DNA from: Candidatus Hodarchaeota archaeon
GTDB lineage: Archaea > Asgardarchaeota > Lokiarchaeia > Sigyniarchaeales > SOKP01
Direction of reading: 5' to 3'
Assembly: GCA_048887225.1 (NCBI GenBank)
Contig: JBHLJY010000003.1
Coordinates: 1-64,000 of the forward strand
DNA length: 64,000 nucleotides
Under the pieces are notes generated by a model. That model had not been told where the DNA came from and did no database searches. It saw only the letters and a program-made list of their open reading frames with translations. A program made the position numbers and the translations under genes. Of this stretch, positions 1-64,000 are shown piece after piece. How positions within the stretch are numbered: the first letter of the stretch is position 1; each line of letters opens with the position of its first letter.

Positions 1-365
1 GATATCGGAATCACAATAGAATCTTCTGGATTTGTTTCGTTTAAACATCTATTTAGCTCAATCGCTCTTGAACTCGTTATAGGATAAATTTTTTTCTTTG
101 ATAGATGTTTTATTGCTAACAAAGTTTGAATTGACCCACCTGTTCCTAATACAATAACATTTTTTAAATTTTCATTAATAATAGGTTGAGTTTGCTGCTG
201 AATATTTGCTATATCTAAATAAGAGTTTATGTCAGTAAAAAAAGGAGAATCCCATTTATTTTTATTTTCCTTAATGATTGTATTGGAATTTTTAAGAAGA
301 GATTCTTCTATTATCGGATAATATTCAAATCTTAATTTTAAACTCAAATAAATCTCACTACCCAT
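1..365 (-). CDS. Glucose-6-phosphate isomerase-like SIS-domain protein, 5' part only (runs off window start)
   Basis: Not in ORF track. Manual translation from ATG 365 (or TTG 347): MGSEIYLSLKLRFEYYP...NLKNVIVLGTGGSIQTLL...TNPEDSIVIPI. VIVLGTGGS matches the PGI/SIS VxxGxGGS motif. Confidence 0.65.
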   Translation of the reverse strand, partial: MGSEIYLSLKLRFEYYPIIEESLLKNSNTIIKENKNKWDSPFFTDINSYLDIANIQQQTQPIINENLKNVIVLGTGGSIQTLLAIKHLSKKKIYPITSSRAIELNRCLNETNPEDSIVIPI

Positions 366-510
366 AAAAATTATTTACATTTTACTAGGCTATGTTTTAT
401 ATTTATGTTTTTTTATTTTAATAAATATAAATGATATTTGTCTAAATAGAATATAAATTAATTTTAAATTAGATAAAGATTATTTATAAATAACTTAGGA
501 TGGTCTTTCT

Positions 511-873
511 ATGTCTGACGAGCAACTTCTGTTTTTACTGCAAACTCTTCATGATAATATTGAGGGAATTAAATCAAGTGCTGTAATTTCAGCCGAAGGT
601 CTTATTATCCAATCAATCCTAGAAGAAGGTATTAGCGATATCCGATTAGCAGCCATGACAGCGACAATTTTAAGTGTGTCTGAACGAGTTCTCGTTGAGT
701 TGAAGTCGGGTGAGTTAGACGTCGCTATCCTCCAAGGAAAAGATGGAAATTTTGCTATAATGGAGGCTGGTCCAGAACTAATTATTGCAATATGTTTGGA
801 TGTTGATGCTCGATTGGATTTATGTTTCATAGAAATGCGTAAGGTTAGTGAACAAATTAAGTCAATTACTTGA
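511..873 (+). CDS. Roadblock/LC7 domain protein
   Basis: 120 aa; GIKSSAVISAEGLIIQS, LAAMTATILSVSER, ILQGKDG pattern typical of roadblock/MglB fold. Confidence 0.9.
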   Translation: MSDEQLLFLLQTLHDNIEGIKSSAVISAEGLIIQSILEEGISDIRLAAMTATILSVSERVLVELKSGELDVAILQGKDGNFAIMEAGPELIIAICLDVDARLDLCFIEMRKVSEQIKSIT

Positions 874-1064
874 ATAGATTCATTATAGAATAGAGAAGAT
901 ATTCGAATTTTTTTTCGATCAATTAATATTTATTTTAAGAATATAACTAAGAATATTGTTTTCTTAAGAAAAAAAATTTGAAAACTGGAACTCTATTGAC
1001 TTTAAAATAGCTATAACTAATATTAGAAATAGAGATAAAATTTAAACTAAAAGGTTGAATAATT

Positions 1065-2282
1065 TTGGCTAAAGCAATAGAAATTAATAAAGGGAATGAA
1101 TTTAAGGAAGGAGATCCTTATCAGTGTCCAGAATGTAAACGAACTCACATTAAGGGTAAAATCTACAAAGAACATCTTAAATATGTGCAATATAATGGCT
1201 TTGAAGACGACAATATAGAATCTGAAATTGAAGATTATGACGATAATCAAGAATTAGTTAAAATCGATGAGATTGAACAACAATACATAGATGAAGAAAT
1301 CGAGGATGAGCTCTCTGATGAAAACGATGAAGATGAGTGTATAAAAGCTGTTAAGAGTCTTCCAGGAGTTGGAGAAGCCACTCTCAACAAGCTTATAAAA
1401 TCAGGGTTCAATAGTCTTGAAAGCATTGCTTATACTCCTCCTAGCATAATTTGCGACGAATCGGGCTTAGGTGAGAAAACAACTGCGAAACTTATTAAAG
1501 TGTCAATGGAAAGATTAGGTATAGGATTTAAATCGGCAGAAGATGTCTGGGAACGCAGAAAAAGCATTGCTAGGCTTACTACAGGTAGTCAAGAATTAGA
1601 TGACTTATTAGGAGGAGGCGGTACCGAAACCGGGAGCTTGATCGAATTTTTCGGTGAGTTTAGAACAGGGAAAACTCAAATTATGCATCAATTATGCGTG
1701 AACGTTCAATTACCTACTGAACAAGGAGGTCTCGAGGGTAACGCTCTTTATATTGATACAGAAGGAACGTTCAGACCTGAAAGGATAATTCAAATGGCAG
1801 AAGCTTTAGAATTAGATCATACGAAAGTTTTAAAAAATATTGTATTTGGGCGTGCTTATAACTCGGACCATCAAATTCTCTTGGTTAAGGAAGCTGCTAA
1901 TCTCATTAAAGAAAAAAATATTAAATTAATAGTTTTAGATTCTTTAATAGGGCATTTTCGCAGTGAATATATTGGAAGGGGTACACTTGCCTCTAGACAA
2001 CAACTAATAAATCAACATCTTCACGATTTGCTAAGATTATGTGATATTTACCCAGAACTAGCAATTGTTGTTACAAATCAGGTTCAAGCAAAACCAGACG
2101 TTTTTTACGGAAATCCATTACAGGCTACAGGTGGAAATGTCGTTGCTCACGGCAGCACAATTAGAGTCTATTTACGAAAAGGTAAAGGCGAACAAAGAGT
2201 TGCTAAAATAGTCGACGCTCCACACCTTCCCGAGGGTGAGGCTGTATTTGCCATTACGGAAGATGGTATTAAAGATGGATAA
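1065..2282 (+). CDS. radA: DNA repair recombinase RadA with N-terminal Zn-finger/acidic extension
   Basis: HhH (SLPGVG), Walker [22 protein letters not shown], Walker [33 protein letters not shown]. Confidence 0.95.
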
Positions 2283-2348
2283 AAGAGACTAAAATATAAT
2301 TTTTAATATTCTATAAAAAAGCAATTAAAATAAGGGAAAAAAAACCAT

Positions 2349-5300
2349 TTAAACTAATTTTTCGAATTCCTTCGATTTTCTCGTCAGTTTTTTAACTTCA
2401 GCATTCATTTCAGTAATACCTAACTTGAAGATCTCTGAAGCTGCTTTAGATGCTTGGTTATATTTCTCAGCAGCAGTAGCATAATCCTTATTTTTCACTG
2501 CTGCTTTGGCGTCGTTTTCCAGTCTCTTTTTAATTTCCTTTAAACTCATAATATGCGTAATTCTGATTGTATCTTCCAATTCTTCAAGCTCTTTTGTCAA
2601 ATCCCAATTTGTGGCAATCAAAGCTGCGTTTCTGTAGAGTTCAATAGCACCTTGGAAATCTCGTTGTTTTAATTTTGATTTTGCTTGTTTTGCTAATTTA
2701 CCGACTTCTTTTTTAGCGTATTTTGCATTATCTATGACTTCAACACCAATCTTGGTTTTAATAGGAGCTGAAACGATTTCTGCTCGTTCTTTAGTACTGG
2801 TTAGGTAAGCCTCTCTCTCTGCTGGGCTCATTAGAGCTAAATCATTTATAAGTTTATTTCTATCTTTCTCAGATAAGCCTAGAGTAGAAACTTGTTGTCC
2901 GATAATAGTTAATTCTTGTTGAGAAATTGTCGGCTTTTCAATGGCAGAGATTTGAATTGGAGTTAATAGTTTTTTCTCTCTTAACTCTCTAATCCCCATA
3001 AAAACTTGAGCCTTATCTTTTCCAGTTCTATCAATCGCTTCAGTTAAGAGAGTTGCAATAAAGAAAAATTTCCTCTCAGAATCAGCTATTAGATCTTGTG
3101 CCACTCTTAATACATCTTTAGAGTGAGAAACTTTCAACGTTTTTACTTCACCCAAATCATATACTATTTCGTGAGGTAAAATTATCGAAGTGTGGAACTT
3201 CACATCAACGAGTTCTCCTGCGTCCATAAATACATCTATCTGTCCCCTCCATTCAGGTAAATGTTGTCCATATTCTATTTCGAAAGCATCTATGAAATCC
3301 TTTAAATGTTGACGGAGAAAAAGGGATGCCTGTTTGTCTAATACAAGCGCAACCCTTACATATTCGCCATCAGCTAATAACAGCATTTTATCTCCATATT
3401 GAATTTCATTTAAAGCCTCTTGAGAGTCCATTTCTCTTCCAAAGGAAGACACAGCAGTTAAAAAGCCACTGATTAATTCTGGATCAATTTCCTCCATGCC
3501 ATACGATTTAAAGAAAAGACATGTTCCCGTTCCTTTATAAATAACTAAAATATGCTCCATATTAACGGCATCGTCAAATATAGTCGTAACTTCGCGTAAA
3601 ATCCTTTCTTTTTCACGCTTTTTTGGAGCTATTACTTTTCGTTGAACCCCAACTACAGCACCGACAGCACCCCCGATAACAGCTAATATTATGATCCAAA
3701 ATATAAGATCTTGGAGTTGAATTCCTGTTATTCCGCCATCACCATCACCATCATCACCCGCACCAGGACCAACAGGACCTGATGGTGTACCATATGTAAA
3801 AGTAATATAGTTGACACTAGTATTATATGGTCCAGGATTCGATGAGTAATACGATATATTTATTCTTAAAGTATATACTTTTTCTGCTAGGTTATTTGAA
3901 GTACTAATATTTAATGTATAATTTCCATCATTGTGATTATAAAGTTTCCAGCCTCCATTCTCAGGGAAATCAAGGTCTACCCTATCCCAAAAATCCCATG
4001 TAGAATCTATCTTATATTCTACAGTAACATTATCAGTATCAAGATCTAATATTGGAGCTCTTGAAAGTTCCTTAGTAAAATTAAAATCAAGCGTTAGATT
4101 TTTCCCAACAGGGACTTGTATATTACCCGTTGGAGTAGTAAAATTAACTACTGTATTCGGCAGGAGAACAGTTATTCTCATGGTAATCTCTTGGGTTTCA
4201 TTTCCATAAGCAGAAACGCTGAATATAAAGTCGGTAATACCCCCATTGATGACTTTACTTGTATTTACTCTAATAGTATAATTGTTATTAATCTCTCTAA
4301 CCATAGAAGCTTCAAGATTATACGGATTTTCAATTTCCGCCCATATCGCTCCATCAACCATATTACCATTTGCATCAGTATAATTGAAAGTGAGTGTTGA
4401 ATTTTCTCCTCTATATACACTTGGCATATTAATAGGAAGAGTATTATCGGGATCAATAGTAGTTCCGATAACTTTATAGAACTGATAATATAGAGTGTGA
4501 TTCTCATAATAAGTCTCATTTGCATCAATTCTTACAGTATTAGGACCGTATGGGCAATATGATGTATTTATTTCTATGAAGTAATATCCATCCGTTCCGT
4601 TGGTTTTTGGAGTTATCTCTTGACTATTATTATATATTGTAGCGTCAGGTATTCCTGAATTAGATTTCCCTGTATCATTGTAATATACTGAAATGTTAAC
4701 TATTTCTTTATCCATGAACTCTTCATCTTGATCAGGGTCAATTAACAATAGTTCTGTAACGCCTACAATGGTTAAATTACCTTCTCCAAATCCAGCTGCA
4801 GTACCATTACTCCATAATGTTTGAATAAGAAATTTACCGTATAGTGTTACGGTCGTAGAGACATCCCATTTCGTGAAATTAAGTTCAGTTCCTCCATTAA
4901 AGGTTGATTTAAATTGAGAGTGATTTAAGGTATTAGGAGCCAAATAATTATAAATTGTTAAGTTAAGATTGCCATCGTTTTGAGCTATATTTTTTGTAAA
5001 TGTGGCATTTATTTGTACCTCGTCTGTATAGTCTACGATACTTTTTTCAGTTCCAACATATGTCTTAATTGAACTAAACAAGTTTGTTGAAGTCGCATTC
5101 AGAAACCAATAGTTTCCATTTGATGCCCCATATACTTGAACATCCTTGTATCCATTTAAGGGTCTTATCACAATATTATCAGTTTTATTTGTATCACCTT
5201 TCCATACTTGAATTTCCCCCCATTGAGAAGGAATTGTGTAATTAATTTGATAATTTTCAAAACCTGCTTCAAAATAATTCAAACCGTTTCGAGTAACATT

Positions 5301-6440
5301 CCAGTATATCTTAGGATCGTTTTTTACAGCTGTAAGTTTAGAGTTAGCTTTTAAATCTGATTTAGTATAATTTACTTGGATTTTAGTAATATTACAAGAG
5401 ACATCCCACCAATCAGCTGAAATTGTAAAATTTAATTTGTTTGGTAGGCTTGATAGATCATTGTTAATAGTAACATTTCCAGTACCTTGTGAATTATCTC
5501 CCACAATAGTATTATTTATTTGTAGATTAATTTGAGTAGGAAGTGGTGTATTATCCAAAGGTTTAAAATCAAATTTAGCTGCTATATCATTAGGATTACT
5601 TTGCCAAAACCCAGACAAATAATACACTTCAGAATTATCTCCATCGGGATCACCAGAATCACTATCTCCATCAATATCACATAAGCATTCCGCTGGATTT
5701 TCTAGATGTATTTGGATAAAAAAATAATTATTATAAGTTGTTGATACATCTAATGATTGTCCGATATTTGTAAAATTATGCCATAAATCAGTATCATTAT
5801 CAATAAAATAATTATTTACTAAGTCAGCTATCCAACTACTTGGTGCAGGCGTGCCTCCACTATTTTGTGCCTCTAGAAGATCAATTGAAATTCTAGCATC
5901 ATTATTTAGAGTTCCATCATGTTCGTGCACATGGAGAGAAAAGTTATCCAAAATACTATCTCCTAGAACTTGAAAAGAGAATGCCCAATCTGATAAATCT
6001 AAATTATAAGGATCAGTATATTCTAATTCTATATCAATATGTTTATCGGGAGCGTTAATATCTTCCACAAAAATCTGAGATCTTGTTGAATTATAAGTTG
6101 ATTCAGTCGGACAAGTAGTGCTAAAAGTAGTATTAGTAGGATCTGAAGCATTATTAATCCCGTATAATGGAGATCCCGTATCTGTTTTCGATTGGTGTAG
6201 CTTAATGCTTATATCATTTCCAGTTTCGCTAACTTTATTAGAATAACTTGCTGATGTCGCAGGGACCTCTCTTTTTACATCGATTAATTGAGTTTCTTTA
6301 GTATTATCATCAGTTTTATATAGTCTACTGGAATTGCTCGAATAAAAAACTAAGTTTGCAGAAATTAATCCAAAAAGTATGAAAAATAAAACCAGTACTT
6401 TTCTTAATTTTTTATTTTTCATATTAGTCATTTTAATCAA
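2349..6440 (-). CDS. Large membrane protein: N-terminal signal/anchor, about 850-aa beta-rich ectodomain, TM helix, cytoplasmic longin-like domain and helical C-terminus
   Basis: Hydrophobic N-terminus; many N-x-S/T sequons; G/D/P linker; TM LIFWIIILAVIGGAVGAVVGV plus basic stop-transfer; then HILVIYKGTGTCLFFKSY...DPELISGFLTAVSSFGREM (longin-like). Confidence 0.75.
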   Translation of the reverse strand: MIKMTNMKNKKLRKVLVLFFILFGLISANLVFYSSNSSRLYKTDDNTKETQLIDVKREVPATSASYSNKVSETGNDISIKLHQSKTDTGSPLYGINNASDPTNTTFSTTCPTESTYNSTRSQIFVEDINAPDKHIDIELEYTDPYNLDLSDWAFSFQVLGDSILDNFSLHVHEHDGTLNNDARISIDLLEAQNSGGTPAPSSWIADLVNNYFIDNDTDLWHNFTNIGQSLDVSTTYNNYFFIQIHLENPAECLCDIDGDSDSGDPDGDNSEVYYLSGFWQSNPNDIAAKFDFKPLDNTPLPTQINLQINNTIVGDNSQGTGNVTINNDLSSLPNKLNFTISADWWDVSCNITKIQVNYTKSDLKANSKLTAVKNDPKIYWNVTRNGLNYFEAGFENYQINYTIPSQWGEIQVWKGDTNKTDNIVIRPLNGYKDVQVYGASNGNYWFLNATSTNLFSSIKTYVGTEKSIVDYTDEVQINATFTKNIAQNDGNLNLTIYNYLAPNTLNHSQFKSTFNGGTELNFTKWDVSTTVTLYGKFLIQTLWSNGTAAGFGEGNLTIVGVTELLLIDPDQDEEFMDKEIVNISVYYNDTGKSNSGIPDATIYNNSQEITPKTNGTDGYYFIEINTSYCPYGPNTVRIDANETYYENHTLYYQFYKVIGTTIDPDNTLPINMPSVYRGENSTLTFNYTDANGNMVDGAIWAEIENPYNLEASMVREINNNYTIRVNTSKVINGGITDFIFSVSAYGNETQEITMRITVLLPNTVVNFTTPTGNIQVPVGKNLTLDFNFTKELSRAPILDLDTDNVTVEYKIDSTWDFWDRVDLDFPENGGWKLYNHNDGNYTLNISTSNNLAEKVYTLRINISYYSSNPGPYNTSVNYITFTYGTPSGPVGPGAGDDGDGDGGITGIQLQDLIFWIIILAVIGGAVGAVVGVQRKVIAPKKREKERILREVTTIFDDAVNMEHILVIYKGTGTCLFFKSYGMEEIDPELISGFLTAVSSFGREMDSQEALNEIQYGDKMLLLADGEYVRVALVLDKQASLFLRQHLKDFIDAFEIEYGQHLPEWRGQIDVFMDAGELVDVKFHTSIILPHEIVYDLGEVKTLKVSHSKDVLRVAQDLIADSERKFFFIATLLTEAIDRTGKDKAQVFMGIRELREKKLLTPIQISAIEKPTISQQELTIIGQQVSTLGLSEKDRNKLINDLALMSPAEREAYLTSTKERAEIVSAPIKTKIGVEVIDNAKYAKKEVGKLAKQAKSKLKQRDFQGAIELYRNAALIATNWDLTKELEELEDTIRITHIMSLKEIKKRLENDAKAAVKNKDYATAAEKYNQASKAASEIFKLGITEMNAEVKKLTRKSKEFEKLV

Positions 6441-6802
6441 ATTCTCAATTCATATATTGTTTACATTATATTCAAAAGAATATGTGCAAAAAATGGTTAT
6501 AATACTTATTTTTTAATTTATCTATTTAAATGTTTAATTTTGCTCTATAATTATTTGTCAAAATTGGGGCTTAAATAAAAATATTTGTTCTTTTTTAACA
6601 AAAATCGTTTATCAACTAAAAATTTAAAAATACAGATAATTATATAAAAATAAAAAACTCATAATAACGGTTAACATCATAACTTAGATTTCGAGAAAAT
6701 TTGGGTTTTTTGAAATAAATATATTACTTGATATTTCTATTAATATAATAATTGAGGTTTATATATAGATCATCTTTAAAAAATTGATTAAAAGGTTTTA
6801 TA

Positions 6803-7714
6803 GTGGAAATCGAATATCCTGTTAAAAATAAGGCAAATATTTGTTTGGATTGTAGTAGTATAATAACATTCCTTCAAGAAAAAGGAGAATTGGTTTGTAA
6901 AAAGTGTGGATTAATAATTAGTGAAAAAAATTTTGATCTTTCCAATAATGATGTTAGATATTTCAATCAAGAAGAAATGGCAAGAAAAGTTAGAACTGGT
7001 CCACCACAAAATAGCTTAAAGGATATTCATAACAGTACTCGTCTTAAAATTAATAATATTTGCAATTTTGACTTAAAAAGAGCTTTTAGACAAAATAATT
7101 GGTTGAAATGGCATCAAAAAAATTTACTAACTGCTGCAAATGAATTAAAAAGAATTACTTCAAGCTTAAGATTACCTGATTATGTTAGAGAGATGTCAAT
7201 GACGCTATATAAAAAATATATTAAAGGTAATGTATTAAGTGGGAGATCTATTAGTGGAATGGTTGCTGCTTGTTTATATTATATCTGTAGAAAAAACAGA
7301 ATTTCAAGATCATTAAAAGAAATTTCAAATAAGACTTTATTAAAGCATGAAAATCAAAAAGAGTTGTATAGCTGTTATAAATCTCTGATTAAAGAATTGA
7401 AATTAAAACCGCCTCCTCCAGATCCAATCTCGTATGTGCCACGGCTAATTACTAAGTTAGGATTAAATCCAAAGGTAGAATCTCCAACGATTAAAGTCAT
7501 AAGAGCATTCACATCTAGAGCTTGCTCAGTAGGCAAAGATCCAAGGGGTATTGCTGCGGGAGCGTTATATTTAGTATGTAAAATGATAGATGAATATGTA
7601 AGTCAAAAAGAAATTGCTAAAGTATGCAAAATTTCAAATATCACTATTTGTAAACGTTATAAAGAAATTGTAGATAACCTTTTTCAAAGGAATAGAAAAA
7701 TTAATGGAAATTAA
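6803..7714 (+). CDS. tfb: Transcription initiation factor IIB (TFB) paralogue
   Basis: Zn ribbon CLDC...GELVCKKCGLI; two cyclin repeats (GRSISGMVAACLY, GKDPRGIAAGALY); C-terminal HTH SQKEIAKVC...TICKRYKEI. Confidence 0.9.
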   Translation: MEIEYPVKNKANICLDCSSIITFLQEKGELVCKKCGLIISEKNFDLSNNDVRYFNQEEMARKVRTGPPQNSLKDIHNSTRLKINNICNFDLKRAFRQNNWLKWHQKNLLTAANELKRITSSLRLPDYVREMSMTLYKKYIKGNVLSGRSISGMVAACLYYICRKNRISRSLKEISNKTLLKHENQKELYSCYKSLIKELKLKPPPPDPISYVPRLITKLGLNPKVESPTIKVIRAFTSRACSVGKDPRGIAAGALYLVCKMIDEYVSQKEIAKVCKISNITICKRYKEIVDNLFQRNRKINGN

Positions 7715-8409
7715 TTTTTTCCTTCTTTCTTTTTAAGAATAATTCTTGCATCAACGCAAATTAATCCTTTATCATAAATAAACACAGGATTTAAATCCAT
7801 TTCATGGATTTCTTCATGCTTAATAACAAGATCAGAAATTTTTAATAAAGTATCAACTATAGCATTAATATCTGCTTTAGGTTTACCTCGATATCCATCT
7901 AGAATTGGAAATCCCTTAATTTCATGTATCATTTCTTTAGCATCATATTCTGTTATAGGAGCAATTCTAAAACTTACATCTTCTAGAAGTTCGACTAGAA
8001 TACCGCCAATACCAAACATTAAAGCAGGACCAAACTGTGCGTCTGTTGTCATACCTATTATTAGTTCCGTTATAGGCTCCTCCGCCATTTTCTGAACGGA
8101 AATCTTTTTTTCAGTTTTAGAAGGAATTTTCATTAATTCATCAAAAGCTTGCCCCACTTCATCATTACTTCTTAAGTTTAGCTTTACCGCTCCAGTATCA
8201 GATTTATGGACGATATCTTCTGCCATAAGTTTTAGAACAACAGGAAACCCTATATTTTCAGCTACGGATATAGTTTCTTTTTTAGTCAAAGTTAATCTCT
8301 GTTCTGGTACTTGAATCCCAATCTCTTTTAGTAATTCTTTTGATTCAAATTCGGTGAGAACCAGCTGGTTAGAATTTAATTTATTAGTCAAAAGTTGAGC
8401 AACATTCAT
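7711..8409 (-). CDS. Acetate/acyl-CoA ligase (ADP-forming) beta subunit, ATP-grasp
   Basis: LTEFESKELL, IGFPVVLK, IVHKSDTGAVKLNL, FGPALMFGIGG, MDLNPV, DARI. Confidence 0.92.
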   Translation of the reverse strand: MNVAQLLTNKLNSNQLVLTEFESKELLKEIGIQVPEQRLTLTKKETISVAENIGFPVVLKLMAEDIVHKSDTGAVKLNLRSNDEVGQAFDELMKIPSKTEKKISVQKMAEEPITELIIGMTTDAQFGPALMFGIGGILVELLEDVSFRIAPITEYDAKEMIHEIKGFPILDGYRGKPKADINAIVDTLLKISDLVIKHEEIHEMDLNPVFIYDKGLICVDARIILKKKEGKN

Positions 8410-8571
8410 CTTTTAATTAGAATAAATACTGTAATTAGTTGTAATAAAACTAATAATATAAAAAATTTAAAATTATTGAAAAAAAAATTAGAAAAGGAAA
8501 TCCACTAATAGAAAAAACTCTAAAATTATAGAAGAAAAATAATTAAATTTAGTACGAATTAATTAAAAAAA

Positions 8572-11409
8572 TCAAGTTATGATCATACCAAGTTTTCTTC
8601 GTTTCCTTCTCACAAAATATTTTCTAAACTCATCGAAAAACGAGACACTGAAAGCTCCCAGAATCACTGCTGTCCAGTGATACCATTGAGTCAATGGCAC
8701 GACACCGAACACAATACCTATTGGAGTATAAAGTATCAGAAATTGTAGCGCTAATGAAAGACCTGTTGCCCAGAATAAATGCTTATTTGGGAATAGATAA
8801 AAAGGCTTGATGTTACTTGTACAGGTGAAGACGAACATTAACTCACATATTACTAGATTTGTAAATATTATTGTTTGAGTTAGTTTAATAGCATAAATGT
8901 TACCTGCGGAACCAGCAACTTGATAACCCGCTAACATAGGATCAATTGTGCTCCAATAAGGGATTAAAATTGTCCAGAGTACTAAATAAAGGGTAATATC
9001 TGTTAAGGATGTATATATTCCTAAAATTAGTACAGGGCCTTTAATTTCTGGTAGGAGAGTGAAACCCTCTCGCGGTTTTTCTTTCATCACATCAGGATCC
9101 GTCGGTGTTAATCCAAGTACCATTGCAGGGATTCCATCTGTTGCAATGTTAAGCCAGAGAATTTGTATAGGTGTGACTGGTAAACCTAAAAAGACATTAA
9201 CAAAAAGCTTCATGACGATATAAGCAACTAATATCATGAAAATCTCGTCGAAATTTGTACTGAGCATGAATCTAAAAAATCCTTTGGTGGTTTCAAAGAT
9301 CCCTCTACCTTCTTCTATAGCATTAACGATGGTTGCGTAATTATCGTCAATCAATATCATTTCTGAGGCTTCTTGAGTAACTTCAGTACCCGTAATTCCC
9401 ATAGCAACACCAACGTGGGCACCTTTTACTGCTGGAGCATCATTTACACCATCCCCAGTCATTGCGACTACCTTATCCTGTTCTTTTAATCTTTTTAAAA
9501 TTCTTAGTTTATGTTCAGATGTGACTCTTGCGTAAATATCAACAGTTTTTACTTTTTCACTTAATTCTCTATCGTCCATTGCCTCCAAGTCTATACCTGT
9601 GATAGCTTCATCAGATTCAGTTAAACCAATCTGTTGAGCAATAGCCTTAGCAGTAACTTTATGATCTCCTGTGATCATAATAGTTCTAATACCTGCCATC
9701 CTTGCTTCTTCTATCGCATATTTCACTTCATCTCTCGCAGGATCAATAATTCCAACTAATCCCACATATGTATAGTCTTTTTCAATGGTATTAATATCGT
9801 AACTAGGATTTAATTCCTTATAAGCAACTCCAAGGACTCTTAATGCATTTTCAGCAAAGTTTTCGTTTTGATTTAATATTTTATCTTTCATTTCGCTTAT
9901 TGGTTTTTCTTGTCCGTTTAATAAAACCTTTGAAGCATTTCTCATCAATACATCTGGAGCTCCTTTTATAAAGGCAATTTTCTTTCCTTCTCTCTCACCA
10001 ATTACAGACATCATTTTCCTATCTGAACTAAATGGGATTTCGTCTATTTTTTCGAAATTAGGATCGATATTTCCTTTTAATGCTAAAACTTTCATAGATA
10101 TTTCGGTTGGATCGCCCACAACCGAGGTTTCTCCAGTTTCCTGATTTAATATATTAACATTAGAATTATTGCAGAATAGACAGATCTCCAGGAATCTTTT
10201 AAGATCTGGATTCATCATCATAAGGGTTCCATCTTCTATAATTGTTCCTTTAAGGTTGTATCCTACGCCTTCAACATCTAATACTTTATTATTAAGAAAC
10301 ATTTTAACAACAGTCATTTCGTTTTTTGTTAATGTTCCAGTTTTATCTGAACAAATTATATTTACTCTTCCTAAAGTCTCAACCGCCGTTAATTTCCTAA
10401 CAAGAGCATTTCTATCAGCCATTTTCCTCATACCTATACTCATGACCACCGTAATGACTACAACCAGTCCTTCAGGTACCGCTGAAACAGCTAGACTTAT
10501 TGAAATCTCAAAAGCAACTATTAATTCTTCGATCTGTTCATCTCCGAAATTAAAACCTTCAAAAACTAAAATCAATCCTAATTCTATTGCAAACACACCT
10601 GCACAAATAATCAATATAATTATCCCAAGAAGTTTTCCGAATCTATCTACTTCTTTTTGAAATGGACTTGGTTCTAACACTTCCTCTTGTAAGCTTCCAG
10701 CTATTTTACCAATTTCCGTATTCATACCTGTTCCAATTACAATACCCTCTCCATTACCCCTCGTAATTATAGTATCCATATATCCAAGGTTAGTCCTGTC
10801 AGCTAAAATAAGCTCTTTATCAACGGGATTTAAAGTTTTTTTTACTGGTTTAGACTCTCCAGTTAAAAGAGCTTCATCGGCATAAAGAGAAAACTCTATA
10901 TATAGTCTTATATCTGCAGGAAATTTGTCTCCTTCTTCCACAAGAATGATATCTCCGGGAACAAGATCTTCTGCTCCTATTTGTTCCACCTTTCCTTCTC
11001 GTCTAACTCTAGCAAAGTGAGGGGCCATTTTCATTAAACTTTCAAGAGATTTCTCTGCGGAATATTCTTGATGAAAACCCAATATTGCATTGGCAATTAA
11101 AATAGCAGCTATTACTATTGCATCTGTATATTCAGATGACCATGCTTCGGCTCCAGGCTGAGAAGCTTCATACAAACCAATAATTATGGATATAATAATT
11201 GCTATAAAGAGGAGATATACAAGAAAGTCTTTAAATTGCCCAATAAATATCTGCCAAGCTGTTTTTCCTTTTTCCTTAATCAGTTCGTTTTTACCGTATA
11301 ACTCTATTCTTTTTATGGCTTCTTCGTTTGTTAAGCCTGTGTCTATTGATGTATTTAGTTTTTTAGTTACCTCTTCAACATTTATAGCATGAGCGTTAAT
11401 TTCTTCCAT
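8572..11409 (-). CDS. P-type cation-transporting ATPase (type IIA, Ca2+-like)
   Basis: LTGES, PEGL, CSDKTGTLT, KGAP, MITGD, TGDGVNDAPA, QILWLNIATDG. Confidence 0.95.
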   Translation of the reverse strand: MEEINAHAINVEEVTKKLNTSIDTGLTNEEAIKRIELYGKNELIKEKGKTAWQIFIGQFKDFLVYLLFIAIIISIIIGLYEASQPGAEAWSSEYTDAIVIAAILIANAILGFHQEYSAEKSLESLMKMAPHFARVRREGKVEQIGAEDLVPGDIILVEEGDKFPADIRLYIEFSLYADEALLTGESKPVKKTLNPVDKELILADRTNLGYMDTIITRGNGEGIVIGTGMNTEIGKIAGSLQEEVLEPSPFQKEVDRFGKLLGIIILIICAGVFAIELGLILVFEGFNFGDEQIEELIVAFEISISLAVSAVPEGLVVVITVVMSIGMRKMADRNALVRKLTAVETLGRVNIICSDKTGTLTKNEMTVVKMFLNNKVLDVEGVGYNLKGTIIEDGTLMMMNPDLKRFLEICLFCNNSNVNILNQETGETSVVGDPTEISMKVLALKGNIDPNFEKIDEIPFSSDRKMMSVIGEREGKKIAFIKGAPDVLMRNASKVLLNGQEKPISEMKDKILNQNENFAENALRVLGVAYKELNPSYDINTIEKDYTYVGLVGIIDPARDEVKYAIEEARMAGIRTIMITGDHKVTAKAIAQQIGLTESDEAITGIDLEAMDDRELSEKVKTVDIYARVTSEHKLRILKRLKEQDKVVAMTGDGVNDAPAVKGAHVGVAMGITGTEVTQEASEMILIDDNYATIVNAIEEGRGIFETTKGFFRFMLSTNFDEIFMILVAYIVMKLFVNVFLGLPVTPIQILWLNIATDGIPAMVLGLTPTDPDVMKEKPREGFTLLPEIKGPVLILGIYTSLTDITLYLVLWTILIPYWSTIDPMLAGYQVAGSAGNIYAIKLTQTIIFTNLVICELMFVFTCTSNIKPFYLFPNKHLFWATGLSLALQFLILYTPIGIVFGVVPLTQWYHWTAVILGAFSVSFFDEFRKYFVRRKRRKLGMIIT

Positions 11410-11658
11410 ATTTTCTCTTTCGTTTAGATTAAAAATTACAATCTACTAAAAGAATATAAATTCAATATAGTTTTATTTTTTAAATATTTTAAGGTAGGTT
11501 TTAATTATCGTTAATTTTCTTTAGATTTTTATAAATTAGCGATTTATTAACATAAAAAAAAATATAAAATTTATAAGCATCTATGATATAATTTAAGTTA
11601 ACTTATTTATATAAAAATCTAATTTATAACAATAAGAACGCAAGGAAATGAGTTAAGG

Positions 11659-12228
11659 ATGAGATATTCTCGCATTGCTAGATTAATTATCCGATTCTTT
11701 CTATTAATACTAGCATCTACAATGTCAATTGTTTCATTTTTAGGAGGTTATTCAGCAGTATTAATATTATCTGATGAGGACAATATAGATCTAGACTACG
11801 ATATGAGAGGGAATTTTTTTGATGTGAATGATACTACTTTTAAGTTTGAGGTTGATTTTAAATTTAAAAATGTGGGATATTTTGATTTGGAAGATCTCGA
11901 AATTGAGTTGGAACTATATGCAAGGTATTATCACTGGAATTTAACGATACCTGGAGTAAGTGCTAGAAAGGAAGTATTAGTTTATGAGACTGAAGAGGAT
12001 CTTGGAACTGTTGAGAATGGTCTGACATTAAGAGATGCCATAAAAATTGAAAGGTCCGATATAAAGGCTAATGTAACAGAGATTAATAACACTTTAGATA
12101 TAACAAAAGATCCATGGTTAGAATTTATAGCACGGGATATTGTAATTAAAGGGAAATATTCCTTAAATTTAATCGAATTTAAAGTTGAAATTAAGAAATA
12201 TAAAGTAGGAGAAATTCCAAAGCCGTAG
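11659..12228 (+). CDS. Membrane-anchored hypothetical protein (N-terminal TM, beta-rich, possibly LEA_2-like)
   Basis: N-terminal hydrophobic helix then alternating beta pattern FKFEVDFKFKNVGYFDLEDLEIELEL. Confidence 0.55.
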   Translation: MRYSRIARLIIRFFLLILASTMSIVSFLGGYSAVLILSDEDNIDLDYDMRGNFFDVNDTTFKFEVDFKFKNVGYFDLEDLEIELELYARYYHWNLTIPGVSARKEVLVYETEEDLGTVENGLTLRDAIKIERSDIKANVTEINNTLDITKDPWLEFIARDIVIKGKYSLNLIEFKVEIKKYKVGEIPKP

Positions 12229-12240
12229 GTGATTTATAAA

Positions 12241-12756
12241 ATGAGTTTTACAAAAGAAAAAGTTAAAAAAAAAATGGAAAATGCTGCTATTAAAAATATG
12301 GTACGTGGAGCACTTTTCGCAGGAATGTATATTGTTATAACTATAATTATTCCATATCTTACTTTTAGTTGGATAATGAACTTAGAAATTGAGGGTATAG
12401 AATTAGATCTATACAAAGATCAATATGCCCAAATATTATTTTATATACTTGCATTTGGGCTACTTATTAGCGCAACCGCATTTTTTGCATATTCTTCACC
12501 TTCTCAATCTATAAGGAGAGGTGTTTTTTCATTAATACAGATAATCTTGAATTGTTTCTATTTATGGTCCTATAAATTTTCGGGAGCCCTTGAAATAGAA
12601 TTAAACATAGTTGATCTTGGAATCGTCGAAATAAATCTACAACAAATGATTCTAACATATATGGGAATCTATTTTCTGACTGTAATTCTGAAGGCATATG
12701 ATCTAATAGATTTTATAATAAATCGAGATAAAATAAAATTTAAAAGAGGTAAATAA
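12241..12756 (+). CDS. Hypothetical 4-TM membrane protein
   Basis: Four hydrophobic segments; start moved to ATG 12241, which follows the SD-like AGGTGAT. Confidence 0.65.
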   Translation: MSFTKEKVKKKMENAAIKNMVRGALFAGMYIVITIIIPYLTFSWIMNLEIEGIELDLYKDQYAQILFYILAFGLLISATAFFAYSSPSQSIRRGVFSLIQIILNCFYLWSYKFSGALEIELNIVDLGIVEINLQQMILTYMGIYFLTVILKAYDLIDFIINRDKIKFKRGK

Positions 12757-12764
12757 AAATAGGG

Positions 12765-13127
12765 GTGTTATTAATGATATTCCAAGAATTTGAAAGGATT
12801 CCCTTTTGGCAATTAATTGCAGATATTATGGAATGGCTTTTGACAATTTTTAAACCGATAGTTTATCCAATAGGTCTGGTTATGGTTCTTTGGATTGATT
12901 TTTTACTGCAATTTTTTCCCTCAGAAAATATTACAATATATGTTGTGATTTTTTGTGTATTAGTAATATGTGGTATTATAATTAACATAAAATGGCCTGG
13001 AGAGAAATATGTTAGTGTTTTTACAAAAGAAGAAGAAACTGATGATTCAGAGAAAAAATCAACTAAAATTGAACATTTGGAAAAAAAAAGAACGATGAAT
13101 GATAAAAAAGAAGCTGATAAGCTCTAA
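12765..13127 (+). CDS. Small membrane protein with charged C-terminal tail
   Basis: Two hydrophobic segments and an E/K-rich tail; closely packed third gene of an apparent operon. Confidence 0.6.
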   Translation: MLLMIFQEFERIPFWQLIADIMEWLLTIFKPIVYPIGLVMVLWIDFLLQFFPSENITIYVVIFCVLVICGIIINIKWPGEKYVSVFTKEEETDDSEKKSTKIEHLEKKRTMNDKKEADKL

Positions 13128-13151
13128 TTTTTAATATTTTTTAAATTTTTT

Positions 13152-13775
13152 TTATTTCTTTATTTTTAATAATAATTTAGCAACTCTTTTTCCTAGATCT
13201 TTAGCAATTAATCCAGCTAATTCATCAACTTCTCCTTTACCTATGAACTCTTTTAAATTAAATTTCTGTAGGCTAGTAATTGGGATATTTCCTTCAAGAA
13301 CAGGACTTCCGAAAGTATTTCCTACTATAATCATTCCATGAATTATAGCAAAATTTATTAAATCCGAAATAACACCCTCTCCGCCATTTCTAAGACCTGT
13401 AGAAGCTAGGGGTGCAAAAATAACATCTTGCAATAAATAATTTTTCATTTTCCAAGGTCTTGAACGGTCGATAAATGTTTTTATTTGAGAACTAACCGAA
13501 CCGAAATAATTTGGAGCAGCTATTAACATCGCGGATGAACCTAAGATCAATTCTTCCAGCTTTTTTATATCATCCTCTTCCGCAAGTGGACAATTATTAG
13601 GAGGTCTTAAACATTGATCGCATCCATTACATGGAGATATGTTATAATCCGCTATTTGAATTTTATTAATTACAAAATCATCAGAAACAGACTTAATTCC
13701 TTCAATCGCTTTATCAATTAAATAATTACAGCTACGATTCTTCCTTGGTGAACCATTTATTAAACTTAATTTCAT
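13152..13775 (-). CDS. Iron-sulfur flavoprotein (flavodoxin/Isf family)
   Basis: INGSPRK, CNGCDQC-x6-C, APNYFGSVSSQIKTFIDR. Confidence 0.9.
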   Translation of the reverse strand: MKLSLINGSPRKNRSCNYLIDKAIEGIKSVSDDFVINKIQIADYNISPCNGCDQCLRPPNNCPLAEEDDIKKLEELILGSSAMLIAAPNYFGSVSSQIKTFIDRSRPWKMKNYLLQDVIFAPLASTGLRNGGEGVISDLINFAIIHGMIIVGNTFGSPVLEGNIPITSLQKFNLKEFIGKGEVDELAGLIAKDLGKRVAKLLLKIKK

Positions 13776-13862
13776 AATTACTATTATTATATAATTTAAA
13801 TTAAATTTTTATAAAACCTTTTAATTGCGCAGATTTACATTGAAATAACTGAATAAAAAAGT

Positions 13863-14795
13863 TTACAAGCCTCTATAAAATTCTGGTCTTAATATTTCCG
13901 TGTGAGCAAGACCATAATTTATAGTTGAGATGATTTTATCTTTGTCACGATCTAAAATTCCTTTAATTGGTAAATAATTGCTAGCATGATTACTTCTGAA
14001 CACACAGTTAGCGCTTTCGTTATGGAATTTTATTTTTTCCACGAACAATTTTAATTCTTGTAAAATTTCAAAAGAATTCATCTCTTGAAATTTACCGTTT
14101 ACCTTTCTTTTAAAAATTTTAGTCCCTGGAGGGATCATTAGAGTTAAAAAGGCAACATACCAAATTCGATCATCGTAAGGGCAAATTTTATTAATTAAAT
14201 CCGCGGATTCTATTGCATGCTTCTGGGAGAGTTCTTTATTGTTAGCTCCACCTAAACCGCTTATAAGTGTTGCAGATAACGTAATATTTGCGTTCATTAA
14301 TTTTTTTGATGCTTCAATATAATCTAATTTTGTCGCATGTTTATTGACGTCTTTTAATAGTTTATCATGTCCAGATTCAAAGCCTACATAAGCAATTTTA
14401 AGTCCTGCGTCTGATAAAGCTTTCAATTGCTCATCAGATTTTCTTATAATATCATTTGCATGGGCATATACTGCGCATCTCTCTAAATTTGGAAATAAAT
14501 TATTTGCATATTTTATTATTTCTAACAATTTTTTAGTTGGTGTGACCATAGCATTTCCATTTAGAAAGAAAATTCTTTTCACATTTGATCCATAGATTTT
14601 TTTTGCTACACCTAAATCATTTTTTACAGCATCAATGTCCCTAACAATAAAATCTTTTCCAAGATTTGATACACAAAAGTTACAATTAAACGTACAACCC
14701 TCAGTAAGTTGAATCAGTAAAGAAAGGGCTTCGCTTGGAGGCCTAAACACCGGTTTACAATAATAAATATGATCTTGGTGCCGTGTATTTGTCAT
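13863..14795 (-). CDS. Radical SAM protein
   Basis: RPPSEA-SLLIQLTEGCTFNCNFC (CxxxCxxC), YVGFESG, FRSNHASNYL. Confidence 0.9.
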   Translation of the reverse strand: MTNTRHQDHIYYCKPVFRPPSEALSLLIQLTEGCTFNCNFCVSNLGKDFIVRDIDAVKNDLGVAKKIYGSNVKRIFFLNGNAMVTPTKKLLEIIKYANNLFPNLERCAVYAHANDIIRKSDEQLKALSDAGLKIAYVGFESGHDKLLKDVNKHATKLDYIEASKKLMNANITLSATLISGLGGANNKELSQKHAIESADLINKICPYDDRIWYVAFLTLMIPPGTKIFKRKVNGKFQEMNSFEILQELKLFVEKIKFHNESANCVFRSNHASNYLPIKGILDRDKDKIISTINYGLAHTEILRPEFYRGL

Positions 14796-14815
14796 TTCAA
14801 ATAAATAATTTTTTA

Positions 14816-15499
14816 TTACTTAGTATCTTTAGGTTTTTTTTTACAAGAATTTAAATGACGACCAAGCCTAACAAATTCTTTTCCACAGTAAGGACATTTC
14901 TTTTTTCCCTCTGCTATTATTTTTTCTTCTGCTTTACTTTGTTTCGCTTTTGCTGGTTTTTCTTTAGCTGTTCTACGCTTTCTCTTCTTTTTAGGTTTTA
15001 AAGGTAAAATATCATCTAGGCTCGCATCGTCAGGAGCAAGCTCGCAATCTTGAATATGACTGGCAAGGTCATCATATAATTCACCACAGAAAGGACATTC
15101 TACTCCTGCGAAATCTTCTCCTTCTTCTAAAGCTTCCTTTCCTACTTTTCTCTTTTCAAATTTGAGAGGAATTTCTTCCTCCTCTTCTTCAAATTCGTCA
15201 ATGGAAAGATCGATATCTTCTTCTTTTACTATTTCTTCAATTTCAAATTCTTCTAATTCTTCTTTAATTTTCTTCTCTGCGATTTTTTTGGATTCTTCAT
15301 AAATTTCCGATATAACTACGTTTGATTTAGGATCATACAAATAACATACTTGACAAACATATGCGCGTGGGGCAATGATCAGTTCTCTTTCAGGACAATA
15401 GCATAAAGGTTGAAGGCTATTAGAGATATCTCCTTTTGGAGTGAGATGCTTGCACGCAATTTTTCGAGAATATTTTATTTTTTGCTTCCTTCTGGGTAT
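14816..15499 (-). CDS. Multi-zinc-finger protein (N-terminal Cys/His cluster, acidic linker, two C2HC fingers); probable ATA start
   Basis: Frame of the 174-aa ORF stays open 53 codons upstream: (M)PRRKQKIKYSRKIACKHL...LCYCPERE...VCQVCYLYDPK. GGTGA lies 7 nt before ATA 15499. Fingers CPFC..HIQDC and CPYC..HLNSC. Confidence 0.75.
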   Translation of the reverse strand: MPRRKQKIKYSRKIACKHLTPKGDISNSLQPLCYCPERELIIAPRAYVCQVCYLYDPKSNVVISEIYEESKKIAEKKIKEELEEFEIEEIVKEEDIDLSIDEFEEEEEEIPLKFEKRKVGKEALEEGEDFAGVECPFCGELYDDLASHIQDCELAPDDASLDDILPLKPKKKRKRRTAKEKPAKAKQSKAEEKIIAEGKKKCPYCGKEFVRLGRHLNSCKKKPKDTK

Positions 15500-15595
15500 C
15501 GTGAATTCACCATAAAAAAGAGTAAGGAAAATAATATACCTTAAAATTTAATTTTTATGATATTGAGATTTGGAAAATAAAAATTAGTTTTTAGC

Positions 15596-17221
15596 TTAAA
15601 AATTTAACTGCACTGAATTAAGGTCTTTTTTAATTTTTTCTTGTTCTTCTGGATCTTCAATTCTCGAAATTAATTCTTCAACTATATCCTTGAGTTCTAA
15701 AATTTTTTGAGAGAGTGATTCAGGTTTACTCCATAAGGATTTTCTTAAAGGATGACCTCTCAAAATTGCTTCATTAAGACTTCTAATCGCTTGTTCATAA
15801 AAAAGTGCTGCATTGTATATTTGATTTAATCTTGACTGATAAATTGTTCCGATTTTATTATAACACAAACCCGCTCCTGCGAAATCACCAGCATTTTCGT
15901 AATCAATTGAAGCTTGTTGAATTTTTTTTAAAGCTTCTTCAAAGAATTCATCATCTTCCTTCTTAATCATCAAATACCCAATTAAATAATTTGCTTCACC
16001 TTTATAAAACAAATGATCTCGTTTAACTGATATATTGTATAATTCTTCAACAAATTCTTCGGCTAATACATTATGATTTGTTAGAATACAATGTTCTGAT
16101 AAGTTTTTCAATAATTCTAGAACTCGATCATAATCGTTAAGCATCTTGTACTTATAAATTCCTTCACGATATTTTTCAACACCCATAAACGCATCTTTTT
16201 GTTTAAATGCTTGATTACCCTCAAAAATAGATTGTTCAGCGGCTTCTTTTACTGACGCGGTTTCTTTTCTTTTCTTATCTAAATCACCATAAAAGAAATC
16301 ATCTACATCAAATTTAATGTCTTCAGATAGAGGGATCTCCTTTAATAATACTTCTGAAATATGATCTATTTTTTCTTTAGTGGATTCTTTGATTTCTTGC
16401 CGTTCTATTACTTCTGAAGGTTCTTGATATGAAGATTCAAGTTCGTATTCTTCACCATAAGCAGATTGTAATGGTTTTCCTGCTGATACTAATGCTGAAA
16501 GTTCGGATAACACATTAGCAAAAAAGAATTTATTAAGCCCATCAATAATATAATCTACTTTATGATAATTGTTATCAAATTTAGGATGATTAACATCCAT
16601 ATTTATATCAGTCATTCGATAAATTTCAAACCCAGTGTCATATTTAGTAATCTTATGTTCTGTACCTTTTACTTTTTCTTGCTTCTTTTTTCCAAGAAGG
16701 GTATGATCAAAAACTAATCCACAAAAATCTTCATTTCTTGCTTGAAATCCTAATTGATTGATAAGATCAATATAAGAAAAAAATAATCCTAACCCAGGAT
16801 GAGAGTGAAACCATCCAATCATATAATATCCTTTCGTAGTTTTGTCTTTGTCTAATTTATTCTGTATTTCTTCTATAAACCCATAATGTTGTTCATCTAA
16901 TTTAACGTCAGTTGCATGACCATACGTTAAAGCCTCAGCTTTTTCGATATATACGAAATCATCATCAGAATAACCAATTAAGATTCCATAAATTTCTTTC
17001 CATTGCTCAGAAGGGATTGATTTATTTGCAAAACGACTTGCATATAATATTATCGTTTTATAAGCCTCCGCTTTAATAATTATGGGTTTTTCATCTTTTT
17101 TCTTTTTCTGCTCCTCCTTAACTTCTTCTTTAGAATTATCTAGTTCTTTTTCTATCTCGTTCTTAACAGATTTTTGTTGTTTTTCTTTCTCTTCTTTTTT
17201 TTTTTTAAATTTTTTTAACAT
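15596..17221 (-). CDS. JAMM/MPN+ metalloprotease (Rpn11-like) fused to C-terminal TPR-like repeats
   Basis: EIYGILIG...GWFHSHPGLGLFFSYIDLINQ gives an intact E-HxH-x7-S-x2-D motif; C-terminal helical repeats (AGLCYNKIGTIY, AALFYEQAI). Confidence 0.85.
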   Translation of the reverse strand: MLKKFKKKKEEKEKQQKSVKNEIEKELDNSKEEVKEEQKKKKDEKPIIIKAEAYKTIILYASRFANKSIPSEQWKEIYGILIGYSDDDFVYIEKAEALTYGHATDVKLDEQHYGFIEEIQNKLDKDKTTKGYYMIGWFHSHPGLGLFFSYIDLINQLGFQARNEDFCGLVFDHTLLGKKKQEKVKGTEHKITKYDTGFEIYRMTDINMDVNHPKFDNNYHKVDYIIDGLNKFFFANVLSELSALVSAGKPLQSAYGEEYELESSYQEPSEVIERQEIKESTKEKIDHISEVLLKEIPLSEDIKFDVDDFFYGDLDKKRKETASVKEAAEQSIFEGNQAFKQKDAFMGVEKYREGIYKYKMLNDYDRVLELLKNLSEHCILTNHNVLAEEFVEELYNISVKRDHLFYKGEANYLIGYLMIKKEDDEFFEEALKKIQQASIDYENAGDFAGAGLCYNKIGTIYQSRLNQIYNAALFYEQAIRSLNEAILRGHPLRKSLWSKPESLSQKILELKDIVEELISRIEDPEEQEKIKKDLNSVQLNF

Positions 17222-17350
17222 TAATTCTACCTTATTATCTCTTTATGAGATTAATTCTTAGAATAATATAAATATACTCTTAAAAAAAATTATTGTATCT
17301 AATTTTTATTGATCGGAAAAAAAATAGAGAATGTGAATAATGTAAATTTT

Positions 17351-18568
17351 TCAAATTATACCTTTTCTTTTAAATTGACGAATATCTTCGTCTGAATAAT
17401 TTAGGCTTTTCAGAATCTCTTCTGTATGCTGCCCCATTATTGGAGCAAGACTTCTTATTGTTAGTGGTGTTCTCGACATTTTGATTGGTGAAGCTACATT
17501 TTGAACTTCACCGAATTTTGGATGTTTTAATTTAACAACCATATTACGTGCTTTAATTTGAGGATCTTCACATGCTTCAGCGAAGGATTTTACGGGCATT
17601 ATACATGTGTCGTAATTTTTAAATATCTCAACCCATTCTTCTTGATTTTTCTTTAAAAATTCTTTTTGAATTTCTTCAAAAGCATACTCTTTTTCCTTGC
17701 CCTTTGCGTTTCCTTTTAATATTAAATCCTCACGACCAATTCCGTTGCATAATTCACGCCAGAATTTCACTTCAATAACCCCAACAGATAAATATTTTTT
17801 ATCCTTAGTCTTATAGACCGAATAAAATGGGAAATCTCCATGTAGTGGATTTCGTGGTTCAGTTATTCCATTATTTAAATTTTTTGAAAAATGGAAAGCT
17901 GCTGCCATGGGCATGAAAGAAAAAACCGAATCTGTCATTGAAATATCAAGATATTGACCTCTTCTCTCAGGATTTTTTTCTCTTTCAATTATTGCACCGA
18001 GTATTCCGATGGCGCTAACTAAGCCCCCACCAATATCAGCTACTTGGACTCCAGGAACTAATGGTTTTCGTTCTTGATCTTTTTGACCAAAAATGAGTCT
18101 TTCTTTGTTTAAGTTTAAGATTCCGCACAAAGCTATATAATTCAAATCGTGCCCCGCTAATTGTTCGTATGGACCATATTGACCGTATCCTGTTAAAGAA
18201 CAACAAATTATTGAAGGATTTATAGAAGCAAGGATTTCATAATCAATCTTTAATTTATTTGGCACTTTTGGCCGAAAAGTGTCAAGAACAACATCAGCAC
18301 GTCTGACTAATTCGTAAAATATTTCTCTTGCTTTATCTTTTTTCAAATTTAGAGTAATTGATTTTTTATTTCTCATAATAATAGAATTGAATGCGCTTTC
18401 TCGATATCGTCCCTTTTGAAAAAAAGGCATTGGATTCGCATAAGGATATTTAGGATCTTCGACACGGATAACATTTGCCCCTAAATCTGCTAAAATCATG
18501 CTACAATAAGGACCAGGAAGCATTCGTGATAAATCTAAGACAGTAATACTGTCTAATGGTAAAGTCAT
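17351..18568 (-). CDS. CoA-transferase family III (CaiB/BaiF)
   Basis: PLDSITVLDLSRMLPGPYCSMILADLGA, RNKKSITLNLK, GHDLNY, APIMGQHT; start moved to ATG 18568 to remove overlap. Confidence 0.92.
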   Translation of the reverse strand: MTLPLDSITVLDLSRMLPGPYCSMILADLGANVIRVEDPKYPYANPMPFFQKGRYRESAFNSIIMRNKKSITLNLKKDKAREIFYELVRRADVVLDTFRPKVPNKLKIDYEILASINPSIICCSLTGYGQYGPYEQLAGHDLNYIALCGILNLNKERLIFGQKDQERKPLVPGVQVADIGGGLVSAIGILGAIIEREKNPERRGQYLDISMTDSVFSFMPMAAAFHFSKNLNNGITEPRNPLHGDFPFYSVYKTKDKKYLSVGVIEVKFWRELCNGIGREDLILKGNAKGKEKEYAFEEIQKEFLKKNQEEWVEIFKNYDTCIMPVKSFAEACEDPQIKARNMVVKLKHPKFGEVQNVASPIKMSRTPLTIRSLAPIMGQHTEEILKSLNYSDEDIRQFKRKGII

Positions 18569-18635
18569 AATAATTAAAAAACTCAATATTACAAAAAAGT
18601 TATTAAAATTGGAAAAAAAAGAAGTTAATTTAAAC

Positions 18636-19148
18636 TTATAATTCAATAATCTCGGCTTCCATTTTATTCGTGTCAATAATAGCAAAAGTACTAGTTCCCG
18701 TTAAATATCCACATGCTTCACCTGGATTTACTATTAATACACCATTGTAATTTTTCTTATTTTCAACAGCATGAGTGTGTCCTGATAAGACTATGTCAAA
18801 ACTACTGGAATTAGCTAAAGATTCAATTAATTTTTGGGTTGGCATATGTGATGCGAATATTTTTTTGCCATCAAATTCCCTTATTATTTCTATTGATCCT
18901 TCTACTAGGCTGCATATTTGTCCTAAATTTTTTCTTAAAAACTCATGATCTCCATCGTTATTTCCAAATACACCAAAAAAATTCTTTTTAATTTGTTCAT
19001 TCAAACCATCAAACCATCTTTTTATGAATGGACTGCAATAATCTCCACAATGAATTAAAGCTTCGATATTCTCTTTGTTCATAATAGAAACAGCTTTTAA
19101 TATATTATCACGATGGTCATGAGTATCTGAAATTACTGCTAATTTCAT
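18636..19148 (-). CDS. YfcE/MJ0936-family metallophosphoesterase
   Basis: SDTHD, HCGD, GNND, SH, GHTH, NPGE motifs. Confidence 0.92.
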   Translation of the reverse strand: MKLAVISDTHDHRDNILKAVSIMNKENIEALIHCGDYCSPFIKRWFDGLNEQIKKNFFGVFGNNDGDHEFLRKNLGQICSLVEGSIEIIREFDGKKIFASHMPTQKLIESLANSSSFDIVLSGHTHAVENKKNYNGVLIVNPGEACGYLTGTSTFAIIDTNKMEAEIIEL

Positions 19149-19289
19149 ATATATCCACCATTAAATTTATTTGAGATTAACAAAATTAAGATATAATAAT
19201 AAAGGGAGATAATAATATAATTAAGGTTTTTTGAGAAAACAAATTTTAATTATTTTTATTAAGATTATTGGCAATTTGATGATATAGAA

Positions 19290-20369
19290 ATGATTGAGGA
19301 ATTTCTTAAGAATGAAAGTAAAGCTGTTAATGAGGAACTAGAAAAATTCTTTGATGAACTTAATAAAACAGAAAAAGAGATCTTATTTGCTGATTTCAAT
19401 AGCCAACTAAGAGAATTTATAGCCCCCAAAAAAAGTAAAGCAAAAAGGCTTCATCCTATATTATTGATAGCTGCTTTTAGCGGTATAATCAATCCTTTGT
19501 ATTTAGAAGAACAAATAGATGAAATTCGAAAGGTCTCAATATCGGTTGAATTGCTACATAGCGGACATTTAATCCATGACGATCTTATTGATAATGATGA
19601 TACAAGGAGAGGCAAACCTACTTTCCATGTTCAATTAAGAAATGAAATAAGTAAAATCTACAAATCAATAGATATTCCTGATAAAGATGAGTTAATTAAA
19701 CTATATGGAAGGGATATGAGTGTTTTAGGAGGTTCTTTTGGCTATCTTTTAGGATTAAATGTAATAAGAACTTCAAAATTTCCTGAACAGCTAAAATTGC
19801 TAGCAATTAATGAATATTCTGAAGCTATTGATTACTTAATTAGAGGATCGATTATTGAAGAATACATGGAATATAATAATATGACTATGAGTTTGGAACA
19901 ATATCTAAATATAGCTGAATTACAGCGAGCAAGATTATTTGAGATCTCAACTAAAATAGGAGCAATTTTAGCTAGAGGGAATGTATATTATCAAATTAAA
20001 CCTCTAAGTGAAGCAATGCTTAAAATTGGTCAAGCTTTTGCTATTAGAGATGATATCCTCGATGTGGGAAAAGATATTTTAGGAAAGAAAAAAAAATTCA
20101 TATACATTATAGCTGTACAAAATACTGATGAAGATCAATCAAGAATATTAAATGAAATTTATCGAAAACCAAAAATAAGTAATAATGATATGCGGCAGGT
20201 TCAAAATATTTTTACACAAACAAATGCTTTAGTAATAGCAGAACACTTCTCTAAGAATTTAGTTGAACAAGCAAAAAATTCTCTAAAGGATATTTATCCA
20301 GACCTTAATAAAGAGCAGAAAGTCTTCTTTAATGAATTTGCCGATTATATTTATATGCGTAATATTTAA
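19290..20369 (+). CDS. Polyprenyl diphosphate synthase family protein (divergent)
   Basis: KRLHP, ELLHSGHLIHDDLIDNDDTRRGKPT, second Asp motif RDDILD. Confidence 0.85.
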   Translation: MIEEFLKNESKAVNEELEKFFDELNKTEKEILFADFNSQLREFIAPKKSKAKRLHPILLIAAFSGIINPLYLEEQIDEIRKVSISVELLHSGHLIHDDLIDNDDTRRGKPTFHVQLRNEISKIYKSIDIPDKDELIKLYGRDMSVLGGSFGYLLGLNVIRTSKFPEQLKLLAINEYSEAIDYLIRGSIIEEYMEYNNMTMSLEQYLNIAELQRARLFEISTKIGAILARGNVYYQIKPLSEAMLKIGQAFAIRDDILDVGKDILGKKKKFIYIIAVQNTDEDQSRILNEIYRKPKISNNDMRQVQNIFTQTNALVIAEHFSKNLVEQAKNSLKDIYPDLNKEQKVFFNEFADYIYMRNI

Positions 20370-20377
20370 AATATTCA

Positions 20378-20968
20378 TTAAATTACAGCTGCGTCAACTT
20401 GATGTCTTTTTAACATTAAATTAGTAAGTTCTTTGAAAACTTCTAATATATTATAATTTTCAAGGGCAGAAGTTCTTAAAAAGCCATCAAGCTGCTTTTC
20501 TTTGACATAATCTTCTATTAAATCTTGACGAACTGATTCAGCTTTAGGTGTTTTTTTTAATAAATCCCTTTTACTTCCAACTAAAATTTTTGGTATTGAT
20601 TTCTCGGAGTTCTCAATCAATTTATCGTACCAAAAATCTAATTGTTGAAAAGAAGAAAAATTTACTGAGTCAAATAATATTAGTGCTCCATTTGCACCAT
20701 CAATAAATTTCGGGATTAATGGTTTAAAACGTTCTTGACCACCAAAATCAAATATGGAATTTACAACAAAGGTCTCATCTTTTGTTCCATCTTTAAATTT
20801 TATTCTTAGATAAGTTGAATGAAAATTAATTCCTATTGTCATATCCGTATTCATTTTAAAGGAATTGAAACAAAATCTGTTAAAAAGACAAGTCTTGCCA
20901 ACTCCAGGGGCACCTAAAATCACGATCTTAAAAGCATAGCTCACTTTTTCTTCCGGGATATATGGCAC
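20378..20968 (-). CDS. Ras-superfamily small GTPase (Rab-like)
   Basis: G1 GAPGVGKT, G2 TIG, G3 DFGGQERF, G4 SKRD, G5 TSA; no C-terminal Cys. Confidence 0.93.
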   Translation of the reverse strand: MPYIPEEKVSYAFKIVILGAPGVGKTCLFNRFCFNSFKMNTDMTIGINFHSTYLRIKFKDGTKDETFVVNSIFDFGGQERFKPLIPKFIDGANGALILFDSVNFSSFQQLDFWYDKLIENSEKSIPKILVGSKRDLLKKTPKAESVRQDLIEDYVKEKQLDGFLRTSALENYNILEVFKELTNLMLKRHQVDAAVI

Positions 20969-21130
20969 GACTCTCTCCCTCTTCCAGAATTTTAATTTTT
21001 AGTATATTGTAATCTTGAAAAAGTAAATAATTCTTAGTTAAATAAAATTATTATTATGTATAATGCGAAAATCTAAATTTTAGGGCTCTCTATTATATAC
21101 ATATAAGTGTATACCATTAAATGATATCTC

Positions 21131-22039
21131 ATGGTCGTAAAACTTCCAGCTGAAAAAATTGTAATAAGACCTCCGATTGAAGCATATTCTATTTTGATAC
21201 CCGTCACTGGAGGGTGTTCTTGGAATAAATGCAAATTTTGTGGGACTTACAAAGGAATGTATGGGGGTATTCAAGATTATACGATACGACCTTTAGAAGA
21301 TGTAAAAATGAACATAGATTATTATTCTGAAAGAAATTATCATGGATTTCCCGTTTTTTTAGCAGGAGGTAACCCAACCTCTGCTCCTACGGAATATCTT
21401 GTTGAAATCATAGAATATATCAGACAAAAGCTTAAAAATATTCCAAGGGTTAGTAGTTATGCTAAAGCATTAGATATTTTAAGAAAAACTGATTGGGAAT
21501 TAAAGCAATTAGCAGCTGCAGGATTAGATATTGTATACATGGGATTAGAAAGTGGAAGTAGTAAAATATTAAGAATTATGAAAAAGGGGACAAATGCAGA
21601 ATCTATGATTAAATCTGGTAAAAACCTTTTGAATGCTGGAATAAAATTAAGCTTATATATAATCCTTGGTTTAGGTAGCTACAAATATTCTGAAGAACAC
21701 GTTAGAGAAACTGCAAGGGTTCTGACTGAGATTAATCCAACAATATTTCGATTCAGGACTTTAAATATTTTGCCAAATACTCCACTTTGGAACGAATGGA
21801 AATCAGGGGAATTTAAAATGTTGAAACCTGTTGATAATTTAAAAGAGGAGAGGGATATTATTGCTAATTTAGGAGATAATGTGACTTCTCAAGTATATAA
21901 CGACCATATCTCTAATTATTGCGAGCTTGAATCGTCAAACATCAAAGAAGACAGAGATATGTTTATAAAAACATTAGATTCTTTTATTAACGACCCCAGA
22001 ATTCAAAATTTACCTAGGAAAAATTTACTTCATATGTAA
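21131..22039 (+). CDS. Radical SAM protein (paralogue of 13863..14795)
   Basis: RPPIEAYSILIPVTGGCSWNKCKFC, YMGLESG, NDHISNY. Confidence 0.9.
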   Translation: MVVKLPAEKIVIRPPIEAYSILIPVTGGCSWNKCKFCGTYKGMYGGIQDYTIRPLEDVKMNIDYYSERNYHGFPVFLAGGNPTSAPTEYLVEIIEYIRQKLKNIPRVSSYAKALDILRKTDWELKQLAAAGLDIVYMGLESGSSKILRIMKKGTNAESMIKSGKNLLNAGIKLSLYIILGLGSYKYSEEHVRETARVLTEINPTIFRFRTLNILPNTPLWNEWKSGEFKMLKPVDNLKEERDIIANLGDNVTSQVYNDHISNYCELESSNIKEDRDMFIKTLDSFINDPRIQNLPRKNLLHM

Positions 22040-22129
22040 GTACTAGTAATAAAGTTTTATAAAGAGAATTATCTTTATATCCAAAAATTAAATAAAAAAA
22101 TTAACAAAAAAATAAACAGTGATCATAAG

Positions 22130-23596
22130 ATGACCGATTATTATCGTAAAAAAATCCATTATAATGATATTATAGCAACTTTTGATGATGCGTTAATTCT
22201 ACCAGGATATACTTATTTTAATCCAAATGAGGTTGATATATCTTCGAAACTTGGAAAATACAATTTTAATCTACCAATAATTTCTGCTGCGATGGACACG
22301 GTGACTGAAGAAGAGATGGCTATTAAAATGGCGTTATTCGGTGGACTAGGTGTACTCCACCGTAATTGTTCTTATGAAAAACAATTGAAGATGGTTCGAC
22401 ATGTAAAAAGAGCACGATCCTTTGTAATAGATGATGTCGCAACAATATCTCCTGATGATCGTGTATCCAAAGCAAAAAATTTCATGGAATCATATAATAT
22501 TAGCGGACTTGTTGTTGTTAATGATGACAACAAAGTTTGCGGTATTTTTACTAAAAGAGATATTCCGTATTCAGAAGAAGAATGCAAAAAATTGGTCAAA
22601 GATTATATGTCCAAGGATGTTGTTTCTATTAAACCAGGAGCATCTCGAGAAGAAGCTATGAACAAATTATTTGAATACAGAATAGAAAAATTGCCAATTA
22701 TCGAAGATGACCAATTAAAAGGGCTGATTACTAGAAAAGATTTAAAACCTGAATTTCCCTTAGCATCAATAGACGAAGAAGGGAGATTATTATGTGCCCT
22801 GGCAATAAGCCCAAAATATCCTGAATCTACTGAAGCTATAAATTCCCTTAAAGAAATTGATAAATTTGTGGATCTTTTCTTTATAGATGTTGCGGATTTT
22901 TACAAAAAAGAAGATATAGAGGGGACAAGAAAATTAATGGACTTGTTAGATGCGGATTTTGTAATCGGCAACATTGGAACTTATGAAGCTGCGGAGTTCA
23001 TTATAACCAAGTGTGATTATCATGCGGAAAAATTTATGGGATTAAAGGTTGGAATGGGCAGCGGTAGTATTTGTACTACATCCATTCAAACTGGAGTAGG
23101 TGCGCCAACTTTTTATGCCACAGCTCAAGTTGCAGATGCAATAGCTGATTATAATCCTAAAATTGGATTAATAGCAGATGGCGGTTTTAAAAATCCAGGT
23201 GATTTGCCAAAAGCCTTTGCAGCTGGAGCAGAACTTATAATGTCTGGACATTTTTTCGCCGGATGTACTGAAAGTCCAGGATTTATCGACACTATTCAAG
23301 GTAGAAAAGTAAAAGTTTATCGAGGAATGGGGAGCAAAGAGGCTAGATCTGTAGGTAATTTTATATCTGATCGTTATGGTGAAATTTCAAAGACTTTAGC
23401 AGAAGGAATTTCTGGATATTTACCTTATGTTGGTGATCTATCTGCTGTTTTATCTTCATTGGAAGAAGGTTTAAGAAATGGCATGGTATATGCAGGAGCA
23501 CGAAGTATAGAAGAAATGAAAAATGTTAAAATGGGAATTGTAACTGTTGTTGGTCAAAAAGAGCAAGGACCTCATGATCTTTTTGGGCGGTTCTAG
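22130..23596 (+). CDS. guaB: IMP dehydrogenase with CBS pair
   Basis: TFDDALILP, ISAAMDTVT, GMGSGSICTT, IADGG, YRGMGS, EG. Confidence 0.95.
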   Translation: MTDYYRKKIHYNDIIATFDDALILPGYTYFNPNEVDISSKLGKYNFNLPIISAAMDTVTEEEMAIKMALFGGLGVLHRNCSYEKQLKMVRHVKRARSFVIDDVATISPDDRVSKAKNFMESYNISGLVVVNDDNKVCGIFTKRDIPYSEEECKKLVKDYMSKDVVSIKPGASREEAMNKLFEYRIEKLPIIEDDQLKGLITRKDLKPEFPLASIDEEGRLLCALAISPKYPESTEAINSLKEIDKFVDLFFIDVADFYKKEDIEGTRKLMDLLDADFVIGNIGTYEAAEFIITKCDYHAEKFMGLKVGMGSGSICTTSIQTGVGAPTFYATAQVADAIADYNPKIGLIADGGFKNPGDLPKAFAAGAELIMSGHFFAGCTESPGFIDTIQGRKVKVYRGMGSKEARSVGNFISDRYGEISKTLAEGISGYLPYVGDLSAVLSSLEEGLRNGMVYAGARSIEEMKNVKMGIVTVVGQKEQGPHDLFGRF

Positions 23597-23764
23597 GTGT
23601 CTTATTTTGCAATAAAATAATTTTCTCTTTTTAAAGATAAATTATTTGTCATATGTTTGCTATTTCTGATTATTAAATATTCATTAATAAATTATTAACG
23701 ATATTAAACATTACATTACATAATACCAGATCTTTATTGAAATTTAAAACGAAGCTGATTTTTT

Positions 23765-25366
23765 ATGAAGAAAATTGAAAGAGCAATCATAAGTGTATTT
23801 GATAAGAGCGACCTATTGGATTTTGTAAAAATTTTGGTTGAAGATTATGGAGTTGAAATACTTTCAACAGGAGGGACTGGTAGATTCTTAGAAGAAAACG
23901 GAATAAAATACGTAAAAATATCAGAATATACAAATTCCCCTGAGCTGTTTAATGGCCGAGTGAAAACTTTACATCCAAAAATAGAAGGAGGAATTTTATA
24001 TCGTCGAAATGTTCAAAAAGATATAGAAGATGCAGAAAGATTTCATATTCGTTCCATAGATATGGTTGTGTGTAATTTATATCAATTTAAAGAAGCCATT
24101 GAGAAACCGAATATCACTTTAGAAGAAGCATTAGAAATGATTGACATAGGCGGTCCAACGATGATTAGATCGGCTGCAAAGAATTTTCCGGATGTGATAG
24201 TGATTCCTAGCTCTGAATATTATGACGAAATAATAGCTGAGATGAGAAAGAATAAAGGGGCAATAACGGAAAAAACTAGAGCCATGTTAGCTCAAGAAGT
24301 ATTTGCAATTATGGCTGATTATAACTTAGCAATAGCGAATTATCTGCAGCAATATTATAATCCTGATGTAAAAATGGGAGATAAAATGTATAAGATCTAT
24401 GAAAAAGTCCAAGATTGCAGATATGGAGAAAACTGGGACCAAATGGCAGCATATTATAAAGATCTTTCTGCTAAATATGGTTTACACGATTTAAAGCAAT
24501 TAAGTGGAAAGCAAATTTCTTTCAATAATTACCTCGATATCGATTCATGTATGCAAATTCTATTAGATTTTGGAAAAAAAAATTATGTTACTGCTATTCT
24601 GAAACATACATCTCCCAATGGCATTGCTATTGATAGAAAAGACCAATTAACATCCGTTAAAAAAGCATTTAGTACAGATCCATTATCTGCATTTGGAGGA
24701 ATATGGGGAGTTAATAAAGAATTTACCAAAGAAGTTGCAGATTTCATAATTAAAGAAAAAATCTTTGTCGAGGTGATAATGGCACCAAAATTTAAACCAG
24801 ATGCACTCGAATTATTGAAAAAGAAAAAAAATATGATAATTTTAGAATATGGCGATTTACTTGATAAAAGAGAAGAGCTTTATATGAATTTCGAGATTCG
24901 TAGTGTTTTGGGTGGAGCTGTAGTTCAAGAATATGATTCTAAACCAGTGATTAAGGAATGGAAAGTTGTTAGTAAAAAGCAAGTAAGCGAGATAGAAAAA
25001 AATGCTTTGATTTTTGCATATAAAGTTTCTAAATGGGCGAAATCAAATTCGGCATGTTTTGCCCAAATCTACGATAATGGGATGTATACGATAGGAATCG
25101 GTGCTGGACAACAAAGCCGTGTTCATGTTGTAAAATTAGCTGCCCAAAAAGCAAAAGAATTTGGACATGAGGCAAAATTAAAAGATTCCGTAATGGGAAC
25201 TGATTCTTTTTTTCCATTTCCAGATGGTTTGGAAGCTGCTGTAGAACTAGGAGCGAAAGCGATTATTAATCCTGGAGGTTCAATTAGAGATGACGAAATT
25301 ATAAAAAGAGCTGACGAATTAGGCGTTGCACTTGTTTTTTGTGGGAAAAGAGTATTTCGTCATTAA
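23765..25366 (+). CDS. purH: Bifunctional AICAR transformylase/IMP cyclohydrolase
   Basis: ISVFDK, STGGT, GRVKTLHP, IDIGGPTMIRSAAKN, RYGEN, SAFGG, KSN, DSFFPF, PGGS, RVFRH. Confidence 0.97.
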   Translation: MKKIERAIISVFDKSDLLDFVKILVEDYGVEILSTGGTGRFLEENGIKYVKISEYTNSPELFNGRVKTLHPKIEGGILYRRNVQKDIEDAERFHIRSIDMVVCNLYQFKEAIEKPNITLEEALEMIDIGGPTMIRSAAKNFPDVIVIPSSEYYDEIIAEMRKNKGAITEKTRAMLAQEVFAIMADYNLAIANYLQQYYNPDVKMGDKMYKIYEKVQDCRYGENWDQMAAYYKDLSAKYGLHDLKQLSGKQISFNNYLDIDSCMQILLDFGKKNYVTAILKHTSPNGIAIDRKDQLTSVKKAFSTDPLSAFGGIWGVNKEFTKEVADFIIKEKIFVEVIMAPKFKPDALELLKKKKNMIILEYGDLLDKREELYMNFEIRSVLGGAVVQEYDSKPVIKEWKVVSKKQVSEIEKNALIFAYKVSKWAKSNSACFAQIYDNGMYTIGIGAGQQSRVHVVKLAAQKAKEFGHEAKLKDSVMGTDSFFPFPDGLEAAVELGAKAIINPGGSIRDDEIIKRADELGVALVFCGKRVFRH

Positions 25367-25704
25367 TGATGTTCCAATAGTTTTATTAACACATTAATAT
25401 TAAGATGGATTTCTTTGTATGTAAAAAAAAGTACCTTTATTTTAGTTAAAATATGAAAATCTTCCACATCTCATTAAAAATCATATAGAAAACTTTACAG
25501 AATGTTATTTACAAAGCCAAATTTTGTTTTAAATATAGTTTTCTGATAATTTTTCTAAAAAAAATAAATTTATAAACTCGTAAATATAATTTTTTTTATA
25601 TACTCAAATAATCGATTGCAATAATAAACTTAATATTTTCTTTTAAAAAGCAAAGGGATTTATTTTTATCAATTTATTCATTTTAAGAGGCATATTAATT
25701 AAAA

Positions 25705-25992
25705 ATGGATTTTTTTTTAAAGAATTTGCGCGAAACGCTTGACGCGATCAATAAATTAATAGATAATAATATTTATATTGTAAATTGTAAACGAATAAGA
25801 AGATGTTATAATATTAAATCTTCTGATCGTTCTAAGATCAATTTTATATGGAGGTCTTTAAATTATCTCCAGGAAGAGGGAATTCTCGAAGCAAATGGTG
25901 CAGTTAAGCCCAAAAATTATAAAATTAGAAATAGTGAAAAAATAAATATAGAAGAATTTATTTCTCTGATTGATAGAACAAAGAATAGATAA
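25705..25992 (+). CDS. Small basic hypothetical protein, possible winged helix
   Basis: 95 aa; FIWRSLNYLQEEGILE followed by a beta-hairpin-like segment. Confidence 0.55.
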   Translation: MDFFLKNLRETLDAINKLIDNNIYIVNCKRIRRCYNIKSSDRSKINFIWRSLNYLQEEGILEANGAVKPKNYKIRNSEKINIEEFISLIDRTKNR

Positions 25993-26019
25993 AAGCTAAA
26001 TAATCTATATTATTTTTGA

Positions 26020-28743
26020 TTAAATTAACTTTAGACTGATTAATAATTCATTAAGGTTTGTTTCTGATTCGTTATCTTCTGGATTTTTAATCAATCTTTT
26101 TTGATAAAAAATAATGTTTGGGTATTTTGATTCAATCTCGTTAAATAGCCTTACCCAAGATCTAAAATCCTCCAAAAGTTCATACATAGCAGGATCTTCT
26201 TCAAAGGATTTGACTTCATCTTTATCTTTAAAAGCTTCCAAGTCTTTTGAAAGTTTTTTATATTTTCTCACAGTAAATCCTTGATCGGCTAATAATTTCT
26301 TATTAACCCGTTTAATAAAACTTTCTAAACCATCTCTCCAAAATACATACTTTTCGTTTATTTTATCAATTGAATCCTTTACTATTTTAATCTCCTGAGG
26401 AAATATTGTTTCATTCCGCTTTATTAAAATTTTTTTTATTTTTTGAAATTCAAATTTAAATTTTTGAATATATTTGTTTATTCTCTTCTCAAATTCATGC
26501 AGATATGTGTTATAATCTTTAGCAAATAAAATATCATCGCTTGAAAATGTAAGGGTCTCTTCGTCAAAAACTCCTCTTAATTTCTTTTTTTTGACTAATT
26601 CAAAAAAAATTTCTTTTAAAAGTTCGATCTCATTAGGAGATAATTCTTTACCATAAAATAAATCACTAAACGAAAAAAGAAAATTATTTTCAAGCATTAA
26701 ATTACGGATACCTTTTTCTGTATAAAATACAATTTCTTCACCATTATCGTAAAAGATCCCTTTTAATTTACCATCTTTCTCTAATTCCTTTATTAAATTT
26801 TCAATTAGTTCTGATTTTATATCGAAATTTCCCAGAGAAATGTGATTCATGGATTTAGAATTTTCAATTAATTTCAATCTTATATCATTTTTAGCCATTT
26901 CGATTTTCCTTTGATTCAAGATTAAAATATCGTCCTTTTTTAAAAAATTTATATCCAATTCATTCATGAATTCGAAGAAACTATCGTATTCCATTCCTAA
27001 TTTTTCAAGGTATTCGCTTATTTTTATTTGATCTTGTTTTTTTATCTCATTTCCAATTGATTTATAATTTTCGGCAATCTTTGTTAATATTAGGTTTTTT
27101 TCTATGTTAAGCTCTTTTGCAATTAGATCAATTTTTTCGGCTTCATTTGAAATTAAATTAATCTTATCAATTTTTTTTTTTATAAGTTTGGAATAATAAA
27201 AAATCTCTTTATTTTTATCCCAGAATCCGCTTCTAAGATCAATAATATATTCCAAAACATCCATTATTAAGATTTTATGGATCTTTAACTTCTTTGATAT
27301 TTTATTTAAATCAAAAAATCCTACTATTTTTGAATTTTCAATCTCGTTTTCAATTTTAATTTTTCCTATATTTGTTAACCAAACAGTTTCTTTACGAAAA
27401 TTAGTTAAATATTCTTCAGGTAAATTTTTTATCAATAAAATAAAATGATCTTCATTTAATTTTTCTCTATATTCTTTTAAATTGACAATATTATATTTTG
27501 CTGCGGTTGATGCTATATTATCTTTTATTTTTTTTAAAGAATAATATGTGTTTCCATTTTTACTTAATAAAAAGTCTTGTTTCGTGTCTAAAATAATATT
27601 ATGAACGAGATCAGGAGGTAAAAAATCATATTTGTTTTCTATATTAACAATACCTCTTTTTTGAACATCATCATCTATTTCAGATTTCAAATAATTATAA
27701 GGATAAAAAAATCCCAGTTTTGAGAAATACCCGTTAATATGTCCTAATTTAATTAATGTATTAATTAATATTTTTAATTCGTTATTACTTTCAATTATTT
27801 GAGAGAATATTTCTGCTAATTTACGATTTGAAATTTTACTTTTTTTATTAAAAACTTTAAGAAGTTTTTCTTTCTCCAATTCGTAGAAACTAATAATATT
27901 TTTGTTCTCATGGTTAATATAGAAATAAATTTCCTTATCTTTGAATCGAGATTTTTTAATTTTTGAAATCCTATCTTTTAATTGAGAGGACTCCTTTTTT
28001 GATAAATCGTATCTTTTCATTAAAAACAAGTCATCCATATATTTTATTAATTCGTCACCCTTTAGATATTGGAAATTAACAATTTTCAAGGAAGGAAAAA
28101 ATTTTTTCCACAGATCAATTATTTTTAAAAGAATTTCAGAAGTTTTATCTTTTAAATAAGTTAGCGTTAAAGATTTTGAAAAATTTCTGAATTTATAGAG
28201 TTGTTCAAAATCTAAACTTTTAATTTCAATGTAATCAAGAAAATTTAATAATGAAAAGATATTTTCTCGTTTAGTTTCAAAAGATAGAGCATTTAAAATA
28301 ACATTACCATAAGATTTCATTAAATTCGGACTGATTTTAATAAATTCTTGCAAAAAGTAATGAGCATTATCCCTCACGTCTTCCACTTTATTATTTAAAA
28401 GATTAACAAAGTCAGGAAAATTTTTTTCGATATAGTTAGAATTTCTAAGTAAGAAGAAACCTAAAATTATAATAGAATTAATTTTCAATTTCACATTGCT
28501 AGAACGAATAAATGGTTTGATTTTCTCAATTAAACATTCTTTAATTAAATCAACATTGTTTTCAGCAATTATACTTAAAATATACGTTATTGAAACAGCA
28601 AGATCTGAATTTTCTAAGAGATTTTCAAGATCATCAATCAATCTTGCAACTTTTTCAATTTTTTGCCTAGAATAAATTTTATTAATTTTTTCAACAATGT
28701 TTCTAAGTGAGGGATACTCTTCAAATTCTTCCACATCAAACAT
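26020..28743 (-). CDS. HEAT-repeat N-terminus, tandem PCI/winged-helix repeats and coiled-coil C-terminus
   Basis: HEAT-like LLNNKVEDVRDNAHYFL; repeated LIKLGHINGYF, LEKDGKLKGIFY, LVKKKKLRGVFDEET wing motifs. Confidence 0.6.
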   Translation of the reverse strand: MFDVEEFEEYPSLRNIVEKINKIYSRQKIEKVARLIDDLENLLENSDLAVSITYILSIIAENNVDLIKECLIEKIKPFIRSSNVKLKINSIIILGFFLLRNSNYIEKNFPDFVNLLNNKVEDVRDNAHYFLQEFIKISPNLMKSYGNVILNALSFETKRENIFSLLNFLDYIEIKSLDFEQLYKFRNFSKSLTLTYLKDKTSEILLKIIDLWKKFFPSLKIVNFQYLKGDELIKYMDDLFLMKRYDLSKKESSQLKDRISKIKKSRFKDKEIYFYINHENKNIISFYELEKEKLLKVFNKKSKISNRKLAEIFSQIIESNNELKILINTLIKLGHINGYFSKLGFFYPYNYLKSEIDDDVQKRGIVNIENKYDFLPPDLVHNIILDTKQDFLLSKNGNTYYSLKKIKDNIASTAAKYNIVNLKEYREKLNEDHFILLIKNLPEEYLTNFRKETVWLTNIGKIKIENEIENSKIVGFFDLNKISKKLKIHKILIMDVLEYIIDLRSGFWDKNKEIFYYSKLIKKKIDKINLISNEAEKIDLIAKELNIEKNLILTKIAENYKSIGNEIKKQDQIKISEYLEKLGMEYDSFFEFMNELDINFLKKDDILILNQRKIEMAKNDIRLKLIENSKSMNHISLGNFDIKSELIENLIKELEKDGKLKGIFYDNGEEIVFYTEKGIRNLMLENNFLFSFSDLFYGKELSPNEIELLKEIFFELVKKKKLRGVFDEETLTFSSDDILFAKDYNTYLHEFEKRINKYIQKFKFEFQKIKKILIKRNETIFPQEIKIVKDSIDKINEKYVFWRDGLESFIKRVNKKLLADQGFTVRKYKKLSKDLEAFKDKDEVKSFEEDPAMYELLEDFRSWVRLFNEIESKYPNIIFYQKRLIKNPEDNESETNLNELLISLKLI

Positions 28744-28954
28744 TATTAAAATAGATATTATTTACCATAATAAGTATTTTTTGTATGAGACTATATCCGT
28801 GTGGAAAGTTTATTTTCTGAACTTCACTTAATTTCTTAAAACATAATTATTCATTTAGATTTATTAAAGTCATTTCTCGTCTTTAATCTTGGCTCCCGTT
28901 GTGTAATTAAGGAAGTAAAAAACAATAGAATAAAAGAAAAAAAAAAAATTAAAT

Positions 28955-29635
28955 TTAATCAATTTCGTCAGGTTCTACTGCGATATGGCTTAAGAGGTAG
29001 TCAATTTGTTCTGCTTTTTTGTTAACATTGAGTACTGTGTGCAAGGAGATTACTTCATCTGCTCTTCCCGGCATTAATGTTATCGAACCAGCTCTTAAAA
29101 TGAAGAATTCAAATACATCAGGAATTTCCTTTTTAAGACGAAGACTCTTTACAGGAAATCGTTCAGCAGCAGCGAATATTCCTTTCTTATGGTAGAGCTC
29201 ATTACGTTCAACTAGCCAATAATCGAATAGAGCAGCAAGCCAGACAAAAAATAGAATAAGCAACAACATAAGTGTCATAGCCATGTAGAAATTTGCTGTA
29301 AGACCAGGATTCCAAGTTATATCTGCTAATGTTGGTATACCATAAGTTGGTATAATCCAAAATATTAGCAATAATATAAAAATTACAATTGCCAAAATTA
29401 GAATAAAGAATTTAGCAGAACCAAAGTCAAATGCTATAACGAATAGATTGCAAAACAATACAATAAGCCAGAAAATACCTAACCATTGTGCTGGTTGTTC
29501 GCCGATACCAAATTGAATAGGCCATAAAATTGCTGAAGTTAATAATAGAGGCCAAAGGAAAATTATTTTTGGATAAGATCTTAATTTAATTTCTGTAATT
29601 GGCTTTGTGGCTTTTTTCTTTTTTTCTGAAGACAT
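28955..29635 (-). CDS. Conserved-looking 4-TM membrane protein with soluble C-terminal domain
   Basis: YPKIIFLWP, four TMs, then KEIPDVFEFFILRAGSITL. Confidence 0.7.
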   Translation of the reverse strand: MSSEKKKKATKPITEIKLRSYPKIIFLWPLLLTSAILWPIQFGIGEQPAQWLGIFWLIVLFCNLFVIAFDFGSAKFFILILAIVIFILLLIFWIIPTYGIPTLADITWNPGLTANFYMAMTLMLLLILFFVWLAALFDYWLVERNELYHKKGIFAAAERFPVKSLRLKKEIPDVFEFFILRAGSITLMPGRADEVISLHTVLNVNKKAEQIDYLLSHIAVEPDEID

Positions 29636-29800
29636 TTAAATCACATGTTTTGTTTTTTTTTTATACTTTTTATTTAAATAACAGTATTATTTAAAATAAT
29701 TATAAATCGGCTATTTAAAGCTTGTTATACCTTAAATAGTATGATTAGATATTGTAATGAAATTGATTCTAAAAATAGCAAATTTTATAATTTGAAATTT

Positions 29801-30553
29801 TCAAAAAATTTGGCTTCCTATTGATAATACCATCCTTAAAGAAAACTCTATTTGTCGATTTCCATCATTACTAACACCCATATGACCAGGAAGGAGATAT
29901 TTAACGTCGAGATCATTTACAAATTTTATGGAATTTTGAAGCTTTTTTAAAGATCCTCCAGGAAAATCATATCTTCCAAAACTTCCGCCTGTAAAAACCA
30001 AATCTCCTGAAATTAAAATTTTTTTTGAAGATTCATAGTAGGAAATAGATCCTAATGAATGTCCTGGTGTATAATAAATTTGAAATGTAAAATCTGAAAA
30101 AACTGTAATCTCTTTCAAATTAGTTAAATCATTTATTTTTAGAGGGACAATTTTTACTCTAAAAATACTAGGGCTTATTCCAAGATTTCCAGGGCATATT
30201 TGGGATGTATCTCCTTTAGATAAGATTTTTGCTGTTTCTCCGTAAGCAAAAACTTCAGGAGGCTCGTCTTTCAGAATTTCCATTAATGGATACAACCCAA
30301 TTACGTGATCTATATGTTCGTGAGTTAGAAAAACTTTTGTTATATTATTATAATTAATATTTTGTTTTTTCATACCTTCAAGCAATGACTTGAATGATAG
30401 ACTATTTCCAGCGTCGAATAATGCAATTTCGTCAGTTTCTTGATCAATAATGCAATATTGATTGCAGTCTAACATTTGATTTTCTGAGAAGTAATATAAA
30501 TTTTTTAATACTTCTTTGCCTCTTTTTTCAGAACTGCTACTACTAAAAAACAT
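29801..30553 (-). CDS. MBL-fold metallo-hydrolase
   Basis: THEHIDH, TPGHS, SGDLVF, GRYDFPGGS, PGH. Confidence 0.93.
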   Translation of the reverse strand: MFFSSSSSEKRGKEVLKNLYYFSENQMLDCNQYCIIDQETDEIALFDAGNSLSFKSLLEGMKKQNINYNNITKVFLTHEHIDHVIGLYPLMEILKDEPPEVFAYGETAKILSKGDTSQICPGNLGISPSIFRVKIVPLKINDLTNLKEITVFSDFTFQIYYTPGHSLGSISYYESSKKILISGDLVFTGGSFGRYDFPGGSLKKLQNSIKFVNDLDVKYLLPGHMGVSNDGNRQIEFSLRMVLSIGSQIF

Positions 30554-30629
30554 TTTATTTATGAAAAGAACCTTAATTTTAATGTTTTTTCTTTATAAAA
30601 TTTAATAAATTTCGTAAATAATTATTATT

Positions 30630-31022
30630 ATGTCAAAAGAACCCAATATTGAGGATTTAAAATCCAAAATAGGTTTTGGAATAAAAGTATGGCTGGAATT
30701 TAAGGATGTTGAGAAAAAGAAGAATATTATGGGTTCTGGTTGGGCAAAATTATTAGAGAATATTAATAAAATTGAAGGTGGCTCTTTGACTCACGCTGCT
30801 CAAGAATGTGGTTATTCTTATAAATACGCTTGGAATATTTTAAAAAGAATTGAAAAAAGGACGGGTTTATCGCCTGTAATTACAGGTAAAGGAGGTAGTG
30901 GAGGAGGGGGTTGGATTAAATTAAATAAATGGGGTAAGTTATTACTAAGCACCTACAATAATTTACTATTTGAACTTGAAAAAATTGAAAAGAGACTTGG
31001 AGAGAGCTTTAAAATTAACTAA
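30630..31022 (+). CDS. ModE-family HTH regulator (no TOBE domain)
   Basis: KVWLE, GSLTHAAQECGYSYKYAW, GGSGGGG..LNKWGK. Confidence 0.88.
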   Translation: MSKEPNIEDLKSKIGFGIKVWLEFKDVEKKKNIMGSGWAKLLENINKIEGGSLTHAAQECGYSYKYAWNILKRIEKRTGLSPVITGKGGSGGGGWIKLNKWGKLLLSTYNNLLFELEKIEKRLGESFKIN

Positions 31023-31290
31023 TAAATATGTTTTAATTTCAATATCGTCTAGTTATTCATAATAATGGGAAGTTGATTGGATTAGTGCTACAGCCAGATA
31101 TCTTCAAGAAGCTATAAGAATTTTTAAAAGAATAATTTATATTTTAATAGAACAAATAATTATAAATAATTTTTAAATTGTAAAAGTAAAACAAATTTAA
31201 TTATGAATAATGTTATTATTTTAGGAATTATAAAGATTTAATAAGATTTGATCAAAAAAAATTATAAAAAAAATTGAGGCCGTAAACGGA

Positions 31291-32817
31291 ATGGCTTTCC
31301 CTCTTCCAGGAACACCCATTATACTTGATATTGGCAGTGCTTACGTTAAAATCGGTTTTGCTGGTGAACCCGCCCCCCGTTTCGTGTTTCCTTGTATCAC
31401 GGGTTATGAAAAATATAAATCAGTAATGGTTGATGTTGGTCAAAGGAGCGTCTATGTTGGAAATGATGCTATGAAAATGCGTGGCGTTCTTAAAGTGAAA
31501 TATCCCTTACAGAGAGGAGTAATTATGGATTGGGAAGAATATTATGAGATTTTAAATTACATTTTCTATACTTTACTTAGAATAGATAATCTTTCAAATT
31601 ATCCCGTTATGTATGCTGAACATCCATTTATGCCAAGAGAAACTAAAGAATATATCGCAAGAGTATTATTCGAAACTCATAGAGTTAGATCTTTAATAAT
31701 GTTGCAATCCCCATTTTTATCAATGTTTTCTGTCGGGATAACAACAGGCTTGGTCTTAGAGAGTGGTGATGGGGTAACTTGGATTGTTCCAATAGTTAAT
31801 GGTCAAATTTATCATCAAGCTATTCAAAAGTTAAATCTTGCTGGAATAGATGTTAATCATAATTTAAAATCGTTAATGATGAGAGAGGGAATCAACATTG
31901 AATCTTCGGCAGCAGACGAAATTTTAAAAGAAATAAAGGAAAAAAATTGTTATTTCGTAATAGATCCAAACAATCCGCCAGTCTCGAAGGATACTTATAC
32001 ATACCCAATGCCAGATGGCTCTGTTAAACAAATTCCCAATAATATTTTGCATCAAGCTCCTGAAATTATGTTTCAACCGGGAATGCTCGGGTATAATATG
32101 ATGAACATTCCACAAGCGATAATTTACTGTTTACAAATGATGGATAGCGCTTATTGGTATGACTTGTTATCTCATATTGTGCTTTCAGGCGGGAATCTTA
32201 TGTATAGCGGATTTGAAGAACGATTAAAACAAGAAGTAATAACAATTTTACCCCAATTAGGGAATATTCCTAGACCTCAAAGGCAACCAACTCTTAGTGA
32301 AAGCTACGACACCAGACTCGAAGCAATCGAAACAACCCAAAAAATACAAGATACATGTTCTAAATGTGGAGCATTAGTAGACTTATCTGATGGAAAAGAA
32401 TCATGTCCATTATGTGGGGCGAGTATGAAATTGCCCCAGCTATCCATAGATTTAGGTGGATCAGGTGATATGATATCCTCCTCTAAAAGAATTTGTCCTT
32501 TTTGTAATAAGGGGATTAAAGATGATTCTTCAATATTTTGTCCTTATTGTGGGAAAAATATCCAAATGGCAGATATATCAACGACTTCGGAAAAAATTAT
32601 GGAGGAAGCGATGACTGCTACAGAATTTAAGGCTGAATTTAACGCATCCGATGAAATTATTAAATTTTTAATTCCAGAAAATCTCCAATATGCTGTTTTT
32701 TATGGAGCATCTATCCTTGGAAGCCTTCCTAGTTTCCAGAATCTTTTCATTACTCACGAAGAATTCCAAGCTAACACAAATGTATTATATAGAGATATTT
32801 CAGATGTCTTTAGATAA
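31291..32817 (+). CDS. Actin-family protein with inserted double zinc ribbon
   Basis: ILDIGSAYVKIGFAGEPAPRFVFP, YVGNDA, LKVKYPLQRGVIMDWE, TTGLVLESGDGVT, IKEKNCY, APEIMFQP, IVLSGG, GASILGSL. Confidence 0.95.
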   Translation: MAFPLPGTPIILDIGSAYVKIGFAGEPAPRFVFPCITGYEKYKSVMVDVGQRSVYVGNDAMKMRGVLKVKYPLQRGVIMDWEEYYEILNYIFYTLLRIDNLSNYPVMYAEHPFMPRETKEYIARVLFETHRVRSLIMLQSPFLSMFSVGITTGLVLESGDGVTWIVPIVNGQIYHQAIQKLNLAGIDVNHNLKSLMMREGINIESSAADEILKEIKEKNCYFVIDPNNPPVSKDTYTYPMPDGSVKQIPNNILHQAPEIMFQPGMLGYNMMNIPQAIIYCLQMMDSAYWYDLLSHIVLSGGNLMYSGFEERLKQEVITILPQLGNIPRPQRQPTLSESYDTRLEAIETTQKIQDTCSKCGALVDLSDGKESCPLCGASMKLPQLSIDLGGSGDMISSSKRICPFCNKGIKDDSSIFCPYCGKNIQMADISTTSEKIMEEAMTATEFKAEFNASDEIIKFLIPENLQYAVFYGASILGSLPSFQNLFITHEEFQANTNVLYRDISDVFR

Positions 32818-32919
32818 TGAAGCAAATGGTTCTAAAATCATTAAATTTCGTTAATTTTTAATTTCAAGCTAAATTTAAAAATTTAAATTTAGTAAATCAA
32901 ACTAAGGTTAATAAATCAA

Positions 32920-34068
32920 TTGAAAACTTCAAAATTTCGAATCCTAACAGTTTTCATATTATTCCTTGTTATATCTTTAAGTTTATCTCCTTTTGTTCTT
33001 GCTCGCACACGAAAAACCTATTTAACTGATTTCCTTTTAGAAACTTATATTGATGATGAGGGATTTTCGAATTGTGATCGCGAAGAATATCGCGAAGATG
33101 GCGATGATGTGTCTTATGAAGCAACAGCTTATGCTCTAGAAATTCTTGGAGAATACAATTTATTAGAAAAGAAAGATCTGTTTGGAAAAGTTGAGGAATC
33201 TTACAATTCTTCAGATCTTCAAGAATATTTAGAAGAAAAACTCAATTCTATATATACTTCTGGTAATATAGATATATATAATACGTTTTATATTTTAAAA
33301 TCATTAGAAGAAATGGATTACGAGATAGCTGGAGCTTTGGCACTGCAAATCAAATCATATATTGATAGTACAGCACAGGCTGATGGTGGTTTTTCTGGTT
33401 CAAGTACATCTTCTTCATCTAATCTAATCTCAACTTATTTTGCTTTACAAATTTTAGATCTATTAGATCTACCAATACCAAATTCAAAAGCATTTATTAG
33501 CTCATGTAGTAATCCAGATGGGGGATATGGTGGTGATAGTACTTCTTCCTCAACTATTACTAATACTTACTACGCAATTTTAATCATGGATTTTTATGAT
33601 GATTTTGGTTCATTAGCATCTGAAGATTTGACAATTAAATATCTTAATTCATTTTTTGTAGATGATGAAAATGACGAAGATAATTACGGGGGATACTTAC
33701 CTGATCACAATGCTGAATATGCATTGCTTAGCAGTACATATATTTGTATAAAAGCAATCTCATTAATCGATGAGGATGAGTTTGGGGATAAAGATGATAC
33801 AGCACAATGGGTTATGAACCACCAAAATTTTCAAGACGGAGGTTTTGTCGATGAGAGTGATGGATACGATCAAAAATTTTCTTCAGTAATTAATACATTT
33901 TTTGCTTATGAGACATTGAAATTGCTTGGAAGAGAAGAATTATTAGAAGAAAAAGTATTCATGTTGGAATTTGAGTGGTATGATTGGATAATCTTTGTCA
34001 TTATATTGATCATCCTTGTAGCACTTGCCTTAGTAGGTATTAATATTTGGCGAAAAAGAAGATTATAA
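32920..34068 (+). CDS. Secreted, C-terminally anchored prenyltransferase/squalene-oxidase-repeat protein
   Basis: Signal peptide; repeats QADGGF, NPDGGY, NYGGY, QNFQDGGF each followed by TYxA helices; C-terminal TM plus WRKRRL. Confidence 0.8.
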   Translation: MKTSKFRILTVFILFLVISLSLSPFVLARTRKTYLTDFLLETYIDDEGFSNCDREEYREDGDDVSYEATAYALEILGEYNLLEKKDLFGKVEESYNSSDLQEYLEEKLNSIYTSGNIDIYNTFYILKSLEEMDYEIAGALALQIKSYIDSTAQADGGFSGSSTSSSSNLISTYFALQILDLLDLPIPNSKAFISSCSNPDGGYGGDSTSSSTITNTYYAILIMDFYDDFGSLASEDLTIKYLNSFFVDDENDEDNYGGYLPDHNAEYALLSSTYICIKAISLIDEDEFGDKDDTAQWVMNHQNFQDGGFVDESDGYDQKFSSVINTFFAYETLKLLGREELLEEKVFMLEFEWYDWIIFVIILIILVALALVGINIWRKRRL

Positions 34069-34154
34069 AACATTTTCTTTCCTTTTTATATTTATTCAAA
34101 ATATTAAATCTTTTTTATAGAAAGCTCTCAAATTTAATTAGTGAATTATTAATA

Positions 34155-35015
34155 ATGGAAAAGATACTTGAAGGAAAGAAATTAGCAGATAAATTAAATT
34201 TTAAATTAAAAGCTAAGATTGATGATATTGTAAAAAAAATAGGAACCCGACCGAAATTAGCTACTATTTTATTAGGAAAAGACCCTGCATCAAAAGTATA
34301 TGTGAATATTAAACATAAAACATGTACTAAAGTTGGTATTGAATCACATCTGGTTGAACTCAGTGAGGATACAAACAAGACAGAGTTATTAAACGAAATA
34401 GAAATACTAAATAATGATAATACTATCCATGGCATATTATTACAATTGCCTCTTCCAATGAAGCTTCGAGACTTTATACCTCATTTTCATGAAAAAATAT
34501 CTCCAATTAAAGATGTAGATGGATTTCATCCAATAAATAGAGGTAAACTCTTTGATTACAACGAGGAATTTGCGCCATGTACACCTAAGGGCATTATTGC
34601 TCTGTTAGAGAATTACAATATTGAGATAAAAGGAAAAGATGTCACTATAATAAATAGATCTAATCTAGTAGGAAAACCGTTAATATTTATGTTTTTAAAG
34701 AGAAACGCGACACCGTCTATCTGCCATACATCAACAAGGGATATTGGTCGTTATATAAAACAAGCAGATATATTGATTGTGGCCGTGGGTCGTCCAAATT
34801 TCATAACTGAAGAAAAAATTAAAAATGATGTTATCATTGTCGATGTAGGGATTAATAGAGTTGAAGGCAAATTAGTCGGGGATGTTGATTTTAAAGGCGT
34901 TTTTGAAAAGTGTGGAGCAATAACACCCGTACCAGGGGGTGTAGGACCTTTAACTGTAAGTTTTTTGCTTCGTAATACTTTCAGTGCGTTTAAAAAACAA
35001 TTAGATATAAATTAA
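34155..35015 (+). CDS. folD: Methylene-THF dehydrogenase/cyclohydrolase
   Basis: ILEGKKLA, YVNIK, GILLQLPLP, KDVDGFHP, PCTPKG, RSNLVGKP, DVGINR, TPVPGGVGPLT; start moved to ATG 34155. Confidence 0.96.
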   Translation: MEKILEGKKLADKLNFKLKAKIDDIVKKIGTRPKLATILLGKDPASKVYVNIKHKTCTKVGIESHLVELSEDTNKTELLNEIEILNNDNTIHGILLQLPLPMKLRDFIPHFHEKISPIKDVDGFHPINRGKLFDYNEEFAPCTPKGIIALLENYNIEIKGKDVTIINRSNLVGKPLIFMFLKRNATPSICHTSTRDIGRYIKQADILIVAVGRPNFITEEKIKNDVIIVDVGINRVEGKLVGDVDFKGVFEKCGAITPVPGGVGPLTVSFLLRNTFSAFKKQLDIN

Positions 35016-35117
35016 ATAAAATTAAAGAGAAAAAAAATCAATATATTACTTTCAGAATTATAAAATAAATAAATAAGATTATAAAATACTGAAAAGAATA
35101 ATTCTAACATTCATATT

Positions 35118-35570
35118 ATGGCAGTTTTAGAAGTTGGCATCAATATCGGAAACCGTAATATTCTTGAGATTCTCTATTACACATCATCAGACGTTTTAGA
35201 TCCAAATTTACGTGCTGGTTTTCTTTCCGCTTTGGAAAGTTTTACAACTGAGGTTTTTGGAGATGACATAAATGTAGTTTCATTAGCTTCTTTTAAGCTA
35301 GTTTGTTATTGTGAGATGATAGCGCTATCAGGGGAAGATAAAGACAATACCCAACCATTATTAGCATATGCCATAATAGAAAAAGAAACAGACTCAGAAA
35401 TTGTCAAACGACTTTTAAAAGAAATTATTCAAAATTTTTTAAATCAATATTCTGTTATAAATATTTTCGAAAAGAAAGGAAAATATTTTAGGAAGTTTGA
35501 AAGCAGTATCAATGATATACTTGGAGACCTTAGAATGAAAACGGAAGATCGATTCAAATCAATATTCTAA
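35118..35570 (+). CDS. Stand-alone longin-like domain protein
   Basis: DPNLRAGFLSALESFTTEVFGDDINVVSL; LLKEIIQNFLNQY. Confidence 0.75.
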   Translation: MAVLEVGINIGNRNILEILYYTSSDVLDPNLRAGFLSALESFTTEVFGDDINVVSLASFKLVCYCEMIALSGEDKDNTQPLLAYAIIEKETDSEIVKRLLKEIIQNFLNQYSVINIFEKKGKYFRKFESSINDILGDLRMKTEDRFKSIF

Positions 35571-35606
35571 CTTCCTACTTCTTAGAATCTAAGTTAATGT
35601 GATTAT

Positions 35607-36803
35607 ATGAGCTCAAATATTGGTCCTGAAGCGAAAGCTGCTTATCAGAAATATTTAGATGCGAGTTCTCTTGAAGAGAAAATAAACAAATTAGAAGAAT
35701 TTATTTCTTTAGTTCCTAAACATAAATCTACAGAAAAAATAGTAGCTCTTAATCGATCTCGTCTCGCGAAATTAAAACGTGAACTTGAAGAACGAAAACA
35801 TAGATTAAAAAGCGTAAAAAAAGTTATAAGTCCGTTCTCAATAAAAAAAGAGGGAATTCAAGTAATTCTCGTTAGTGATTACCATATCCCTGGAGTTGGG
35901 AAAACAATGCTATTGAATTACTTAACTGGCGCTGCCAAAGATAGAATTGGCAAATTTACAGCTCTTCCTGAAATAGGTATATACGAATATAAAGGAATTA
36001 GGTTTCAAATTGTAGATATGCCGTCATTAATGGAAGGGGCATCGAAAGGAATAGGAAATGGTAAAGAGATTCTCTCACAATTAAGATCTTCAGATTTAAT
36101 ATGTTTGTGCATTGATTTATCAAGAGATATTTATACTCAAATGAATTTATTATTAACAGAATTATCTAACGCGGATGTGAAAATTAATGTCCCTCCTCCT
36201 CCTATTATTGTTGAAAAAACAGGCTCTAATAAAATTCAAATATATTACATAACAAAAGAAGCCCATAAGAACAAAAATATAGAAGAATTAAATGAAAAAA
36301 TAAAGGAAATAGTCCAGGAAGCTGGAATTCGAAACGCTATTGTAAAAATTTATGGCAAAATTACTATTGACAAAGTTGTAGATGCTTTAACACCTTCTGT
36401 AGTATATAAAAATGCAATAATATTAGGGACTAAAGGAGATCTCCCACAAACGGAGGTTGCTTTTCACAAATTAAAAAGTGGATTTTCTGATAAATTTCCA
36501 CTAATTATAGGTACAAGTGTACAAAAAAAGAATTTTCCTGAAAATTTTGGCGAAATTATTTTAGAATTTTTAAAAAAAATAAAAATTTTTACAATGGATA
36601 AACATGGAACTCTCGCTGAAAAACCATTGATAATGGATGAGAGTGCCACTGTAAGAGATGTAGCATTGAGAATTCATAGAAGCTTCTTTGAATTATTTGA
36701 TTATGCTATTGTTGTTAGAGAAAGCGCACGTCAAAAACGGAAAAAAGTTGGTTTAAAATATATATTGAAAAATAATGATATAATTGAGATTCATACAATT
36801 TAA
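35607..36803 (+). CDS. DRG/OBG-family GTPase with TGS domain (divergent)
   Basis: VPKHKSTEK..SRLAKLK, PGVGKT, QIVDMPSLMEGASKGIGNG, TKGD, TVRDVALRIH, KVGLKYILKNNDIIEIH. Confidence 0.88.
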   Translation: MSSNIGPEAKAAYQKYLDASSLEEKINKLEEFISLVPKHKSTEKIVALNRSRLAKLKRELEERKHRLKSVKKVISPFSIKKEGIQVILVSDYHIPGVGKTMLLNYLTGAAKDRIGKFTALPEIGIYEYKGIRFQIVDMPSLMEGASKGIGNGKEILSQLRSSDLICLCIDLSRDIYTQMNLLLTELSNADVKINVPPPPIIVEKTGSNKIQIYYITKEAHKNKNIEELNEKIKEIVQEAGIRNAIVKIYGKITIDKVVDALTPSVVYKNAIILGTKGDLPQTEVAFHKLKSGFSDKFPLIIGTSVQKKNFPENFGEIILEFLKKIKIFTMDKHGTLAEKPLIMDESATVRDVALRIHRSFFELFDYAIVVRESARQKRKKVGLKYILKNNDIIEIHTI

Positions 36804-36867
36804 AAAGATAAAGAGAACTCCTTTAATTTAATAATTTAAAGATTACAATAACATTATTTAAATCAAT

Positions 36868-37821
36868 TTAATTAAGGTAAGAATCAATATCATCATTCAT
36901 TTGTAATATTTTCGTAATTGCGGCGGAAAGCTCGTGAACTGAAACCTCTTCTTTATTTATTAGCAATTTCGCTAAGTTTTGGTAATCCTTCCACTTAATA
37001 TCAGAGGTTACATTCTTGAGTTTATTACTAAAACTATATAAATTTAAATAAACATCCCTATAACTTCCTTCAGTAACGGATTTACTACCTAATAATTTTA
37101 TAGCTTGAGCTAAAGTGAGCTTGATTCTTTCTAAATAATATTTTAATTTTATTTTAGTGTCTTTTAGATTATCTTTTAATAATTTAACGTCTTCTTGGTA
37201 TTTGAAAAAACCTTGCTCATCTTTTAATCTTTCTGAAATTTCAAGTAATTTCTTACTGATCCCTAATTTTCTCTGGATATTGGTTATTTTTTCCAATTTC
37301 GAGAGTAATAAGTCTTTTTCCTGAATTAAATTTTCTTTTTCTTGAAGAGATAAGTCTTTTTTATGAGCCCAAATTGATTTCAAAACAAGATCAGGCTTTT
37401 CGATTAATGATTTATCCCCAATTAATTTCTTTTGAGATTGTATCAATTCTGAGATAGGCGTGTTCAAAATGTCAAAATCAGCCTTTATTCCCTCCCAATT
37501 AAGAAAAATCTCTTTATAATCAATGAGAATTTTAATAAATTTTGGAATTAATTTGTTAACAAGTTTATAATCTTCATTATCGGCAATAATTACAAGATCA
37601 GTCTTAATTTCGTTTATTGCGGTAAAAAAAACAGAATAATTGCCTAATTCGACATTCTTTAATTCTTGGGAACCTTCAAGAACCACTTCAGACACAAATG
37701 ACTTTAAAGTACTAAAAAATGAGCTAAAAAGATCTAATTTTCCATCACTGATGTCTTGGAAGCTTTTGTCATATAATAATAAACCAGATTCTTGCTGATA
37801 TAGAAATATGGTATATAACAT
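36868..37821 (-). CDS. Longin-like domain plus C-terminal helical domain protein
   Basis: IFLYQQESGLLLYDKSF...DLFSSFFSTLKSFVSEV...LKNVELGNY. Confidence 0.75.
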   Translation of the reverse strand: MLYTIFLYQQESGLLLYDKSFQDISDGKLDLFSSFFSTLKSFVSEVVLEGSQELKNVELGNYSVFFTAINEIKTDLVIIADNEDYKLVNKLIPKFIKILIDYKEIFLNWEGIKADFDILNTPISELIQSQKKLIGDKSLIEKPDLVLKSIWAHKKDLSLQEKENLIQEKDLLLSKLEKITNIQRKLGISKKLLEISERLKDEQGFFKYQEDVKLLKDNLKDTKIKLKYYLERIKLTLAQAIKLLGSKSVTEGSYRDVYLNLYSFSNKLKNVTSDIKWKDYQNLAKLLINKEEVSVHELSAAITKILQMNDDIDSYLN

Positions 37822-37931
37822 TGTTTATTTTTTTATAAATAAGTTCTTAATATAGGTAAAAACCCAAAATTGAATTATATTTCCTATTATCTAATTAATT
37901 CTTTTTTCTATTTTAATGTGACTTCATAAGT

Positions 37932-40601
37932 TTAATCTTTAATTTTTTGAATCACTTTTGGGATTTCGGAGATTTGTTCTTTATATTTTTGTTCTAAATT
38001 AGAAATTCCTTCTGAAATGTTCTTAATGCTTTCCAAAGAATATATTAAATTTTCCAAGTAATCTATGATATCTCCTTTAAAAATCAATATTTTATAATAT
38101 TCTTTAAAATATTGACTTATTTGCTCAATAGATAATCCTTTATCTACTCTTAAATCAAATAATAATTTTTCAAGATTCAATCTTCCACAATTACAATAAG
38201 GATTATCTTTACAATTACAATTAAAAATATCATTAATCCATTTAGTGATAAAATCAATAAATTCTTGTGAAAACTTTTTTCTCTTTTTGATATTTTCTGC
38301 GTTCATTAACGATAATATACTGGCACTAAATAAATTATTGCTAAGATACTTCAAATTAACATTTTTAGCCAAATCCGTAACAATAGTTTTAGTTAAATAT
38401 ACATTTTTAAGTGGTTTCAACTCTAAAGCAAGGTCTATTATAGTATTTACAGTTTTTTGCCTTATTTTATCCATTATTTCTAAACTTTGTTCAATTGTCA
38501 GAAATGATTTAGAAATCGCCCGACCTAGGCGCCTAACTTTATGACGTAAATTTTCTTTTATTCGAATTAAATTGCTTGAATTTAATTTTTTTAAGAAACG
38601 ATCAATATCATATTCTTGATTAATTAATGAATTTCCAAATTCAAATATAGCTTCCATATCAATTCCTTGATTAAACATAGAAATAAATGCAAGTAATTCA
38701 GTTAACGATTTATCCTCATTTGGTTCTAATTCATAATCTTTAATCTTTCCATTTAATAGGTTAATAGCAATATTATCCTCGGTAATTTTCATTTTGGGAG
38801 AATATATTTTCCCTGGTTCTACTAGTAAGTAGGCAAATCCTTTTTCATGTTTTTTTAAACGGCCAGCTCTTCCGAGCATTTGTTCAAATTCAGCGACGGT
38901 CAACCAATTTATTCCCATTGCTAACGATTCAAAAATTACTTGGCTTGCCGGGAGATCAACACCCGCAGCTAGTGCTGCTGTGGCAACTACACCTGCTATG
39001 TTTTGATTTTGAAAATCTAATTCAATTAATTTACGTTCTTCATTTGTTAAACCTGAATGATATGCTCTTACGGATATATCTTTATTTAAGAGATAAGTTG
39101 TTAATAATTCACATTTCTTTCTCGTGTTAGTAAAAACAATTGATTGACCTTTATATCCAAATTTGGACTTTTTACGAAAAGCAGCTCTTACTAAACTTGA
39201 GATATGTTTATGTTTTATTTGTTCATTCAAACATAATAATAAATGTCGTTCAATAGGAACAGGTCTATTATTATATTGGATTAAAATACAATTTAATTTG
39301 TTTGCTAAAGTGGCAGGCTCTCCTAGAGTAGCACTTAGAAACAAAAATTGAGCATTCTTATAAATCGATTTTAACCTAGCGATAAAACCATCTAATAAAT
39401 ATCCTCTGTCAGGATCGATTAATGTCTGAATCTCATCAATAATAATTGTACTGATAATTCCTAGTTTCTCCTTATTCCCACTTCTTAGGATATAATCAAT
39501 GGCTTCATATGTTGCAACAATAATATTAGAATCAATTAATTCATCTAAATTATCTTCTATTTCTCTATCAAGGAGAGATTCTCCCACTCTCTTTGTAATT
39601 TTTAAGTTTAATGACTTATATTTTTGTTTAAATTCTTCTGTTCGTATGTTGGCCAAAGCAACTATTGGAACGAGGTATAACATCTTTAATGTTTTATTAT
39701 TAAGTATTTTTGAAATTCCTGCTAATTCTCCAATTAGGGTTTTACCTCCTGAAGTAGGTGCCATGATTAATTGATTTTTATTTTCTGTAAGAAGGCCTTT
39801 CTTAATTGAAATTGCTTGAATGGGTAATAATGTCGAGATATTTTGATTTTTTAAGATTTCTTTAAAAGAGATAGGGATATCGATACCCTTAACTTTGTAA
39901 TTAAGATATTTCTTACTCAATAATGGATTTTCTTCAATATCATAAAGTGTCATTTCTTTGTTAAACACGGGATTAAAGTCCGGTTTGAATGCACTCAATG
40001 CTTTTTCAATATTTTTAAATTTCAAAATCATATGATTGAACAAATTCTTTAATTTAGGACTATCACGATCCTCTGATATTAAGCCTGAGAGTCTACACTC
40101 CCTTATCACGATATCTAATGCACAATCAGAACAAATAATCTGATTTTTAAAGGATTTAATTTGAATGCTTTTATCTAATATTGTAAATTTCTGTTCATCC
40201 ATGCATGATTTACAAAATGTTAATTTAATTATTTTATTTTTATCATATTGAAGATCTCTAAGCATTTCCATTATAGATGCTAATTCCTCAGGATTCGCTT
40301 GACTCGAAAACGCAATAAATTTATTTTCTTTAGCAAATAAAAATTTTTTAAAAAGACGAGGATTAACTGGAATAAAACTGTCTTGTTGAATTTTATTAAA
40401 TTTGAATGGACGCATTTTATTTTTCATATCTAAACCAAAAAAAATACTTCCTTGAAAGAATGGTTTATTAATAAATGAAAAACTCATGCTTTTCGGTCTA
40501 AAAGATTTCAGATAAAAAAAATTAATAGTGAAAACTAAATCTTTCTTATAATTACGATTTTTATCAATAACAATAAAATAATTCTTTGAAGAAATACTCA
40601 A
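37932..40601 (-). CDS. Archaea-specific Ski2-like SF2 helicase (ASH-Ski2/COG1202 type)
   Basis: LLPIQ, APTSGGKTLIGELAG, DEIQ, SAT, YHSGL, TAALAAGVDLPASQVIFESLAMG, QMLGRAGR, C-terminal CNCKDNPYCNCG. Confidence 0.9.
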   Translation of the reverse strand: MSISSKNYFIVIDKNRNYKKDLVFTINFFYLKSFRPKSMSFSFINKPFFQGSIFFGLDMKNKMRPFKFNKIQQDSFIPVNPRLFKKFLFAKENKFIAFSSQANPEELASIMEMLRDLQYDKNKIIKLTFCKSCMDEQKFTILDKSIQIKSFKNQIICSDCALDIVIRECRLSGLISEDRDSPKLKNLFNHMILKFKNIEKALSAFKPDFNPVFNKEMTLYDIEENPLLSKKYLNYKVKGIDIPISFKEILKNQNISTLLPIQAISIKKGLLTENKNQLIMAPTSGGKTLIGELAGISKILNNKTLKMLYLVPIVALANIRTEEFKQKYKSLNLKITKRVGESLLDREIEDNLDELIDSNIIVATYEAIDYILRSGNKEKLGIISTIIIDEIQTLIDPDRGYLLDGFIARLKSIYKNAQFLFLSATLGEPATLANKLNCILIQYNNRPVPIERHLLLCLNEQIKHKHISSLVRAAFRKKSKFGYKGQSIVFTNTRKKCELLTTYLLNKDISVRAYHSGLTNEERKLIELDFQNQNIAGVVATAALAAGVDLPASQVIFESLAMGINWLTVAEFEQMLGRAGRLKKHEKGFAYLLVEPGKIYSPKMKITEDNIAINLLNGKIKDYELEPNEDKSLTELLAFISMFNQGIDMEAIFEFGNSLINQEYDIDRFLKKLNSSNLIRIKENLRHKVRRLGRAISKSFLTIEQSLEIMDKIRQKTVNTIIDLALELKPLKNVYLTKTIVTDLAKNVNLKYLSNNLFSASILSLMNAENIKKRKKFSQEFIDFITKWINDIFNCNCKDNPYCNCGRLNLEKLLFDLRVDKGLSIEQISQYFKEYYKILIFKGDIIDYLENLIYSLESIKNISEGISNLEQKYKEQISEIPKVIQKIKD

Positions 40602-40663
40602 AAGAAAACACGATTAAAGTTTAAAACTTAACTAAATAAGAAAAATACGTCACAGTATAAAAA

Positions 40664-40825
40664 TTAAAAGCCAAATACTTGTTTTATTTTATCGTAAACT
40701 TCTTTAATTTGGCGAAGTTTAGCCTCATCGCCCGAGTTTAAAAAATGTTCAATCCATTGTGCCAAACCACCTTGTTTTATCCAATCCATAAAATATTGAA
40801 CTGCTTGTTTATCAGCTTCTGACAT
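40664..40825 (-). CDS. Small 53-aa helical protein (below ORF-track cutoff)
   Basis: MSEADKQAVQYFMDWIKQGGLAQWIEHFLNSGDEAKLRQIKEVYDKIKQVFGF*; fills the gap and is higher in GC than its flanks. Confidence 0.65.
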   Translation of the reverse strand: MSEADKQAVQYFMDWIKQGGLAQWIEHFLNSGDEAKLRQIKEVYDKIKQVFGF

Positions 40826-40949
40826 TTTAAACTTGATATATTTTATATTATTAATTTAAAGTTCTTATATAAAAAATATATAATATAACATGTTTATAAT
40901 TTTTTATCAAAAAAAAATGAATCTTTTTAGAAAAAGGAGATAATGAACT

Positions 40950-41909
40950 ATGCCTGATGTAAGAATTAAGACTCCAAACCTCGATGAAATATTCGAGAGA
41001 TGGAAAAATAAAGCAGGAAGGACACAACGTAAGCAAATGGAAAAACAATTCGGAACTAAAGGCTCTATGTTTACATTAGATGCAATATCGGCTGCTGAAT
41101 ATGTAACCCCACCCGCCCTAAAAGGAGCCGCTATTTATTTTTCAATAAAGAAAACTGTTGCGGCTTCGACTGAGAAAGAAGAAATTCTAGTCCAAGCGCC
41201 TAGACTAGGTCGTGAAACTTTTTATTCTTTCAAAGGATCCAAGGATGTTGATAAAGAAAGTTGGAAAGGCACCGAAGAAGTTCCAATATTTGAGTCAATA
41301 CAAGCAGTCCCCTGTAAAACCTGCCGAGGCAAAGGATATATTGAAGATAATTGTAAGAGTTGTAAAGGAACAGGAAAAGTTGTAGAAAATTGGACAATTC
41401 TCGTAGGAGAAGAACAGAAAAAAGAAAAAAAAACATTTGATTATCCATGTGGAAATTGTTGGGGTACGGGGAAATTACCTTATACTTGTAAAGAATGTGG
41501 AGGCTATAAAAATCTCTATAAGTACGAAATCCTTCCAGTCCCTTTCAAATCAGTTGTAACGGGCGTTCCTATACTTCATAGTAGTTTACAAACTAGATAT
41601 GAAAAAGAAATGGGAAAGGATTTACAGGAACTCATTGAAAAAGTAGAAGGTATAAAATTTAACAATTTTAAAGATCTTGATAATAAAGCTCAAGGTTCTT
41701 TGGGTTATTGGGATAAAAACGTTAAGAAAACAATCAATGCTGCGGGAAGTGATTACAAAAAATATGAAAAAGATAAAGATGCAAAAATTCAATCCCAAAT
41801 ATATCTATTTCCAATGATTCAACTAAATTGTAAAACTAAAAAAGGTAAGAAATTCGAAATCTATTCTTTAGGTTCAGCAGAAAACTTTATGATTTATTCT
41901 AATTTCTAA
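40950..41909 (+). CDS. DnaJ-type Cys-rich zinc-finger protein without J domain (SSUH2-like)
   Basis: CKTCRGKG, CKSCKGTG, CGNCWGTG, CKECGG; no HPD motif; SD-like AGGAGA upstream. Confidence 0.75.
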   Translation: MPDVRIKTPNLDEIFERWKNKAGRTQRKQMEKQFGTKGSMFTLDAISAAEYVTPPALKGAAIYFSIKKTVAASTEKEEILVQAPRLGRETFYSFKGSKDVDKESWKGTEEVPIFESIQAVPCKTCRGKGYIEDNCKSCKGTGKVVENWTILVGEEQKKEKKTFDYPCGNCWGTGKLPYTCKECGGYKNLYKYEILPVPFKSVVTGVPILHSSLQTRYEKEMGKDLQELIEKVEGIKFNNFKDLDNKAQGSLGYWDKNVKKTINAAGSDYKKYEKDKDAKIQSQIYLFPMIQLNCKTKKGKKFEIYSLGSAENFMIYSNF

Positions 41910-42018
41910 TTTTGGATTTCTATTTTTTTTTATTTTTTATTTATAATTTTTAAGCCTTATGTAAATTAAACTATTAATTAAATTTTAGCTCTTATGATCC
42001 TTTTTTATTCGATATAAA

Positions 42019-42678
42019 ATGGACTCAGCGATTGTATCTTGGAGCGGAGGTAAAGATAGTGCATTAGCGCTTTATTATTTACTTTTAGAAAAAAAATATG
42101 AGGTTAAAACTTTGTTAACCACCGTCTCCGCCGATTATAATCGAATAAGTATTCATGGAGTAAGAAGGAAATTATTAGAAAAGCAAAGCCAATCAATCGG
42201 GATACCCGTTCATATAATCTCACTTCCCAAAGATGTTAGTAATAATGAATACGAGGAAATTATGAGAAATGAAATGATTAAATTTAAAACTCAACAAGTT
42301 AAAAATGTAGCTTTTGGAGATGTATTCTTAGAAGATATACGTGAGTATCGAGAATCCAACCTTTACAAGATAGGTATGAACACAATATTTCCACTCTGGG
42401 GCATTCATTCAAAAGTTTTAGCGAAAAAATTCATAGATCTTGGTTTTAGAGCTATAATAACATGCGTGGATTCAACGGTCCTTGAATATCCTTTTGTAGG
42501 TCAATTTTTTGATGATGATTTTTTATCATCAATCCCCTCTAATGTTGATCCCTGTGGTGAAAATGGAGAATTCCATACATTTGTTTTCGATGGGCCAATA
42601 TTCTCTTATCCAATACAATTTGAAAAAGGGGAAGTTGTATTTAGGGATGAGCGCTTTTATTTCATTGACCTTCAATAA
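42019..42678 (+). CDS. PP-loop ATPase, diphthine-ammonia ligase (Dph6/MJ0570) family
   Basis: SWSGGKDS, FGDVFLED, PLW, DPCGENGEFHTFVFDGP. Confidence 0.9.
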   Translation: MDSAIVSWSGGKDSALALYYLLLEKKYEVKTLLTTVSADYNRISIHGVRRKLLEKQSQSIGIPVHIISLPKDVSNNEYEEIMRNEMIKFKTQQVKNVAFGDVFLEDIREYRESNLYKIGMNTIFPLWGIHSKVLAKKFIDLGFRAIITCVDSTVLEYPFVGQFFDDDFLSSIPSNVDPCGENGEFHTFVFDGPIFSYPIQFEKGEVVFRDERFYFIDLQ

Positions 42679-42691
42679 ATTTAACTTAGTA

Positions 42692-42787
42692 CTATTGCTC
42701 TGGAAATAATAGTTCCAATTTATATTCTCTTGCCATTTTAATGATCTTTTCATCGACCCCAATATTTCCAAAAGTACGAGTTTCCAT
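42692..42787 (-). pseudogene. 31-codon remnant resembling fused N- and C-termini of an aldo/keto reductase
   Basis: Strong SD GAGGTGAT (42791-42798) then METRTFGNIGVDEKIIKMAREYKLELLFPEQ*. Confidence 0.45.
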
Positions 42788-42842
42788 TAAATCACCTCAC
42801 ATTTGTTATTTGAAATTATCTTGAAAATAAAAATAAAATAAT

Positions 42843-44297
42843 TTAAAGTTCAAACTCTTTTAATTTAGCTTTATTAGCGGCAACTTTGTCGGGCGTAAGA
42901 TCATACCATTTCCAAAAGATTAATGTACAAACGATTACTAGAATGGCTGGAATTAGAGCAGCATGCATACGAATTCCTAATAGTGCTAATTCAGGTGTTG
43001 GACTCTTAGCAAATAAATCTGCTCTGTCTATAGAACCTTCAACAAATCCTGTTAAAATGTGTACAATAGCAAATACAAGTGCTTGAACTACAAGGCTAAG
43101 CCTAATAAAGAACGTTTGGTATCCGTAATATATCTCATCTTGCCTTTTTCCTATATTCACTGCCGCATCGTCAAGCACATCAGCCATTGCTGGATAGTCT
43201 GCGAACCATTGACCACCAAGTCCAATGCCAAATAGAAATATAGCAATTATGAAGAAGATTATTCCAATTACAAAGAAAATAGGTAGAAAAGTGATAAACA
43301 TCACGAAACCTGCAATTACACATATTTTTTTATTGTTATTTAATTTATGAGACAATTTTAACCAGAATGGTATTGAGATAAAAGCTCCTAAGAGCATGAT
43401 CCCCATAAGGACACTTAAGAACCATGCTTCCATATCTATAACAAAAATTATCATATAGAGTGCTGATGCTGCTAATAAAGCTACTGCGGCTTGATATCCA
43501 AAAAAAATTAACATCTTAAGCATGAATCTTTTATTAGTAATTACACTTTTAGCTACTTTACTAAAAGATTCACGTTTTTCTTCTCTCTCTTTAAGTAATC
43601 TCTCTTGGTGTCGCGCTCTGGTTTTTTTACTTTCTCTTATACCTGGAATCATTAAACAAAAAATTACCATTCCAACTCCGATAAGTACCCACGCTTGAAT
43701 ACGGAATGTCTCAGGTACTCCAAATTCAATAAATAATGGAGGGATTATTGATGAGGCAACGATCCCTGTCATCCCTATGATTGTTCCCATACCTGAAGCC
43801 GTTCTTCGTTCAGCTTGCCCAGGAAATTTATCGGGATACATCGATCGTACATTAATATCCCATAAAGTAAAGAGAGTGTCATAAAGGCAAATACTTACTA
43901 ATAACCAGATAAAAATTATCCATTGATCTTCAATTGGATCTAAATTGAAAGGAACTAAAAAAACCATTAAGTAAGTGAACAGCCATGGGATTCCTCCGAT
44001 GATCACCCATGGAAATCTTCTTCCCCATTTTCTTTCCCATGGCATATGTAATCGATTCATAATAAAACCAATAAGCGGATCGTTTATTGCATTCCAAATT
44101 GAGTATAAGATAAAAGCCAAAGCAACTAATCCTACAAATAAGCCGATTTGCACCTCGTAGAAAATAAATACATACATTCCAAAAGGACCAGTAATCCATT
44201 GACCAAAAAATTGATACATACTATAGCTTGCTGTATTAACTTTGGAACATTCATAAATCTCCTTGTCGATTATACTATTATTCTTTAAATTACTCAT
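42843..44297 (-). CDS. MFS transporter, GPH (MelB-like) family
   Basis: YSIWNAINDPLIG, WGRRFPW, about 12 TMs, MADVLDD...GKRQDEIYYG. Confidence 0.92.
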   Translation of the reverse strand: MSNLKNNSIIDKEIYECSKVNTASYSMYQFFGQWITGPFGMYVFIFYEVQIGLFVGLVALAFILYSIWNAINDPLIGFIMNRLHMPWERKWGRRFPWVIIGGIPWLFTYLMVFLVPFNLDPIEDQWIIFIWLLVSICLYDTLFTLWDINVRSMYPDKFPGQAERRTASGMGTIIGMTGIVASSIIPPLFIEFGVPETFRIQAWVLIGVGMVIFCLMIPGIRESKKTRARHQERLLKEREEKRESFSKVAKSVITNKRFMLKMLIFFGYQAAVALLAASALYMIIFVIDMEAWFLSVLMGIMLLGAFISIPFWLKLSHKLNNNKKICVIAGFVMFITFLPIFFVIGIIFFIIAIFLFGIGLGGQWFADYPAMADVLDDAAVNIGKRQDEIYYGYQTFFIRLSLVVQALVFAIVHILTGFVEGSIDRADLFAKSPTPELALLGIRMHAALIPAILVIVCTLIFWKWYDLTPDKVAANKAKLKEFEL

Positions 44298-44473
44298 TGT
44301 GGACCTCTTATTGAGTTAAAAATATCATGTTTACTAAAATGAATCAATTTTTACACTTTTTTAATTTGATTCTTTAAAATTATTCTGTTAAAGAGTTATT
44401 TAAATTTTTTTTAGAATTATTATAAATATCTTGTTTTTAGTCTTTTAATGAACTAATAAAAGTTGGCAAAAAA

Positions 44474-45493
44474 ATGGGTAAACAAAACGAAATTATTGAG
44501 CCATCAAATTTATTTCAAAAAGATGGCTCACTTATGCAAAGAGGATGGGCGCGAAAACCAATCTTAACCTATAACAGGGAAGATATTAGAGCAAAAAAAT
44601 ATAGAATTAAAGAATGGGATCACTATTCAATTTTAAATAAAGAGTATGGATTTCAGATAACAATCGCCGATATTGGGTATTTAAGATTGTTGGGATTTGT
44701 ATGGCTCGATTTTATAAATCACGTTAGATTTGGCAAGGATATTATTCAACTTTTCAAACATATAGATTTACCAAGAAGCTCCTTAGAAGAAAGTGATATT
44801 ATTTTTCCTAGTAAAAAACTGAGTGCAAGAATTTCCACTCGTAAAAGAAAAAGAGCTATTACGATTGATTATCCAAAATTTTATAATAAAGGATTAAAAG
44901 GTGAAATAATCCTTTATGATGAGCCCAAGTCTGATAACACTGTCGTTGTAACGGGCTACGACAATCCTAAAATGTTTTATTATAATCATAAAATTAATTA
45001 TATGCCTGCAGAAGGTATAATGCAATTGGGCAATAAATCTTATAATTTCCACCCAGAAACTTCTTTTGGGCTTTTGGATTGGGGGCGAGGTGTATGGCCA
45101 TACCGAACACATTGGTTATGGGGTTCCGCCTGTGGCAAAGTAGATGGTGTCCCTGTTGCTTTTAATCTTGGGTATGGTTTTGGAGATCTGTCAACTCATA
45201 CGGAAAATATCGTTTTTTACGATGGAAAAGCCCACAAAATTGATGAGATTACATTTCATCACGAGAATCGAGATCCAAAAAAAACTTGGCAAGTTTCTAG
45301 TAATGATAGTAGAATCAATATGGTCTTGAAACCGCTTATTCCACATAAAGCAAAATTAAATTTTGGAATTATTATGTCAAATACTTCATTACTTCATGGG
45401 CTATATAGCGGAGATATAGTTCTAGATAATGGTGAGAAAATACACATTGATGAGATGCTGGGGCACGCTGAGGATATTTACTGGAAATGGTAA
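44474..45493 (+). CDS. DUF2804-family protein
   Basis: GWAR.P, KEWDHY, FYYNHKIN, LDWGRGVWPY, WLWGS, FNLGYGFGD, TEN. Confidence 0.8.
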   Translation: MGKQNEIIEPSNLFQKDGSLMQRGWARKPILTYNREDIRAKKYRIKEWDHYSILNKEYGFQITIADIGYLRLLGFVWLDFINHVRFGKDIIQLFKHIDLPRSSLEESDIIFPSKKLSARISTRKRKRAITIDYPKFYNKGLKGEIILYDEPKSDNTVVVTGYDNPKMFYYNHKINYMPAEGIMQLGNKSYNFHPETSFGLLDWGRGVWPYRTHWLWGSACGKVDGVPVAFNLGYGFGDLSTHTENIVFYDGKAHKIDEITFHHENRDPKKTWQVSSNDSRINMVLKPLIPHKAKLNFGIIMSNTSLLHGLYSGDIVLDNGEKIHIDEMLGHAEDIYWKW

Positions 45494-45537
45494 AAGAAAA
45501 ATTTTATATCAATTAATAAAATCAGAAATAGAAGATT

Positions 45538-46161
45538 TTAACTCTCTATAATAAAGATCTTTTCAAATACTTCAGGTAAGGCATCAACGATTTTTCGTCG
45601 CAGTGTTCGAGTGAAAATCAAGGCAACGACTGCACTTAAACCAAATTGAATTATCCCATTTAAGAAAAATTCAAATAGTGCTGCGGGGAATCCAAATAAT
45701 ATAAATTCATAAACAAAATAACCTAATACCATAATAAGTCCTCCAAATACCACCGCTATTATATCTCTATAACTGAATTTTGGATAATTTTTTCTAGGAT
45801 TCGCAATTACTCCGATAATAAATCCTTCTAAACCTTTAATAATTAAAGTTGCTGGAGCATAGATAGTATAACCTGTAATTATATCGGCCAAAGCAGAACC
45901 AACTCCTCCAGCGATTCCACCAATAACAGGCCCTAATAATAATCCTGTGATCATTACTCCTATATCTCCAATGTTAATAAATCCTTTTGTAGCAGGAATA
46001 GGAATCTGAATAACAATTGTTAACACACAAATTAAAGCACCAAAAATACCAATCATTGCAAGAGATACAGAATTCATTGGCAAAAAATATCCCATAAAAT
46101 CTTTTCCTTTAGATGGAATGTATCTTTTTTCTTTTTCTTCTCCTTTGCTTTCATTCTTCAT
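45538..46161 (-). CDS. ECF transporter S component
   Basis: IPIPATKGFINIGD, GGVGSALADIITGY, APATLIIKGLEG. Confidence 0.9.
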   Translation of the reverse strand: MKNESKGEEKEKRYIPSKGKDFMGYFLPMNSVSLAMIGIFGALICVLTIVIQIPIPATKGFINIGDIGVMITGLLLGPVIGGIAGGVGSALADIITGYTIYAPATLIIKGLEGFIIGVIANPRKNYPKFSYRDIIAVVFGGLIMVLGYFVYEFILFGFPAALFEFFLNGIIQFGLSAVVALIFTRTLRRKIVDALPEVFEKIFIIES

Positions 46162-46317
46162 TTTTCAGAAAAATTTTTGATCTTATATAAGTTTAATCCT
46201 TCTCGCAATCAATGTGAGCTTAAATTAAAGGTTCTTTTTTTAGTAATTAAAAAATCTTTAATATTTATTGCAATCTTTAATACTTATTAAAAAATAAAAT
46301 ACAGAAATTGATAAAAA

Positions 46318-47076
46318 ATTATTGGATGGATAATACTATTTAGTTTTTTAGGGAGTGTTGGTGCTATTTGTGCAGCAGCTAGCTTTGTTTTTTTGGGAGA
46401 GAAATATCAAAAAATGCTTGTGCCCATTCTTATAGCATTTGCTACGGGAATACTTCTTGCTGCTGCATTATTAGGTCTAATACCCGAAGCTATTGAAGAA
46501 ATGGGTGAGGAACCACATGCGATTATGCCATTTATTTTGGGAGGTATTTTGTTCTTCTTTTTCATGGAAAAGATTGTGATATGGAGAAATTGTCGAGATA
46601 ATACTTGTGAGGTTCATTCACATGCCTCAGGCCCTATTATACTTATTGGAGACTCCTTACATAATTTATCAGATGGAGTTGTAATAGCAGCTGCCTTTTT
46701 AATTGATTTTGCCCTTGGTATAGCAGCTGGTATTACAATTTTAATTCATGAATTAGCTCATGAGACAGGAGATTTTGGTATCTTACTTCATACAGGATAT
46801 TCAAAAAAGAAAGCTTTTACATATAATATAGTTTCGAGCGCAACTACAATACCTGCCGCAATAATAGGTTATTATTTGTTGACTCCGTTTCTTTTTATTG
46901 TTCCCTTTTTGTTAGCTATCGCAGCAGCAAGTTTTATTTACATTGCATTAACAGATCTAACTCCTGAACTCCATAAACATACTAGTTTAAAGTATAGCAT
47001 TCGTCAATTAATCCTAATTTTAGCAGGAATTTTTACAATGTTCATATTATTATCGCTAAGCGGGCAAGCACACTAA
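46318..47076 (+). CDS. ZIP-family metal transporter; probable ATT start
   Basis: GDSLHNLSDG, HELAHETGD, YIALTDLTPELH. The first TM (IGWIILFSFLGSVGAICAAASFVFL) is in frame upstream of TTG 46393 and bounded by TAA at 46312. Confidence 0.9.
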   Translation: MIGWIILFSFLGSVGAICAAASFVFLGEKYQKMLVPILIAFATGILLAAALLGLIPEAIEEMGEEPHAIMPFILGGILFFFFMEKIVIWRNCRDNTCEVHSHASGPIILIGDSLHNLSDGVVIAAAFLIDFALGIAAGITILIHELAHETGDFGILLHTGYSKKKAFTYNIVSSATTIPAAIIGYYLLTPFLFIVPFLLAIAAASFIYIALTDLTPELHKHTSLKYSIRQLILILAGIFTMFILLSLSGQAH

Positions 47077-47233
47077 TAACATCTAGTAGGTGCTACTGTG
47101 AGGAAGACCTCTAGATATATCATAAAAGAGCGTAATTAAAATGATAATAAATCGTATGTCAATAGACTTATTAACTCTACATCATTATACAATAAAAATA
47201 TATTATATATCTACATAGTATTTAGTTTTTGTT

Positions 47234-47347
47234 ATGAAAGAGAAAACTTCAAATTTATTGTTGGGTATTGCCGGAGGAATAATCATTCTTATTATTGTAA
47301 TTACCATTATTGTGATAATATTCCAACTCGTAAGAAAGTATCTCTAA
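47234..47347 (+). CDS. 37-aa single-TM micropeptide
   Basis: MKEKTSNLLLGIAGGIIILIIVITIIVIIFQLVRKYL*. Confidence 0.55.
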   Translation: MKEKTSNLLLGIAGGIIILIIVITIIVIIFQLVRKYL

Positions 47348-47396
47348 AAAAATAAACCTTTTTTTAAAAAAAGAATAAAAATTGGAACTTTTTAGT

Positions 47397-47873
47397 TTAT
47401 TTAAGAATTTCATTAGAAGCATATGCTGTTAAGATCTTTCCAAAAAACACATGATGGCTCGCCATACTTCCAGAGCCACATTCATGAACAACTTTGCATT
47501 CATAACTTAGAATACAGTCTTTAATTGTAGGTACTTTAGTTCTTTTTCCCTCAATGATTTCTAGTCCTGCCTCTTTAAATTTATCCGTATTTCTACCTGA
47601 GGATGTTCCAGCAGTATTTATAGCATGTTCAATTTTATTCGAAGGAATATTTATCGTAAATTCATTTATTTGGTTTAATAATTCAAAGGTATAACGACTT
47701 GGTGCGACTGCAGCAGTAATTATAGGAATCATCCACAGCTCTCCTATCGTTTTCCATAACAAAGCCATAACATTTGGATTTCCATTTTTATCAATAGTAC
47801 ACATCAACGCTGCTTTAGACATAAAATATTCAATGTACTCATATGGCCTAATTTCTTTCCTATTTTCTGACAT
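47397..47873 (-). CDS. Flavin reductase-like protein
   Basis: NPNVMA, SRYTFELL, EFTINIP, GTSSGRNTDKF, YECKV, HHVFFGKI. Confidence 0.9.
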   Translation of the reverse strand: MSENRKEIRPYEYIEYFMSKAALMCTIDKNGNPNVMALLWKTIGELWMIPIITAAVAPSRYTFELLNQINEFTINIPSNKIEHAINTAGTSSGRNTDKFKEAGLEIIEGKRTKVPTIKDCILSYECKVVHECGSGSMASHHVFFGKILTAYASNEILK

Positions 47874-47965
47874 AATTTATCTGATTATTAAATTTAAATC
47901 AATTATAATATTAATTGAAACAAATATCATTTAAAATTTATTAAAATAAAAAGCGACGATGTATT

Positions 47966-48925
47966 ATGAGTCCAGACCTAATAAGTTTAGGTGAACTCCT
48001 AGTTGAGATTATGCGAACAGAAGTAAATATTCCTCACGGAGATATTGGTGCAAAATATAAGGGCCCATTTCCAAGCGGAGCCCCAGCGATTTTTATTAAT
48101 TCTGCTGCTCGTATGGGAAAACCATTCAATATAACAACTGGTTTTATCGGTGTTATTGGAAACGATGAATTTGGAGCAGCAATCGTTAATAAACTAAAAA
48201 GAGATGGAGTAGATATCTCTCAAATTAGAATTGCTAAAGATAAAACAACGGGAATAGCTTTTAATCAATATAATTCTGATGGTTCAAGAAAATTTATTTT
48301 TGCTGCAGGGGCTGCTGGTGAAACAAATCCTACAGATATTAAAAAAGAATATTTTAAAAATATCAAAGGTCTCCATATAATGGGCAGTGGGCTTTCAATA
48401 AGCGAAAATTCACGAGAGGCTTGTTATAAGGCAATTAAGATAGCGAAAGAACAAAACCCTGAAGTAATTATTTCATTTGATCCTAATTTACGACCCGAAA
48501 TGCTAAATCTGGATACAATTATTAAAATCTGTGAACCTGTTTTAGAAACCACTACTATATTACTTCCCAGCGGGAAAGAAGCTGAAATGTTGGCAGGAGT
48601 TAGTGGAGAAATTGAAGCATGTGAAGAGTTATTAGATATGGGACCTAAAATCATTGTGTTGAAACAGCATAAAGAGGGTTGTACAATTTTCACTCACGAT
48701 AATAGAGATGGAATCAAGGTATCGGGATTTAAAGTAAACGAAATAGATCCAACAGGTGCAGGAGATTCATTTGGAGGCGCATTTGTCGTGGGATATTTAG
48801 CTGGATGGGATTTAAAGAAAGCGGCAGAATTTGCAAATGCTATTGGTGCTTTAAAAGTAGAATTTTTCGGGCCTATGCCTGAAACTACTTATGAAGAGGC
48901 TATTAGTTTATTAGAAAAAGCTTAA
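47966..48925 (+). CDS. PfkB-family carbohydrate kinase
   Basis: GELLVEIMR, PSGAPAIF, SFDPNLRP, DPTGAGDSFGGAF. Confidence 0.95.
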   Translation: MSPDLISLGELLVEIMRTEVNIPHGDIGAKYKGPFPSGAPAIFINSAARMGKPFNITTGFIGVIGNDEFGAAIVNKLKRDGVDISQIRIAKDKTTGIAFNQYNSDGSRKFIFAAGAAGETNPTDIKKEYFKNIKGLHIMGSGLSISENSREACYKAIKIAKEQNPEVIISFDPNLRPEMLNLDTIIKICEPVLETTTILLPSGKEAEMLAGVSGEIEACEELLDMGPKIIVLKQHKEGCTIFTHDNRDGIKVSGFKVNEIDPTGAGDSFGGAFVVGYLAGWDLKKAAEFANAIGALKVEFFGPMPETTYEEAISLLEKA

Positions 48926-48939
48926 TATATAAATTCTCT

Positions 48940-50979
48940 TTAATATCTTATCTTGTCTTCAAGCTCCATTTTTGAGCGAAAGGTTTTTGGCAGATCAATT
49001 AAATATAAAGAATATACATCTGCTGCTACTATTTGATTGCTTTTTATTTTATAGTATCTAAATCCTGGAGCTTTAAACTTATATTTTAATGATATAGGTC
49101 CAACTGCCTGAGTTTGAAATACAAAAGGTTTATCTACATCAAACCAAATTTTTAATTCTTTTAAATCTCGGAATTTTTTGAAAAAATCTCTATATCTATT
49201 AGTATATATTTCACAAGGAATCCTTATGTATATTGGGAAAAAGAAATACCCAAAATTAATTCTTTCAGGTTCCCTTGCCTCTTTTAATCTAAATTCTTTA
49301 AGAGTGTGAGTATGACCACAGAGTACCAGATCTACTTTTCTTCTGATGATTTTATCTGATCCTGTAAAAATTTTTAGTAGTGTGGCCCAATTATACATAA
49401 TAGTCTGATATTTTAAGTTTAATAAACGATCTACTCTAGGATCTCCTAAATATTTCTCCAAATTATTTTCGTAAAAATCTCTCCATTCTATTTTTCGTTC
49501 TAATTTAAATATCCGTTTGAATTTCCTTTGTTTTAACATATTAAGGCTGGGAGATATTGGAGGCGTGTGCATAACAATAATAATTTTTTCATTATGAGCT
49601 AATCTTATATACGATCTTAATAAATCGACTTGGTAATCTTTTATTCCTTTAGTAGATGGTCCACCGCTTAATAGATCATGTATATCCGCAATAGAATCGT
49701 GTCCTGTATCAATAAAAATAAAATTATATTCATCCCCAATTTTCAATATATAGTTCAAATTAGGATTTAAATATTTGAAATAATCTTTTATGAACTTATC
49801 CTTTGATCTTATAACTGTAAAATAGTTAAAGAACTTAATATCGTAATATCCTTTAATATCTTTACGTCTCATTCCAAAAATCTTATGTGCTTTTGCTATT
49901 CTTAAACTGTAATGGCCCTTACGATAATCGTGGTTGCCAACTAGAGTAAAAATTGGGGCTAAAATTTCTTCTTTATTGATATATTCCTCTTCAGTAAAAT
50001 ATGGATATTTATCCAATCCCCTATTTATGCCAAGTAAGATTTCAATAAACACGAGAAAATTATTTTCATATTGATAATTTCCTCTCGCTATATCAATATA
50101 ATCAACTAGATCACCTGTCATTAGAACAAAATCCAGTTTTTTTTCTTTAACTCTCTCATTAATATAATTAATTAATTTTCTTATGTTTTGATTGAAATTA
50201 TACTTCGCATAGCGTAATTTTTCAATATTTCCTGTCTGAAATTCTTTCCTAAATTCGAAATCTCTCGTTAAAATAAAATAAGCATTGCTGGAAATTTTCT
50301 TTTTCTGGCTTCTATATCTTTTAATTCTATCTTTAGCCTTATCCTTTAAAAATTTCGCAATAAAATCGTTCCTACGAGCAACATGAAAATCTGTGGCATG
50401 AATAAAATTAAAATCAGCCCAATCTTTATCGAAAAAAGCAATTGCGTGATAATTAATTTTATTTTCAATTAAATTTGGAATTTCGTGAATGATATCAAAT
50501 ATTAAAGAAGATCTATTAGTCTTAATTAAAAGTTCACGAATCTTTTTAACGTCTTTTACTTGAAATTTGATTTTATAAAGAACATCTCTCTCTCCAAAAA
50601 GGTCGTCAATCTGCAATAATGTATTAAAGATATCCCACACCATACAATGCTCTTTTTTTAATACACCATTTTCTCTAAAATCTAATTTCTTTATTTTATT
50701 AATCTCTTGTATTTGTAAAGGATATCTTTCACCTCTTCTTTTGGTAAATTCACCTCTTTCTTTTACAATAGGTTGAATATAAATATTCAAGTGATAAGAT
50801 TGTAGAATTTCTTTAGTGCTCTGCCCTGGAATTGCAATTATTAAGGCATCAAAAATAACTTTTTTTTTAAACGCTCCGCTCTCGTCCATAAAATCTCTTA
50901 AGTTTATCAAAATAGGCTGTCCAAAATTTGGCTGTATAATTATAGGATATTTGCCTTTTCTCAGATCTAAATTATACAT
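48940..50979 (-). CDS. Large calcineurin-like metallophosphoesterase
   Basis: HATDFHV, TGDLVD, GNHDYR, MHTPP, CGHTH, with long basic insertions. Confidence 0.85.
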   Translation of the reverse strand: MYNLDLRKGKYPIIIQPNFGQPILINLRDFMDESGAFKKKVIFDALIIAIPGQSTKEILQSYHLNIYIQPIVKERGEFTKRRGERYPLQIQEINKIKKLDFRENGVLKKEHCMVWDIFNTLLQIDDLFGERDVLYKIKFQVKDVKKIRELLIKTNRSSLIFDIIHEIPNLIENKINYHAIAFFDKDWADFNFIHATDFHVARRNDFIAKFLKDKAKDRIKRYRSQKKKISSNAYFILTRDFEFRKEFQTGNIEKLRYAKYNFNQNIRKLINYINERVKEKKLDFVLMTGDLVDYIDIARGNYQYENNFLVFIEILLGINRGLDKYPYFTEEEYINKEEILAPIFTLVGNHDYRKGHYSLRIAKAHKIFGMRRKDIKGYYDIKFFNYFTVIRSKDKFIKDYFKYLNPNLNYILKIGDEYNFIFIDTGHDSIADIHDLLSGGPSTKGIKDYQVDLLRSYIRLAHNEKIIIVMHTPPISPSLNMLKQRKFKRIFKLERKIEWRDFYENNLEKYLGDPRVDRLLNLKYQTIMYNWATLLKIFTGSDKIIRRKVDLVLCGHTHTLKEFRLKEAREPERINFGYFFFPIYIRIPCEIYTNRYRDFFKKFRDLKELKIWFDVDKPFVFQTQAVGPISLKYKFKAPGFRYYKIKSNQIVAADVYSLYLIDLPKTFRSKMELEDKIRY

Positions 50980-51124
50980 TTTTTTAGAGATTTTATTGAC
51001 TTAATTGTTATTTGTTATATTATTACGAAATATTTACAAAATAATTAAGGTTTATAATAATCAAACTATTTCATGATTAAGAATTAAAAACTTATTAGCA
51101 GTTAATTTTTCAGGGGAAATAATC

Positions 51125-51232
51125 ATATCCGAAGAAGAAGAAAAAAGAGAAGAAGAAATTTTTATGAAGTATATTAAAGAATTAGAAAAATTGATTAAAG
51201 AGCAAGTTGATCAAGATAACGATAGATTCTGA
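51125..51232 (+). CDS. Possible 35-aa acidic helical peptide (ATA start)
   Basis: (M)SEEEEKREEEIFMKYIKELEKLIKEQVDQDNDRF*; purine-rich coding-like tract with GGGGA upstream. Confidence 0.35.
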   Translation: MSEEEEKREEEIFMKYIKELEKLIKEQVDQDNDRF

Positions 51233-51422
51233 GAAAGTTGTCAAAAAAGTATTGGTTATTTCCTTAGACTTTTTTAGAAGAATAATTGATGGCTCTTTTT
51301 TTATTCAAACAAGAATGGATAATATGAGAAAAATTATAATCACATCCTTTTTTTGATTAATTTTTTATTTTAATAGATTATAATACCAAAATATTCAAAA
51401 AGAATATAAACGATATAAAAAT

Positions 51423-52916
51423 ATGAGTGAGGAAAGATTATATCAACCCGATTTTAGCAGTATTTTTGGAGAATCATATTCAAACGCTTTTCTTTATGGT
51501 CAAGTTGATACTCTAGTCTGGCCTATCTTTAATGACATTGAAATGTCTGACTCATTGAAAAATCTTTTAAAACTGACTAATAAAGAGGATCGAGAATATT
51601 TTTATCACAGAAAAATAAGTTTAGATGACGAAAAGATAGAATTAAATTGTTCTAATATAGATCTTGCGTTAATTCAGGCATTGGAATTAGGAAAAGAATA
51701 TGGTATAACTAACTCTGACGTTGTTGCCGTTGTAAAGAAAGATCCAAATATTTTTAAAGGGATTTTATCTTTTGATCTTCCAAATTCTTCGACCATTTCG
51801 GAGTTTATATCAGATTTAAAGAATATTGAAAAAGAAATAGATGTTGCTGGGATGGTTTTCTATCCTTCTTACACTAAATTAGATTTTACTGATGTAAAAA
51901 ATAATGCACTTGAAGAATTTTTAAAACACTGTAAGGAGAAGAATTATTTTATTAAAATTGATGTTGGAAATTTAATGCTCCCAGATAATTATCCTGAATT
52001 TACATCTTACAATAAAATCAAATCTCTTCTGTCGAGAAATCAAGAAAATATGTTTATCTTAAGCGGATTAGATATTTCTGGAGATTTTAATCTATATTAT
52101 CAACTATTAAAATATTATAATAATCTATGGATTGAAATAGATCCACGGTCTTTCGGAGGTATGACTCCAACCGATTTTTTTAAGCAAATTTTTAATTTAA
52201 AAGGATTCGTTCAAAATAGCTGGTATAGAGTATTAATAGGAAGTGCAACCCCAACATTAGAAATCCCACAAATTGTTAGAGGTTTTATAGAAGCTACTGA
52301 ACAACTTCCTTTTTCTCAAAAATGTATCTTGAGAACTTGGGCATTTCGAAATGTTAATAGATTAAATTCTTCTGTTTTTAGACCTATAATAAATGTTGAT
52401 TTAAAACAATATAGAACCATTTTGAACATCAATAAAATTAAAACTATTGAAAATGACAATGAAATTCACTTTATTTATAAAATTCAGCTTAGAAGCTATA
52501 GCATTACTCAATTAGTTTTTTTAACTAAATTAATTAATGAAGTTTTTAACGATACTATAAATAAAAATCCCAATTTACAGAACGGCGAGATGTTTATAAG
52601 ATCTTATCATACGACTACATCCTTACTTATTAACGAACATGAATATGGTAATTATCTTGATTTACATTACAAATTTGCTGAAATTTCAAAAAAAGATAGT
52701 TCTAACTTTTTACATACTGTCAGAGCCTTGGAAAATCGAGCAGACTTCAATCCTTATGATCATCAATTAGCCACCATCTACGGTAATAGGCAATTAATTC
52801 TTCCTATAATAAATAGAAAATTAGATATTGGTAATAGAGAAAACTTCTATATTTTAGTTACATTTGGACCAAGAGAATTTCAGCTATATATAAGAATTAA
52901 ATTCCTTAAGGAATAA
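51423..52916 (+). CDS. Degenerate amidohydrolase-like barrel fused to a YjbQ/UPF0047 domain
   Basis: GMVFYP, YNNLWIEID, RVLIGSATP (Amidohydro_2-like); C-terminal HTTTSLLINE...NPYDHQLATIYG...GPRE (YjbQ). Confidence 0.7.
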   Translation: MSEERLYQPDFSSIFGESYSNAFLYGQVDTLVWPIFNDIEMSDSLKNLLKLTNKEDREYFYHRKISLDDEKIELNCSNIDLALIQALELGKEYGITNSDVVAVVKKDPNIFKGILSFDLPNSSTISEFISDLKNIEKEIDVAGMVFYPSYTKLDFTDVKNNALEEFLKHCKEKNYFIKIDVGNLMLPDNYPEFTSYNKIKSLLSRNQENMFILSGLDISGDFNLYYQLLKYYNNLWIEIDPRSFGGMTPTDFFKQIFNLKGFVQNSWYRVLIGSATPTLEIPQIVRGFIEATEQLPFSQKCILRTWAFRNVNRLNSSVFRPIINVDLKQYRTILNINKIKTIENDNEIHFIYKIQLRSYSITQLVFLTKLINEVFNDTINKNPNLQNGEMFIRSYHTTTSLLINEHEYGNYLDLHYKFAEISKKDSSNFLHTVRALENRADFNPYDHQLATIYGNRQLILPIINRKLDIGNRENFYILVTFGPREFQLYIRIKFLKE

Positions 52917-53273
52917 TAAAAAAGAAAATTACTTATTTTTTAAATATAGCAATTAATTTACTTAGCTTTAAGAGCAGAGTAATTGAAATTAAATTTTTTG
53001 CTACAATTACGAAAAATTTTCATATTTAAACTTATCTATAAAAATTTGAATTTCATTTATAAAAATCGGAAAAAATCAAACATTTAAATATGAGAAAAAG
53101 GTATATTTCATAGATATTTTTTTTAATTGGATGATTTTATATGAACAATTATCTATTTGTTTCAAAGAGTATTTTAATAAAAAATCATCTAGGTAATTTT
53201 TCATATTTAAATGAAAATTAAGTTTTAAAAGCTTTAATTCTAATAACTTATCAATTAAGAATATAATAAAAAT

Positions 53274-54740
53274 ATGGTTTATAATAGCGATATAATGTCT
53301 GACGACGATGAAGAAAAAGACAGTAAAGCGGAAAAGGATATCGATAAAGTAGATAAAGAGTTCTTGTCCAAAGCTAAAAACTCAAGAGATATGATTGATA
53401 AAAAGTTGAAAACCTTCGAGAACACGATTAATGATATTTCAGAGAAAATTAAAGAAGATAAAGAAATACACAAAGAAGAGGACAAAAAAGAATTCTCTCA
53501 AATTCAAAAAGATATGAAAGAAGCACAGATTCAATTTGAGTCCATTTCAAAAAAAATAGCAGACAAAAAAGATTATCTCTCGGCTTTAGAAGAAAAAATT
53601 GCTGAGCTTGAAGAAAATTATAATCGGAAAATCGAAGAAAATACTACTTTAGAAGAGCAATTAAAAATTACAAGGGAAAGTAAAGAGACATTAGACGAAG
53701 AATATAAAGAACTACTTAAAAACAATGAAGAATTAGTAAAAACTTATGAAAATAGACAAGTTGATTTGATTGTCCTTACAGACAGTATAAAGGAAAAAGT
53801 TGCAACTCAAGAGGACTTAAGAGCAAAAATCTCTAAATTAAATAAAGAAATTGAGGAACAGGAAAATAACATCGTCAAGCAAAAAGAAGAGGCAGAAATG
53901 ATTGAGAAAAAATTGAAAAGTCTTAGAACTGAAAGCGATAATATTAAATTATCTATTGATAAAAATAAAATTGAGTACCACCATAGTGAAGAATTAGCAG
54001 AGGCAAAAGAAGCAGAGTTAAAACTATTAAACGAACAATTAGAAAAAAAAGAAGAAAGAATAAAAGAAATTGAAGCCTTGGTTAAAGAGTATCATGAAGG
54101 CTTTCCCGAAATGGAAAAACAAAAGCAAACGTATGAAGAACTTCTTGAAAAATATAAAACTCAACTGACAGAAAAGCAACAAACTATGATTGATATTGAA
54201 TCTCGGATACAAGAGCTAAACGAATCTATGGAAGAAATACAAGAACAAATTAACGGAAAAGAAGATTTAATCAATGTTAGTGAAAAAAGATTAGAAGATA
54301 TAAAAACCGCTATTGAAGAATCAACTGTAGAGTATAAGGAGAGAGAAGATCGGCTTATTGCTTTAACTGAGAAAATTGATCATTTAAAGCCAGATTACGA
54401 GAAATTAGTTAATACAAAAGAAGTTATTGAAAAAAGTATTGGTGATTCTCGCGCACTTTTTCAGAATCTAAAAGATGAATTAGAATCTCAAGAGAAAGAA
54501 ATCAGAGATAAAGAAGCGAGAATTCATCGATTAGAATTTTTATCGTTTATATATAGAGCGTCAAAGTTTTTTGGTGGGATTTTAATAGTCTTAGGTATTA
54601 TTTTTATAATTTTAAGTATTGGCTATCTTGTTAATATTGTAAACTTTGGAGATGCTAATAACTTTTTCATCTTTATTTTTTTGATAATCGCTGCTGGGTG
54701 TAGTATTCTCTCAGGAATATTTCACCTAGAGAAATCTTAA
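53274..54740 (+). CDS. Long coiled-coil protein with C-terminal two-TM anchor
   Basis: About 400 aa of E/K heptads followed by two hydrophobic helices. Confidence 0.8.
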   Translation: MVYNSDIMSDDDEEKDSKAEKDIDKVDKEFLSKAKNSRDMIDKKLKTFENTINDISEKIKEDKEIHKEEDKKEFSQIQKDMKEAQIQFESISKKIADKKDYLSALEEKIAELEENYNRKIEENTTLEEQLKITRESKETLDEEYKELLKNNEELVKTYENRQVDLIVLTDSIKEKVATQEDLRAKISKLNKEIEEQENNIVKQKEEAEMIEKKLKSLRTESDNIKLSIDKNKIEYHHSEELAEAKEAELKLLNEQLEKKEERIKEIEALVKEYHEGFPEMEKQKQTYEELLEKYKTQLTEKQQTMIDIESRIQELNESMEEIQEQINGKEDLINVSEKRLEDIKTAIEESTVEYKEREDRLIALTEKIDHLKPDYEKLVNTKEVIEKSIGDSRALFQNLKDELESQEKEIRDKEARIHRLEFLSFIYRASKFFGGILIVLGIIFIILSIGYLVNIVNFGDANNFFIFIFLIIAAGCSILSGIFHLEKS

Positions 54741-54818
54741 ATCATAAAACTTCTTTAAATTTAATAGCTAGATCTAATGTATAAAATTTCAAATTTTAAA
54801 ATTTAGATGAATTAAGGT

Positions 54819-56714
54819 TTGAACGAGTCAGAATCAGAAGTAATTCCACTTGAAGTTGAGAAAAAATATGGAATAAAAGCTGGAGTTCTATATGGAATAG
54901 GTTGTGGAATTGGAGGTTCGATATTTATTCTCTTAGGTACAGGAATCGGTATAGCGGGACCTGGTGTTTTAATAAGTTTATTACTTGGAGGAATTTTGAT
55001 TTTATTGATTGCCTTAAATTATTCCGAGCTTTCAGCGAGTCTGCCAATTTCTGGTGGCGCATATAATTTTAGTAAAGAAGGTATAGGTGGTTTTTCAGCA
55101 TATATTATAGGTTTTTTTTTATGGATTGCTAATATCGCCACATGTTCCTTTTCAGCCCAAGCATTAGCTTTAATAATCGTGATATTTTTTCCTTTCTTGA
55201 ATAATTATATATTTATAATCATTATTTCAGTGTTTTCAGTTTTATTCATAAGTATAGTATTTTTCAGGACTCAAAGATTTGCTGTAAGAACTTTAATCAT
55301 ACTAACAATAATTTTAATAGCAATTTTTTGTATTTTTATTCTCTCGGGATTATTAATTTCTCCATATACTAATGTATCTGGGTATAATCCTAATTTTATT
55401 TATTCTAAATCAAACTTTTTCGGTGTAATACAAATGTTTGCTCTTCTCTTTATATTTTTTACTTCAATTACATCAAATTTAGCATATTTTAACATAGATT
55501 TAAAAAATCCATCGAAAAACATTCTAAAAGTAAATATTCTTGCAATATTAATAACCTTATTAATTTATTTATCAATAAGCTATGTTGTATTAATCAATGT
55601 TGGCAATAAAATAGACAGAATAGGCGATTCTCCTATTTTATTAGGGGAAATCTTGTTCGATATATTAGGATCTGTAGGTTTTTATCTTATGGGTATAGCT
55701 GCTATTATATCAATCTTAATTGCTATGAACGCGGCTCTTGGTTCTGCTGTTAGCGTTTTTCAAGCTTTATCAAGAGATCATTATTTCCCAAAGATTTTTA
55801 ACGAAGTGAGTAAAAAATCTAATGTTCCAGTATATTCATTAATAATCACAACAATTATAGTAATAATTTTTACGTTTATTGCAACAATTTTTGCTAATAT
55901 TGGATTTACGGCCGGAATAACTATTTTCATATATTTTTTTGGATTAGCATTTGTTAATTTAGCTGCAGTTAATTTAAGATATAAGAGGAAAGAGTTAGAT
56001 CGACCATTTAAAGCACCATTTTTTCCTTTTTTACCAATTATTGTAGCAATAACTTGCCTAATATTAGCGTTTATTTTAGAGCCCAGTGCAATTATTTTAG
56101 GCTTAATTATATTTGCTATTGCGGTAATTTACTATTTATTAACTATAGCTGATCGTTATTCTTTAGTAATTACATTTGCGGGAATAAAATTAATTTCTTT
56201 AATATTTGTAGGTCTTTTCATTTGGATTATTAATAATATAAGCGTAATAAGTGTGTCTATTACCGGATTTAATATCTTTTTTCATTATGTTCTTTTGCGA
56301 ATATTAATATTTATTTGTATTTTCACAATTGGGACAATATTACTTGATTTAGTACCACTTCGAGAGTTAATTTATTTTTTTACTAAAAAATTAGATAAAG
56401 AAAGAGTTGCAATTGACCTTGGATTCGGGCAAATAATTGAATTAGATAAAATGAGATTAAAAATTCTTCAAAGGGTAAATTTAGCTATAGCAATTGGTCA
56501 AATAATATCCTCGTTATTTATTTTCTTTATGATTTATTTATTTGGAATGGAGATTGTCTCAATTGAAAAAATTACTCTCGGAAATATAAATATTAGTCAT
56601 ATAATGGCAGAATATTTATGGCTGACCTGTTTAATTTTATTAGGAAGTTCTCTCTTGGTTAGTGGTGTTTTAATGATATATATAAATCGCGAAGTACTAT
56701 CGCTTGGAGTTTAA
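54819..56714 (+). CDS. APC-family amino acid permease with extra C-terminal TMs
   Basis: GCGIGGSIF, YSELSASLPISGGAY, ALSRDHYFP, RPFKAP. Confidence 0.9.
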   Translation: MNESESEVIPLEVEKKYGIKAGVLYGIGCGIGGSIFILLGTGIGIAGPGVLISLLLGGILILLIALNYSELSASLPISGGAYNFSKEGIGGFSAYIIGFFLWIANIATCSFSAQALALIIVIFFPFLNNYIFIIIISVFSVLFISIVFFRTQRFAVRTLIILTIILIAIFCIFILSGLLISPYTNVSGYNPNFIYSKSNFFGVIQMFALLFIFFTSITSNLAYFNIDLKNPSKNILKVNILAILITLLIYLSISYVVLINVGNKIDRIGDSPILLGEILFDILGSVGFYLMGIAAIISILIAMNAALGSAVSVFQALSRDHYFPKIFNEVSKKSNVPVYSLIITTIIVIIFTFIATIFANIGFTAGITIFIYFFGLAFVNLAAVNLRYKRKELDRPFKAPFFPFLPIIVAITCLILAFILEPSAIILGLIIFAIAVIYYLLTIADRYSLVITFAGIKLISLIFVGLFIWIINNISVISVSITGFNIFFHYVLLRILIFICIFTIGTILLDLVPLRELIYFFTKKLDKERVAIDLGFGQIIELDKMRLKILQRVNLAIAIGQIISSLFIFFMIYLFGMEIVSIEKITLGNINISHIMAEYLWLTCLILLGSSLLVSGVLMIYINREVLSLGV

Positions 56715-56758
56715 TATCAAAAGAAGAAGATAATTAATCTAAAAAATTCTTTTTTAAA

Positions 56759-57487
56759 ATGGATTTTCCGAAAATAAATCTTCATACCCATACGATTTTT
56801 TCTGATGGTAGAAATAGCATTAAAGAAATCGTAATGAAATCTCTCAAGAAGGGATTAAATTATCTTGCCATTACTGATCATTTTTCAAATTCATGGAAAT
56901 CTGGTATAATTTCTACATTAAACACGACTGAAAAAATTCAGGAATACTTAAAACAGATATCAGATTGTCAGAACTTCTTAAAAAATACTAATAAAACTAT
57001 GAAACTCTACAAAGGTATTGAAATCGATATTGGAAGTTCATTTAATTTTATAAAAAGGTTTATCCAACCAGTCAAATTTAATTTAATCTTATTTGAATAT
57101 CTCGAAACTCCAGAAGGTTTAGCATATATTAGAAATATAATTGAATATTGGAAAAAAACCACTCCTATTAATAATAAATTTCCATTATTAGGCTTAGCTC
57201 ATTTCGATCCATCAAGTTTTATGTATCAAGGCCTAGATCAATTAATATTTTTTCTAAAAGAATATAATATATATTTCGAGTTTAACTCAAGTTATTACGA
57301 ATATTTTTCTCGAAGAAATGAATTATTTTTTCAAAAATTAAAAAAACAAAATATACCTGTAGCTATAGGGAGCGATGCTCATAATTCAAGGGGATTGGAT
57401 GAAATAGGAGAACCTTATGAAATGATTAAAGTTTATAATCTTGAGAAAAACTTAGAAGTATTTTTGGAAAATTTGAAAAAGAGATAA
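56759..57487 (+). CDS. PHP-domain phosphoesterase
   Basis: NLHTHTIFSDG, AITDH, GIE, AH, GSDAH. Confidence 0.9.
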   Translation: MDFPKINLHTHTIFSDGRNSIKEIVMKSLKKGLNYLAITDHFSNSWKSGIISTLNTTEKIQEYLKQISDCQNFLKNTNKTMKLYKGIEIDIGSSFNFIKRFIQPVKFNLILFEYLETPEGLAYIRNIIEYWKKTTPINNKFPLLGLAHFDPSSFMYQGLDQLIFFLKEYNIYFEFNSSYYEYFSRRNELFFQKLKKQNIPVAIGSDAHNSRGLDEIGEPYEMIKVYNLEKNLEVFLENLKKR

Positions 57488-57510
57488 TTAAGAAATTATT
57501 GGTTTCTTGA

Positions 57511-57942
57511 TTAAATTGAAAAATTTAATTTGATTTTTCCACTCATTACTTTGTCACCACCTAGTTTTTCTGCTTGGTATTCACAATCTACAATTTTTTT
57601 ATTATTTTTAGTCTTGATGTCAGAAATCTTTCCTTTAAATACTATTACGTCGTCTGGATAAACGGGATTCTCAAATTTTACGGTAATATTACTTAATGCT
57701 TTTATATTACTATCAATCCAATCAATTATCCATTTAGGGATAAAAGAAAATAAAAAATTGCCAGCTACAAGAACATCATTATAGCCTAATCTTTGCACAT
57801 AAATTTTACTAAGATGCATTGGATTAATTTCCCCTATTAATCTGTTATATTGCTTATAGGTTTTTTTATCAACTTTTACATTTAGAGGTGGAATAAGTTG
57901 CCCTATTTTTATCGTATTTAGATCCAATTTTTTATCCAACAT
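57511..57942 (-). CDS. MaoC-family (hotdog) dehydratase subunit
   Basis: GEINPMHLS...LGY..VLVAG, VKFENPVYPDD; hydratase motif is variant. Confidence 0.8.
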   Translation of the reverse strand: MLDKKLDLNTIKIGQLIPPLNVKVDKKTYKQYNRLIGEINPMHLSKIYVQRLGYNDVLVAGNFLFSFIPKWIIDWIDSNIKALSNITVKFENPVYPDDVIVFKGKISDIKTKNNKKIVDCEYQAEKLGGDKVMSGKIKLNFSI

Positions 57943-57966
57943 TTTAAGTGCATCTAATTTTATTTA

Positions 57967-58458
57967 TTATAATCTGAAAAAACATATATGATTATCAATG
58001 GCATAAATATTATTATTTTCATCTAAAACAGAAAATTTAAAAGTTATAGAACAGTAAACTCCCTTCTTTCCTTTTTTTTCAATTGGTTCTGATAGTTCTA
58101 CTTTTATTGTGTATTTTTTATTCATTAAAAGTGGCATAAAAAATTCTACTTCTGATCCCACATGTATAAATGCTTTAACCAAATTTGAGAATAAATCTGG
58201 TCCACTTTTAGTTAGAATTTGCTGAACTAAAGGATTTGTAAGACTCATTAAATAACCTGGATGGATTATTTTACTTTCAAAACCTGCTTTAATTGCTGTT
58301 GAATCGTCTCGAAAAATTAAATTGTTATCTTCAATCAATTCGCAATATTTTACAATCTCCATTTCATCTTGATCAATTTCTGTAATACCAATATCTTCCA
58401 TATTTTTTTTCAATCGCATATTAAGTTCTTCTATTTTTGATGAACTAATGTTTGTCAT
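57967..58458 (-). CDS. MaoC-like N-terminal-type hotdog subunit (partner of the downstream gene)
   Basis: IVKYCELIEDNNLIFRD..A..AGF, IHVGSEVEFFMPL. Confidence 0.75.
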   Translation of the reverse strand: MTNISSSKIEELNMRLKKNMEDIGITEIDQDEMEIVKYCELIEDNNLIFRDDSTAIKAGFESKIIHPGYLMSLTNPLVQQILTKSGPDLFSNLVKAFIHVGSEVEFFMPLLMNKKYTIKVELSEPIEKKGKKGVYCSITFKFSVLDENNNIYAIDNHICFFRL

Positions 58459-58581
58459 AGATTAAACTCTTTTAAAAAGAATTTTTAAATAATCAAATTT
58501 TCACAATTTAATTCCTTTTATTAATAATGAAAGTAAACATAATAATTATCTTTTTATAATCGAAGTTTCTTAGTTTATATT

Positions 58582-59334
58582 ATGGATTTAGAAGAAAAAA
58601 TTGAATTAGCTGCAAAATGGGTCGCCGATTCAAAAAAGTTAGTGGTTTTTACAGGTGCAGGAATATCAACAGATAGCGGATTACCGGATTATAGGGGACC
58701 AGAGGGTGTTTGGACAAGACGCGATAAAGGGTTACCTCCACCTAAATCACCTCCGTGGGATCAAGTAACACCTAATGCTGGACATATGGTTATTGTGGAT
58801 TTATTAAAAATGGGAAAATTAGATTATCTTATCTCTCAAAATGTTGATGGACTCCACGCAAAATCAGGAATCCCTTTTGAAATCATGGCAGAATTACATG
58901 GAAACATGTACTTCATGAAATGTTTAGGGGATTGTGGAAAAAAAATGACATTTGAAGATGCTGGATGGGATAAAAAAAAGTGGGGGAAAGGATATCTCAC
59001 CAATCGGATAAGAAAAGATCAGCCTAATTGCCCTAACTGTGGGGGAAGACTTATTAATAGTATTGTGAACTTTGGAGATCCTTTACCTCAAGACGAATTA
59101 TATGAATCAATAAGAAGATCTGAACAATCAGATGTTTTTTTTGTTATCGGATCTTCCTTAGTCGTAACACCTGCGGCTAGTATGCCTGGGATTGCAAAAA
59201 AAAATGGGGCGAAGCTAATTATTTTGAATGCGGGTGAAACGCCTTATGATCAAGTAGCTGACTTAAGATTTTTTAATACAATAAGTGAAGTACTTCCTCC
59301 AATCATGGAAAAAGTAAAAGCTATGGTTAATTAG
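58582..59334 (+). CDS. Sir2-family NAD-dependent deacylase (class IV-like)
   Basis: FTGAGISTDSGLPDYRGPEGVWT, SQNVDGLH, ELHGN, two Cys pairs, GSSLVVTPAA. Confidence 0.93.
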   Translation: MDLEEKIELAAKWVADSKKLVVFTGAGISTDSGLPDYRGPEGVWTRRDKGLPPPKSPPWDQVTPNAGHMVIVDLLKMGKLDYLISQNVDGLHAKSGIPFEIMAELHGNMYFMKCLGDCGKKMTFEDAGWDKKKWGKGYLTNRIRKDQPNCPNCGGRLINSIVNFGDPLPQDELYESIRRSEQSDVFFVIGSSLVVTPAASMPGIAKKNGAKLIILNAGETPYDQVADLRFFNTISEVLPPIMEKVKAMVN

Positions 59335-59343
59335 AGGCTTTAC

Positions 59344-60987
59344 TTATTTTAACTTAGCAAAAATTTTTTTATTTCTGTCGACTTCTTTGAGAATTCTTCT
59401 TCCTTCTTGATTAGATAAGGATAAATTAATATCACTACTTCTACTTAATGAACCTGTAAAAATAAGCTCATTTTCTGCAAAGACTTCAATGTTTTGACTC
59501 GCATATTGAGGATCTGCTTGAATTATAATTTTTTTTTTATCAATTGTAATGTCTAATTCAATCATTTTTTTCATTGATTTCTTCTTTTTATTCGGGAATT
59601 CTGAGAGTTTTTTCCCTCTCCTTGGTTTTATCGGGACTATTACTACATCTTGACCAAAAGAATAAATCTCATATTTTAATTGCCCAGTACCATAATCTCT
59701 AACATCAACAACGGGGCGCGCTAAGTCTTTATCTCTAAATCCATTTGGAACCTTTACTGTCATTTTCAGGACTAAAACATTGGTAATATCTCCTCCTTCT
59801 ATGAAAATAATTGTATCAATAATAGAAGGAAGCATTCCTAGTTCTACACGACCTATAAATCTCTGGATGGCATCTATAGCGGAGGAAGAATGAACCACTC
59901 CTATCATACCTACTCCTGATAAACGAAAATCAGCATAAATTTCAAAATCTTTTGTAGTTCTCACCTCGTCAAAAATAGTATAATCAGGTCTTACAAGCAG
60001 TAAAACGTCCGCAGAATTTTCTAGACTTCCTTCAAGCTTAGTATATTGTGTGATCTCTGGTTCAACTTGTAAATCTCTAACACTTTCTAATGTTTTTACT
60101 ACTTTGTCTCGTTCTAAATAATAATTTGCCAATGCTGCTGAAAACGTTGATTTTCCCGCACCTGGCGACCCCGCTACTAAAATACCTTCTGCCTTTTGTA
60201 ATCTTTCTCTTAATCTACTATCAATACTATAATCATTTAAAGTTAAGCTAACTAAAGGGCGGACTGCTGTAATTTCCACATCATTAGAAAAGGGAGGTCG
60301 AGTGATGACAATTCTAAATTCTCGTAATTGTGCAACTACGGCGCCTTCTTTTTCGATTTCGATAAAGGAACGTTCATCTTCTCTAACATTTTCTATTATT
60401 TCAAGAGCAATATCTTCTATTAATTTATTGTTAATAGACTCATGATCTACCTTTACTAAATGCCAATCACCTGGAGCACCTTTTTTCGCATAAGGGGGCA
60501 AACCTCGTTTAAGATGAACACTCATAGTTGTCTCATCAAAATAATCAAAAATCTTGAGCTTTAAAGATTCTTTTCTAAGGGGTGGCTTCTTTTCCCAAGC
60601 AAATAAAACTTCTAAACCCTCAAAAATACCTACATCCCCTTGAATTCTATCTGCCGTAATTAATATAGCATTGTTTTCTAAAGCAGATTTCCGTATTAAT
60701 GCATCGAGCTCCCCACCTGGACTCATTTTTATTTCCTCTCTCGTTGGGCGACTCCCTATGATTTTCAAATTAATTTTTTTCTCATTATGAAGTTCTCGTA
60801 ATTCTTTTAAGATATTAAGCCCGTAAAATCCTATCTCTTTTTGAATATTTGTACGATATTCAACTTCTGCAATAACAATATTAGAAATAATGATTTCTGG
60901 ATTGTCTCCCAATTCTCCATCCTCAATAAGACTTAGAATCTGACCATTAAAAATAACAGAAGTGTCACATGCAAATTTATCTGGCAT
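59344..60987 (-). CDS. PINA: PIN-domain/VirB11-like ATPase
   Basis: N-terminal PIN (CDTSVI, GELDALIR, TAD); GSPGAGKSTF, LLVRPDYTIFDEVR, DAIQRFIGRVELG, DLARPVV. Confidence 0.9.
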   Translation of the reverse strand: MPDKFACDTSVIFNGQILSLIEDGELGDNPEIIISNIVIAEVEYRTNIQKEIGFYGLNILKELRELHNEKKINLKIIGSRPTREEIKMSPGGELDALIRKSALENNAILITADRIQGDVGIFEGLEVLFAWEKKPPLRKESLKLKIFDYFDETTMSVHLKRGLPPYAKKGAPGDWHLVKVDHESINNKLIEDIALEIIENVREDERSFIEIEKEGAVVAQLREFRIVITRPPFSNDVEITAVRPLVSLTLNDYSIDSRLRERLQKAEGILVAGSPGAGKSTFSAALANYYLERDKVVKTLESVRDLQVEPEITQYTKLEGSLENSADVLLLVRPDYTIFDEVRTTKDFEIYADFRLSGVGMIGVVHSSSAIDAIQRFIGRVELGMLPSIIDTIIFIEGGDITNVLVLKMTVKVPNGFRDKDLARPVVDVRDYGTGQLKYEIYSFGQDVVIVPIKPRRGKKLSEFPNKKKKSMKKMIELDITIDKKKIIIQADPQYASQNIEVFAENELIFTGSLSRSSDINLSLSNQEGRRILKEVDRNKKIFAKLK

Positions 60988-61582
60988 TAAAATCAGAATT
61001 GATATCTTTATTCATAATCTGAAAATTCTTCACATTGTAATAAATAGGCTTACTTAACCTGTCTACTGTTGCAACAATTAGTTCCTTGCGAGAACTCATG
61101 GCAACTCTAGAAATTTTGTCTAAATCTCTTAATTCTATCGGATCTCCCTCAAAAACGGGGAAAATTAAATATTTAGCGGAATCTTTTTCGTAATCTGCAC
61201 CTCTTTTATACACCCGAAATTCAATTCCATCTCCATATCCCGTACGAACTATATATCCTCTCTTTCTTAAATCCATATAGATTATGTACTTATGCCATAA
61301 TTTTTCGTCAAATTGAGTAAAATAAGTTAAAATATCTTCAAAATTGTATTGCTTCTTATTCTTATCATTATCTTCCCATATCAATATCCTATGCCTTTCA
61401 CTAAGGAGTAATACTTCAACAGAATCTAAAATTAAAATTTCTTTTCCTTCCCTATTTTTTTCAACATTCCCTATATATGAAATTTTGTAAAATTCTTCAA
61501 TTCCTGCAAGATCCGAAATCAATACTTTATCTTTCTCTATTGCGCCTTCTACTTGTATTTTCTCATCAGATTTTTCTGTCAT
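60977..61582 (-). CDS. endA: tRNA-intron endonuclease subunit (probably structural)
   Basis: KYIIYMDLRKRGYIVRTG, FRVYKRG, RVAMSSRKELIVATVD, IYY. Confidence 0.85.
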   Translation of the reverse strand: MTEKSDEKIQVEGAIEKDKVLISDLAGIEEFYKISYIGNVEKNREGKEILILDSVEVLLLSERHRILIWEDNDKNKKQYNFEDILTYFTQFDEKLWHKYIIYMDLRKRGYIVRTGYGDGIEFRVYKRGADYEKDSAKYLIFPVFEGDPIELRDLDKISRVAMSSRKELIVATVDRLSKPIYYNVKNFQIMNKDINSDFNAR

Positions 61583-61681
61583 ATCCTAATTGATCAATTA
61601 TATTTTCTAATTAATGAATTTAATCATTTCTTTACCCAATTAGAAAAATTAATTTGGTATCGAGTATTTTTTTCCTTAACT

Positions 61682-62251
61682 ATGAAAGAACTGCTGGAAA
61701 AATTGCTAATTCGATTAAAGGGCGCAAAAAAAGTCCTATTTATGGGTATTGGTGAAGAAAAAATGACGGATGATGGAGTAGGACCTTATATTACAAGTGA
61801 ACTTCTTAATTATTCCAGCGAAAAATTCTTATTTATAAATGCTAATATTGATCCAATGTCAAGAATCGATTATATTTTTAATTTTCATCCTTCTCATTTA
61901 GTCATTTTGGATACATGCACATTAGATGCCCCTCCTGGCACCATTGCTCTTTTAGAACGAGAAAATATAGGTGAATTTGTACCAATATCTTCTCATACTA
62001 TACCAATTCATATTGTAATTGATTTAATCCTCGAAAAAATCCCTAATTTGAGTGTACTTATGATCGGTTTTGTTCCAGAAAGTCTTGAAGGATTCGAGGA
62101 GCTTACTTTATATAAAGATAGAGAATTCACTATTGATGATAAAAACGAAAATTTAGACATACCTTTTTTTAATTTTCAACTTACCGAAACAATTCAAAAA
62201 GTAGCTGACGAAATGATTATTGTTATTAAAGAATTAATTAAAAAGTTGTAA
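61682..62251 (+). CDS. Hydrogenase maturation protease (HycI-like)
   Basis: LFMGIGEEKMTDDGVG, VILDT, PGTI, SSHTIP; start moved to ATG 61682. Confidence 0.85.
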   Translation: MKELLEKLLIRLKGAKKVLFMGIGEEKMTDDGVGPYITSELLNYSSEKFLFINANIDPMSRIDYIFNFHPSHLVILDTCTLDAPPGTIALLERENIGEFVPISSHTIPIHIVIDLILEKIPNLSVLMIGFVPESLEGFEELTLYKDREFTIDDKNENLDIPFFNFQLTETIQKVADEMIIVIKELIKKL

Positions 62252-62318
62252 AATTTTCTCTTGAATCTTTAATATAATGATATAAACGTCTTAGAAAGAT
62301 TTTTAAAAATTGCTTTGC

Positions 62319-63143
62319 CTAACATACTAAACAATTTTCTCTCTTTTCTAAAATATAACTTTCTAAAGTGTTGGAAAATAGGTCAAATATGATTCGATTT
62401 GGGCAATCTTTTCTATGGATTGCTTGAATTAATATATTCACTGCTAAAGTCGAAGAAACCATTGCTGTTAGAATCATAGTTGCTCCAAATTCTAGATTTT
62501 TAAAATCATGGTTCTCCAGTTCTTTCCAATCTATTTTCTCGAATGATAAGATATTATCTTGTGAAAATTTTTTAACCATTTGTTTACTCCTCACAGAACA
62601 CAAAATTGCTTGAAGACATTCGTAACACGGTTTATTTCCGTCTGAAGCTTGATATAGAATCATCCCCGAATATCCAGAAAAAGGGTCAGTTCCACTATAA
62701 ATCATTGGTTTCCCTAGTTTTAAACATACAATACCAACTAATGATCTCTTTATTTCTGGTAAATCTAAACTATTCATGATAAAATCACTTTCCTTAACGA
62801 TTTCTACTGTTTTTTGCCAATCCTCAAAAATGTCGTAATTGTAGGCTACGATTTCTGAAGATAAATTATCCAAACGATCTAATGTATTTTTTGCTACGTT
62901 GGCTTTATTCTTTCCGATATCTTTCTTTGAATAAAGAGTTTGTCTATTTAAGTTTGAGGCCTCAACGATGTCGTAATCAACTAAAATTATTTTTTTAAAT
63001 CCAATTCTCGTAGCTAATAATGCAATATTGCAACCTATACCTCCAATCCCTAAAATAGACAAAATCGACGATCTTATTTTATTCTGCGAAAACCATGGTA
63101 TTTTTTCTTGACGGGAGAAAAATCTATTATTATATTTACTCAT
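62319..63143 (-). CDS. E1-like ubiquitin-like-protein activating enzyme (ThiF/MoeB/UBA5 family)
   Basis: FSRQ, GIGGIG, DYDIVEASNLNRQ, GKNK, Zn pairs CYEC and CLVC; start moved to ATG 63143. Confidence 0.92.
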   Translation of the reverse strand: MSKYNNRFFSRQEKIPWFSQNKIRSSILSILGIGGIGCNIALLATRIGFKKIILVDYDIVEASNLNRQTLYSKKDIGKNKANVAKNTLDRLDNLSSEIVAYNYDIFEDWQKTVEIVKESDFIMNSLDLPEIKRSLVGIVCLKLGKPMIYSGTDPFSGYSGMILYQASDGNKPCYECLQAILCSVRSKQMVKKFSQDNILSFEKIDWKELENHDFKNLEFGATMILTAMVSSTLAVNILIQAIHRKDCPNRIIFDLFSNTLESYILEKRENCLVC

Positions 63144-63220
63144 AATTAATGAGAAAAAAGGAGTAAAGAAATATAAAAATAACAAATTTAAATAATAAAA
63201 AATTATAAAAAAAAAAATTT

Positions 63221-63481
63221 TTAAATCAAAAATCCTCCTGCTTGCGTAGCCATAACAGTTATTACGTCTTTTTTAGGGTGAATCCCGATTTTAGCAAATT
63301 TTAAATTATCTGGTAGTACCTTTCCTTTAAAAATAAATTGAATTGCCAAGATAGGATTCAATTTATATTCTCTCTGAACTGATTTTTTGATATCAGCAAT
63401 ATTTTGATTAGGATCTACCTCAATTAATTTAATAGCTTGGTCTGGAGGGACACCAGTAAGTCGGAACCTATATTGAGTAAT
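63221..63481 (-). CDS. Ubiquitin-like protein precursor (86 aa, GG-FLI C-terminus; ATT start)
   Basis: (M)TQYRFRLTGVPPDQAIKLIEVDPNQNIADIKKSVQREYKLNPILAIQFIFKGKVLPDNLKFAKIGIHPKKDVITVMATQAGGFLI*; aligns by eye to ubiquitin; adjacent to the E1. Confidence 0.88.
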   Translation of the reverse strand: MTQYRFRLTGVPPDQAIKLIEVDPNQNIADIKKSVQREYKLNPILAIQFIFKGKVLPDNLKFAKIGIHPKKDVITVMATQAGGFLI

Positions 63482-63622
63482 TTTTTATCACTTTCTTTTT
63501 TTAGATTAGGATTTATTATATCTATTATATCATTTGAAATAATTAAGGATTTTTATCTAAATAATTATACTTAAGTTTGATGTTTTAAAATTTAAATCTA
63601 TTCCCAAGATAAAATTTGATCT

Positions 63623-63811
63623 TTAAATTCGAAATGGTTCGGGTGGTGGCGGGGGACCAGGTGGTGCTGGGCCTGGATGAATAGGAGGGCTTGGTCGAAA
63701 CGGAGGGCGTTGAAATAAGTTTTCTAAGGACGAAAGTCGATTTTCTAACTCATCTATTTTTTTTTCAATTTTATTTATCCTTTCCAATAAATTCGGGTTT
63801 TCTATTGACAT
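63623..63811 (-). CDS. Small coiled-coil plus polyproline protein
   Basis: LLERINKIEKKIDELENRLSSLE followed by RPPFRPSPPIHPGPAPPGPPPPPEPF. Confidence 0.75.
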   Translation of the reverse strand: MSIENPNLLERINKIEKKIDELENRLSSLENLFQRPPFRPSPPIHPGPAPPGPPPPPEPFRI

Positions 63812-64000
63812 CTTTAAATAATTTCAATTTATTTTTTTCAATTTTAATTGTTTCATAATAATGGAACTCATTTTTTTTAAAATTTTTATCTAAATTTTTT
63901 TAAAAACAATCTATTTTTATAATCCATACTAAATTTTAATTTTAAGTATTTTTCAAAATATTAAGTTTTAGTTTAGAAAAAAAGTATAATTTTTTATATT

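Follow-up and report, generated by a model that had tools for sequence, protein, structure and literature searches.

Shine-Dalgarno-led AUU and AUA codons as probable translation starts in a Loki-type archaeal lineage

Introduction

Where does translation begin in genes that have no ATG, GTG or TTG ahead of an essential structural element? The question is raised by three genes in a window of 64,000 nucleotides (the whole stretch of DNA analysed, from a Loki-type Asgard archaeon), encoding a ubiquitin-like protein (Ubl), a ZIP-family metal transporter and a zinc-finger protein, for which the original prediction had placed the starts at ATT 63481, ATT 46318 and ATA 15499, respectively; what it said of the sequence at these positions proved correct. 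NCBI table 11 includes ATT, ATC and ATA as alternative initiators, and in bacteria an AUU start with translational autocontrol is found in infC, encoding IF3, as well as in rare further genes such as E. coli pcnB. For canonical archaeal initiation, SD-led or leaderless, reviews give AUG, GUG and UUG as the only start codons (PMC7531240). Our literature search turned up no paper that treats AUH initiation systematically for Asgard or other archaea; the one remark it yielded concerns the AtubA tubulin in a MAG from the Heimdall group of Asgard archaea, for which a 'rare ATT start codon' was proposed (PMC13394414). That case resembles the present ones, as an Asgard gene has its first beta strand 5' of the annotated start and an ATT at plausible distance from a ribosome-binding site, but it concerns a single gene from another Asgard class, mentioned in the methods section of a structural study, and comes without an orthologue or genome-wide test or a lineage claim (PMC13394414).

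Results

The features considered are collected in Table 1. The Ubl is a member of the ubiquitin family, with a profile score above the cut-off (Pfam PF00240, 37.4 bits versus 25.4), a beta-grasp fold and a C-terminal Gly-Gly followed by FLI (...QAGG-FLI). Its AlphaFold model (pLDDT 89.7) has beta1 at residues 2-8 and was matched to 1ubq by Foldseek (TM 0.75/0.84). The start is laid out as GTGAT, AAAAA and ATT, with TGA TAA AAA in frame before the ATT. The first canonical in-frame codon is TTG 63361 (residue 41), and a start there would delete beta1, beta2 and helix 1 of the model. At the same codon, orthologues have ATT in six genomes of genus g1, this genome included, and ATA in one, those of other genera and families (n = 13) have ATG, and codons 2-42 display 186 synonymous versus 27 non-synonymous differences. 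The adjoining ThiF-family E1-like gene most likely starts at its canonical ATG 63143 rather than at TTG 63185; as this ATG fits, the gene was dropped as an additional AUH start.

Table 1 Features of the window and their positions.
Feature	Position	Strand	Remarks
Zinc-ribbon/C2HC zinc-finger, acidic-basic protein gene	14816..15499	minus	227 codons + stop; putative start ATA 15499-15497
Zinc-finger gene SD core GGTGA	15507..15511	minus	7 nt 5' of ATA 15499; 4 nt 5' of ACG 15502
JAB/MPN-domain protein gene	15596..17221	minus	directly upstream of zinc-finger gene; Pfam PF01398, E = 3.6e-11; context only
ZIP-family metal transporter gene	46318..47076	plus	252 codons + stop; putative start ATT 46318-46320
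ZIP weak SD remnant TGAT	46309..46312	plus	5 nt 5' of ATT
ORF from ATA 51125	51125..51232	plus	35 codons; own in-frame ATG at 51164
ThiF-family E1-like gene	62319..63143	minus	directly 3' of Ubl; Pfam PF00899, E = 1.7e-41
Ubl gene	63221..63481	minus	86 codons + TAA; putative start ATT 63481-63479
Ubl SD core GTGAT	63487..63491	minus	5 nt 5' of ATT

The ZIP transporter (Pfam PF02535, 124.5 bits, cut-off 35.1) opens in a similar manner with TGAT, AAAAA and ATT, TGA TAA AAA again being in frame before the ATT. Here the SD is weak, consisting of TGAT only, and relatives carry GAAGTGGTAA (GTGGT) at the same place. The first canonical in-frame codon, TTG 46393 (residue 26), is located within TM1, in agreement with the earlier observation that for both genes in-frame stops lie directly upstream and a structural element (the beta strands of the Ubl, TM1 of the transporter) precedes any ATG, GTG or TTG. 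The aligned codon is ATT in four orthologues (G002, G005, G006 and G009), ATA in G010, ACG in G003 and ATG in a further four (G001, G004, G016 and G021), with stops a short way 5' of it. The extension displays 87 synonymous versus 99 non-synonymous codon differences.

In the zinc-finger gene, the first canonical in-frame codon is TTG 15340, positioned within the CxC...CxxC zinc ribbon, which it would cut, in line with the Cys-rich addition ascribed to an ATA start behind GGTGA. Orthologues in 13 relatives begin (I/M)PRRKQK at the same codon, which is ATA in four, ATT in five, ATC in one and ATG in three, with GGTGA(T) located 4-7 nt 5' of the start and, in several, in-frame stops 2-7 codons upstream. 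Codons 2-53 display 244 synonymous versus 134 non-synonymous differences.

ATG at the position of the near-cognate codon, proposed beforehand as a supporting observation, is hence found among the orthologues of all three genes, and the orthologues retain the extensions under purifying selection rather than lacking them. Ahead of this codon they carry an SD of the GGTGAT type at a distance of 4-7 nt, often with in-frame stops close by. These comparisons also bear on sequencing or assembly errors that conceal true ATG codons, a concern for a MAG of 49 contigs. The same ATT or ATA is found in the genomes of other species, 5-10 of them, all assembled independently and with many synonymous changes in the surrounding sequence, which excludes assembly error for all practical purposes.

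Alternatively, translation may begin at the first downstream TTG, or the genes may be decaying pseudogenes, with the upstream part untranslated. An in-frame TTG is indeed available in each gene, but none of the three is preceded by an SD, all would remove the structural elements described above, and the codons upstream of them are under purifying selection, with conservation reaching as far as the AUH codon and not beyond. We consider such a start very improbable. Rather, purifying selection in conjunction with coding-type composition indicates that the extensions are translated, and from the sequence comparisons the three genes, which are intact and conserved, almost certainly have their translation start at an ATT or ATA preceded by a ribosome-binding site. 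The predicted N termini would read (M)TQYRFR for the Ubl, (M)PRRKQK for the zinc-finger protein and (M)IGWIIL for the transporter.

An upstream canonical start, from which the frame is reached by frameshifting or stop read-through, for example on an A-run, was also considered, as A-rich runs precede the ATT codons and an out-of-frame ATG is present 19 nt upstream in some ZIP orthologues. However, the genome analysed here is devoid of an upstream ATG at the ZIP and Ubl genes, reaching the ZIP frame from the ATG at 19 nt would require a +1 shift whereas A AAA AAT would favour -1, two consecutive in-frame stops precede the ATT, and the ATG-bearing orthologues begin exactly at the aligned codon. 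No conserved upstream ORF with a shift site was seen across the relatives, and the odds of this explanation are slim indeed. An alternative genetic code or read-through is ruled out by the long clean ORFs obtained with table 11 (88% of the genome is in ORFs of at least 100 codons), together with the two stops before the ATT.

The Ubl and ZIP starts share the 12-mer TGATAAAAAATT, composed of the tail of the SD, an A-rich spacer and ATT. The identity noticed at these two unrelated genes is real (12/12), while the significance it seemed to imply did not hold. A common cis-regulatory element coupling Ubl and ZIP would be compatible with an exact match at two starts within one window, but the 12-mer is present in 23 copies in the genome, of which 21 are not followed by an ORF of at least 60 codons, leaving just the two starts described here. 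Moreover, the bases 5' of it differ (GTGAT for Ubl versus TTGAT for ZIP), and AUH candidates are not biased towards an A5 spacer. We looked for conservation of the 12-mer across species at both genes and did not find it, the spacer being altered in the nearest relative and all others. Placing GTGAT at the optimal 5-nt spacing automatically yields the in-frame TGA before the ATT. Judged by its sequence distribution, the 12-nt identity is a coincidence and not beyond chance, and a shared element is most improbable.

Are the three genes isolated cases? The 16S 3' end of this genome is GGATCACCTCCT, and the modal SD arrangement at ATG genes is GTGAT with a 5-nt spacer, in accordance with the earlier assignment of (G)GTGAT to the SD. 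Whole-genome start statistics were compiled for this genome. In-frame ATT or ATA codons 5' of the first canonical start have a 5-mer SD in register in 60/1855 cases, as compared to 28/2620 for out-of-frame codons, i.e. an SD at correct spacing is three times commoner in frame (p = 2.9e-7). ACG is also enriched in frame upstream of the first canonical start (7/81 with a 5-mer SD in register). In total, 65 of 2737 ORFs represent SD-led near-cognate candidates, a list in which about 22 false positives are expected, and the optimal SD register is occupied in 33/60 AUH candidates versus 59/194 ATG starts (p = 5e-4). Behind a 6-mer SD, ORFs start at ATG (53), ATA (15), ATT (12), TTG (12), GTG (4), ATC (4) and ACG (4), and the reversed-motif control yields ATA 4 and ATT 4. 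ATA and ATT (27) thereby outnumber TTG and GTG (16), and the strong-SD genes of this genome use AUU and AUA at least roughly as often as UUG and GUG. G occupies codon position 1 at a frequency of 0.26 in the extensions, near the 0.30 of coding sequence and above the 0.10-0.13 of non-coding sequence. AUH candidates displayed no Kozak-like signal at -3/+4. The AUH recurrence is beyond chance, by orthologue comparison as well as by genome-wide statistics, and the enrichment of SD-led in-frame ATT, ATA and ACG, along with coding-type extensions, bears out the suspicion of relaxed start-codon selection and under-annotation.

Two further positions did not qualify. A fourth, weaker case at ATA 51125 was not borne out: the SD is poor (GGGGA), the ORF has its own ATG and matches no Pfam entry or Rfam family, and conservation of the DNA is confined to the nearest genome, G002, with G003 and G009 keeping only the 3' part adjoining the next gene. 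ATA 51125 is not supported as an AUH start, and the ORF may not be a gene. ATA 12759, which emerged from the SD scan with GAGGT 8 nt upstream, was ruled out, as its orthologues begin at an ATG aligned with 12774.

Discussion

Based on these comparisons, we propose that SD-led AUU/AUA initiation by the ordinary initiator tRNA is a property of the lineage, an explanation to which, as a whole, we assign a probability of about 0.85. The three intact genes would be expressed from mRNAs that have short leaders and an AUU or AUA start. Pairing of the SD with the 16S 3' end (…GGAUCACCUCCU) would bring the near-cognate codon, 5-7 nt further on, into the P site, where the ordinary initiator Met-tRNA (anticodon CAU) would read it by a third-position mismatch. 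The trait would belong to family f1 (Promethearchaeia/Loki-type order) and not to the three genes, in keeping with the swapping of ATG, ATT, ATA and ATC at the same codon between species and with dozens of other genes here that share the layout. The lineage boundary of the trait rests on four genes, because the whole-genome statistics cover this genome only. In the f2 and f4 genomes, ATG or TTG was mostly found at these genes.

The anti-SD, the SD spacing (GTGAT and 5 nt) and the features of the initiator tRNA are all the same as in canonical archaea. The difference is that Sulfolobus aIF1 discriminates against AUU (PMC4705826), whereas AUU and AUA here rival UUG and GUG behind strong SDs. As for bacterial infC, whose AUU start is autoregulatory (PMC4705826), a near-cognate codon is placed behind an SD and presumably read by a normal initiator tRNA, and a fidelity-factor gene has a weak start codon (aIF1 at ATC/ATT here, IF3 in bacteria; PMC4705826). 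In bacteria, however, isolated genes are concerned, as opposed to the 65 candidates and about one third of the ORF starts behind a 6-mer SD here; the machinery here is of archaeal/eukaryotic type (aIF1, aIF2), no relationship exists between aIF1 and IF3, and autoregulation is conjectural in this lineage. The parallel to eIF1 autoregulation is that aIF1 is homologous to eIF1, and a weak start on the gene of a stringency factor would likewise provide negative feedback (PMC4705826). Yet unlike eIF1, which uses AUG in poor context, and unlike eukaryotic near-cognate initiation at CUG, ACG or AUU, the codon here is non-AUG and is positioned by the SD and not by scanning, without a Kozak-like context.

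The gene of aIF1 itself starts at ATC in this genome, with an in-frame TGA upstream and a Zn-knuckle downstream that can be aligned with M. jannaschii aIF1 from residue 3 of the latter onwards. Among the 16 f1 genomes in which it was readable, the start is ATC or ATT in 14; several f2 genomes have TTG or ATA, and f4 has ATG. The gene thus opens with the codon class that aIF1 rejects elsewhere (AUU in Sulfolobus; PMC4705826). The loop contacting the codon-anticodon duplex has no obvious change compared to M. jannaschii aIF1 (KRKWGR versus KRRFGK). The AUC/AUU starts across family f1 suggest that stringency is set to a permissive level by feedback of the infC kind, and by analogy aIF1 may be autoregulated. 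AUH codons may also lower or tune output, the translational tuning that had been envisaged. Tentatively, and with less than even odds, a loop through aIF1 made from AUC/AUU could render AUU, AUA, AUC and ACG a regular, evolvable class of starts that needs a precisely placed SD and acts as an expression dial, including for ubiquitin-system genes (the Ubl and the zinc-finger protein beside the JAB deubiquitinase-like gene). If so, the closest relatives of eukaryotes would possess, in the permissive aIF1 loop, a prokaryotic counterpart of near-cognate initiation under eIF1 control.

With starts at ATT or ATA, gene finders limited to ATG, GTG and TTG therefore miss the 86-residue Ubl of this genus and cut short both the transporter and the zinc-finger protein. 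A strict criterion puts the affected share of this genome's ORFs at 2% or more, and gene calls of this kind are what surveys of ubiquitin and other eukaryote-like systems in Asgard archaea depend on. Apparently routine use of AUU and AUA in a lineage next to the eukaryotic stem, also on the gene of aIF1, would make the evolution of start-codon stringency in the aIF1/eIF1 system directly testable.

A special initiator reading AUH efficiently, be it an additional initiator-like tRNA or one with a modified anticodon, could account for the surprisingly high frequency of AUH among strong-SD genes, and the tRNA set is incomplete (only 32 tRNAs by ARAGORN). A single initiator tRNA gene was nevertheless found, with a CAU anticodon, an A1:U72 pair and an anticodon stem containing three G-C pairs, and BLAST returned no paralogue. 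Both tRNA-Ile(UAU) calls look like mis-folds, and the enrichment of ACG is more readily explained by a general tolerance of near-cognate codons. We regard a special initiator as unlikely, and initiation at AUH probably uses the ordinary Met-tRNAi. The gene of this tRNA contains a 48-nt intron.

Start sites of the three genes

Based on comparisons of start codons between orthologues, combined with a genome-wide enrichment of the Shine-Dalgarno (SD) signal ahead of in-frame ATT, ATA and ACG, the relaxed start-codon reading originally predicted for this archaeal lineage is supported at the level of sequence. We put the probability at about 0.85 that three of the four proposed cases, i.e. the genes for the ubiquitin-like protein (Ubl), the ZIP metal transporter and a zinc-finger protein, represent real AUH (AUU, AUA or AUC) starts.

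The genome (3.27 Mb, 49 contigs, GC roughly 30%; window at C3:1-64000) has as close relatives MAGs labelled Promethearchaeota/Promethearchaeia, i.e. Loki-type Asgard archaea. Its 16S rRNA 3' end is GGATCACCTCCT, so the full SD is AGGAGGTGATCC; ATG genes show an excess of G at -15 to -8, with GTGAT + 5 nt and GGTGA + 6 nt as the commonest layouts. The layouts described for the three genes proved correct on re-reading of the DNA (Table). TGA TAA AAA lies in frame directly 5' of both the Ubl and the ZIP ATT; with GTGAT at the optimal 5-nt spacing, the in-frame TGA is automatic.

Table. Start sites and other features of the window
Feature	Position	Strand	Start layout	First in-frame ATG/GTG/TTG
Ubl start	ATT 63481-63479	-	GTGAT-AAAAA-ATT	TTG 63361 (residue 41)
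ZIP start	ATT 46318-46320	+	TGAT-AAAAA-ATT	TTG 46393 (residue 26)
Zinc-finger gene start	ATA 15499-15497	-	GGTGA + 7 nt, then ATA	TTG 15340 (within CxC...CxxC ribbon)
Ubl and E1-like pair	62319-63481	-		
Zinc-finger locus	13863-17221	-		
HycI-like ORF	61481-62251	+		TTG 61553
tRNA-splicing endonuclease gene	60977-61582	-		
Small membrane-like protein	12753-13127	+		

No SD was found ahead of the first canonical codon of any of the three genes. The Ubl product matches PF00240 in Pfam (37.4 bits), and in a Foldseek search with its AlphaFold model (pLDDT 89.7) ubiquitin (1ubq) ranks second (TM 0.75/0.84); it is a bona fide ubiquitin-family protein. As beta1 (residues 2-8), beta2 (17-22) and helix 1 (28-38) all precede residue 41, a start there would lose half the fold.

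The 12-nt context TGATAAAAAATT is indeed identical at Ubl and ZIP, but the significance attached to it does not hold, as the genome contains 23 copies, only these two being followed by an ORF of at least 60 codons, and relatives differ (GTGATGAAAAATT already at the nearest relative's Ubl, GTGGTAAAAAATT in ZIP orthologues). The identity is that of an SD tail, an AT-rich spacer and ATT, and no A5 spacer preference was detected among genome-wide AUH candidates. The weaker fourth case, ATA 51125, is not borne out as an AUH start: the 35-codon ORF it opens has its own in-frame ATG at 51164, GGGGA in place of an SD and no match in Pfam or Rfam, and conservation of the DNA extends to the nearest genome alone, where substitutions follow a mixed pattern.

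Orthologue start codons

Thirty relatives (18 genera, 4 families, one order) were searched with each protein, and the DNA was read at the aligned first codon. In genus g1, to which the studied genome (G000) belongs, Ubl begins with ATT in G000, G002, G006, G009, G008 and G001 and with ATA in G004; of the two copies in genus g2, one has ATT and one ATG, and one orthologue has TTG. ATG stands at or beside the aligned codon in the remaining genera of family f1 with a readable start and throughout families f2, f3 and f4, which makes ATG ancestral; the Ubl ATT is, on this distribution, a derived state retained across speciation of g1. ZIP orthologues carry ATT (five genomes), ATA (one), ACG (one) or ATG (four), with in-frame stops a few codons 5' of the aligned start. 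The zinc-finger protein reads (I/M)PRRKQK from the same codon in 13/13 relatives examined (ATA in 4, ATT in 5, ATC in 1, ATG in 3), with GGTGA(T) 4-7 nt 5' and, in several, stops 2-7 codons 5'. The comparison suggested with the original prediction hence returns ATG at the same codon in some relatives of all three genes.

Sequence conservation ends at the AUH codon. Between this codon and the first canonical one, synonymous differences on the whole prevail; the synonymous vs non-synonymous counts are 186 vs 27 in Ubl (90 vs 6 among AUH-bearing genomes alone), 244 vs 134 in the zinc-finger gene and, in the ZIP extension, which holds TM1, 87 vs 99. Assembly errors and orthologues devoid of the extensions, either of which would have spoken against AUH starts, fail as explanations since the codons and extensions recur in relatives; the orthologue start codons and conserved extensions likewise rule out that the genes are pseudogenes or begin downstream. 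Entry from an upstream start by a frameshift is also ruled out, because G000 has no upstream ATG and the frame relation in relatives is wrong.

Genome-wide signal

In 2737 non-overlapping stop-to-stop ORFs of at least 100 codons (88% of the genome), in-frame codons more than four codons 5' of the first ATG, GTG or TTG were scored for a 5-mer SD in register. Over a background of about 1.0%, the top enriched codons were ATT (32/1007), ATA (28/848) and ACG (7/81), while AT-rich control codons stayed at background level, save expected one-base shadows. ATT/ATA with SD amounted to 60/1855 in frame vs 28/2620 out of frame (p = 2.9e-7), and 65 ORFs have an SD-led site with one of these enriched codons vs about 22 by chance. 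Behind a 6-mer SD, ORFs open with ATG (53), ATA (15), ATT (12), TTG (12), GTG (4), ATC (4) and ACG (4); the reversed-motif control gave ATA 4 and ATT 4. The SD register is optimal in 33/60 AUH candidates vs 59/194 ATG starts (p = 5e-4). The composition of AUH extensions is coding-type, with G at codon position 1 at 0.26; coding sequence gives 0.30 and non-coding pre-start codons 0.10-0.13 (p = 3e-13).

Used alone, the SD criterion yields false positives such as ATA 12759, rejected as start of the small membrane-like protein by orthologues beginning at an ATG aligned with 12774; the same ATG shows the mechanical start, GTG 12765, to be wrong.

Initiator tRNA and aIF1

The genome yielded a single initiator tRNA gene (C34:11007-11133), whose anticodon loop is interrupted by a 48-nt intron and which has anticodon CAU, A1:U72 and three G-C pairs in the anticodon stem; searches of the genome returned neither a paralogue nor a credible special initiator. 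Given this one ordinary tRNA, the simplest mechanism would be that Met-tRNAi reads AUH (and ACG) by mismatch on the SD-positioned 30S complex. ARAGORN, with introns allowed, reports only 32 tRNAs, so that many of the tRNA genes probably contain introns or are missing from the assembly; a tRNA-splicing endonuclease gene lies within the window.

In Sulfolobus, AUU initiation is blocked by aIF1 (PMC4705826). Here, the aIF1 gene has no ATG, GTG or TTG ahead of the zinc knuckle and starts with ATC behind an in-frame TGA, its N-terminus aligning with M. jannaschii aIF1 from residue 3. The aligned start is ATT/ATC in 14/16 f1 genomes with a readable start, TTG or ATA in several f2 genomes and ATG in f4. 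The codon-contacting loop, inspected for the divergence proposed as a check, shows no obvious change. The start codon is reminiscent of infC AUU autocontrol and eIF1 poor-context autocontrol (PMC4705826), and by analogy aIF1 may feed back on its own translation. In three relatives (G001:C10, G003:C337, G004:C112), 1-2 kb separate the aIF1 gene from the ZIP orthologue; in the studied genome the two are on separate contigs (C26 for aIF1, C3 for ZIP).

Reviews of archaeal initiation name AUG, GUG and UUG only (PMC7531240, PMC4705826), and near-cognate sites in Haloferax ribosome profiling were detected but put aside (PMC7261190). For AUH starts in Asgard archaea, our literature search turned up a single mention, a tubulin gene for which a 'rare ATT start codon' was proposed (PMC13394414). 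The nearest precedents are infC and pcnB, both with AUU starts, and the alternative initiators of table 11; AUH use that is frequent across a lineage and relies on archaeal machinery would be a new form of this.

Neighbouring genes

Ubl, a 78-nt T-rich spacer and a ThiF-family E1-like gene form a compact ubiquitin-activation pair; in most relatives, no E1 lies within 1.5 kb of Ubl. For the E1, ATG 63143 fits as the start, and the mechanical call at TTG 63185 is probably an error. Ubl ends in AGG-FLI, so Gly-Gly must be exposed by processing. Public homologues (P0005, P0006, P0055, P0069, P0098) have N-termini inconsistent between gene calls, some with 20-30 spurious extra residues and others cut to VPPDQ..., MPPDQ... 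or LTGVPPD..., as mis-called non-canonical starts would produce.

The 5' end of the divergent endonuclease gene is overlapped by the frame of a HycI-like ORF (hydrogenase maturation protease); the start of this ORF is uncertain, as its first canonical codon lacks an SD and the Pfam match runs only from residue 88 on. Outside the window, a ZIP paralogue (C6:3082-3807, minus strand; 58% identical) also reads ATT where the first codon aligns, with GGAGTTGAT + 4 nt ahead of it; a TTG three codons inside renders its start ambiguous.

The zinc-finger protein, without Pfam match above cut-off, combines the N-terminal CxC...CxxC ribbon, an acidic middle and two C-x2-C-x9-H-x3-C motifs, which we take to resemble UBZ-type ubiquitin-binding fingers. 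Its AUA-initiated gene lies between those for a JAB/MPN protein (541 aa) and a radical SAM protein, in the order JAB/MPN, zinc finger, radical SAM.

What the first reader, a model, noticed from the sequence alone, without database searches (positions are those of the whole stretch)
31291..32817. Actin homologue with an internal double zinc-ribbon insertion and altered catalytic residues
Seen: a clear actin fold interrupted at about 32260-32655 (roughly 130 aa between ERLKQEV..LP and IKFLIPE..YAVFYGASIL) by CSKC..CPLC and CPFC..CPYC. Versus actin, Q137 is kept, H161 appears as W (GVTWIVP), H73 as R, and a D-loop-like segment is retained. Inference: an Arp-like specialised paralogue whose subdomain-3 insert could block or regulate polymerisation (capper/nucleator) or tether partners.
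Basis: partly seen in the sequence, partly recalled or inferred. Interest (0 to 1): 0.78.

Follow-up and report, generated by a model that had tools for sequence, protein, structure and literature searches.

The report
Lokiarchaeal actin relative with zinc-ribbon insert
This is a real, conserved actin-like gene of one order of Loki-type Asgard archaea that has lost actin's ATP-splitting residues and carries two small zinc-binding modules on flexible tethers in a loop actin uses to stack into filaments; its job is untested and I found no paper describing the odd build.

Summary
The 508-aa ORF at 31291-32817 (+) is intact. It is an actin fold (Pfam Actin 4.7e-72; AF2 core TM about 0.9 to actin) with a 134-aa insert (aa 323-456) replacing actin T324-K326 in subdomain 3. 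The insert is two Cys4 zinc ribbons on poorly conserved, low-confidence linkers.

It is not a chimera. Full-length orthologues occur throughout one order of Lokiarchaeia, including the cultured Ca. L. ossiferum (UYP44711.1) and P. syntrophicum MK-D1 (QEE17409.1). None was found in five sister-order genomes or in other Asgard classes.

One reader detail is wrong. Actin Q137 aligns to S140 (S/T in the family), not to the nearby Q139. So both water-positioning residues are replaced (H161 to W), while the nucleotide-binding loops are kept.

The family is a clade apart from lokiactin and is moderately supported as sister to a second paralogue. The gene lies in a conserved co-directional cluster: ModE-like wHTH, this gene, a membrane-anchored alpha/alpha-toroid surface protein, FolD.

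My best reading, which is inferred, is a hydrolysis-poor terminal or adaptor subunit that docks on lokiactin and tethers a partner.

This scan found the same family earlier on other genomes, with the same reading. No searchable paper describes the insert.

The parts
31291..32817 (+). Whole gene: 508-aa zinc-ribbon actin paralogue (P0001), stop codon included
   Evidence: ORF list. The N-terminus MAFPLPGTPIILDIGSAY matches the family consensus, so the start codon is right.
31291..32256 (+). Actin core, aa 1-322 (subdomains 1, 2, 4 and most of 3)
   Evidence: Pfam Actin 9-322. phmmer to alpha-actin 8-322. AF2 pLDDT about 90. Foldseek TM about 0.9 normalised to actin.
31411..31446 (+). D-loop-like segment KYKSVMVDVGQR (aa 41-52)
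   Evidence: Same length as actin 39-50. 7 of 12 residues are identical to the genome's lokiactin (KYESIMTDVEHR), and the segment is strongly conserved in the family.
31513..31515 (+). R75 at the actin H73 position
   Evidence: R in 69/69 relatives.
31708..31710 (+). S140 at the actin Q137 position (catalytic-water residue replaced)
   Evidence: HMMER alignment and MAFFT alignment. Family: S36, T31, A2.
31759..31782 (+). Phosphate-2 loop ESGDGVTW (aa 157-164): E157 at the D154 position, W164 at the H161 position
   Evidence: E in 68/69. G159 and G161 are invariant. W in 65/69; H in L. ossiferum and S in Harpocratesius.
32254..32271 (+). Conserved anchor QLGNIP (aa 322-327) at the start of the insert
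   Evidence: Conservation 0.8-1.0, with L323 and G324 invariant or nearly so. The anchor is kept even in the insert-less G195 copy.
32257..32658 (+). Insert, aa 323-456, replacing actin T324-K326
   Evidence: Split actin match. Mean conservation 0.53 against 0.745 for the core. Linkers 332-349, 383-399 and 426-453 have pLDDT below 50.
32347..32433 (+). Zinc ribbon 1 (aa 353-381; C356, C359, C372, C375)
   Evidence: DZR and A2L_zn_ribbon matches. pLDDT about 70. Present in every orthologue examined.
32488..32562 (+). Zinc ribbon 2 (aa 400-424; C402, C405, C417, C420)
   Evidence: Zn_ribbon_3 and Zn_Ribbon_1 matches at 399-424. Absent in L. ossiferum, two genomes of family f4 and P0126.
32617..32628 (+). 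Conserved A-x-E-F motif (aa 443-446) in the last linker
   Evidence: E445 and F446 are at least 90% conserved. The equivalents are AEEF, APEF and SEYGG in divergent orthologues, including single-ribbon ones.
32659..32814 (+). Actin C-terminal segment, aa 457-508 (strand beta15 onwards, cleft helix)
   Evidence: phmmer 457-501 to actin chain 329-374. pLDDT about 91.
30630..31022 (+). Conserved upstream neighbour: 130-aa ModE-like winged-helix protein
   Evidence: TIGR00637 ModE_repress 3.8e-13, below the curated cut-off. Co-directional and upstream in 26 of 31 loci.
32920..34068 (+). Conserved downstream neighbour: signal peptide + prenyltransferase-like alpha/alpha toroid + C-terminal TM + short basic tail (TTG start)
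   Evidence: Pfam Prenyltrans 6.2e-18. Immediately downstream and co-directional in 29 of 31 loci, with a gap of 41-164 nt in 25 of them.
34155..35015 (+). FolD, last gene of the conserved cluster
   Evidence: THF_DHG_CYH_C 2.2e-63. Present downstream in 27 of 31 loci.

Best explanation
Shown: the gene encodes a cytoplasmic actin-fold protein that is neither lokiactin nor a plain duplicate of it. It keeps the nucleotide-binding loops: D13, G15 and K20; G159, D160 and G161; K216 and E217; G300 and G301. It has replaced both residues that position the attacking water in actin (Q137 to S/T, H161 to W), as well as H73 (to R). Into the alphaK/beta15 loop of subdomain 3 it has a conserved anchor (QLGxIP). 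After the anchor come one universal and one lineage-variable Cys4 zinc ribbon, strung on poorly conserved, apparently disordered linkers. The insert ends in a conserved acidic-aromatic motif (A-x-E-F). Inferred: it binds ATP but hydrolyses it poorly, so it acts as a stable structural subunit rather than a treadmilling one. It uses its well-conserved, lokiactin-like pointed-end face (D-loop, the 61-65 loop, the 241-247 turn) to dock onto lokiactin like an incoming subunit. Its own barbed-end subdomain-3 face is diverged and carries the insert at the 322-325 contact. This limits further subunit addition, so it terminates or anchors the filament. The tethered ribbons then hold a partner that is not yet identified. 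The conserved neighbour genes (a winged-helix protein and a surface membrane protein) are candidates for the same module.
For: Fold and insert. Catalytic substitutions with binding loops retained. Insert anatomy, with only the ligands and their neighbours, QLGxIP and AxEF conserved, and linkers at 0.2-0.4 conservation and pLDDT below 50. Order-wide conservation, including closed genomes of two cultured strains. Separate clade from lokiactin and much faster evolution: own to G188 path is 0.49 for this family against 0.008 for lokiactin. Face asymmetry in family conservation: D-loop 0.78, residues 61-65 0.98, residues 241-247 0.80, against SD3 283-294 0.60, 318-323 0.61 and W-loop 0.65, with a core mean of 0.745. 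Face asymmetry in identity to lokiactin: 0.49 on pointed-face sets and 0.21 on barbed non-cleft sets against 0.38 overall; only 92 of 5000 random sets were as low as the barbed value. The insert is a separable module: one genome has a duplicate nested in the clade with ribbons and linkers cleanly deleted. The L. ossiferum orthologue is transcribed; in the paper's RT-qPCR, Lokiactin transcripts were severalfold higher than those of the other three homologues (PMC9834061). From established knowledge of F-actin models, not tested here: residues 322-325 of subdomain 3 contact 243-245 of the next subunit along the strand.
Against: No experiment or complex prediction supports docking on lokiactin. 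The pointed-face enrichment is not significant (599 of 5000 random sets). The barbed-end hydrophobic cleft is itself highly conserved (0.89 and 0.81), which would also fit a protein that accepts a D-loop, such as a nucleator or polymer. The long flexible linkers could let the ribbons swing clear, so steric blocking is not established. The interface residue sets come from my knowledge of eukaryotic F-actin, not from a lokiactin filament model. I could not inspect model coordinates. The partner of the ribbons is unknown, and the surface protein's cytoplasmic tail is only 5-7 residues long.
Confidence: 0.35

Rival explanations
1. Filament-forming or copolymerising paralogue. It assembles on its own or intercalates into lokiactin filaments, and the flexible loop displays zinc ribbons along the filament surface as a recruitment platform.
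For: The D-loop, hydrophobic-plug region (0.73) and barbed-end cleft (0.81-0.89) are all conserved. The insert linkers are long and disordered enough to exit sideways. In actin, K326 and K328 next to the insertion site are surface-exposed (knowledge).
Against: Both hydrolysis residues are replaced. The subdomain-3 longitudinal contact regions are the least conserved and least lokiactin-like parts of the core. In L. ossiferum, Lokiactin transcripts were severalfold higher than those of the other actin homologues, and the filaments seen there were assigned to Lokiactin (PMC9834061).
Confidence: 0.22
2. Nucleator or pointed-end anchor. The protein offers its conserved barbed-end cleft as a template for the first lokiactin subunit, as Arp2/3 does, and the insert helps recruit monomers or an activator.
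For: The cleft is conserved. Orthologues in the MK-D1, L. ossiferum and Harpocratesius branch carry a near-invariant basic-then-acidic motif, KLDRKEKKLLKKTSVSEKEL..VESEYGG. Its LKKT core and acidic-aromatic tail resemble WH2 and VCA elements (the resemblance is from memory). The acidic-aromatic part is universal in the family.
Against: The LKKT-like motif is absent from this window's protein and from the rest of its GTDB family. No Pfam WH2 or thymosin match appeared even at E up to 10. AF2 gives helices there, but with pLDDT below 50. The insert sits on the very face that would have to template growth.
Confidence: 0.13
3. Non-cytoskeletal Arp. It is an ATP-locked scaffold in a complex unrelated to filaments, comparable to nuclear Arp4 and Arp8, with zinc ribbons binding nucleic acid or protein, possibly together with the adjacent winged-helix protein.
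For: The hydrolysis residues are lost. A co-directional ModE-like wHTH gene is conserved upstream in 26 of 31 loci, with a gap of only 48-91 nt in five family-f3 loci that include MK-D1, Harpocratesius and L. ossiferum. Zinc ribbons often bind nucleic acids (knowledge).
Against: No centromere-like repeats occur in the spacer. The wHTH may simply regulate the cluster. The strongly conserved D-loop and 61-65 loop are hard to explain without an actin-type contact.
Confidence: 0.15
4. Artefact or decaying gene: an assembly chimera, an intein-like or mobile insertion, or a pseudogene.
For: None beyond the unusual architecture.
Against: The architecture is the same in at least 120 clusters and in closed genomes. 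The ORF is intact. The ligand cysteines are invariant. The insert matches only zinc-ribbon families in Pfam, with no intein family among the matches listed.
Confidence: 0.01

Closest known systems
Ca. Lokiarchaeum ossiferum actin homologue UYP44711.1 (NEF87_000996), one of three unnamed 'ARPs' in Rodrigues-Oliveira et al. 2022 (PMC9834061)
   Same: It is the orthologue: same clade, same insertion site, same gene cluster, and S at the Q137 position. In the paper it was placed among ARPs in the actin tree and its transcription was assayed by RT-qPCR.
   Different: Identity is 38%. It has only ribbon 1, followed by a charged KLSRKEKKLIKKT... segment. It keeps H at the H161 position. The paper's main text does not mention zinc, and none of its few uses of 'insert' concerns these proteins; the ARP accession does not occur in its supplements.
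Lokiactin (the conserved Asgard actin; this genome's copy is at G000:C5:137638-138750)
   Same: Same fold, a similar D-loop, and the same nucleotide-binding loops.
   Different: Lokiactin keeps Q137, H161 and H73, has no insert, is 381 aa long, scores 440 bits against Pfam Actin compared with 219+21 here, and evolves far more slowly. Core identity is 39%.
Eukaryotic Arp3 (insert in the alphaK/beta15 loop) and the Arp2/3 logic
   Same: Both are actin-related proteins with an insertion in what I recall to be the same loop between helix alphaK and strand beta15. Arp inserts are known to carry complex-specific functions (stated generally in PMC4947185).
   Different: The Arp3 insert is short and contains no zinc ribbon. 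Arp3 keeps the Q137 and H161 equivalents (memory). The primary paper (Liu et al. 2013) could not be read. No orthology to Arp3 was shown.
Dynactin Arp11 (Actr10) with p62
   Same: This is a functional analogy only: a dedicated actin-related protein that ends a short filament and links it to other subunits, one of which is cysteine-rich (knowledge, not tested).
   Different: Arp11 caps the pointed end. Its zinc-binding partner is a separate polypeptide. There is no evidence of common descent.
Pfam DZR / Zn_ribbon_3 / Zn_Ribbon_1 prokaryotic zinc ribbons
   Same: The insert matches these models above or near their cut-offs, and its ESM-Atlas look-alikes are DZR clusters.
   Different: Those are mostly free-standing or terminal modules of unknown function. 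Here they are internal to an actin fold.

Membership tests
Actin family (Pfam PF00022) | Sequence match over the whole fold, above the curated cut-off | tested here: met
   243 bits against a cut-off of 27, in two pieces flanking the insert. phmmer to actin chains gives 2e-70.
Actin family (Pfam PF00022) | Four-subdomain actin fold | tested here: met
   AF2 core pLDDT is about 90. Foldseek to actins gives a TM of 0.88-0.92 normalised to the target.
Actin family (Pfam PF00022) | Phosphate-1, phosphate-2 and adenosine motifs for nucleotide binding | tested here: met
   D13, G15, K20, G159, G161, G300 and G301 are invariant. D160, K216 and E217 are at least 90% conserved. Binding itself is not testable with these tools.
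Lokiactin orthologous group | Falls in the lokiactin clade | tested here: not met
   The lokiactin clade (SH-aLRT 100) excludes it, and it forms its own clade (SH-aLRT 99). The genome has a separate lokiactin.
Lokiactin orthologous group | Retains the catalytic Q137 and H161, and H73 | tested here: not met
   The residues at these positions are S140, W164 and R75.
Eukaryotic Arp families (Arp1-Arp10) | Orthology to a named eukaryotic Arp clade | tested here: inconclusive
   In my trees it groups with Asgard paralogue B (SH-aLRT 90), not inside the eukaryote-like representatives, which include sequences with centractin-like N-termini. However, those representatives carry no names, and I could not obtain labelled Arp sequences. 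The published tree places the L. ossiferum orthologue loosely 'with ARPs'. JGI's 'centractin' label is an automatic name.
Double zinc ribbon (PF12773 DZR; PF13248) | Two CxxC...CxxC units that match the models | tested here: met
   DZR scores 28.4 bits (cut-off 27.3) and Zn_ribbon_3 scores 29.1 bits (cut-off 27). The eight Cys are invariant in 69 sequences.
Double zinc ribbon (PF12773 DZR; PF13248) | Zinc actually bound | not testable with these tools
   This needs metal analysis of purified protein.
WH2 / beta-thymosin actin-monomer-binding motif (considered for the LKKT-like motif of the MK-D1 branch) | Match to the WH2 or thymosin profile | tested here: not met
   There was no Pfam hit at E up to 10 for P0278:425-505 and no PDB sequence hit. 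The motif is absent from this window's protein.
ParM-type (type II) partition system | Actin-like ATPase with an adjacent DNA-binding adaptor and centromere repeats | tested here: not met
   An adjacent wHTH gene is present. However, there are no iterons in the 268-nt spacer, the locus is chromosomal and conserved across a whole order, and the protein is eukaryote-type actin rather than ParM-like.

The most novel reading that the evidence does not exclude
Asgard archaea of the Lokiarchaeum/Promethearchaeum order possess a dedicated, hydrolysis-dead actin-related protein that caps, anchors or seeds lokiactin filaments. It couples the filament end to another cellular structure through built-in tethered zinc ribbons. 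It is encoded in one conserved module with a winged-helix protein and a surface-exposed membrane protein. That would make Arp-based control of filament ends an archaeal invention, independent of Arp2/3 and dynactin.
Probability: 0.25. Interest if true: 0.85.

Novelty: new variant of a known kind. Interest (0 to 1): 0.6.

Why it matters
[quoted passage not shown] The accompanying 'ARPs' are listed in papers without any described function.

This family gives one of those ARPs a concrete and testable anatomy:
- an ATP-binding but probably hydrolysis-poor actin fold;
- a conserved D-loop;
- a modular zinc-ribbon tether at a filament-contact loop;
- a conserved gene neighbourhood.

It is present in both cultured strains (L. 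ossiferum and P. syntrophicum MK-D1), so antibodies, pull-downs and in vitro assays with lokiactin are feasible now. If it acts on filament ends, it would show that regulating actin with actin-related proteins predates, or arose in parallel with, the eukaryotic Arp systems. If it acts elsewhere, it would be an archaeal counterpart of the non-cytoskeletal Arps.

Tried and rejected
- Assembly chimera: rejected. The architecture is the same in at least 120 clusters, in 134/134 genomes of the GTDB family (most of them full-length), and in closed genomes.
- Intein or mobile insert: rejected. The insert matches only zinc-ribbon families in Pfam, and the insert is conserved in place.
- ParMRC-like system: I looked for centromere-like direct repeats in the 268-nt spacer between the wHTH gene and this gene and found only AT-rich chance matches.
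- WH2 or thymosin identity of the LKKT-like motif in MK-D1-type orthologues: no profile or PDB support, and AF2 confidence there is low.
- Sequence search of the insert against PDB: only chance-level zinc-finger hits, with E of 0.2 or worse.
- ESM-Atlas look-alikes of the ribbons: generic DZR clusters scoring 0.76-0.81, which is within the range of shuffled controls.
- Zn-ribbon actin in sister orders of the same class: not found in five genomes using the Pfam Actin model and the insert plus C-terminus as queries.
- Docking the model into F-actin: not possible, because model coordinates are not exposed and no multimer prediction is available.
- Liu et al. 2013 on Arp3 inserts: the paper is not held.
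- Literature searches by architecture, by accession and by topic found no description. The library lacks most subscription journals, so this is not proof that no description exists.
Full report
**1. Observation**

The window (about 30% G+C) holds one uninterrupted ORF at 31291-32817 on the + strand, 508 aa long.

Pfam finds Actin (4.7e-72) in two pieces. Between them it finds Zn_ribbon_3 (29.1 bits, cut-off 27) and DZR (28.4 bits, cut-off 27.3).

phmmer against all PDB chains gives alpha-actin at 2e-70. Residues 8-322 align to chain 8-325, and residues 457-501 align to chain 329-374. So a 134-aa insert (aa 323-456, nt 32257-32658) replaces actin T324-K326, in the loop between helix 308-320 and strand 328-332 of subdomain 3.

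They do not hold for Q137:
- In the HMMER alignment and in an independent MAFFT alignment, Q137 pairs with S140.
- D154 is E157.

**2. It is a real, conserved gene**

A word-indexed search of 5.8 billion proteins returned 398 hits. The best 120 clusters are all about 500-517 aa, at least 59% identical, and carry Actin plus DZR.

An exhaustive HMMER scan of 1.84 billion representatives shows only a handful of 50%-identity clusters with this build: P0121, P0122, P0123, P0125, P0127 and a one-ribbon form, P0126. After these come ordinary actin-like proteins at 37% identity or less.

In 400 Asgard species genomes the distribution was as follows:

| Group | Result |
|---|---|
| The window's GTDB family | A match in 134/134 genomes; full-length matches at 53-100% identity in most of them |
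| The other three families of the same order | Divergent orthologues at 38-48% identity |
| All other orders and classes | Only about 1e-70 hits to plain-length actins |

Five genomes of sister orders, searched with the Pfam Actin model and with the insert plus C-terminus, have lokiactin and other long actin-domain ORFs but no zinc-ribbon actin.

Exact look-ups identify three orthologues:
- UYP44711.1 in Ca. Lokiarchaeum ossiferum;
- QEE17409.1 in Promethearchaeum syntrophicum MK-D1;
- one in Ca. Harpocratesius repetitus.

**3. Anatomy**

In a 69-member alignment all eight cysteines are invariant. So are D13, G15, K20, G159, G161, G300 and G301.

AF2 with that alignment gives mean pLDDT 78.9:
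- The actin core is at about 90.
- The two ribbons (350-382 and 400-425) are at about 70.
- Three linkers (332-349, 383-399, 426-453) are below 50.

Foldseek matches actins, with a TM of about 0.9 normalised to the target.

Weighted conservation is 0.745 for the core and 0.53 for the insert. Within the insert, only these parts are conserved:
- the zinc ligands and their neighbours;
- an anchor QLGxIP (322-327);
- an A-x-E-F motif (443-446).

Ribbon 1 is universal. Ribbon 2 is missing in L. ossiferum, in two genomes of family f4, and in P0126.

One genome (G195) has, besides a normal copy, a fast-evolving 385-aa duplicate nested inside the clade. Its ribbons and linkers are cleanly deleted, while PQLGVIP and the downstream flank remain. 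The insert is therefore a separable module.

**4. Paralogy**

The genome has four actin homologues: lokiactin (440 bits), B (285 bits), this one (219+21 bits) and D (160 bits). The same set recurs in relatives.

In a quick IQ-TREE (LG+G4, with the insert columns dropped), each paralogue is a clade with SH-aLRT 99-100. This family is sister to B with moderate support (90), and lokiactin groups with eukaryote-like actins.

Between the same two genomes, the path length is 0.008 for lokiactin and 0.49 for this family.

Only lokiactin keeps Q137 and H161. B has D and R at those positions; D has E and Y.

**5. Neighbourhood**

Across 31 loci spanning the order, the genes lie co-directionally in this order: ModE-like wHTH, this gene, surface protein, FolD.
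- The surface protein has a signal peptide, a prenyltransferase-like alpha/alpha toroid (6.2e-18), one C-terminal TM and a basic tail of 5-7 residues.
- It follows this gene in 29 of 31 loci, with a gap of 41-164 nt in 25 of them.
- The wHTH (TIGR00637 3.8e-13, below the curated cut-off) is upstream in 26 of 31 loci. It sits 48-91 nt away in five family-f3 loci, which include MK-D1, Harpocratesius and L. ossiferum, and 268 nt away in this window.
- No iterons occur in the spacer.
- A T-run after the stop codon means that co-transcription with the surface-protein gene is not established.

**6. Mechanism (inferred)**

With the binding loops retained and both water-positioning residues lost, the protein probably binds ATP but hydrolyses it poorly.

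Using interface residue sets that I know from eukaryotic F-actin models, the two faces differ:

| Residue set | Family conservation (core mean 0.745) |
|---|---|
| D-loop (pointed face) | 0.78 |
| 61-65 (pointed face) | 0.98 |
| 241-247 (pointed face) | 0.80 |
| SD3 283-294 (barbed face) | 0.60 |
| SD3 318-323 (barbed face) | 0.61 |
| W-loop (barbed face) | 0.65 |
| Hydrophobic cleft (barbed face) | 0.81-0.89 |

Identity to the genome's lokiactin is 0.49 on the pointed sets. That is not significant: 599 of 5000 random sets were as high. It is 0.21 on the barbed non-cleft sets, where only 92 of 5000 random sets were as low. The overall value is 0.38.

Together with the insert sitting at the 322-325 contact, this leans towards a subunit that docks on lokiactin by its pointed face and does not propagate the filament. 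That would make it a cap or anchor whose ribbons hold a partner.

The conserved cleft and the flexible linkers keep polymer and nucleator readings alive. The wHTH neighbour keeps a non-cytoskeletal reading alive.

**7. Comparison and novelty**

The L. ossiferum orthologue appears in Rodrigues-Oliveira et al. 2022 as one of three ARPs. It was placed in their tree and assayed by RT-qPCR, where Lokiactin transcripts were severalfold higher. The main text never mentions zinc, and none of its few uses of 'insert' concerns these proteins. The ARP accession does not occur in the supplements.

Searches by architecture, topic and accession found nothing further. Database names are generic: 'zinc ribbon domain-containing protein', 'actin-related protein', 'centractin' and 'rod shape-determining protein'.

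Earlier agents of this scan reached the same reading on other genomes. I had derived the Q137 correction and the neighbour gene before reading their notes.

I class this as a new variant of a known kind: an Asgard actin-related protein with an undescribed internal zinc-ribbon module.

Noticed in passing
L012:5267-5374 (P. syntrophicum MK-D1 orthologue QEE17409.1, aa 440-475); also L006 and L007: Orthologues of the MK-D1, L. ossiferum and Harpocratesius branch carry a near-invariant motif, KLDRKEKKLLKKTSVSEKEL..VESEYGG, in the last linker of the insert. It is a basic LKKT-like stretch followed by an acidic-aromatic stretch. It resembles WH2 and VCA elements by eye. It has no Pfam or PDB support, and AF2 gives low-confidence helices there. 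The motif is absent from this window's protein.
   Followed up: partly
L006:3968-5467 (Ca. L. ossiferum UYP44711.1): The orthologue in this cultured strain has only the first zinc ribbon and keeps His at the H161 position. Results from that strain may therefore not transfer fully to two-ribbon forms such as this one.
   Followed up: partly
L057:1312-2469 (-) (genome G195): This is a 385-aa extra copy nested inside the zinc-ribbon clade. Its ribbons and linkers are cleanly deleted, its D-loop is shortened, and it has F at the H161 position. It is in effect a natural insert-less derivative, on a long branch.
   Followed up: partly
window 30630-35015: A conserved, co-directional four-gene cluster (ModE-like wHTH, zinc-ribbon actin, membrane-anchored alpha/alpha-toroid surface protein with a TTG start, FolD) is kept across the whole order, even where the actin is only 34-38% identical.
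   Followed up: yes
G000:C9:34808-35896 (L002) and G000:C3:172945-174063 (L004): The genome's other two non-lokiactin paralogues also lack the catalytic pair. B has D and R, and D has E and Y, at the Q137 and H161 positions. Only lokiactin looks hydrolysis-competent.
   Followed up: partly
G123:C314:3917-5044, G126:C168:13385-14515, G127:C190:964-2094 (sister orders): Sister orders of the same class lack the zinc-ribbon actin. They do have actin-domain matches inside open frames of 715-861 aa, which suggests other fused actin-related architectures.
   Followed up: no
window 35118-35570 (+): This 150-aa ORF has no Pfam or NCBIfam hit. It is conserved just downstream of FolD in three related genomes at 67-73% identity.
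   Followed up: no
window 28955-29635 (-): This 226-aa multi-pass membrane protein has no family match. It is conserved near the cluster, next to a metallo-beta-lactamase-fold gene at 29801-30553.
   Followed up: no

Follow-up and report, generated by a model that had tools for sequence, protein, structure and literature searches.

At one end of the 64,000-nt window that we analysed (positions 1 to 64,000 of contig JBHLJY010000003.1, from a Candidatus Hodarchaeota archaeon whose genome, G000 in our comparisons, comprises 3.27 Mb at 30.5% GC) lies a short minus-strand frame that encodes a ubiquitin-family precursor (Ubl), with a gene for a small proline-rich protein on its 5' side and a gene for an adenylating enzyme (E1-like) on its 3' side. 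The E1-like ATG is located 77 nt past the Ubl stop on the same strand, as an earlier, sequence-only reading of this DNA had stated. A tRNA scan of the window found none. The coordinates of the features discussed below are collected in Table 1.

Table 1. Features of the Ubl locus, with positions counted from the first nucleotide of the window
Feature	Positions	Strand	Remarks
Ubiquitin-family precursor gene (Ubl)	63221..63481	-	86 codons plus TAA; probable ATT start
Probable ATT initiation codon of Ubl	63479..63481	-	ATG at this position in orthologues of other genera
Stop codon TAA of Ubl	63223-63221	-	From translation of the frame
Gly-Gly codons GGA GGA of Ubl, putative conjugation end	63233..63238	-	From translation
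Putative C-terminal FLI propeptide of Ubl, after Gly-Gly	63224..63232	-	From translation
Shine-Dalgarno-like AAGTGAT	63487..63493	-	-12 to -6 relative to the Ubl ATT
Oligo-T run (T11)	63207..63217	-	Begins 4 nt past the Ubl stop
Single-domain ThiF/MoeB/UBA5-type adenylating enzyme (E1-like), 274 aa	62319..63143	-	PF00899
Coiled-coil and polyproline protein, 62 aa	63623..63811	-	Conserved upstream neighbour of Ubl

Translation of the minus strand from 63499 to 63221 gives KRK, two stop codons, and then KITQYRFRL...ATQAGGFLI up to a third stop. The product of the frame is (I)TQYRFRLTGVPPDQAIKLIEVDPNQNIADIKKSVQREYKLNPILAIQFIFKGKVLPDNLKFAKIGIHPKKDVITVMATQAGGFLI, with a C-terminal end of AGG-FLI, and the two stops that close the frame, TGA and TAA, are located two codons to the 5' side of the ATT. 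The sequence-only reading had described this same 86-codon frame and had remarked that it was missing from the list of open reading frames; both statements were borne out. In a standard list built on ATG, GTG and TTG starts, we observed just a 46-aa fragment at this location (63221-63361), which begins at the first canonical start codon of Ubl, a TTG at codon 41. Ubl goes unseen by ordinary gene finders because its start is very probably ATT and not ATG.

Ubl is a member of the ubiquitin family PF00240, with a score of 37.4 bits (E 2.2e-9) against a gathering threshold of 25.4, and a score of 36.6 bits when the whole genome was scanned. A phmmer search of PDB sequences aligned Ubl residues 19-76 with ubiquitin residues 15-71, and placed IEVDPNQNIADIKKSVQ opposite LEVEPSDTIENVKAKIQ and FIFKGKVLPD opposite LIFAGKQLED, so that the equivalents of I44 and K48 are kept; this is the pairing that had earlier been drawn by eye. 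The AlphaFold2 (AF2) model, for which the input alignment consisted of 38 family members, has a pLDDT of 91.5 and the expected beta-grasp, in the order beta-beta-alpha-beta-beta. When the model was compared with known structures by Foldseek, the top matches were ubiquitin (TM 0.73-0.84), the Caldiarchaeum ubiquitin 6fnn_C being among them, and ubiquitin, SUMO, NEDD8, ISG15 and the Caldiarchaeum protein figured among the top 50. By the same model, the 46-aa TTG fragment would be without strands 1-2 and the helix. The sequence-only reading had also suggested that the N-terminus of Ubl recalls UFM1, a likeness which we reject: no Ufm1 hit at E<=1 was obtained for Ubl in Pfam, UFM1 was not among the top 50 Foldseek matches, and the best fold matches were ubiquitin. 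Taken with the open reading frame data, these results support the view that Ubl is a genuine ubiquitin-fold gene which callers that accept only ATG, GTG and TTG miss or truncate.

Orthologues of Ubl were found in 35 of 41 related Lokiarchaeial genomes, at 74-100% identity, and the named ones are all from Lokiarchaeia/Promethearchaeota, including NEF87_002374 of Candidatus Lokiarchaeum ossiferum. Some of the NCBI records, from Promethearchaeota MAGs, are annotated as "ubiquitin-like protein", and the family is therefore already known; these annotated proteins and NEF87_002374 share 74-96% identity with Ubl, have the same length, and end with the same ATQAGG plus a tail. Little or no variation was seen across the family in the equivalents of the Leu8/Ile44/Val70 patch of ubiquitin (L7, I49 and V75 in Ubl), in the K48 equivalent K53, or in the ATQAGG end. 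All 38 family members have G81 and at least 90% have G82, and the Gly-Gly is followed by 0-3 variable residues (none, F, I, N, Y, K, LI or FLT). It is reasonable, then, to regard Ubl as a probable precursor in which Gly-Gly is followed by a short tail, which is how the earlier reading had understood the GG-FLI end; the homologues and the conserved Gly-Gly that it had called for are both present.

Precursors of this kind have been described. The ubiquitin of Caldiarchaeum and of Asgard archaea is made with a C-terminal extension (PMC5654768; PDB 6fnn, a complex of ubiquitin with an Rpn11 homologue), and the pro-ubiquitin of Helarchaeia ends in GG-SPKN (bioRxiv 10.1101/2023.07.25.550441). Ubl resembles these proteins in its beta-grasp fold and in its Gly-Gly plus a short tail that would have to be removed, and the host genome, as in the archaeal ubiquitin systems, has E1-like, E2-like and JAB/MPN genes. 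However, the Caldiarchaeum and Asgard ubiquitins are located inside Ub-E1-E2-(E3)-JAMM operons, whereas Ubl stands alone beside the gene for the 62-aa proline-rich protein, which by tblastn is also found upstream of Ubl in L002-L009, L012, L057 and L092. Ubl also differs from the operon ubiquitins in its ATT start and in being far more strongly conserved (74-100% across the order), and it is distinct from a second, divergent ubiquitin-like protein of the same host, which ends in STAG and is encoded in a Ubl-E1-E2-JAB operon.

The E1-like neighbour matches PF00899 with 142.6 bits. Its AF2 model (pLDDT 92.4) is closest in fold to ThiF, MccB, UBA5 and MoeB (TM 0.74-0.77), and the best PDB sequence matches of its adenylation core are SAE2 and UBA1, of the SUMO and ubiquitin E1s (E 8e-20). 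In 30 orthologues, the GxGGxG and SNLNRQ motifs, the Mg-binding Asp and the four-Cys Zn site (C173, C176, C271 and C274) are all invariant, and the N-terminal Arg-Gln motif is represented by R11 in most and by Q12 in at least 90%. We found no conserved catalytic Cys among these orthologues: only 11 of the 30 have Cys182, which is located in the crossover region six residues past the first CxxC. The second CxxC marks the end of the protein, which is therefore without a Cys domain and without a ubiquitin-fold domain. Thus, of the parts of a canonical eukaryote-type E1 it has the adenylation domain but neither the catalytic-Cys nor the ubiquitin-fold domain, and it carries the marks of a non-canonical single-domain E1, namely the ThiF fold, the four-Cys Zn site and the Arg-Gln motif. 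From its sequence and model, we consider it to be an active-looking, presumably Zn-binding, single-domain adenylating enzyme. In having one adenylation domain of ~270 aa, it is similar to the enzymes of the MoeB/MoaD, ThiF/ThiS, UBA5/UFM1, haloarchaeal UbaA/SAMP and MccB systems, but it differs from them in the lack of a conserved crossover Cys, a rhodanese domain and an E2-recruiting extension, and in a sequence core that is nearer to SAE2 and UBA1.

The sequence-only reading had taken Ubl and this enzyme for a dedicated two-gene module, in which the adjacent 274-aa protein would be the cognate activator of Ubl and the 2 genes would be co-expressed. In G000 and in its sister genome G002, the 2 genes share a strand and are 77 nt apart. 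This favors the proposal, as do the closeness of the E1-like core to SAE2 and UBA1, the invariance of all its ATP- and Zn-binding residues, and the presence of the Ubl/62-aa gene pair within 2-3 kb of E1-like orthologues at L057 and L092. The distribution of the genes speaks otherwise. E1-like orthologues were found in 3 of the 41 related genomes, against 35 for Ubl, and in ~28 cases more widely in metagenomes. At the 12 loci that carry an E1-like orthologue with upstream context, Ubl is located within 5 kb of the E1-like gene at 4 (2.9 kb away, with four genes between, at L057; on the opposite strand at L092) and is absent within 4-5 kb at the other 8, and it directly adjoins the E1-like gene only in G000 and G002. 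In G009, which is of the same genus, HycI directly follows Ubl and the E1 is absent. What does follow the E1-like gene, at 9 of the 12 loci with context, is an (HycI)-EndA-PIN/ATPase(-SIR2) block. Furthermore, the 2 genes appear to be separated at the level of transcription. In this genome, T runs of at least 10 occur within 30 nt of 1.1% of long-ORF stops vs 0.11% of random positions, so runs of this type are concentrated where the T11 run past the Ubl stop is found, and this run is likely to be an archaeal oligo-T terminator; a TATA-like TTTTTATATTT is located upstream of the E1-like ATG. From these 2 elements, we infer that two separate transcription units are likely, and Ubl would probably constitute its own unit, ending at the T11 run. 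When the lack of a conserved catalytic Cys is also considered, the dedicated module appears doubtful to us: the adjacency that suggested it stands, but only in G000 and G002, and neither adjacency nor co-occurrence extends across the relatives. The E1-like gene is better described as a lineage-specific accessory neighbour that is anchored to the HycI-EndA-PIN/ATPase-SIR2 block, and not as a conserved partner of Ubl.

Across the E1-like family, we found no small beta-grasp gene in synteny with the enzyme. An ORF downstream of E1-like orthologues (MAWGGSLN..., 65-76 aa), considered as a beta-grasp substrate, is without a Gly-Gly end and is not Ubl-like, and it was not found in the window; likewise, the ORFs upstream of the E1-like gene at L056 (102 aa) and L058 (135 aa) are not Ubls.

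The genome offers other candidates for the activation of Ubl, as it encodes 2 E2 and 4 ThiF-family proteins. The divergent STAG-ending protein shares its operon with a 408-aa E1, an E2 and a JAB protein. Elsewhere, a 526-aa E1 and an E2 are encoded beside a MIT-domain protein. The genes for the 408-aa and 526-aa enzymes are both on C2, and a MoeB-like gene of 249 aa is located 9 kb from Ubl, at C3:71998-72747. Since the E1-like gene is patchy in its distribution and Ubl is widespread, another E1 must serve Ubl in most Lokiarchaeia. The ~530-aa E1, which has a match in many, though not all, of the relatives listed, and which is represented here by the 526-aa protein near an E2, is most plausibly the more general activator, to judge from its distribution and setting, although the 274-aa enzyme may also adenylate Ubl. 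Work on activation should therefore cover the other E1 and E2 loci, as Ubl beside E1 is not a conserved module. In the scheme that we favor, removal of the tail from the precursor ...ATQAGG-FLI would free the Gly-Gly end for adenylation and conjugation, presumably through one of the proteases that the host possesses; its JAB/MPN proteins number at least 6.

The remaining question concerns the initiation of Ubl. At the start of the coding region, we observed K-I-TQYRFRL in G000 where K-M-TQYRFRL is found elsewhere; in other genera, ATG precedes TQYRF, VQYRF or PQYRF, and the orthologous start codon is ATG at L005, L008, L010, L011 and L015-L019. ATT or ATA occupies this position at 9 of the 19 loci that were read across the order, the present one included (ATA once), and all 9 are from one Lokiarchaeial family. 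Between the in-frame stops and beta-strand 1 of Ubl, the ATT is the sole near-cognate codon.

The sequence to the 5' side of this ATT is consistent with initiation there. The 3' end of the 16S rRNA, which carries the anti-Shine-Dalgarno (anti-SD) sequence, reads ...GGATCACCTCCT, and 5-mers complementary to it are found at -17 to -10 of 14% of long-ORF ATG starts vs a background of 6%. Genome-wide, the motifs that make up AAGTGAT have their peaks before ATG starts at the positions they hold before the Ubl ATT: GTGAT at -10 (19 of 62), AGTGAT at -11 and AAGTGA at -12. The location of AAGTGAT at -12 to -6 thus indicates that an apparent out-of-frame GTG in this segment is part of the ribosome-binding site and not a start; the TGA within the motif is, at the same time, the in-frame stop upstream of the ATT. 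GTGAT is held at -10 of the Ubl start in G002, G006, G009 and G001, with spacers that differ from each other. In G008, G004 and G022, one of which has ATA and not ATT at the orthologous codon, GTGAT is found at -9, which puts the GTG in frame, three codons upstream of the orthologous start codon; callers therefore give MIKITQYRF (P0007) in these cases, and in these 3 genomes the GTG could serve as the start of Ubl. In G000, the lack of a canonical alternative, the Shine-Dalgarno (SD) spacing, the ATG of the orthologues and the purifying selection that we describe below on the codons upstream of the first canonical start all point in the same direction. We conclude, as the earlier reading had, that Ubl very probably starts at the ATT.

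Ubl does not appear to be alone in this respect. From the open frames of 80 codons or more, we took the 79 that are immediately preceded by an in-frame SD TGA. At +10, the optimal distance, these have ATG in 23 cases, TTG in 12 and GTG in 1, and a near-cognate codon in others (ATA 10, ATT 7, ATC 1 and CTG 2), as compared with 5 and 4 near-cognates when control offsets were read in this set. In the genes for HisA, a Ras-like GTPase and phosphoglucomutase (PGM), the Pfam profile starts at residues 2-4 after an ATA, and the first canonical start would remove the catalytic or P-loop N-terminus; these 3 genes of the host would thus appear to need ATA starts. The HisA start is ATA in G000, G009, G006 and G005 and is ATG in G002 and other relatives, with the same GGTGA upstream. 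Further candidates, which were identified from an N-terminal motif alone, are uS11 (ATT), V-ATPase subunit D (ATA) and mevalonate kinase (ACG). An acyl-CoA ligase that was considered as an ATT-start gene is not counted here, as its Pfam domain runs from residue 39 and an ATG is present at codon 37. When the SD register was scanned globally, with every long frame covered up to codon 20, there was no enrichment of ATT, and ATA was weakly enriched (2.05% vs 1.6%) in what is a noisy scan; given this weak result, a genome-wide habit rests on the in-frame-TGA subset and on the individual conserved genes. On these 2 grounds, near-cognate AUU and AUA starts appear to be used in many genes of the lineage. 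A general literature search on non-canonical start codons in archaea gave nothing specific.

Near-cognate AUU initiation is known from infC and pcnB of E. coli. Ubl is similar to these genes, and to an Asgard tubulin gene for which a "rare ATT start codon" and an appropriately positioned ribosome-binding site have been reported (PMC13394414), in having AUU behind a well-placed ribosome-binding site in a host whose initiator tRNA is normal (anticodon CAU). Most likely, the AAGTGAT element would position the ribosome at optimal spacing on the AUU (63481), which would be read by this ordinary initiator tRNA. We consider it probable, for the explanation as a whole, that Ubl is the orthologue, in Lokiarchaeia, of a ubiquitin-family protein that stands alone and is very strongly conserved, and that it is initiated at AUU and made as a tailed precursor. 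It differs from infC, which has an autoregulatory logic, in that its AUU would be one case of a lineage-wide habit that includes the ATA of HisA, the GTPase and PGM. A bolder reading is that the AUU of Ubl is a maintained regulatory device and not the outcome of neutral AT drift, with supply tied, as for infC, to start-codon stringency and aIF1 activity, and that the Cys-less minimal E1 offers a true ubiquitin-type modifier a SAMP-like route that needs no E2. This we regard as improbable; if true, the system would stand midway between sulfur-carrier systems and the eukaryotic cascade.

In Asgard archaea, then, a ubiquitin-like family, a precursor tail and ATT starts are each already on record, and the main value of the present observations is in annotation, since gene calls lack a ubiquitin, or give it in shortened form, in about half of this Lokiarchaeial family. 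The orthologues that have been annotated begin with ATG, or with a called GTG, and were annotated for that reason, whereas the start is ATT or ATA in about half of the genomes of the family; callers therefore give nothing, or give truncated forms (VPPDQ..., MPPDQ...), and the calls we found for the relatives were absent or truncated in this manner, as had been anticipated. The catalogues of eukaryotic signature proteins in Asgard archaea rest on ATG/GTG/TTG gene calls, and at the ATT/ATA loci counted above it is the genome's most ubiquitin-like gene that is affected. Missed calls of this kind could yield false claims that ubiquitin is absent, and distorted phylogenies. Also, as a small, clean and conserved gene, Ubl is suited to tests of near-cognate initiation in Asgard archaea.

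Three other accounts of the start region were weighed against AUU initiation. In one, translation would begin out of frame, at the GTG (63491) or at an ATG, and reach the Ubl frame through a programmed +1 frameshift or through transcriptional slippage in the A run, with MIKITQYRF... as the product. It is true that a GTG or ATG displaced by one frame is found 7-10 nt upstream in G000, G002, G006, G009, G001 and G023, and that the same GTG is in frame in G008, G004 and G022, where it gives MIKITQYRF. However, the GTG belongs to the SD motif and is without an SD of its own, in G001 and G023 the A run comprises just 4 nt, the codons on which slippage would occur vary (AAA, CAA and GAA), and the short peptides encoded upstream show no conservation. 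Moreover, the ATT is located exactly at the position of the orthologues' ATG, and ATA or ATT starts are also needed by other genes of the genome that have no upstream frame of this kind. By these observations, a frameshift appears highly improbable.

In another account, the gene would be dead or dying in this genus, with ATG lost to ATT, and either the 46-aa TTG fragment or nothing would be made. Its basis is that no canonical start is available to Ubl before codon 41, and that among the sequencing runs listed as containing this DNA we found none from RNA. Yet, when the ATT-start genomes were compared, pS was 0.54-0.87, which is near saturation, and pN was 0.01-0.065 (pN/pS ~0.02-0.08), with no frameshifts or stops, and the low pN extended to the 40 codons that precede the first canonical start. 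The Ubl proteins of G000 and G002 are 100% identical, with 3 synonymous changes between the genes; the SD spacing is constant among relatives; and the fragment would be deprived, as noted for the model, of a large part of the fold. The near-saturated pS with low pN thus indicates that the whole frame is in all likelihood translated, and that it is under strong selection and not dead, so that loss of the gene is scarcely credible.

The sequence itself was compared with independent data. The Logan contigs of the run that best holds this DNA end at 63436, and the start region is therefore confirmed only by a metagenome contig from a separate study; raw reads of a related run gave no coverage of Ubl. 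We give next to no credence to an assembly or sequencing error, in which one extra A in a homopolymer would have thrown a real GTG start out of frame: there are six A's immediately before the TT, and the T11 homopolymer (63207) does vary in length, but the same frame relation is found in five more species with different spacers, and the separate-study contig, which spans 63446-63649, has no indel and shows the ATT and the A6 run unchanged, so that neither the frameshift nor the different base at the start which the sequence-only reading had named as grounds against it was observed.

The product of the gene 5' of the ubiquitin-family precursor (Ubl) gene is 62 aa long; its N-terminus forms a coiled coil and its tail is polyproline (PPGPPPPPEP). 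This 5' neighbour is conserved in at least 10 loci. It accompanies the Ubl gene far more constantly than the E1 does, and the encoded protein might work together with the Ubl or serve as an adaptor. Most orthologues of the small E1 are followed directly by a gene for a conserved protein of 65-76 aa (MAWGGSLN...GTKYYRI...), which is absent from the 64-kb window. A MoeB-like gene of the ThiF family, adjoined by a Roadblock/LC7-like gene, lies 7-13 kb from the Ubl gene, a distance kept in many relatives; this steadiness reflects conserved regional gene order, not an operon. To the 3' side of the Ubl stop codon, the T11 run, a putative terminator, is one T/A shorter in contigs of two sequencing runs (X1 and X3), a difference that reflects either variation in homopolymer length or an artefact of assembly.

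The genome that holds the window carries two more ubiquitin-system loci, which we designate L070 and L071. The divergent Ubl of L070 has an acidic N-terminal extension and ends in STAG, and the E1 of L071 contains an insertion of ~165 aa that splits the ThiF profile.

Elsewhere in this genome, we observed conserved enzymes whose N-terminal motifs lie 5' of every ATG, GTG or TTG, immediately after a GGTGA/GTGAT Shine-Dalgarno motif. Six such enzymes (loci L060-L066) are listed in the table with their putative start codons; that of HisA is ATA here vs ATG in the sister genome, G002. Judged by their N-terminal motifs only, uS11, V-type ATPase subunit D and mevalonate kinase also appear to use near-cognate starts after Shine-Dalgarno motifs.

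Coordinates of the features discussed (C, contigs of the genome holding the window; L, loci from that genome, its relatives or metagenomes)
Feature	Position	Strand	Content or putative start codon
62-aa protein	window 63623-63811	-
T11 run	window 63207
MoeB-like and Roadblock/LC7-like genes	L023:9999-11130 (= C3:71998-73129)		249 aa; 126 aa
65-76-aa protein	L056:4909-5106; L057:4911-5126; L058:4899-5129
L070	C2:175500-182500		divergent Ubl, E1 (408 aa), E2 (175 aa), JAB protein (265 aa), 385-aa protein
L071	C2:234500-243500		E2 (169 aa), HAD hydrolase, E1 (526 aa), beside 843-aa MIT/TPR protein
HisA	C3:134405-135136	-	ATA
Ras-like GTPase	C5:75679-76335	+	ATA
PGM/GlmM-like	C1:201604-203031	-	ATA
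ABC ATPase	C6:137493-138239	-	CTG or nearby codon
SucD	C32:14788-15648	-	ATA
HdrB-like	C33:4525-5874	+	ATA
uS11	C1 ~226340-226735	-	apparent ATT
V-type ATPase subunit D	C3 near 118797	+	apparent ATA
Mevalonate kinase	C3 near 203803	+	apparent ACG
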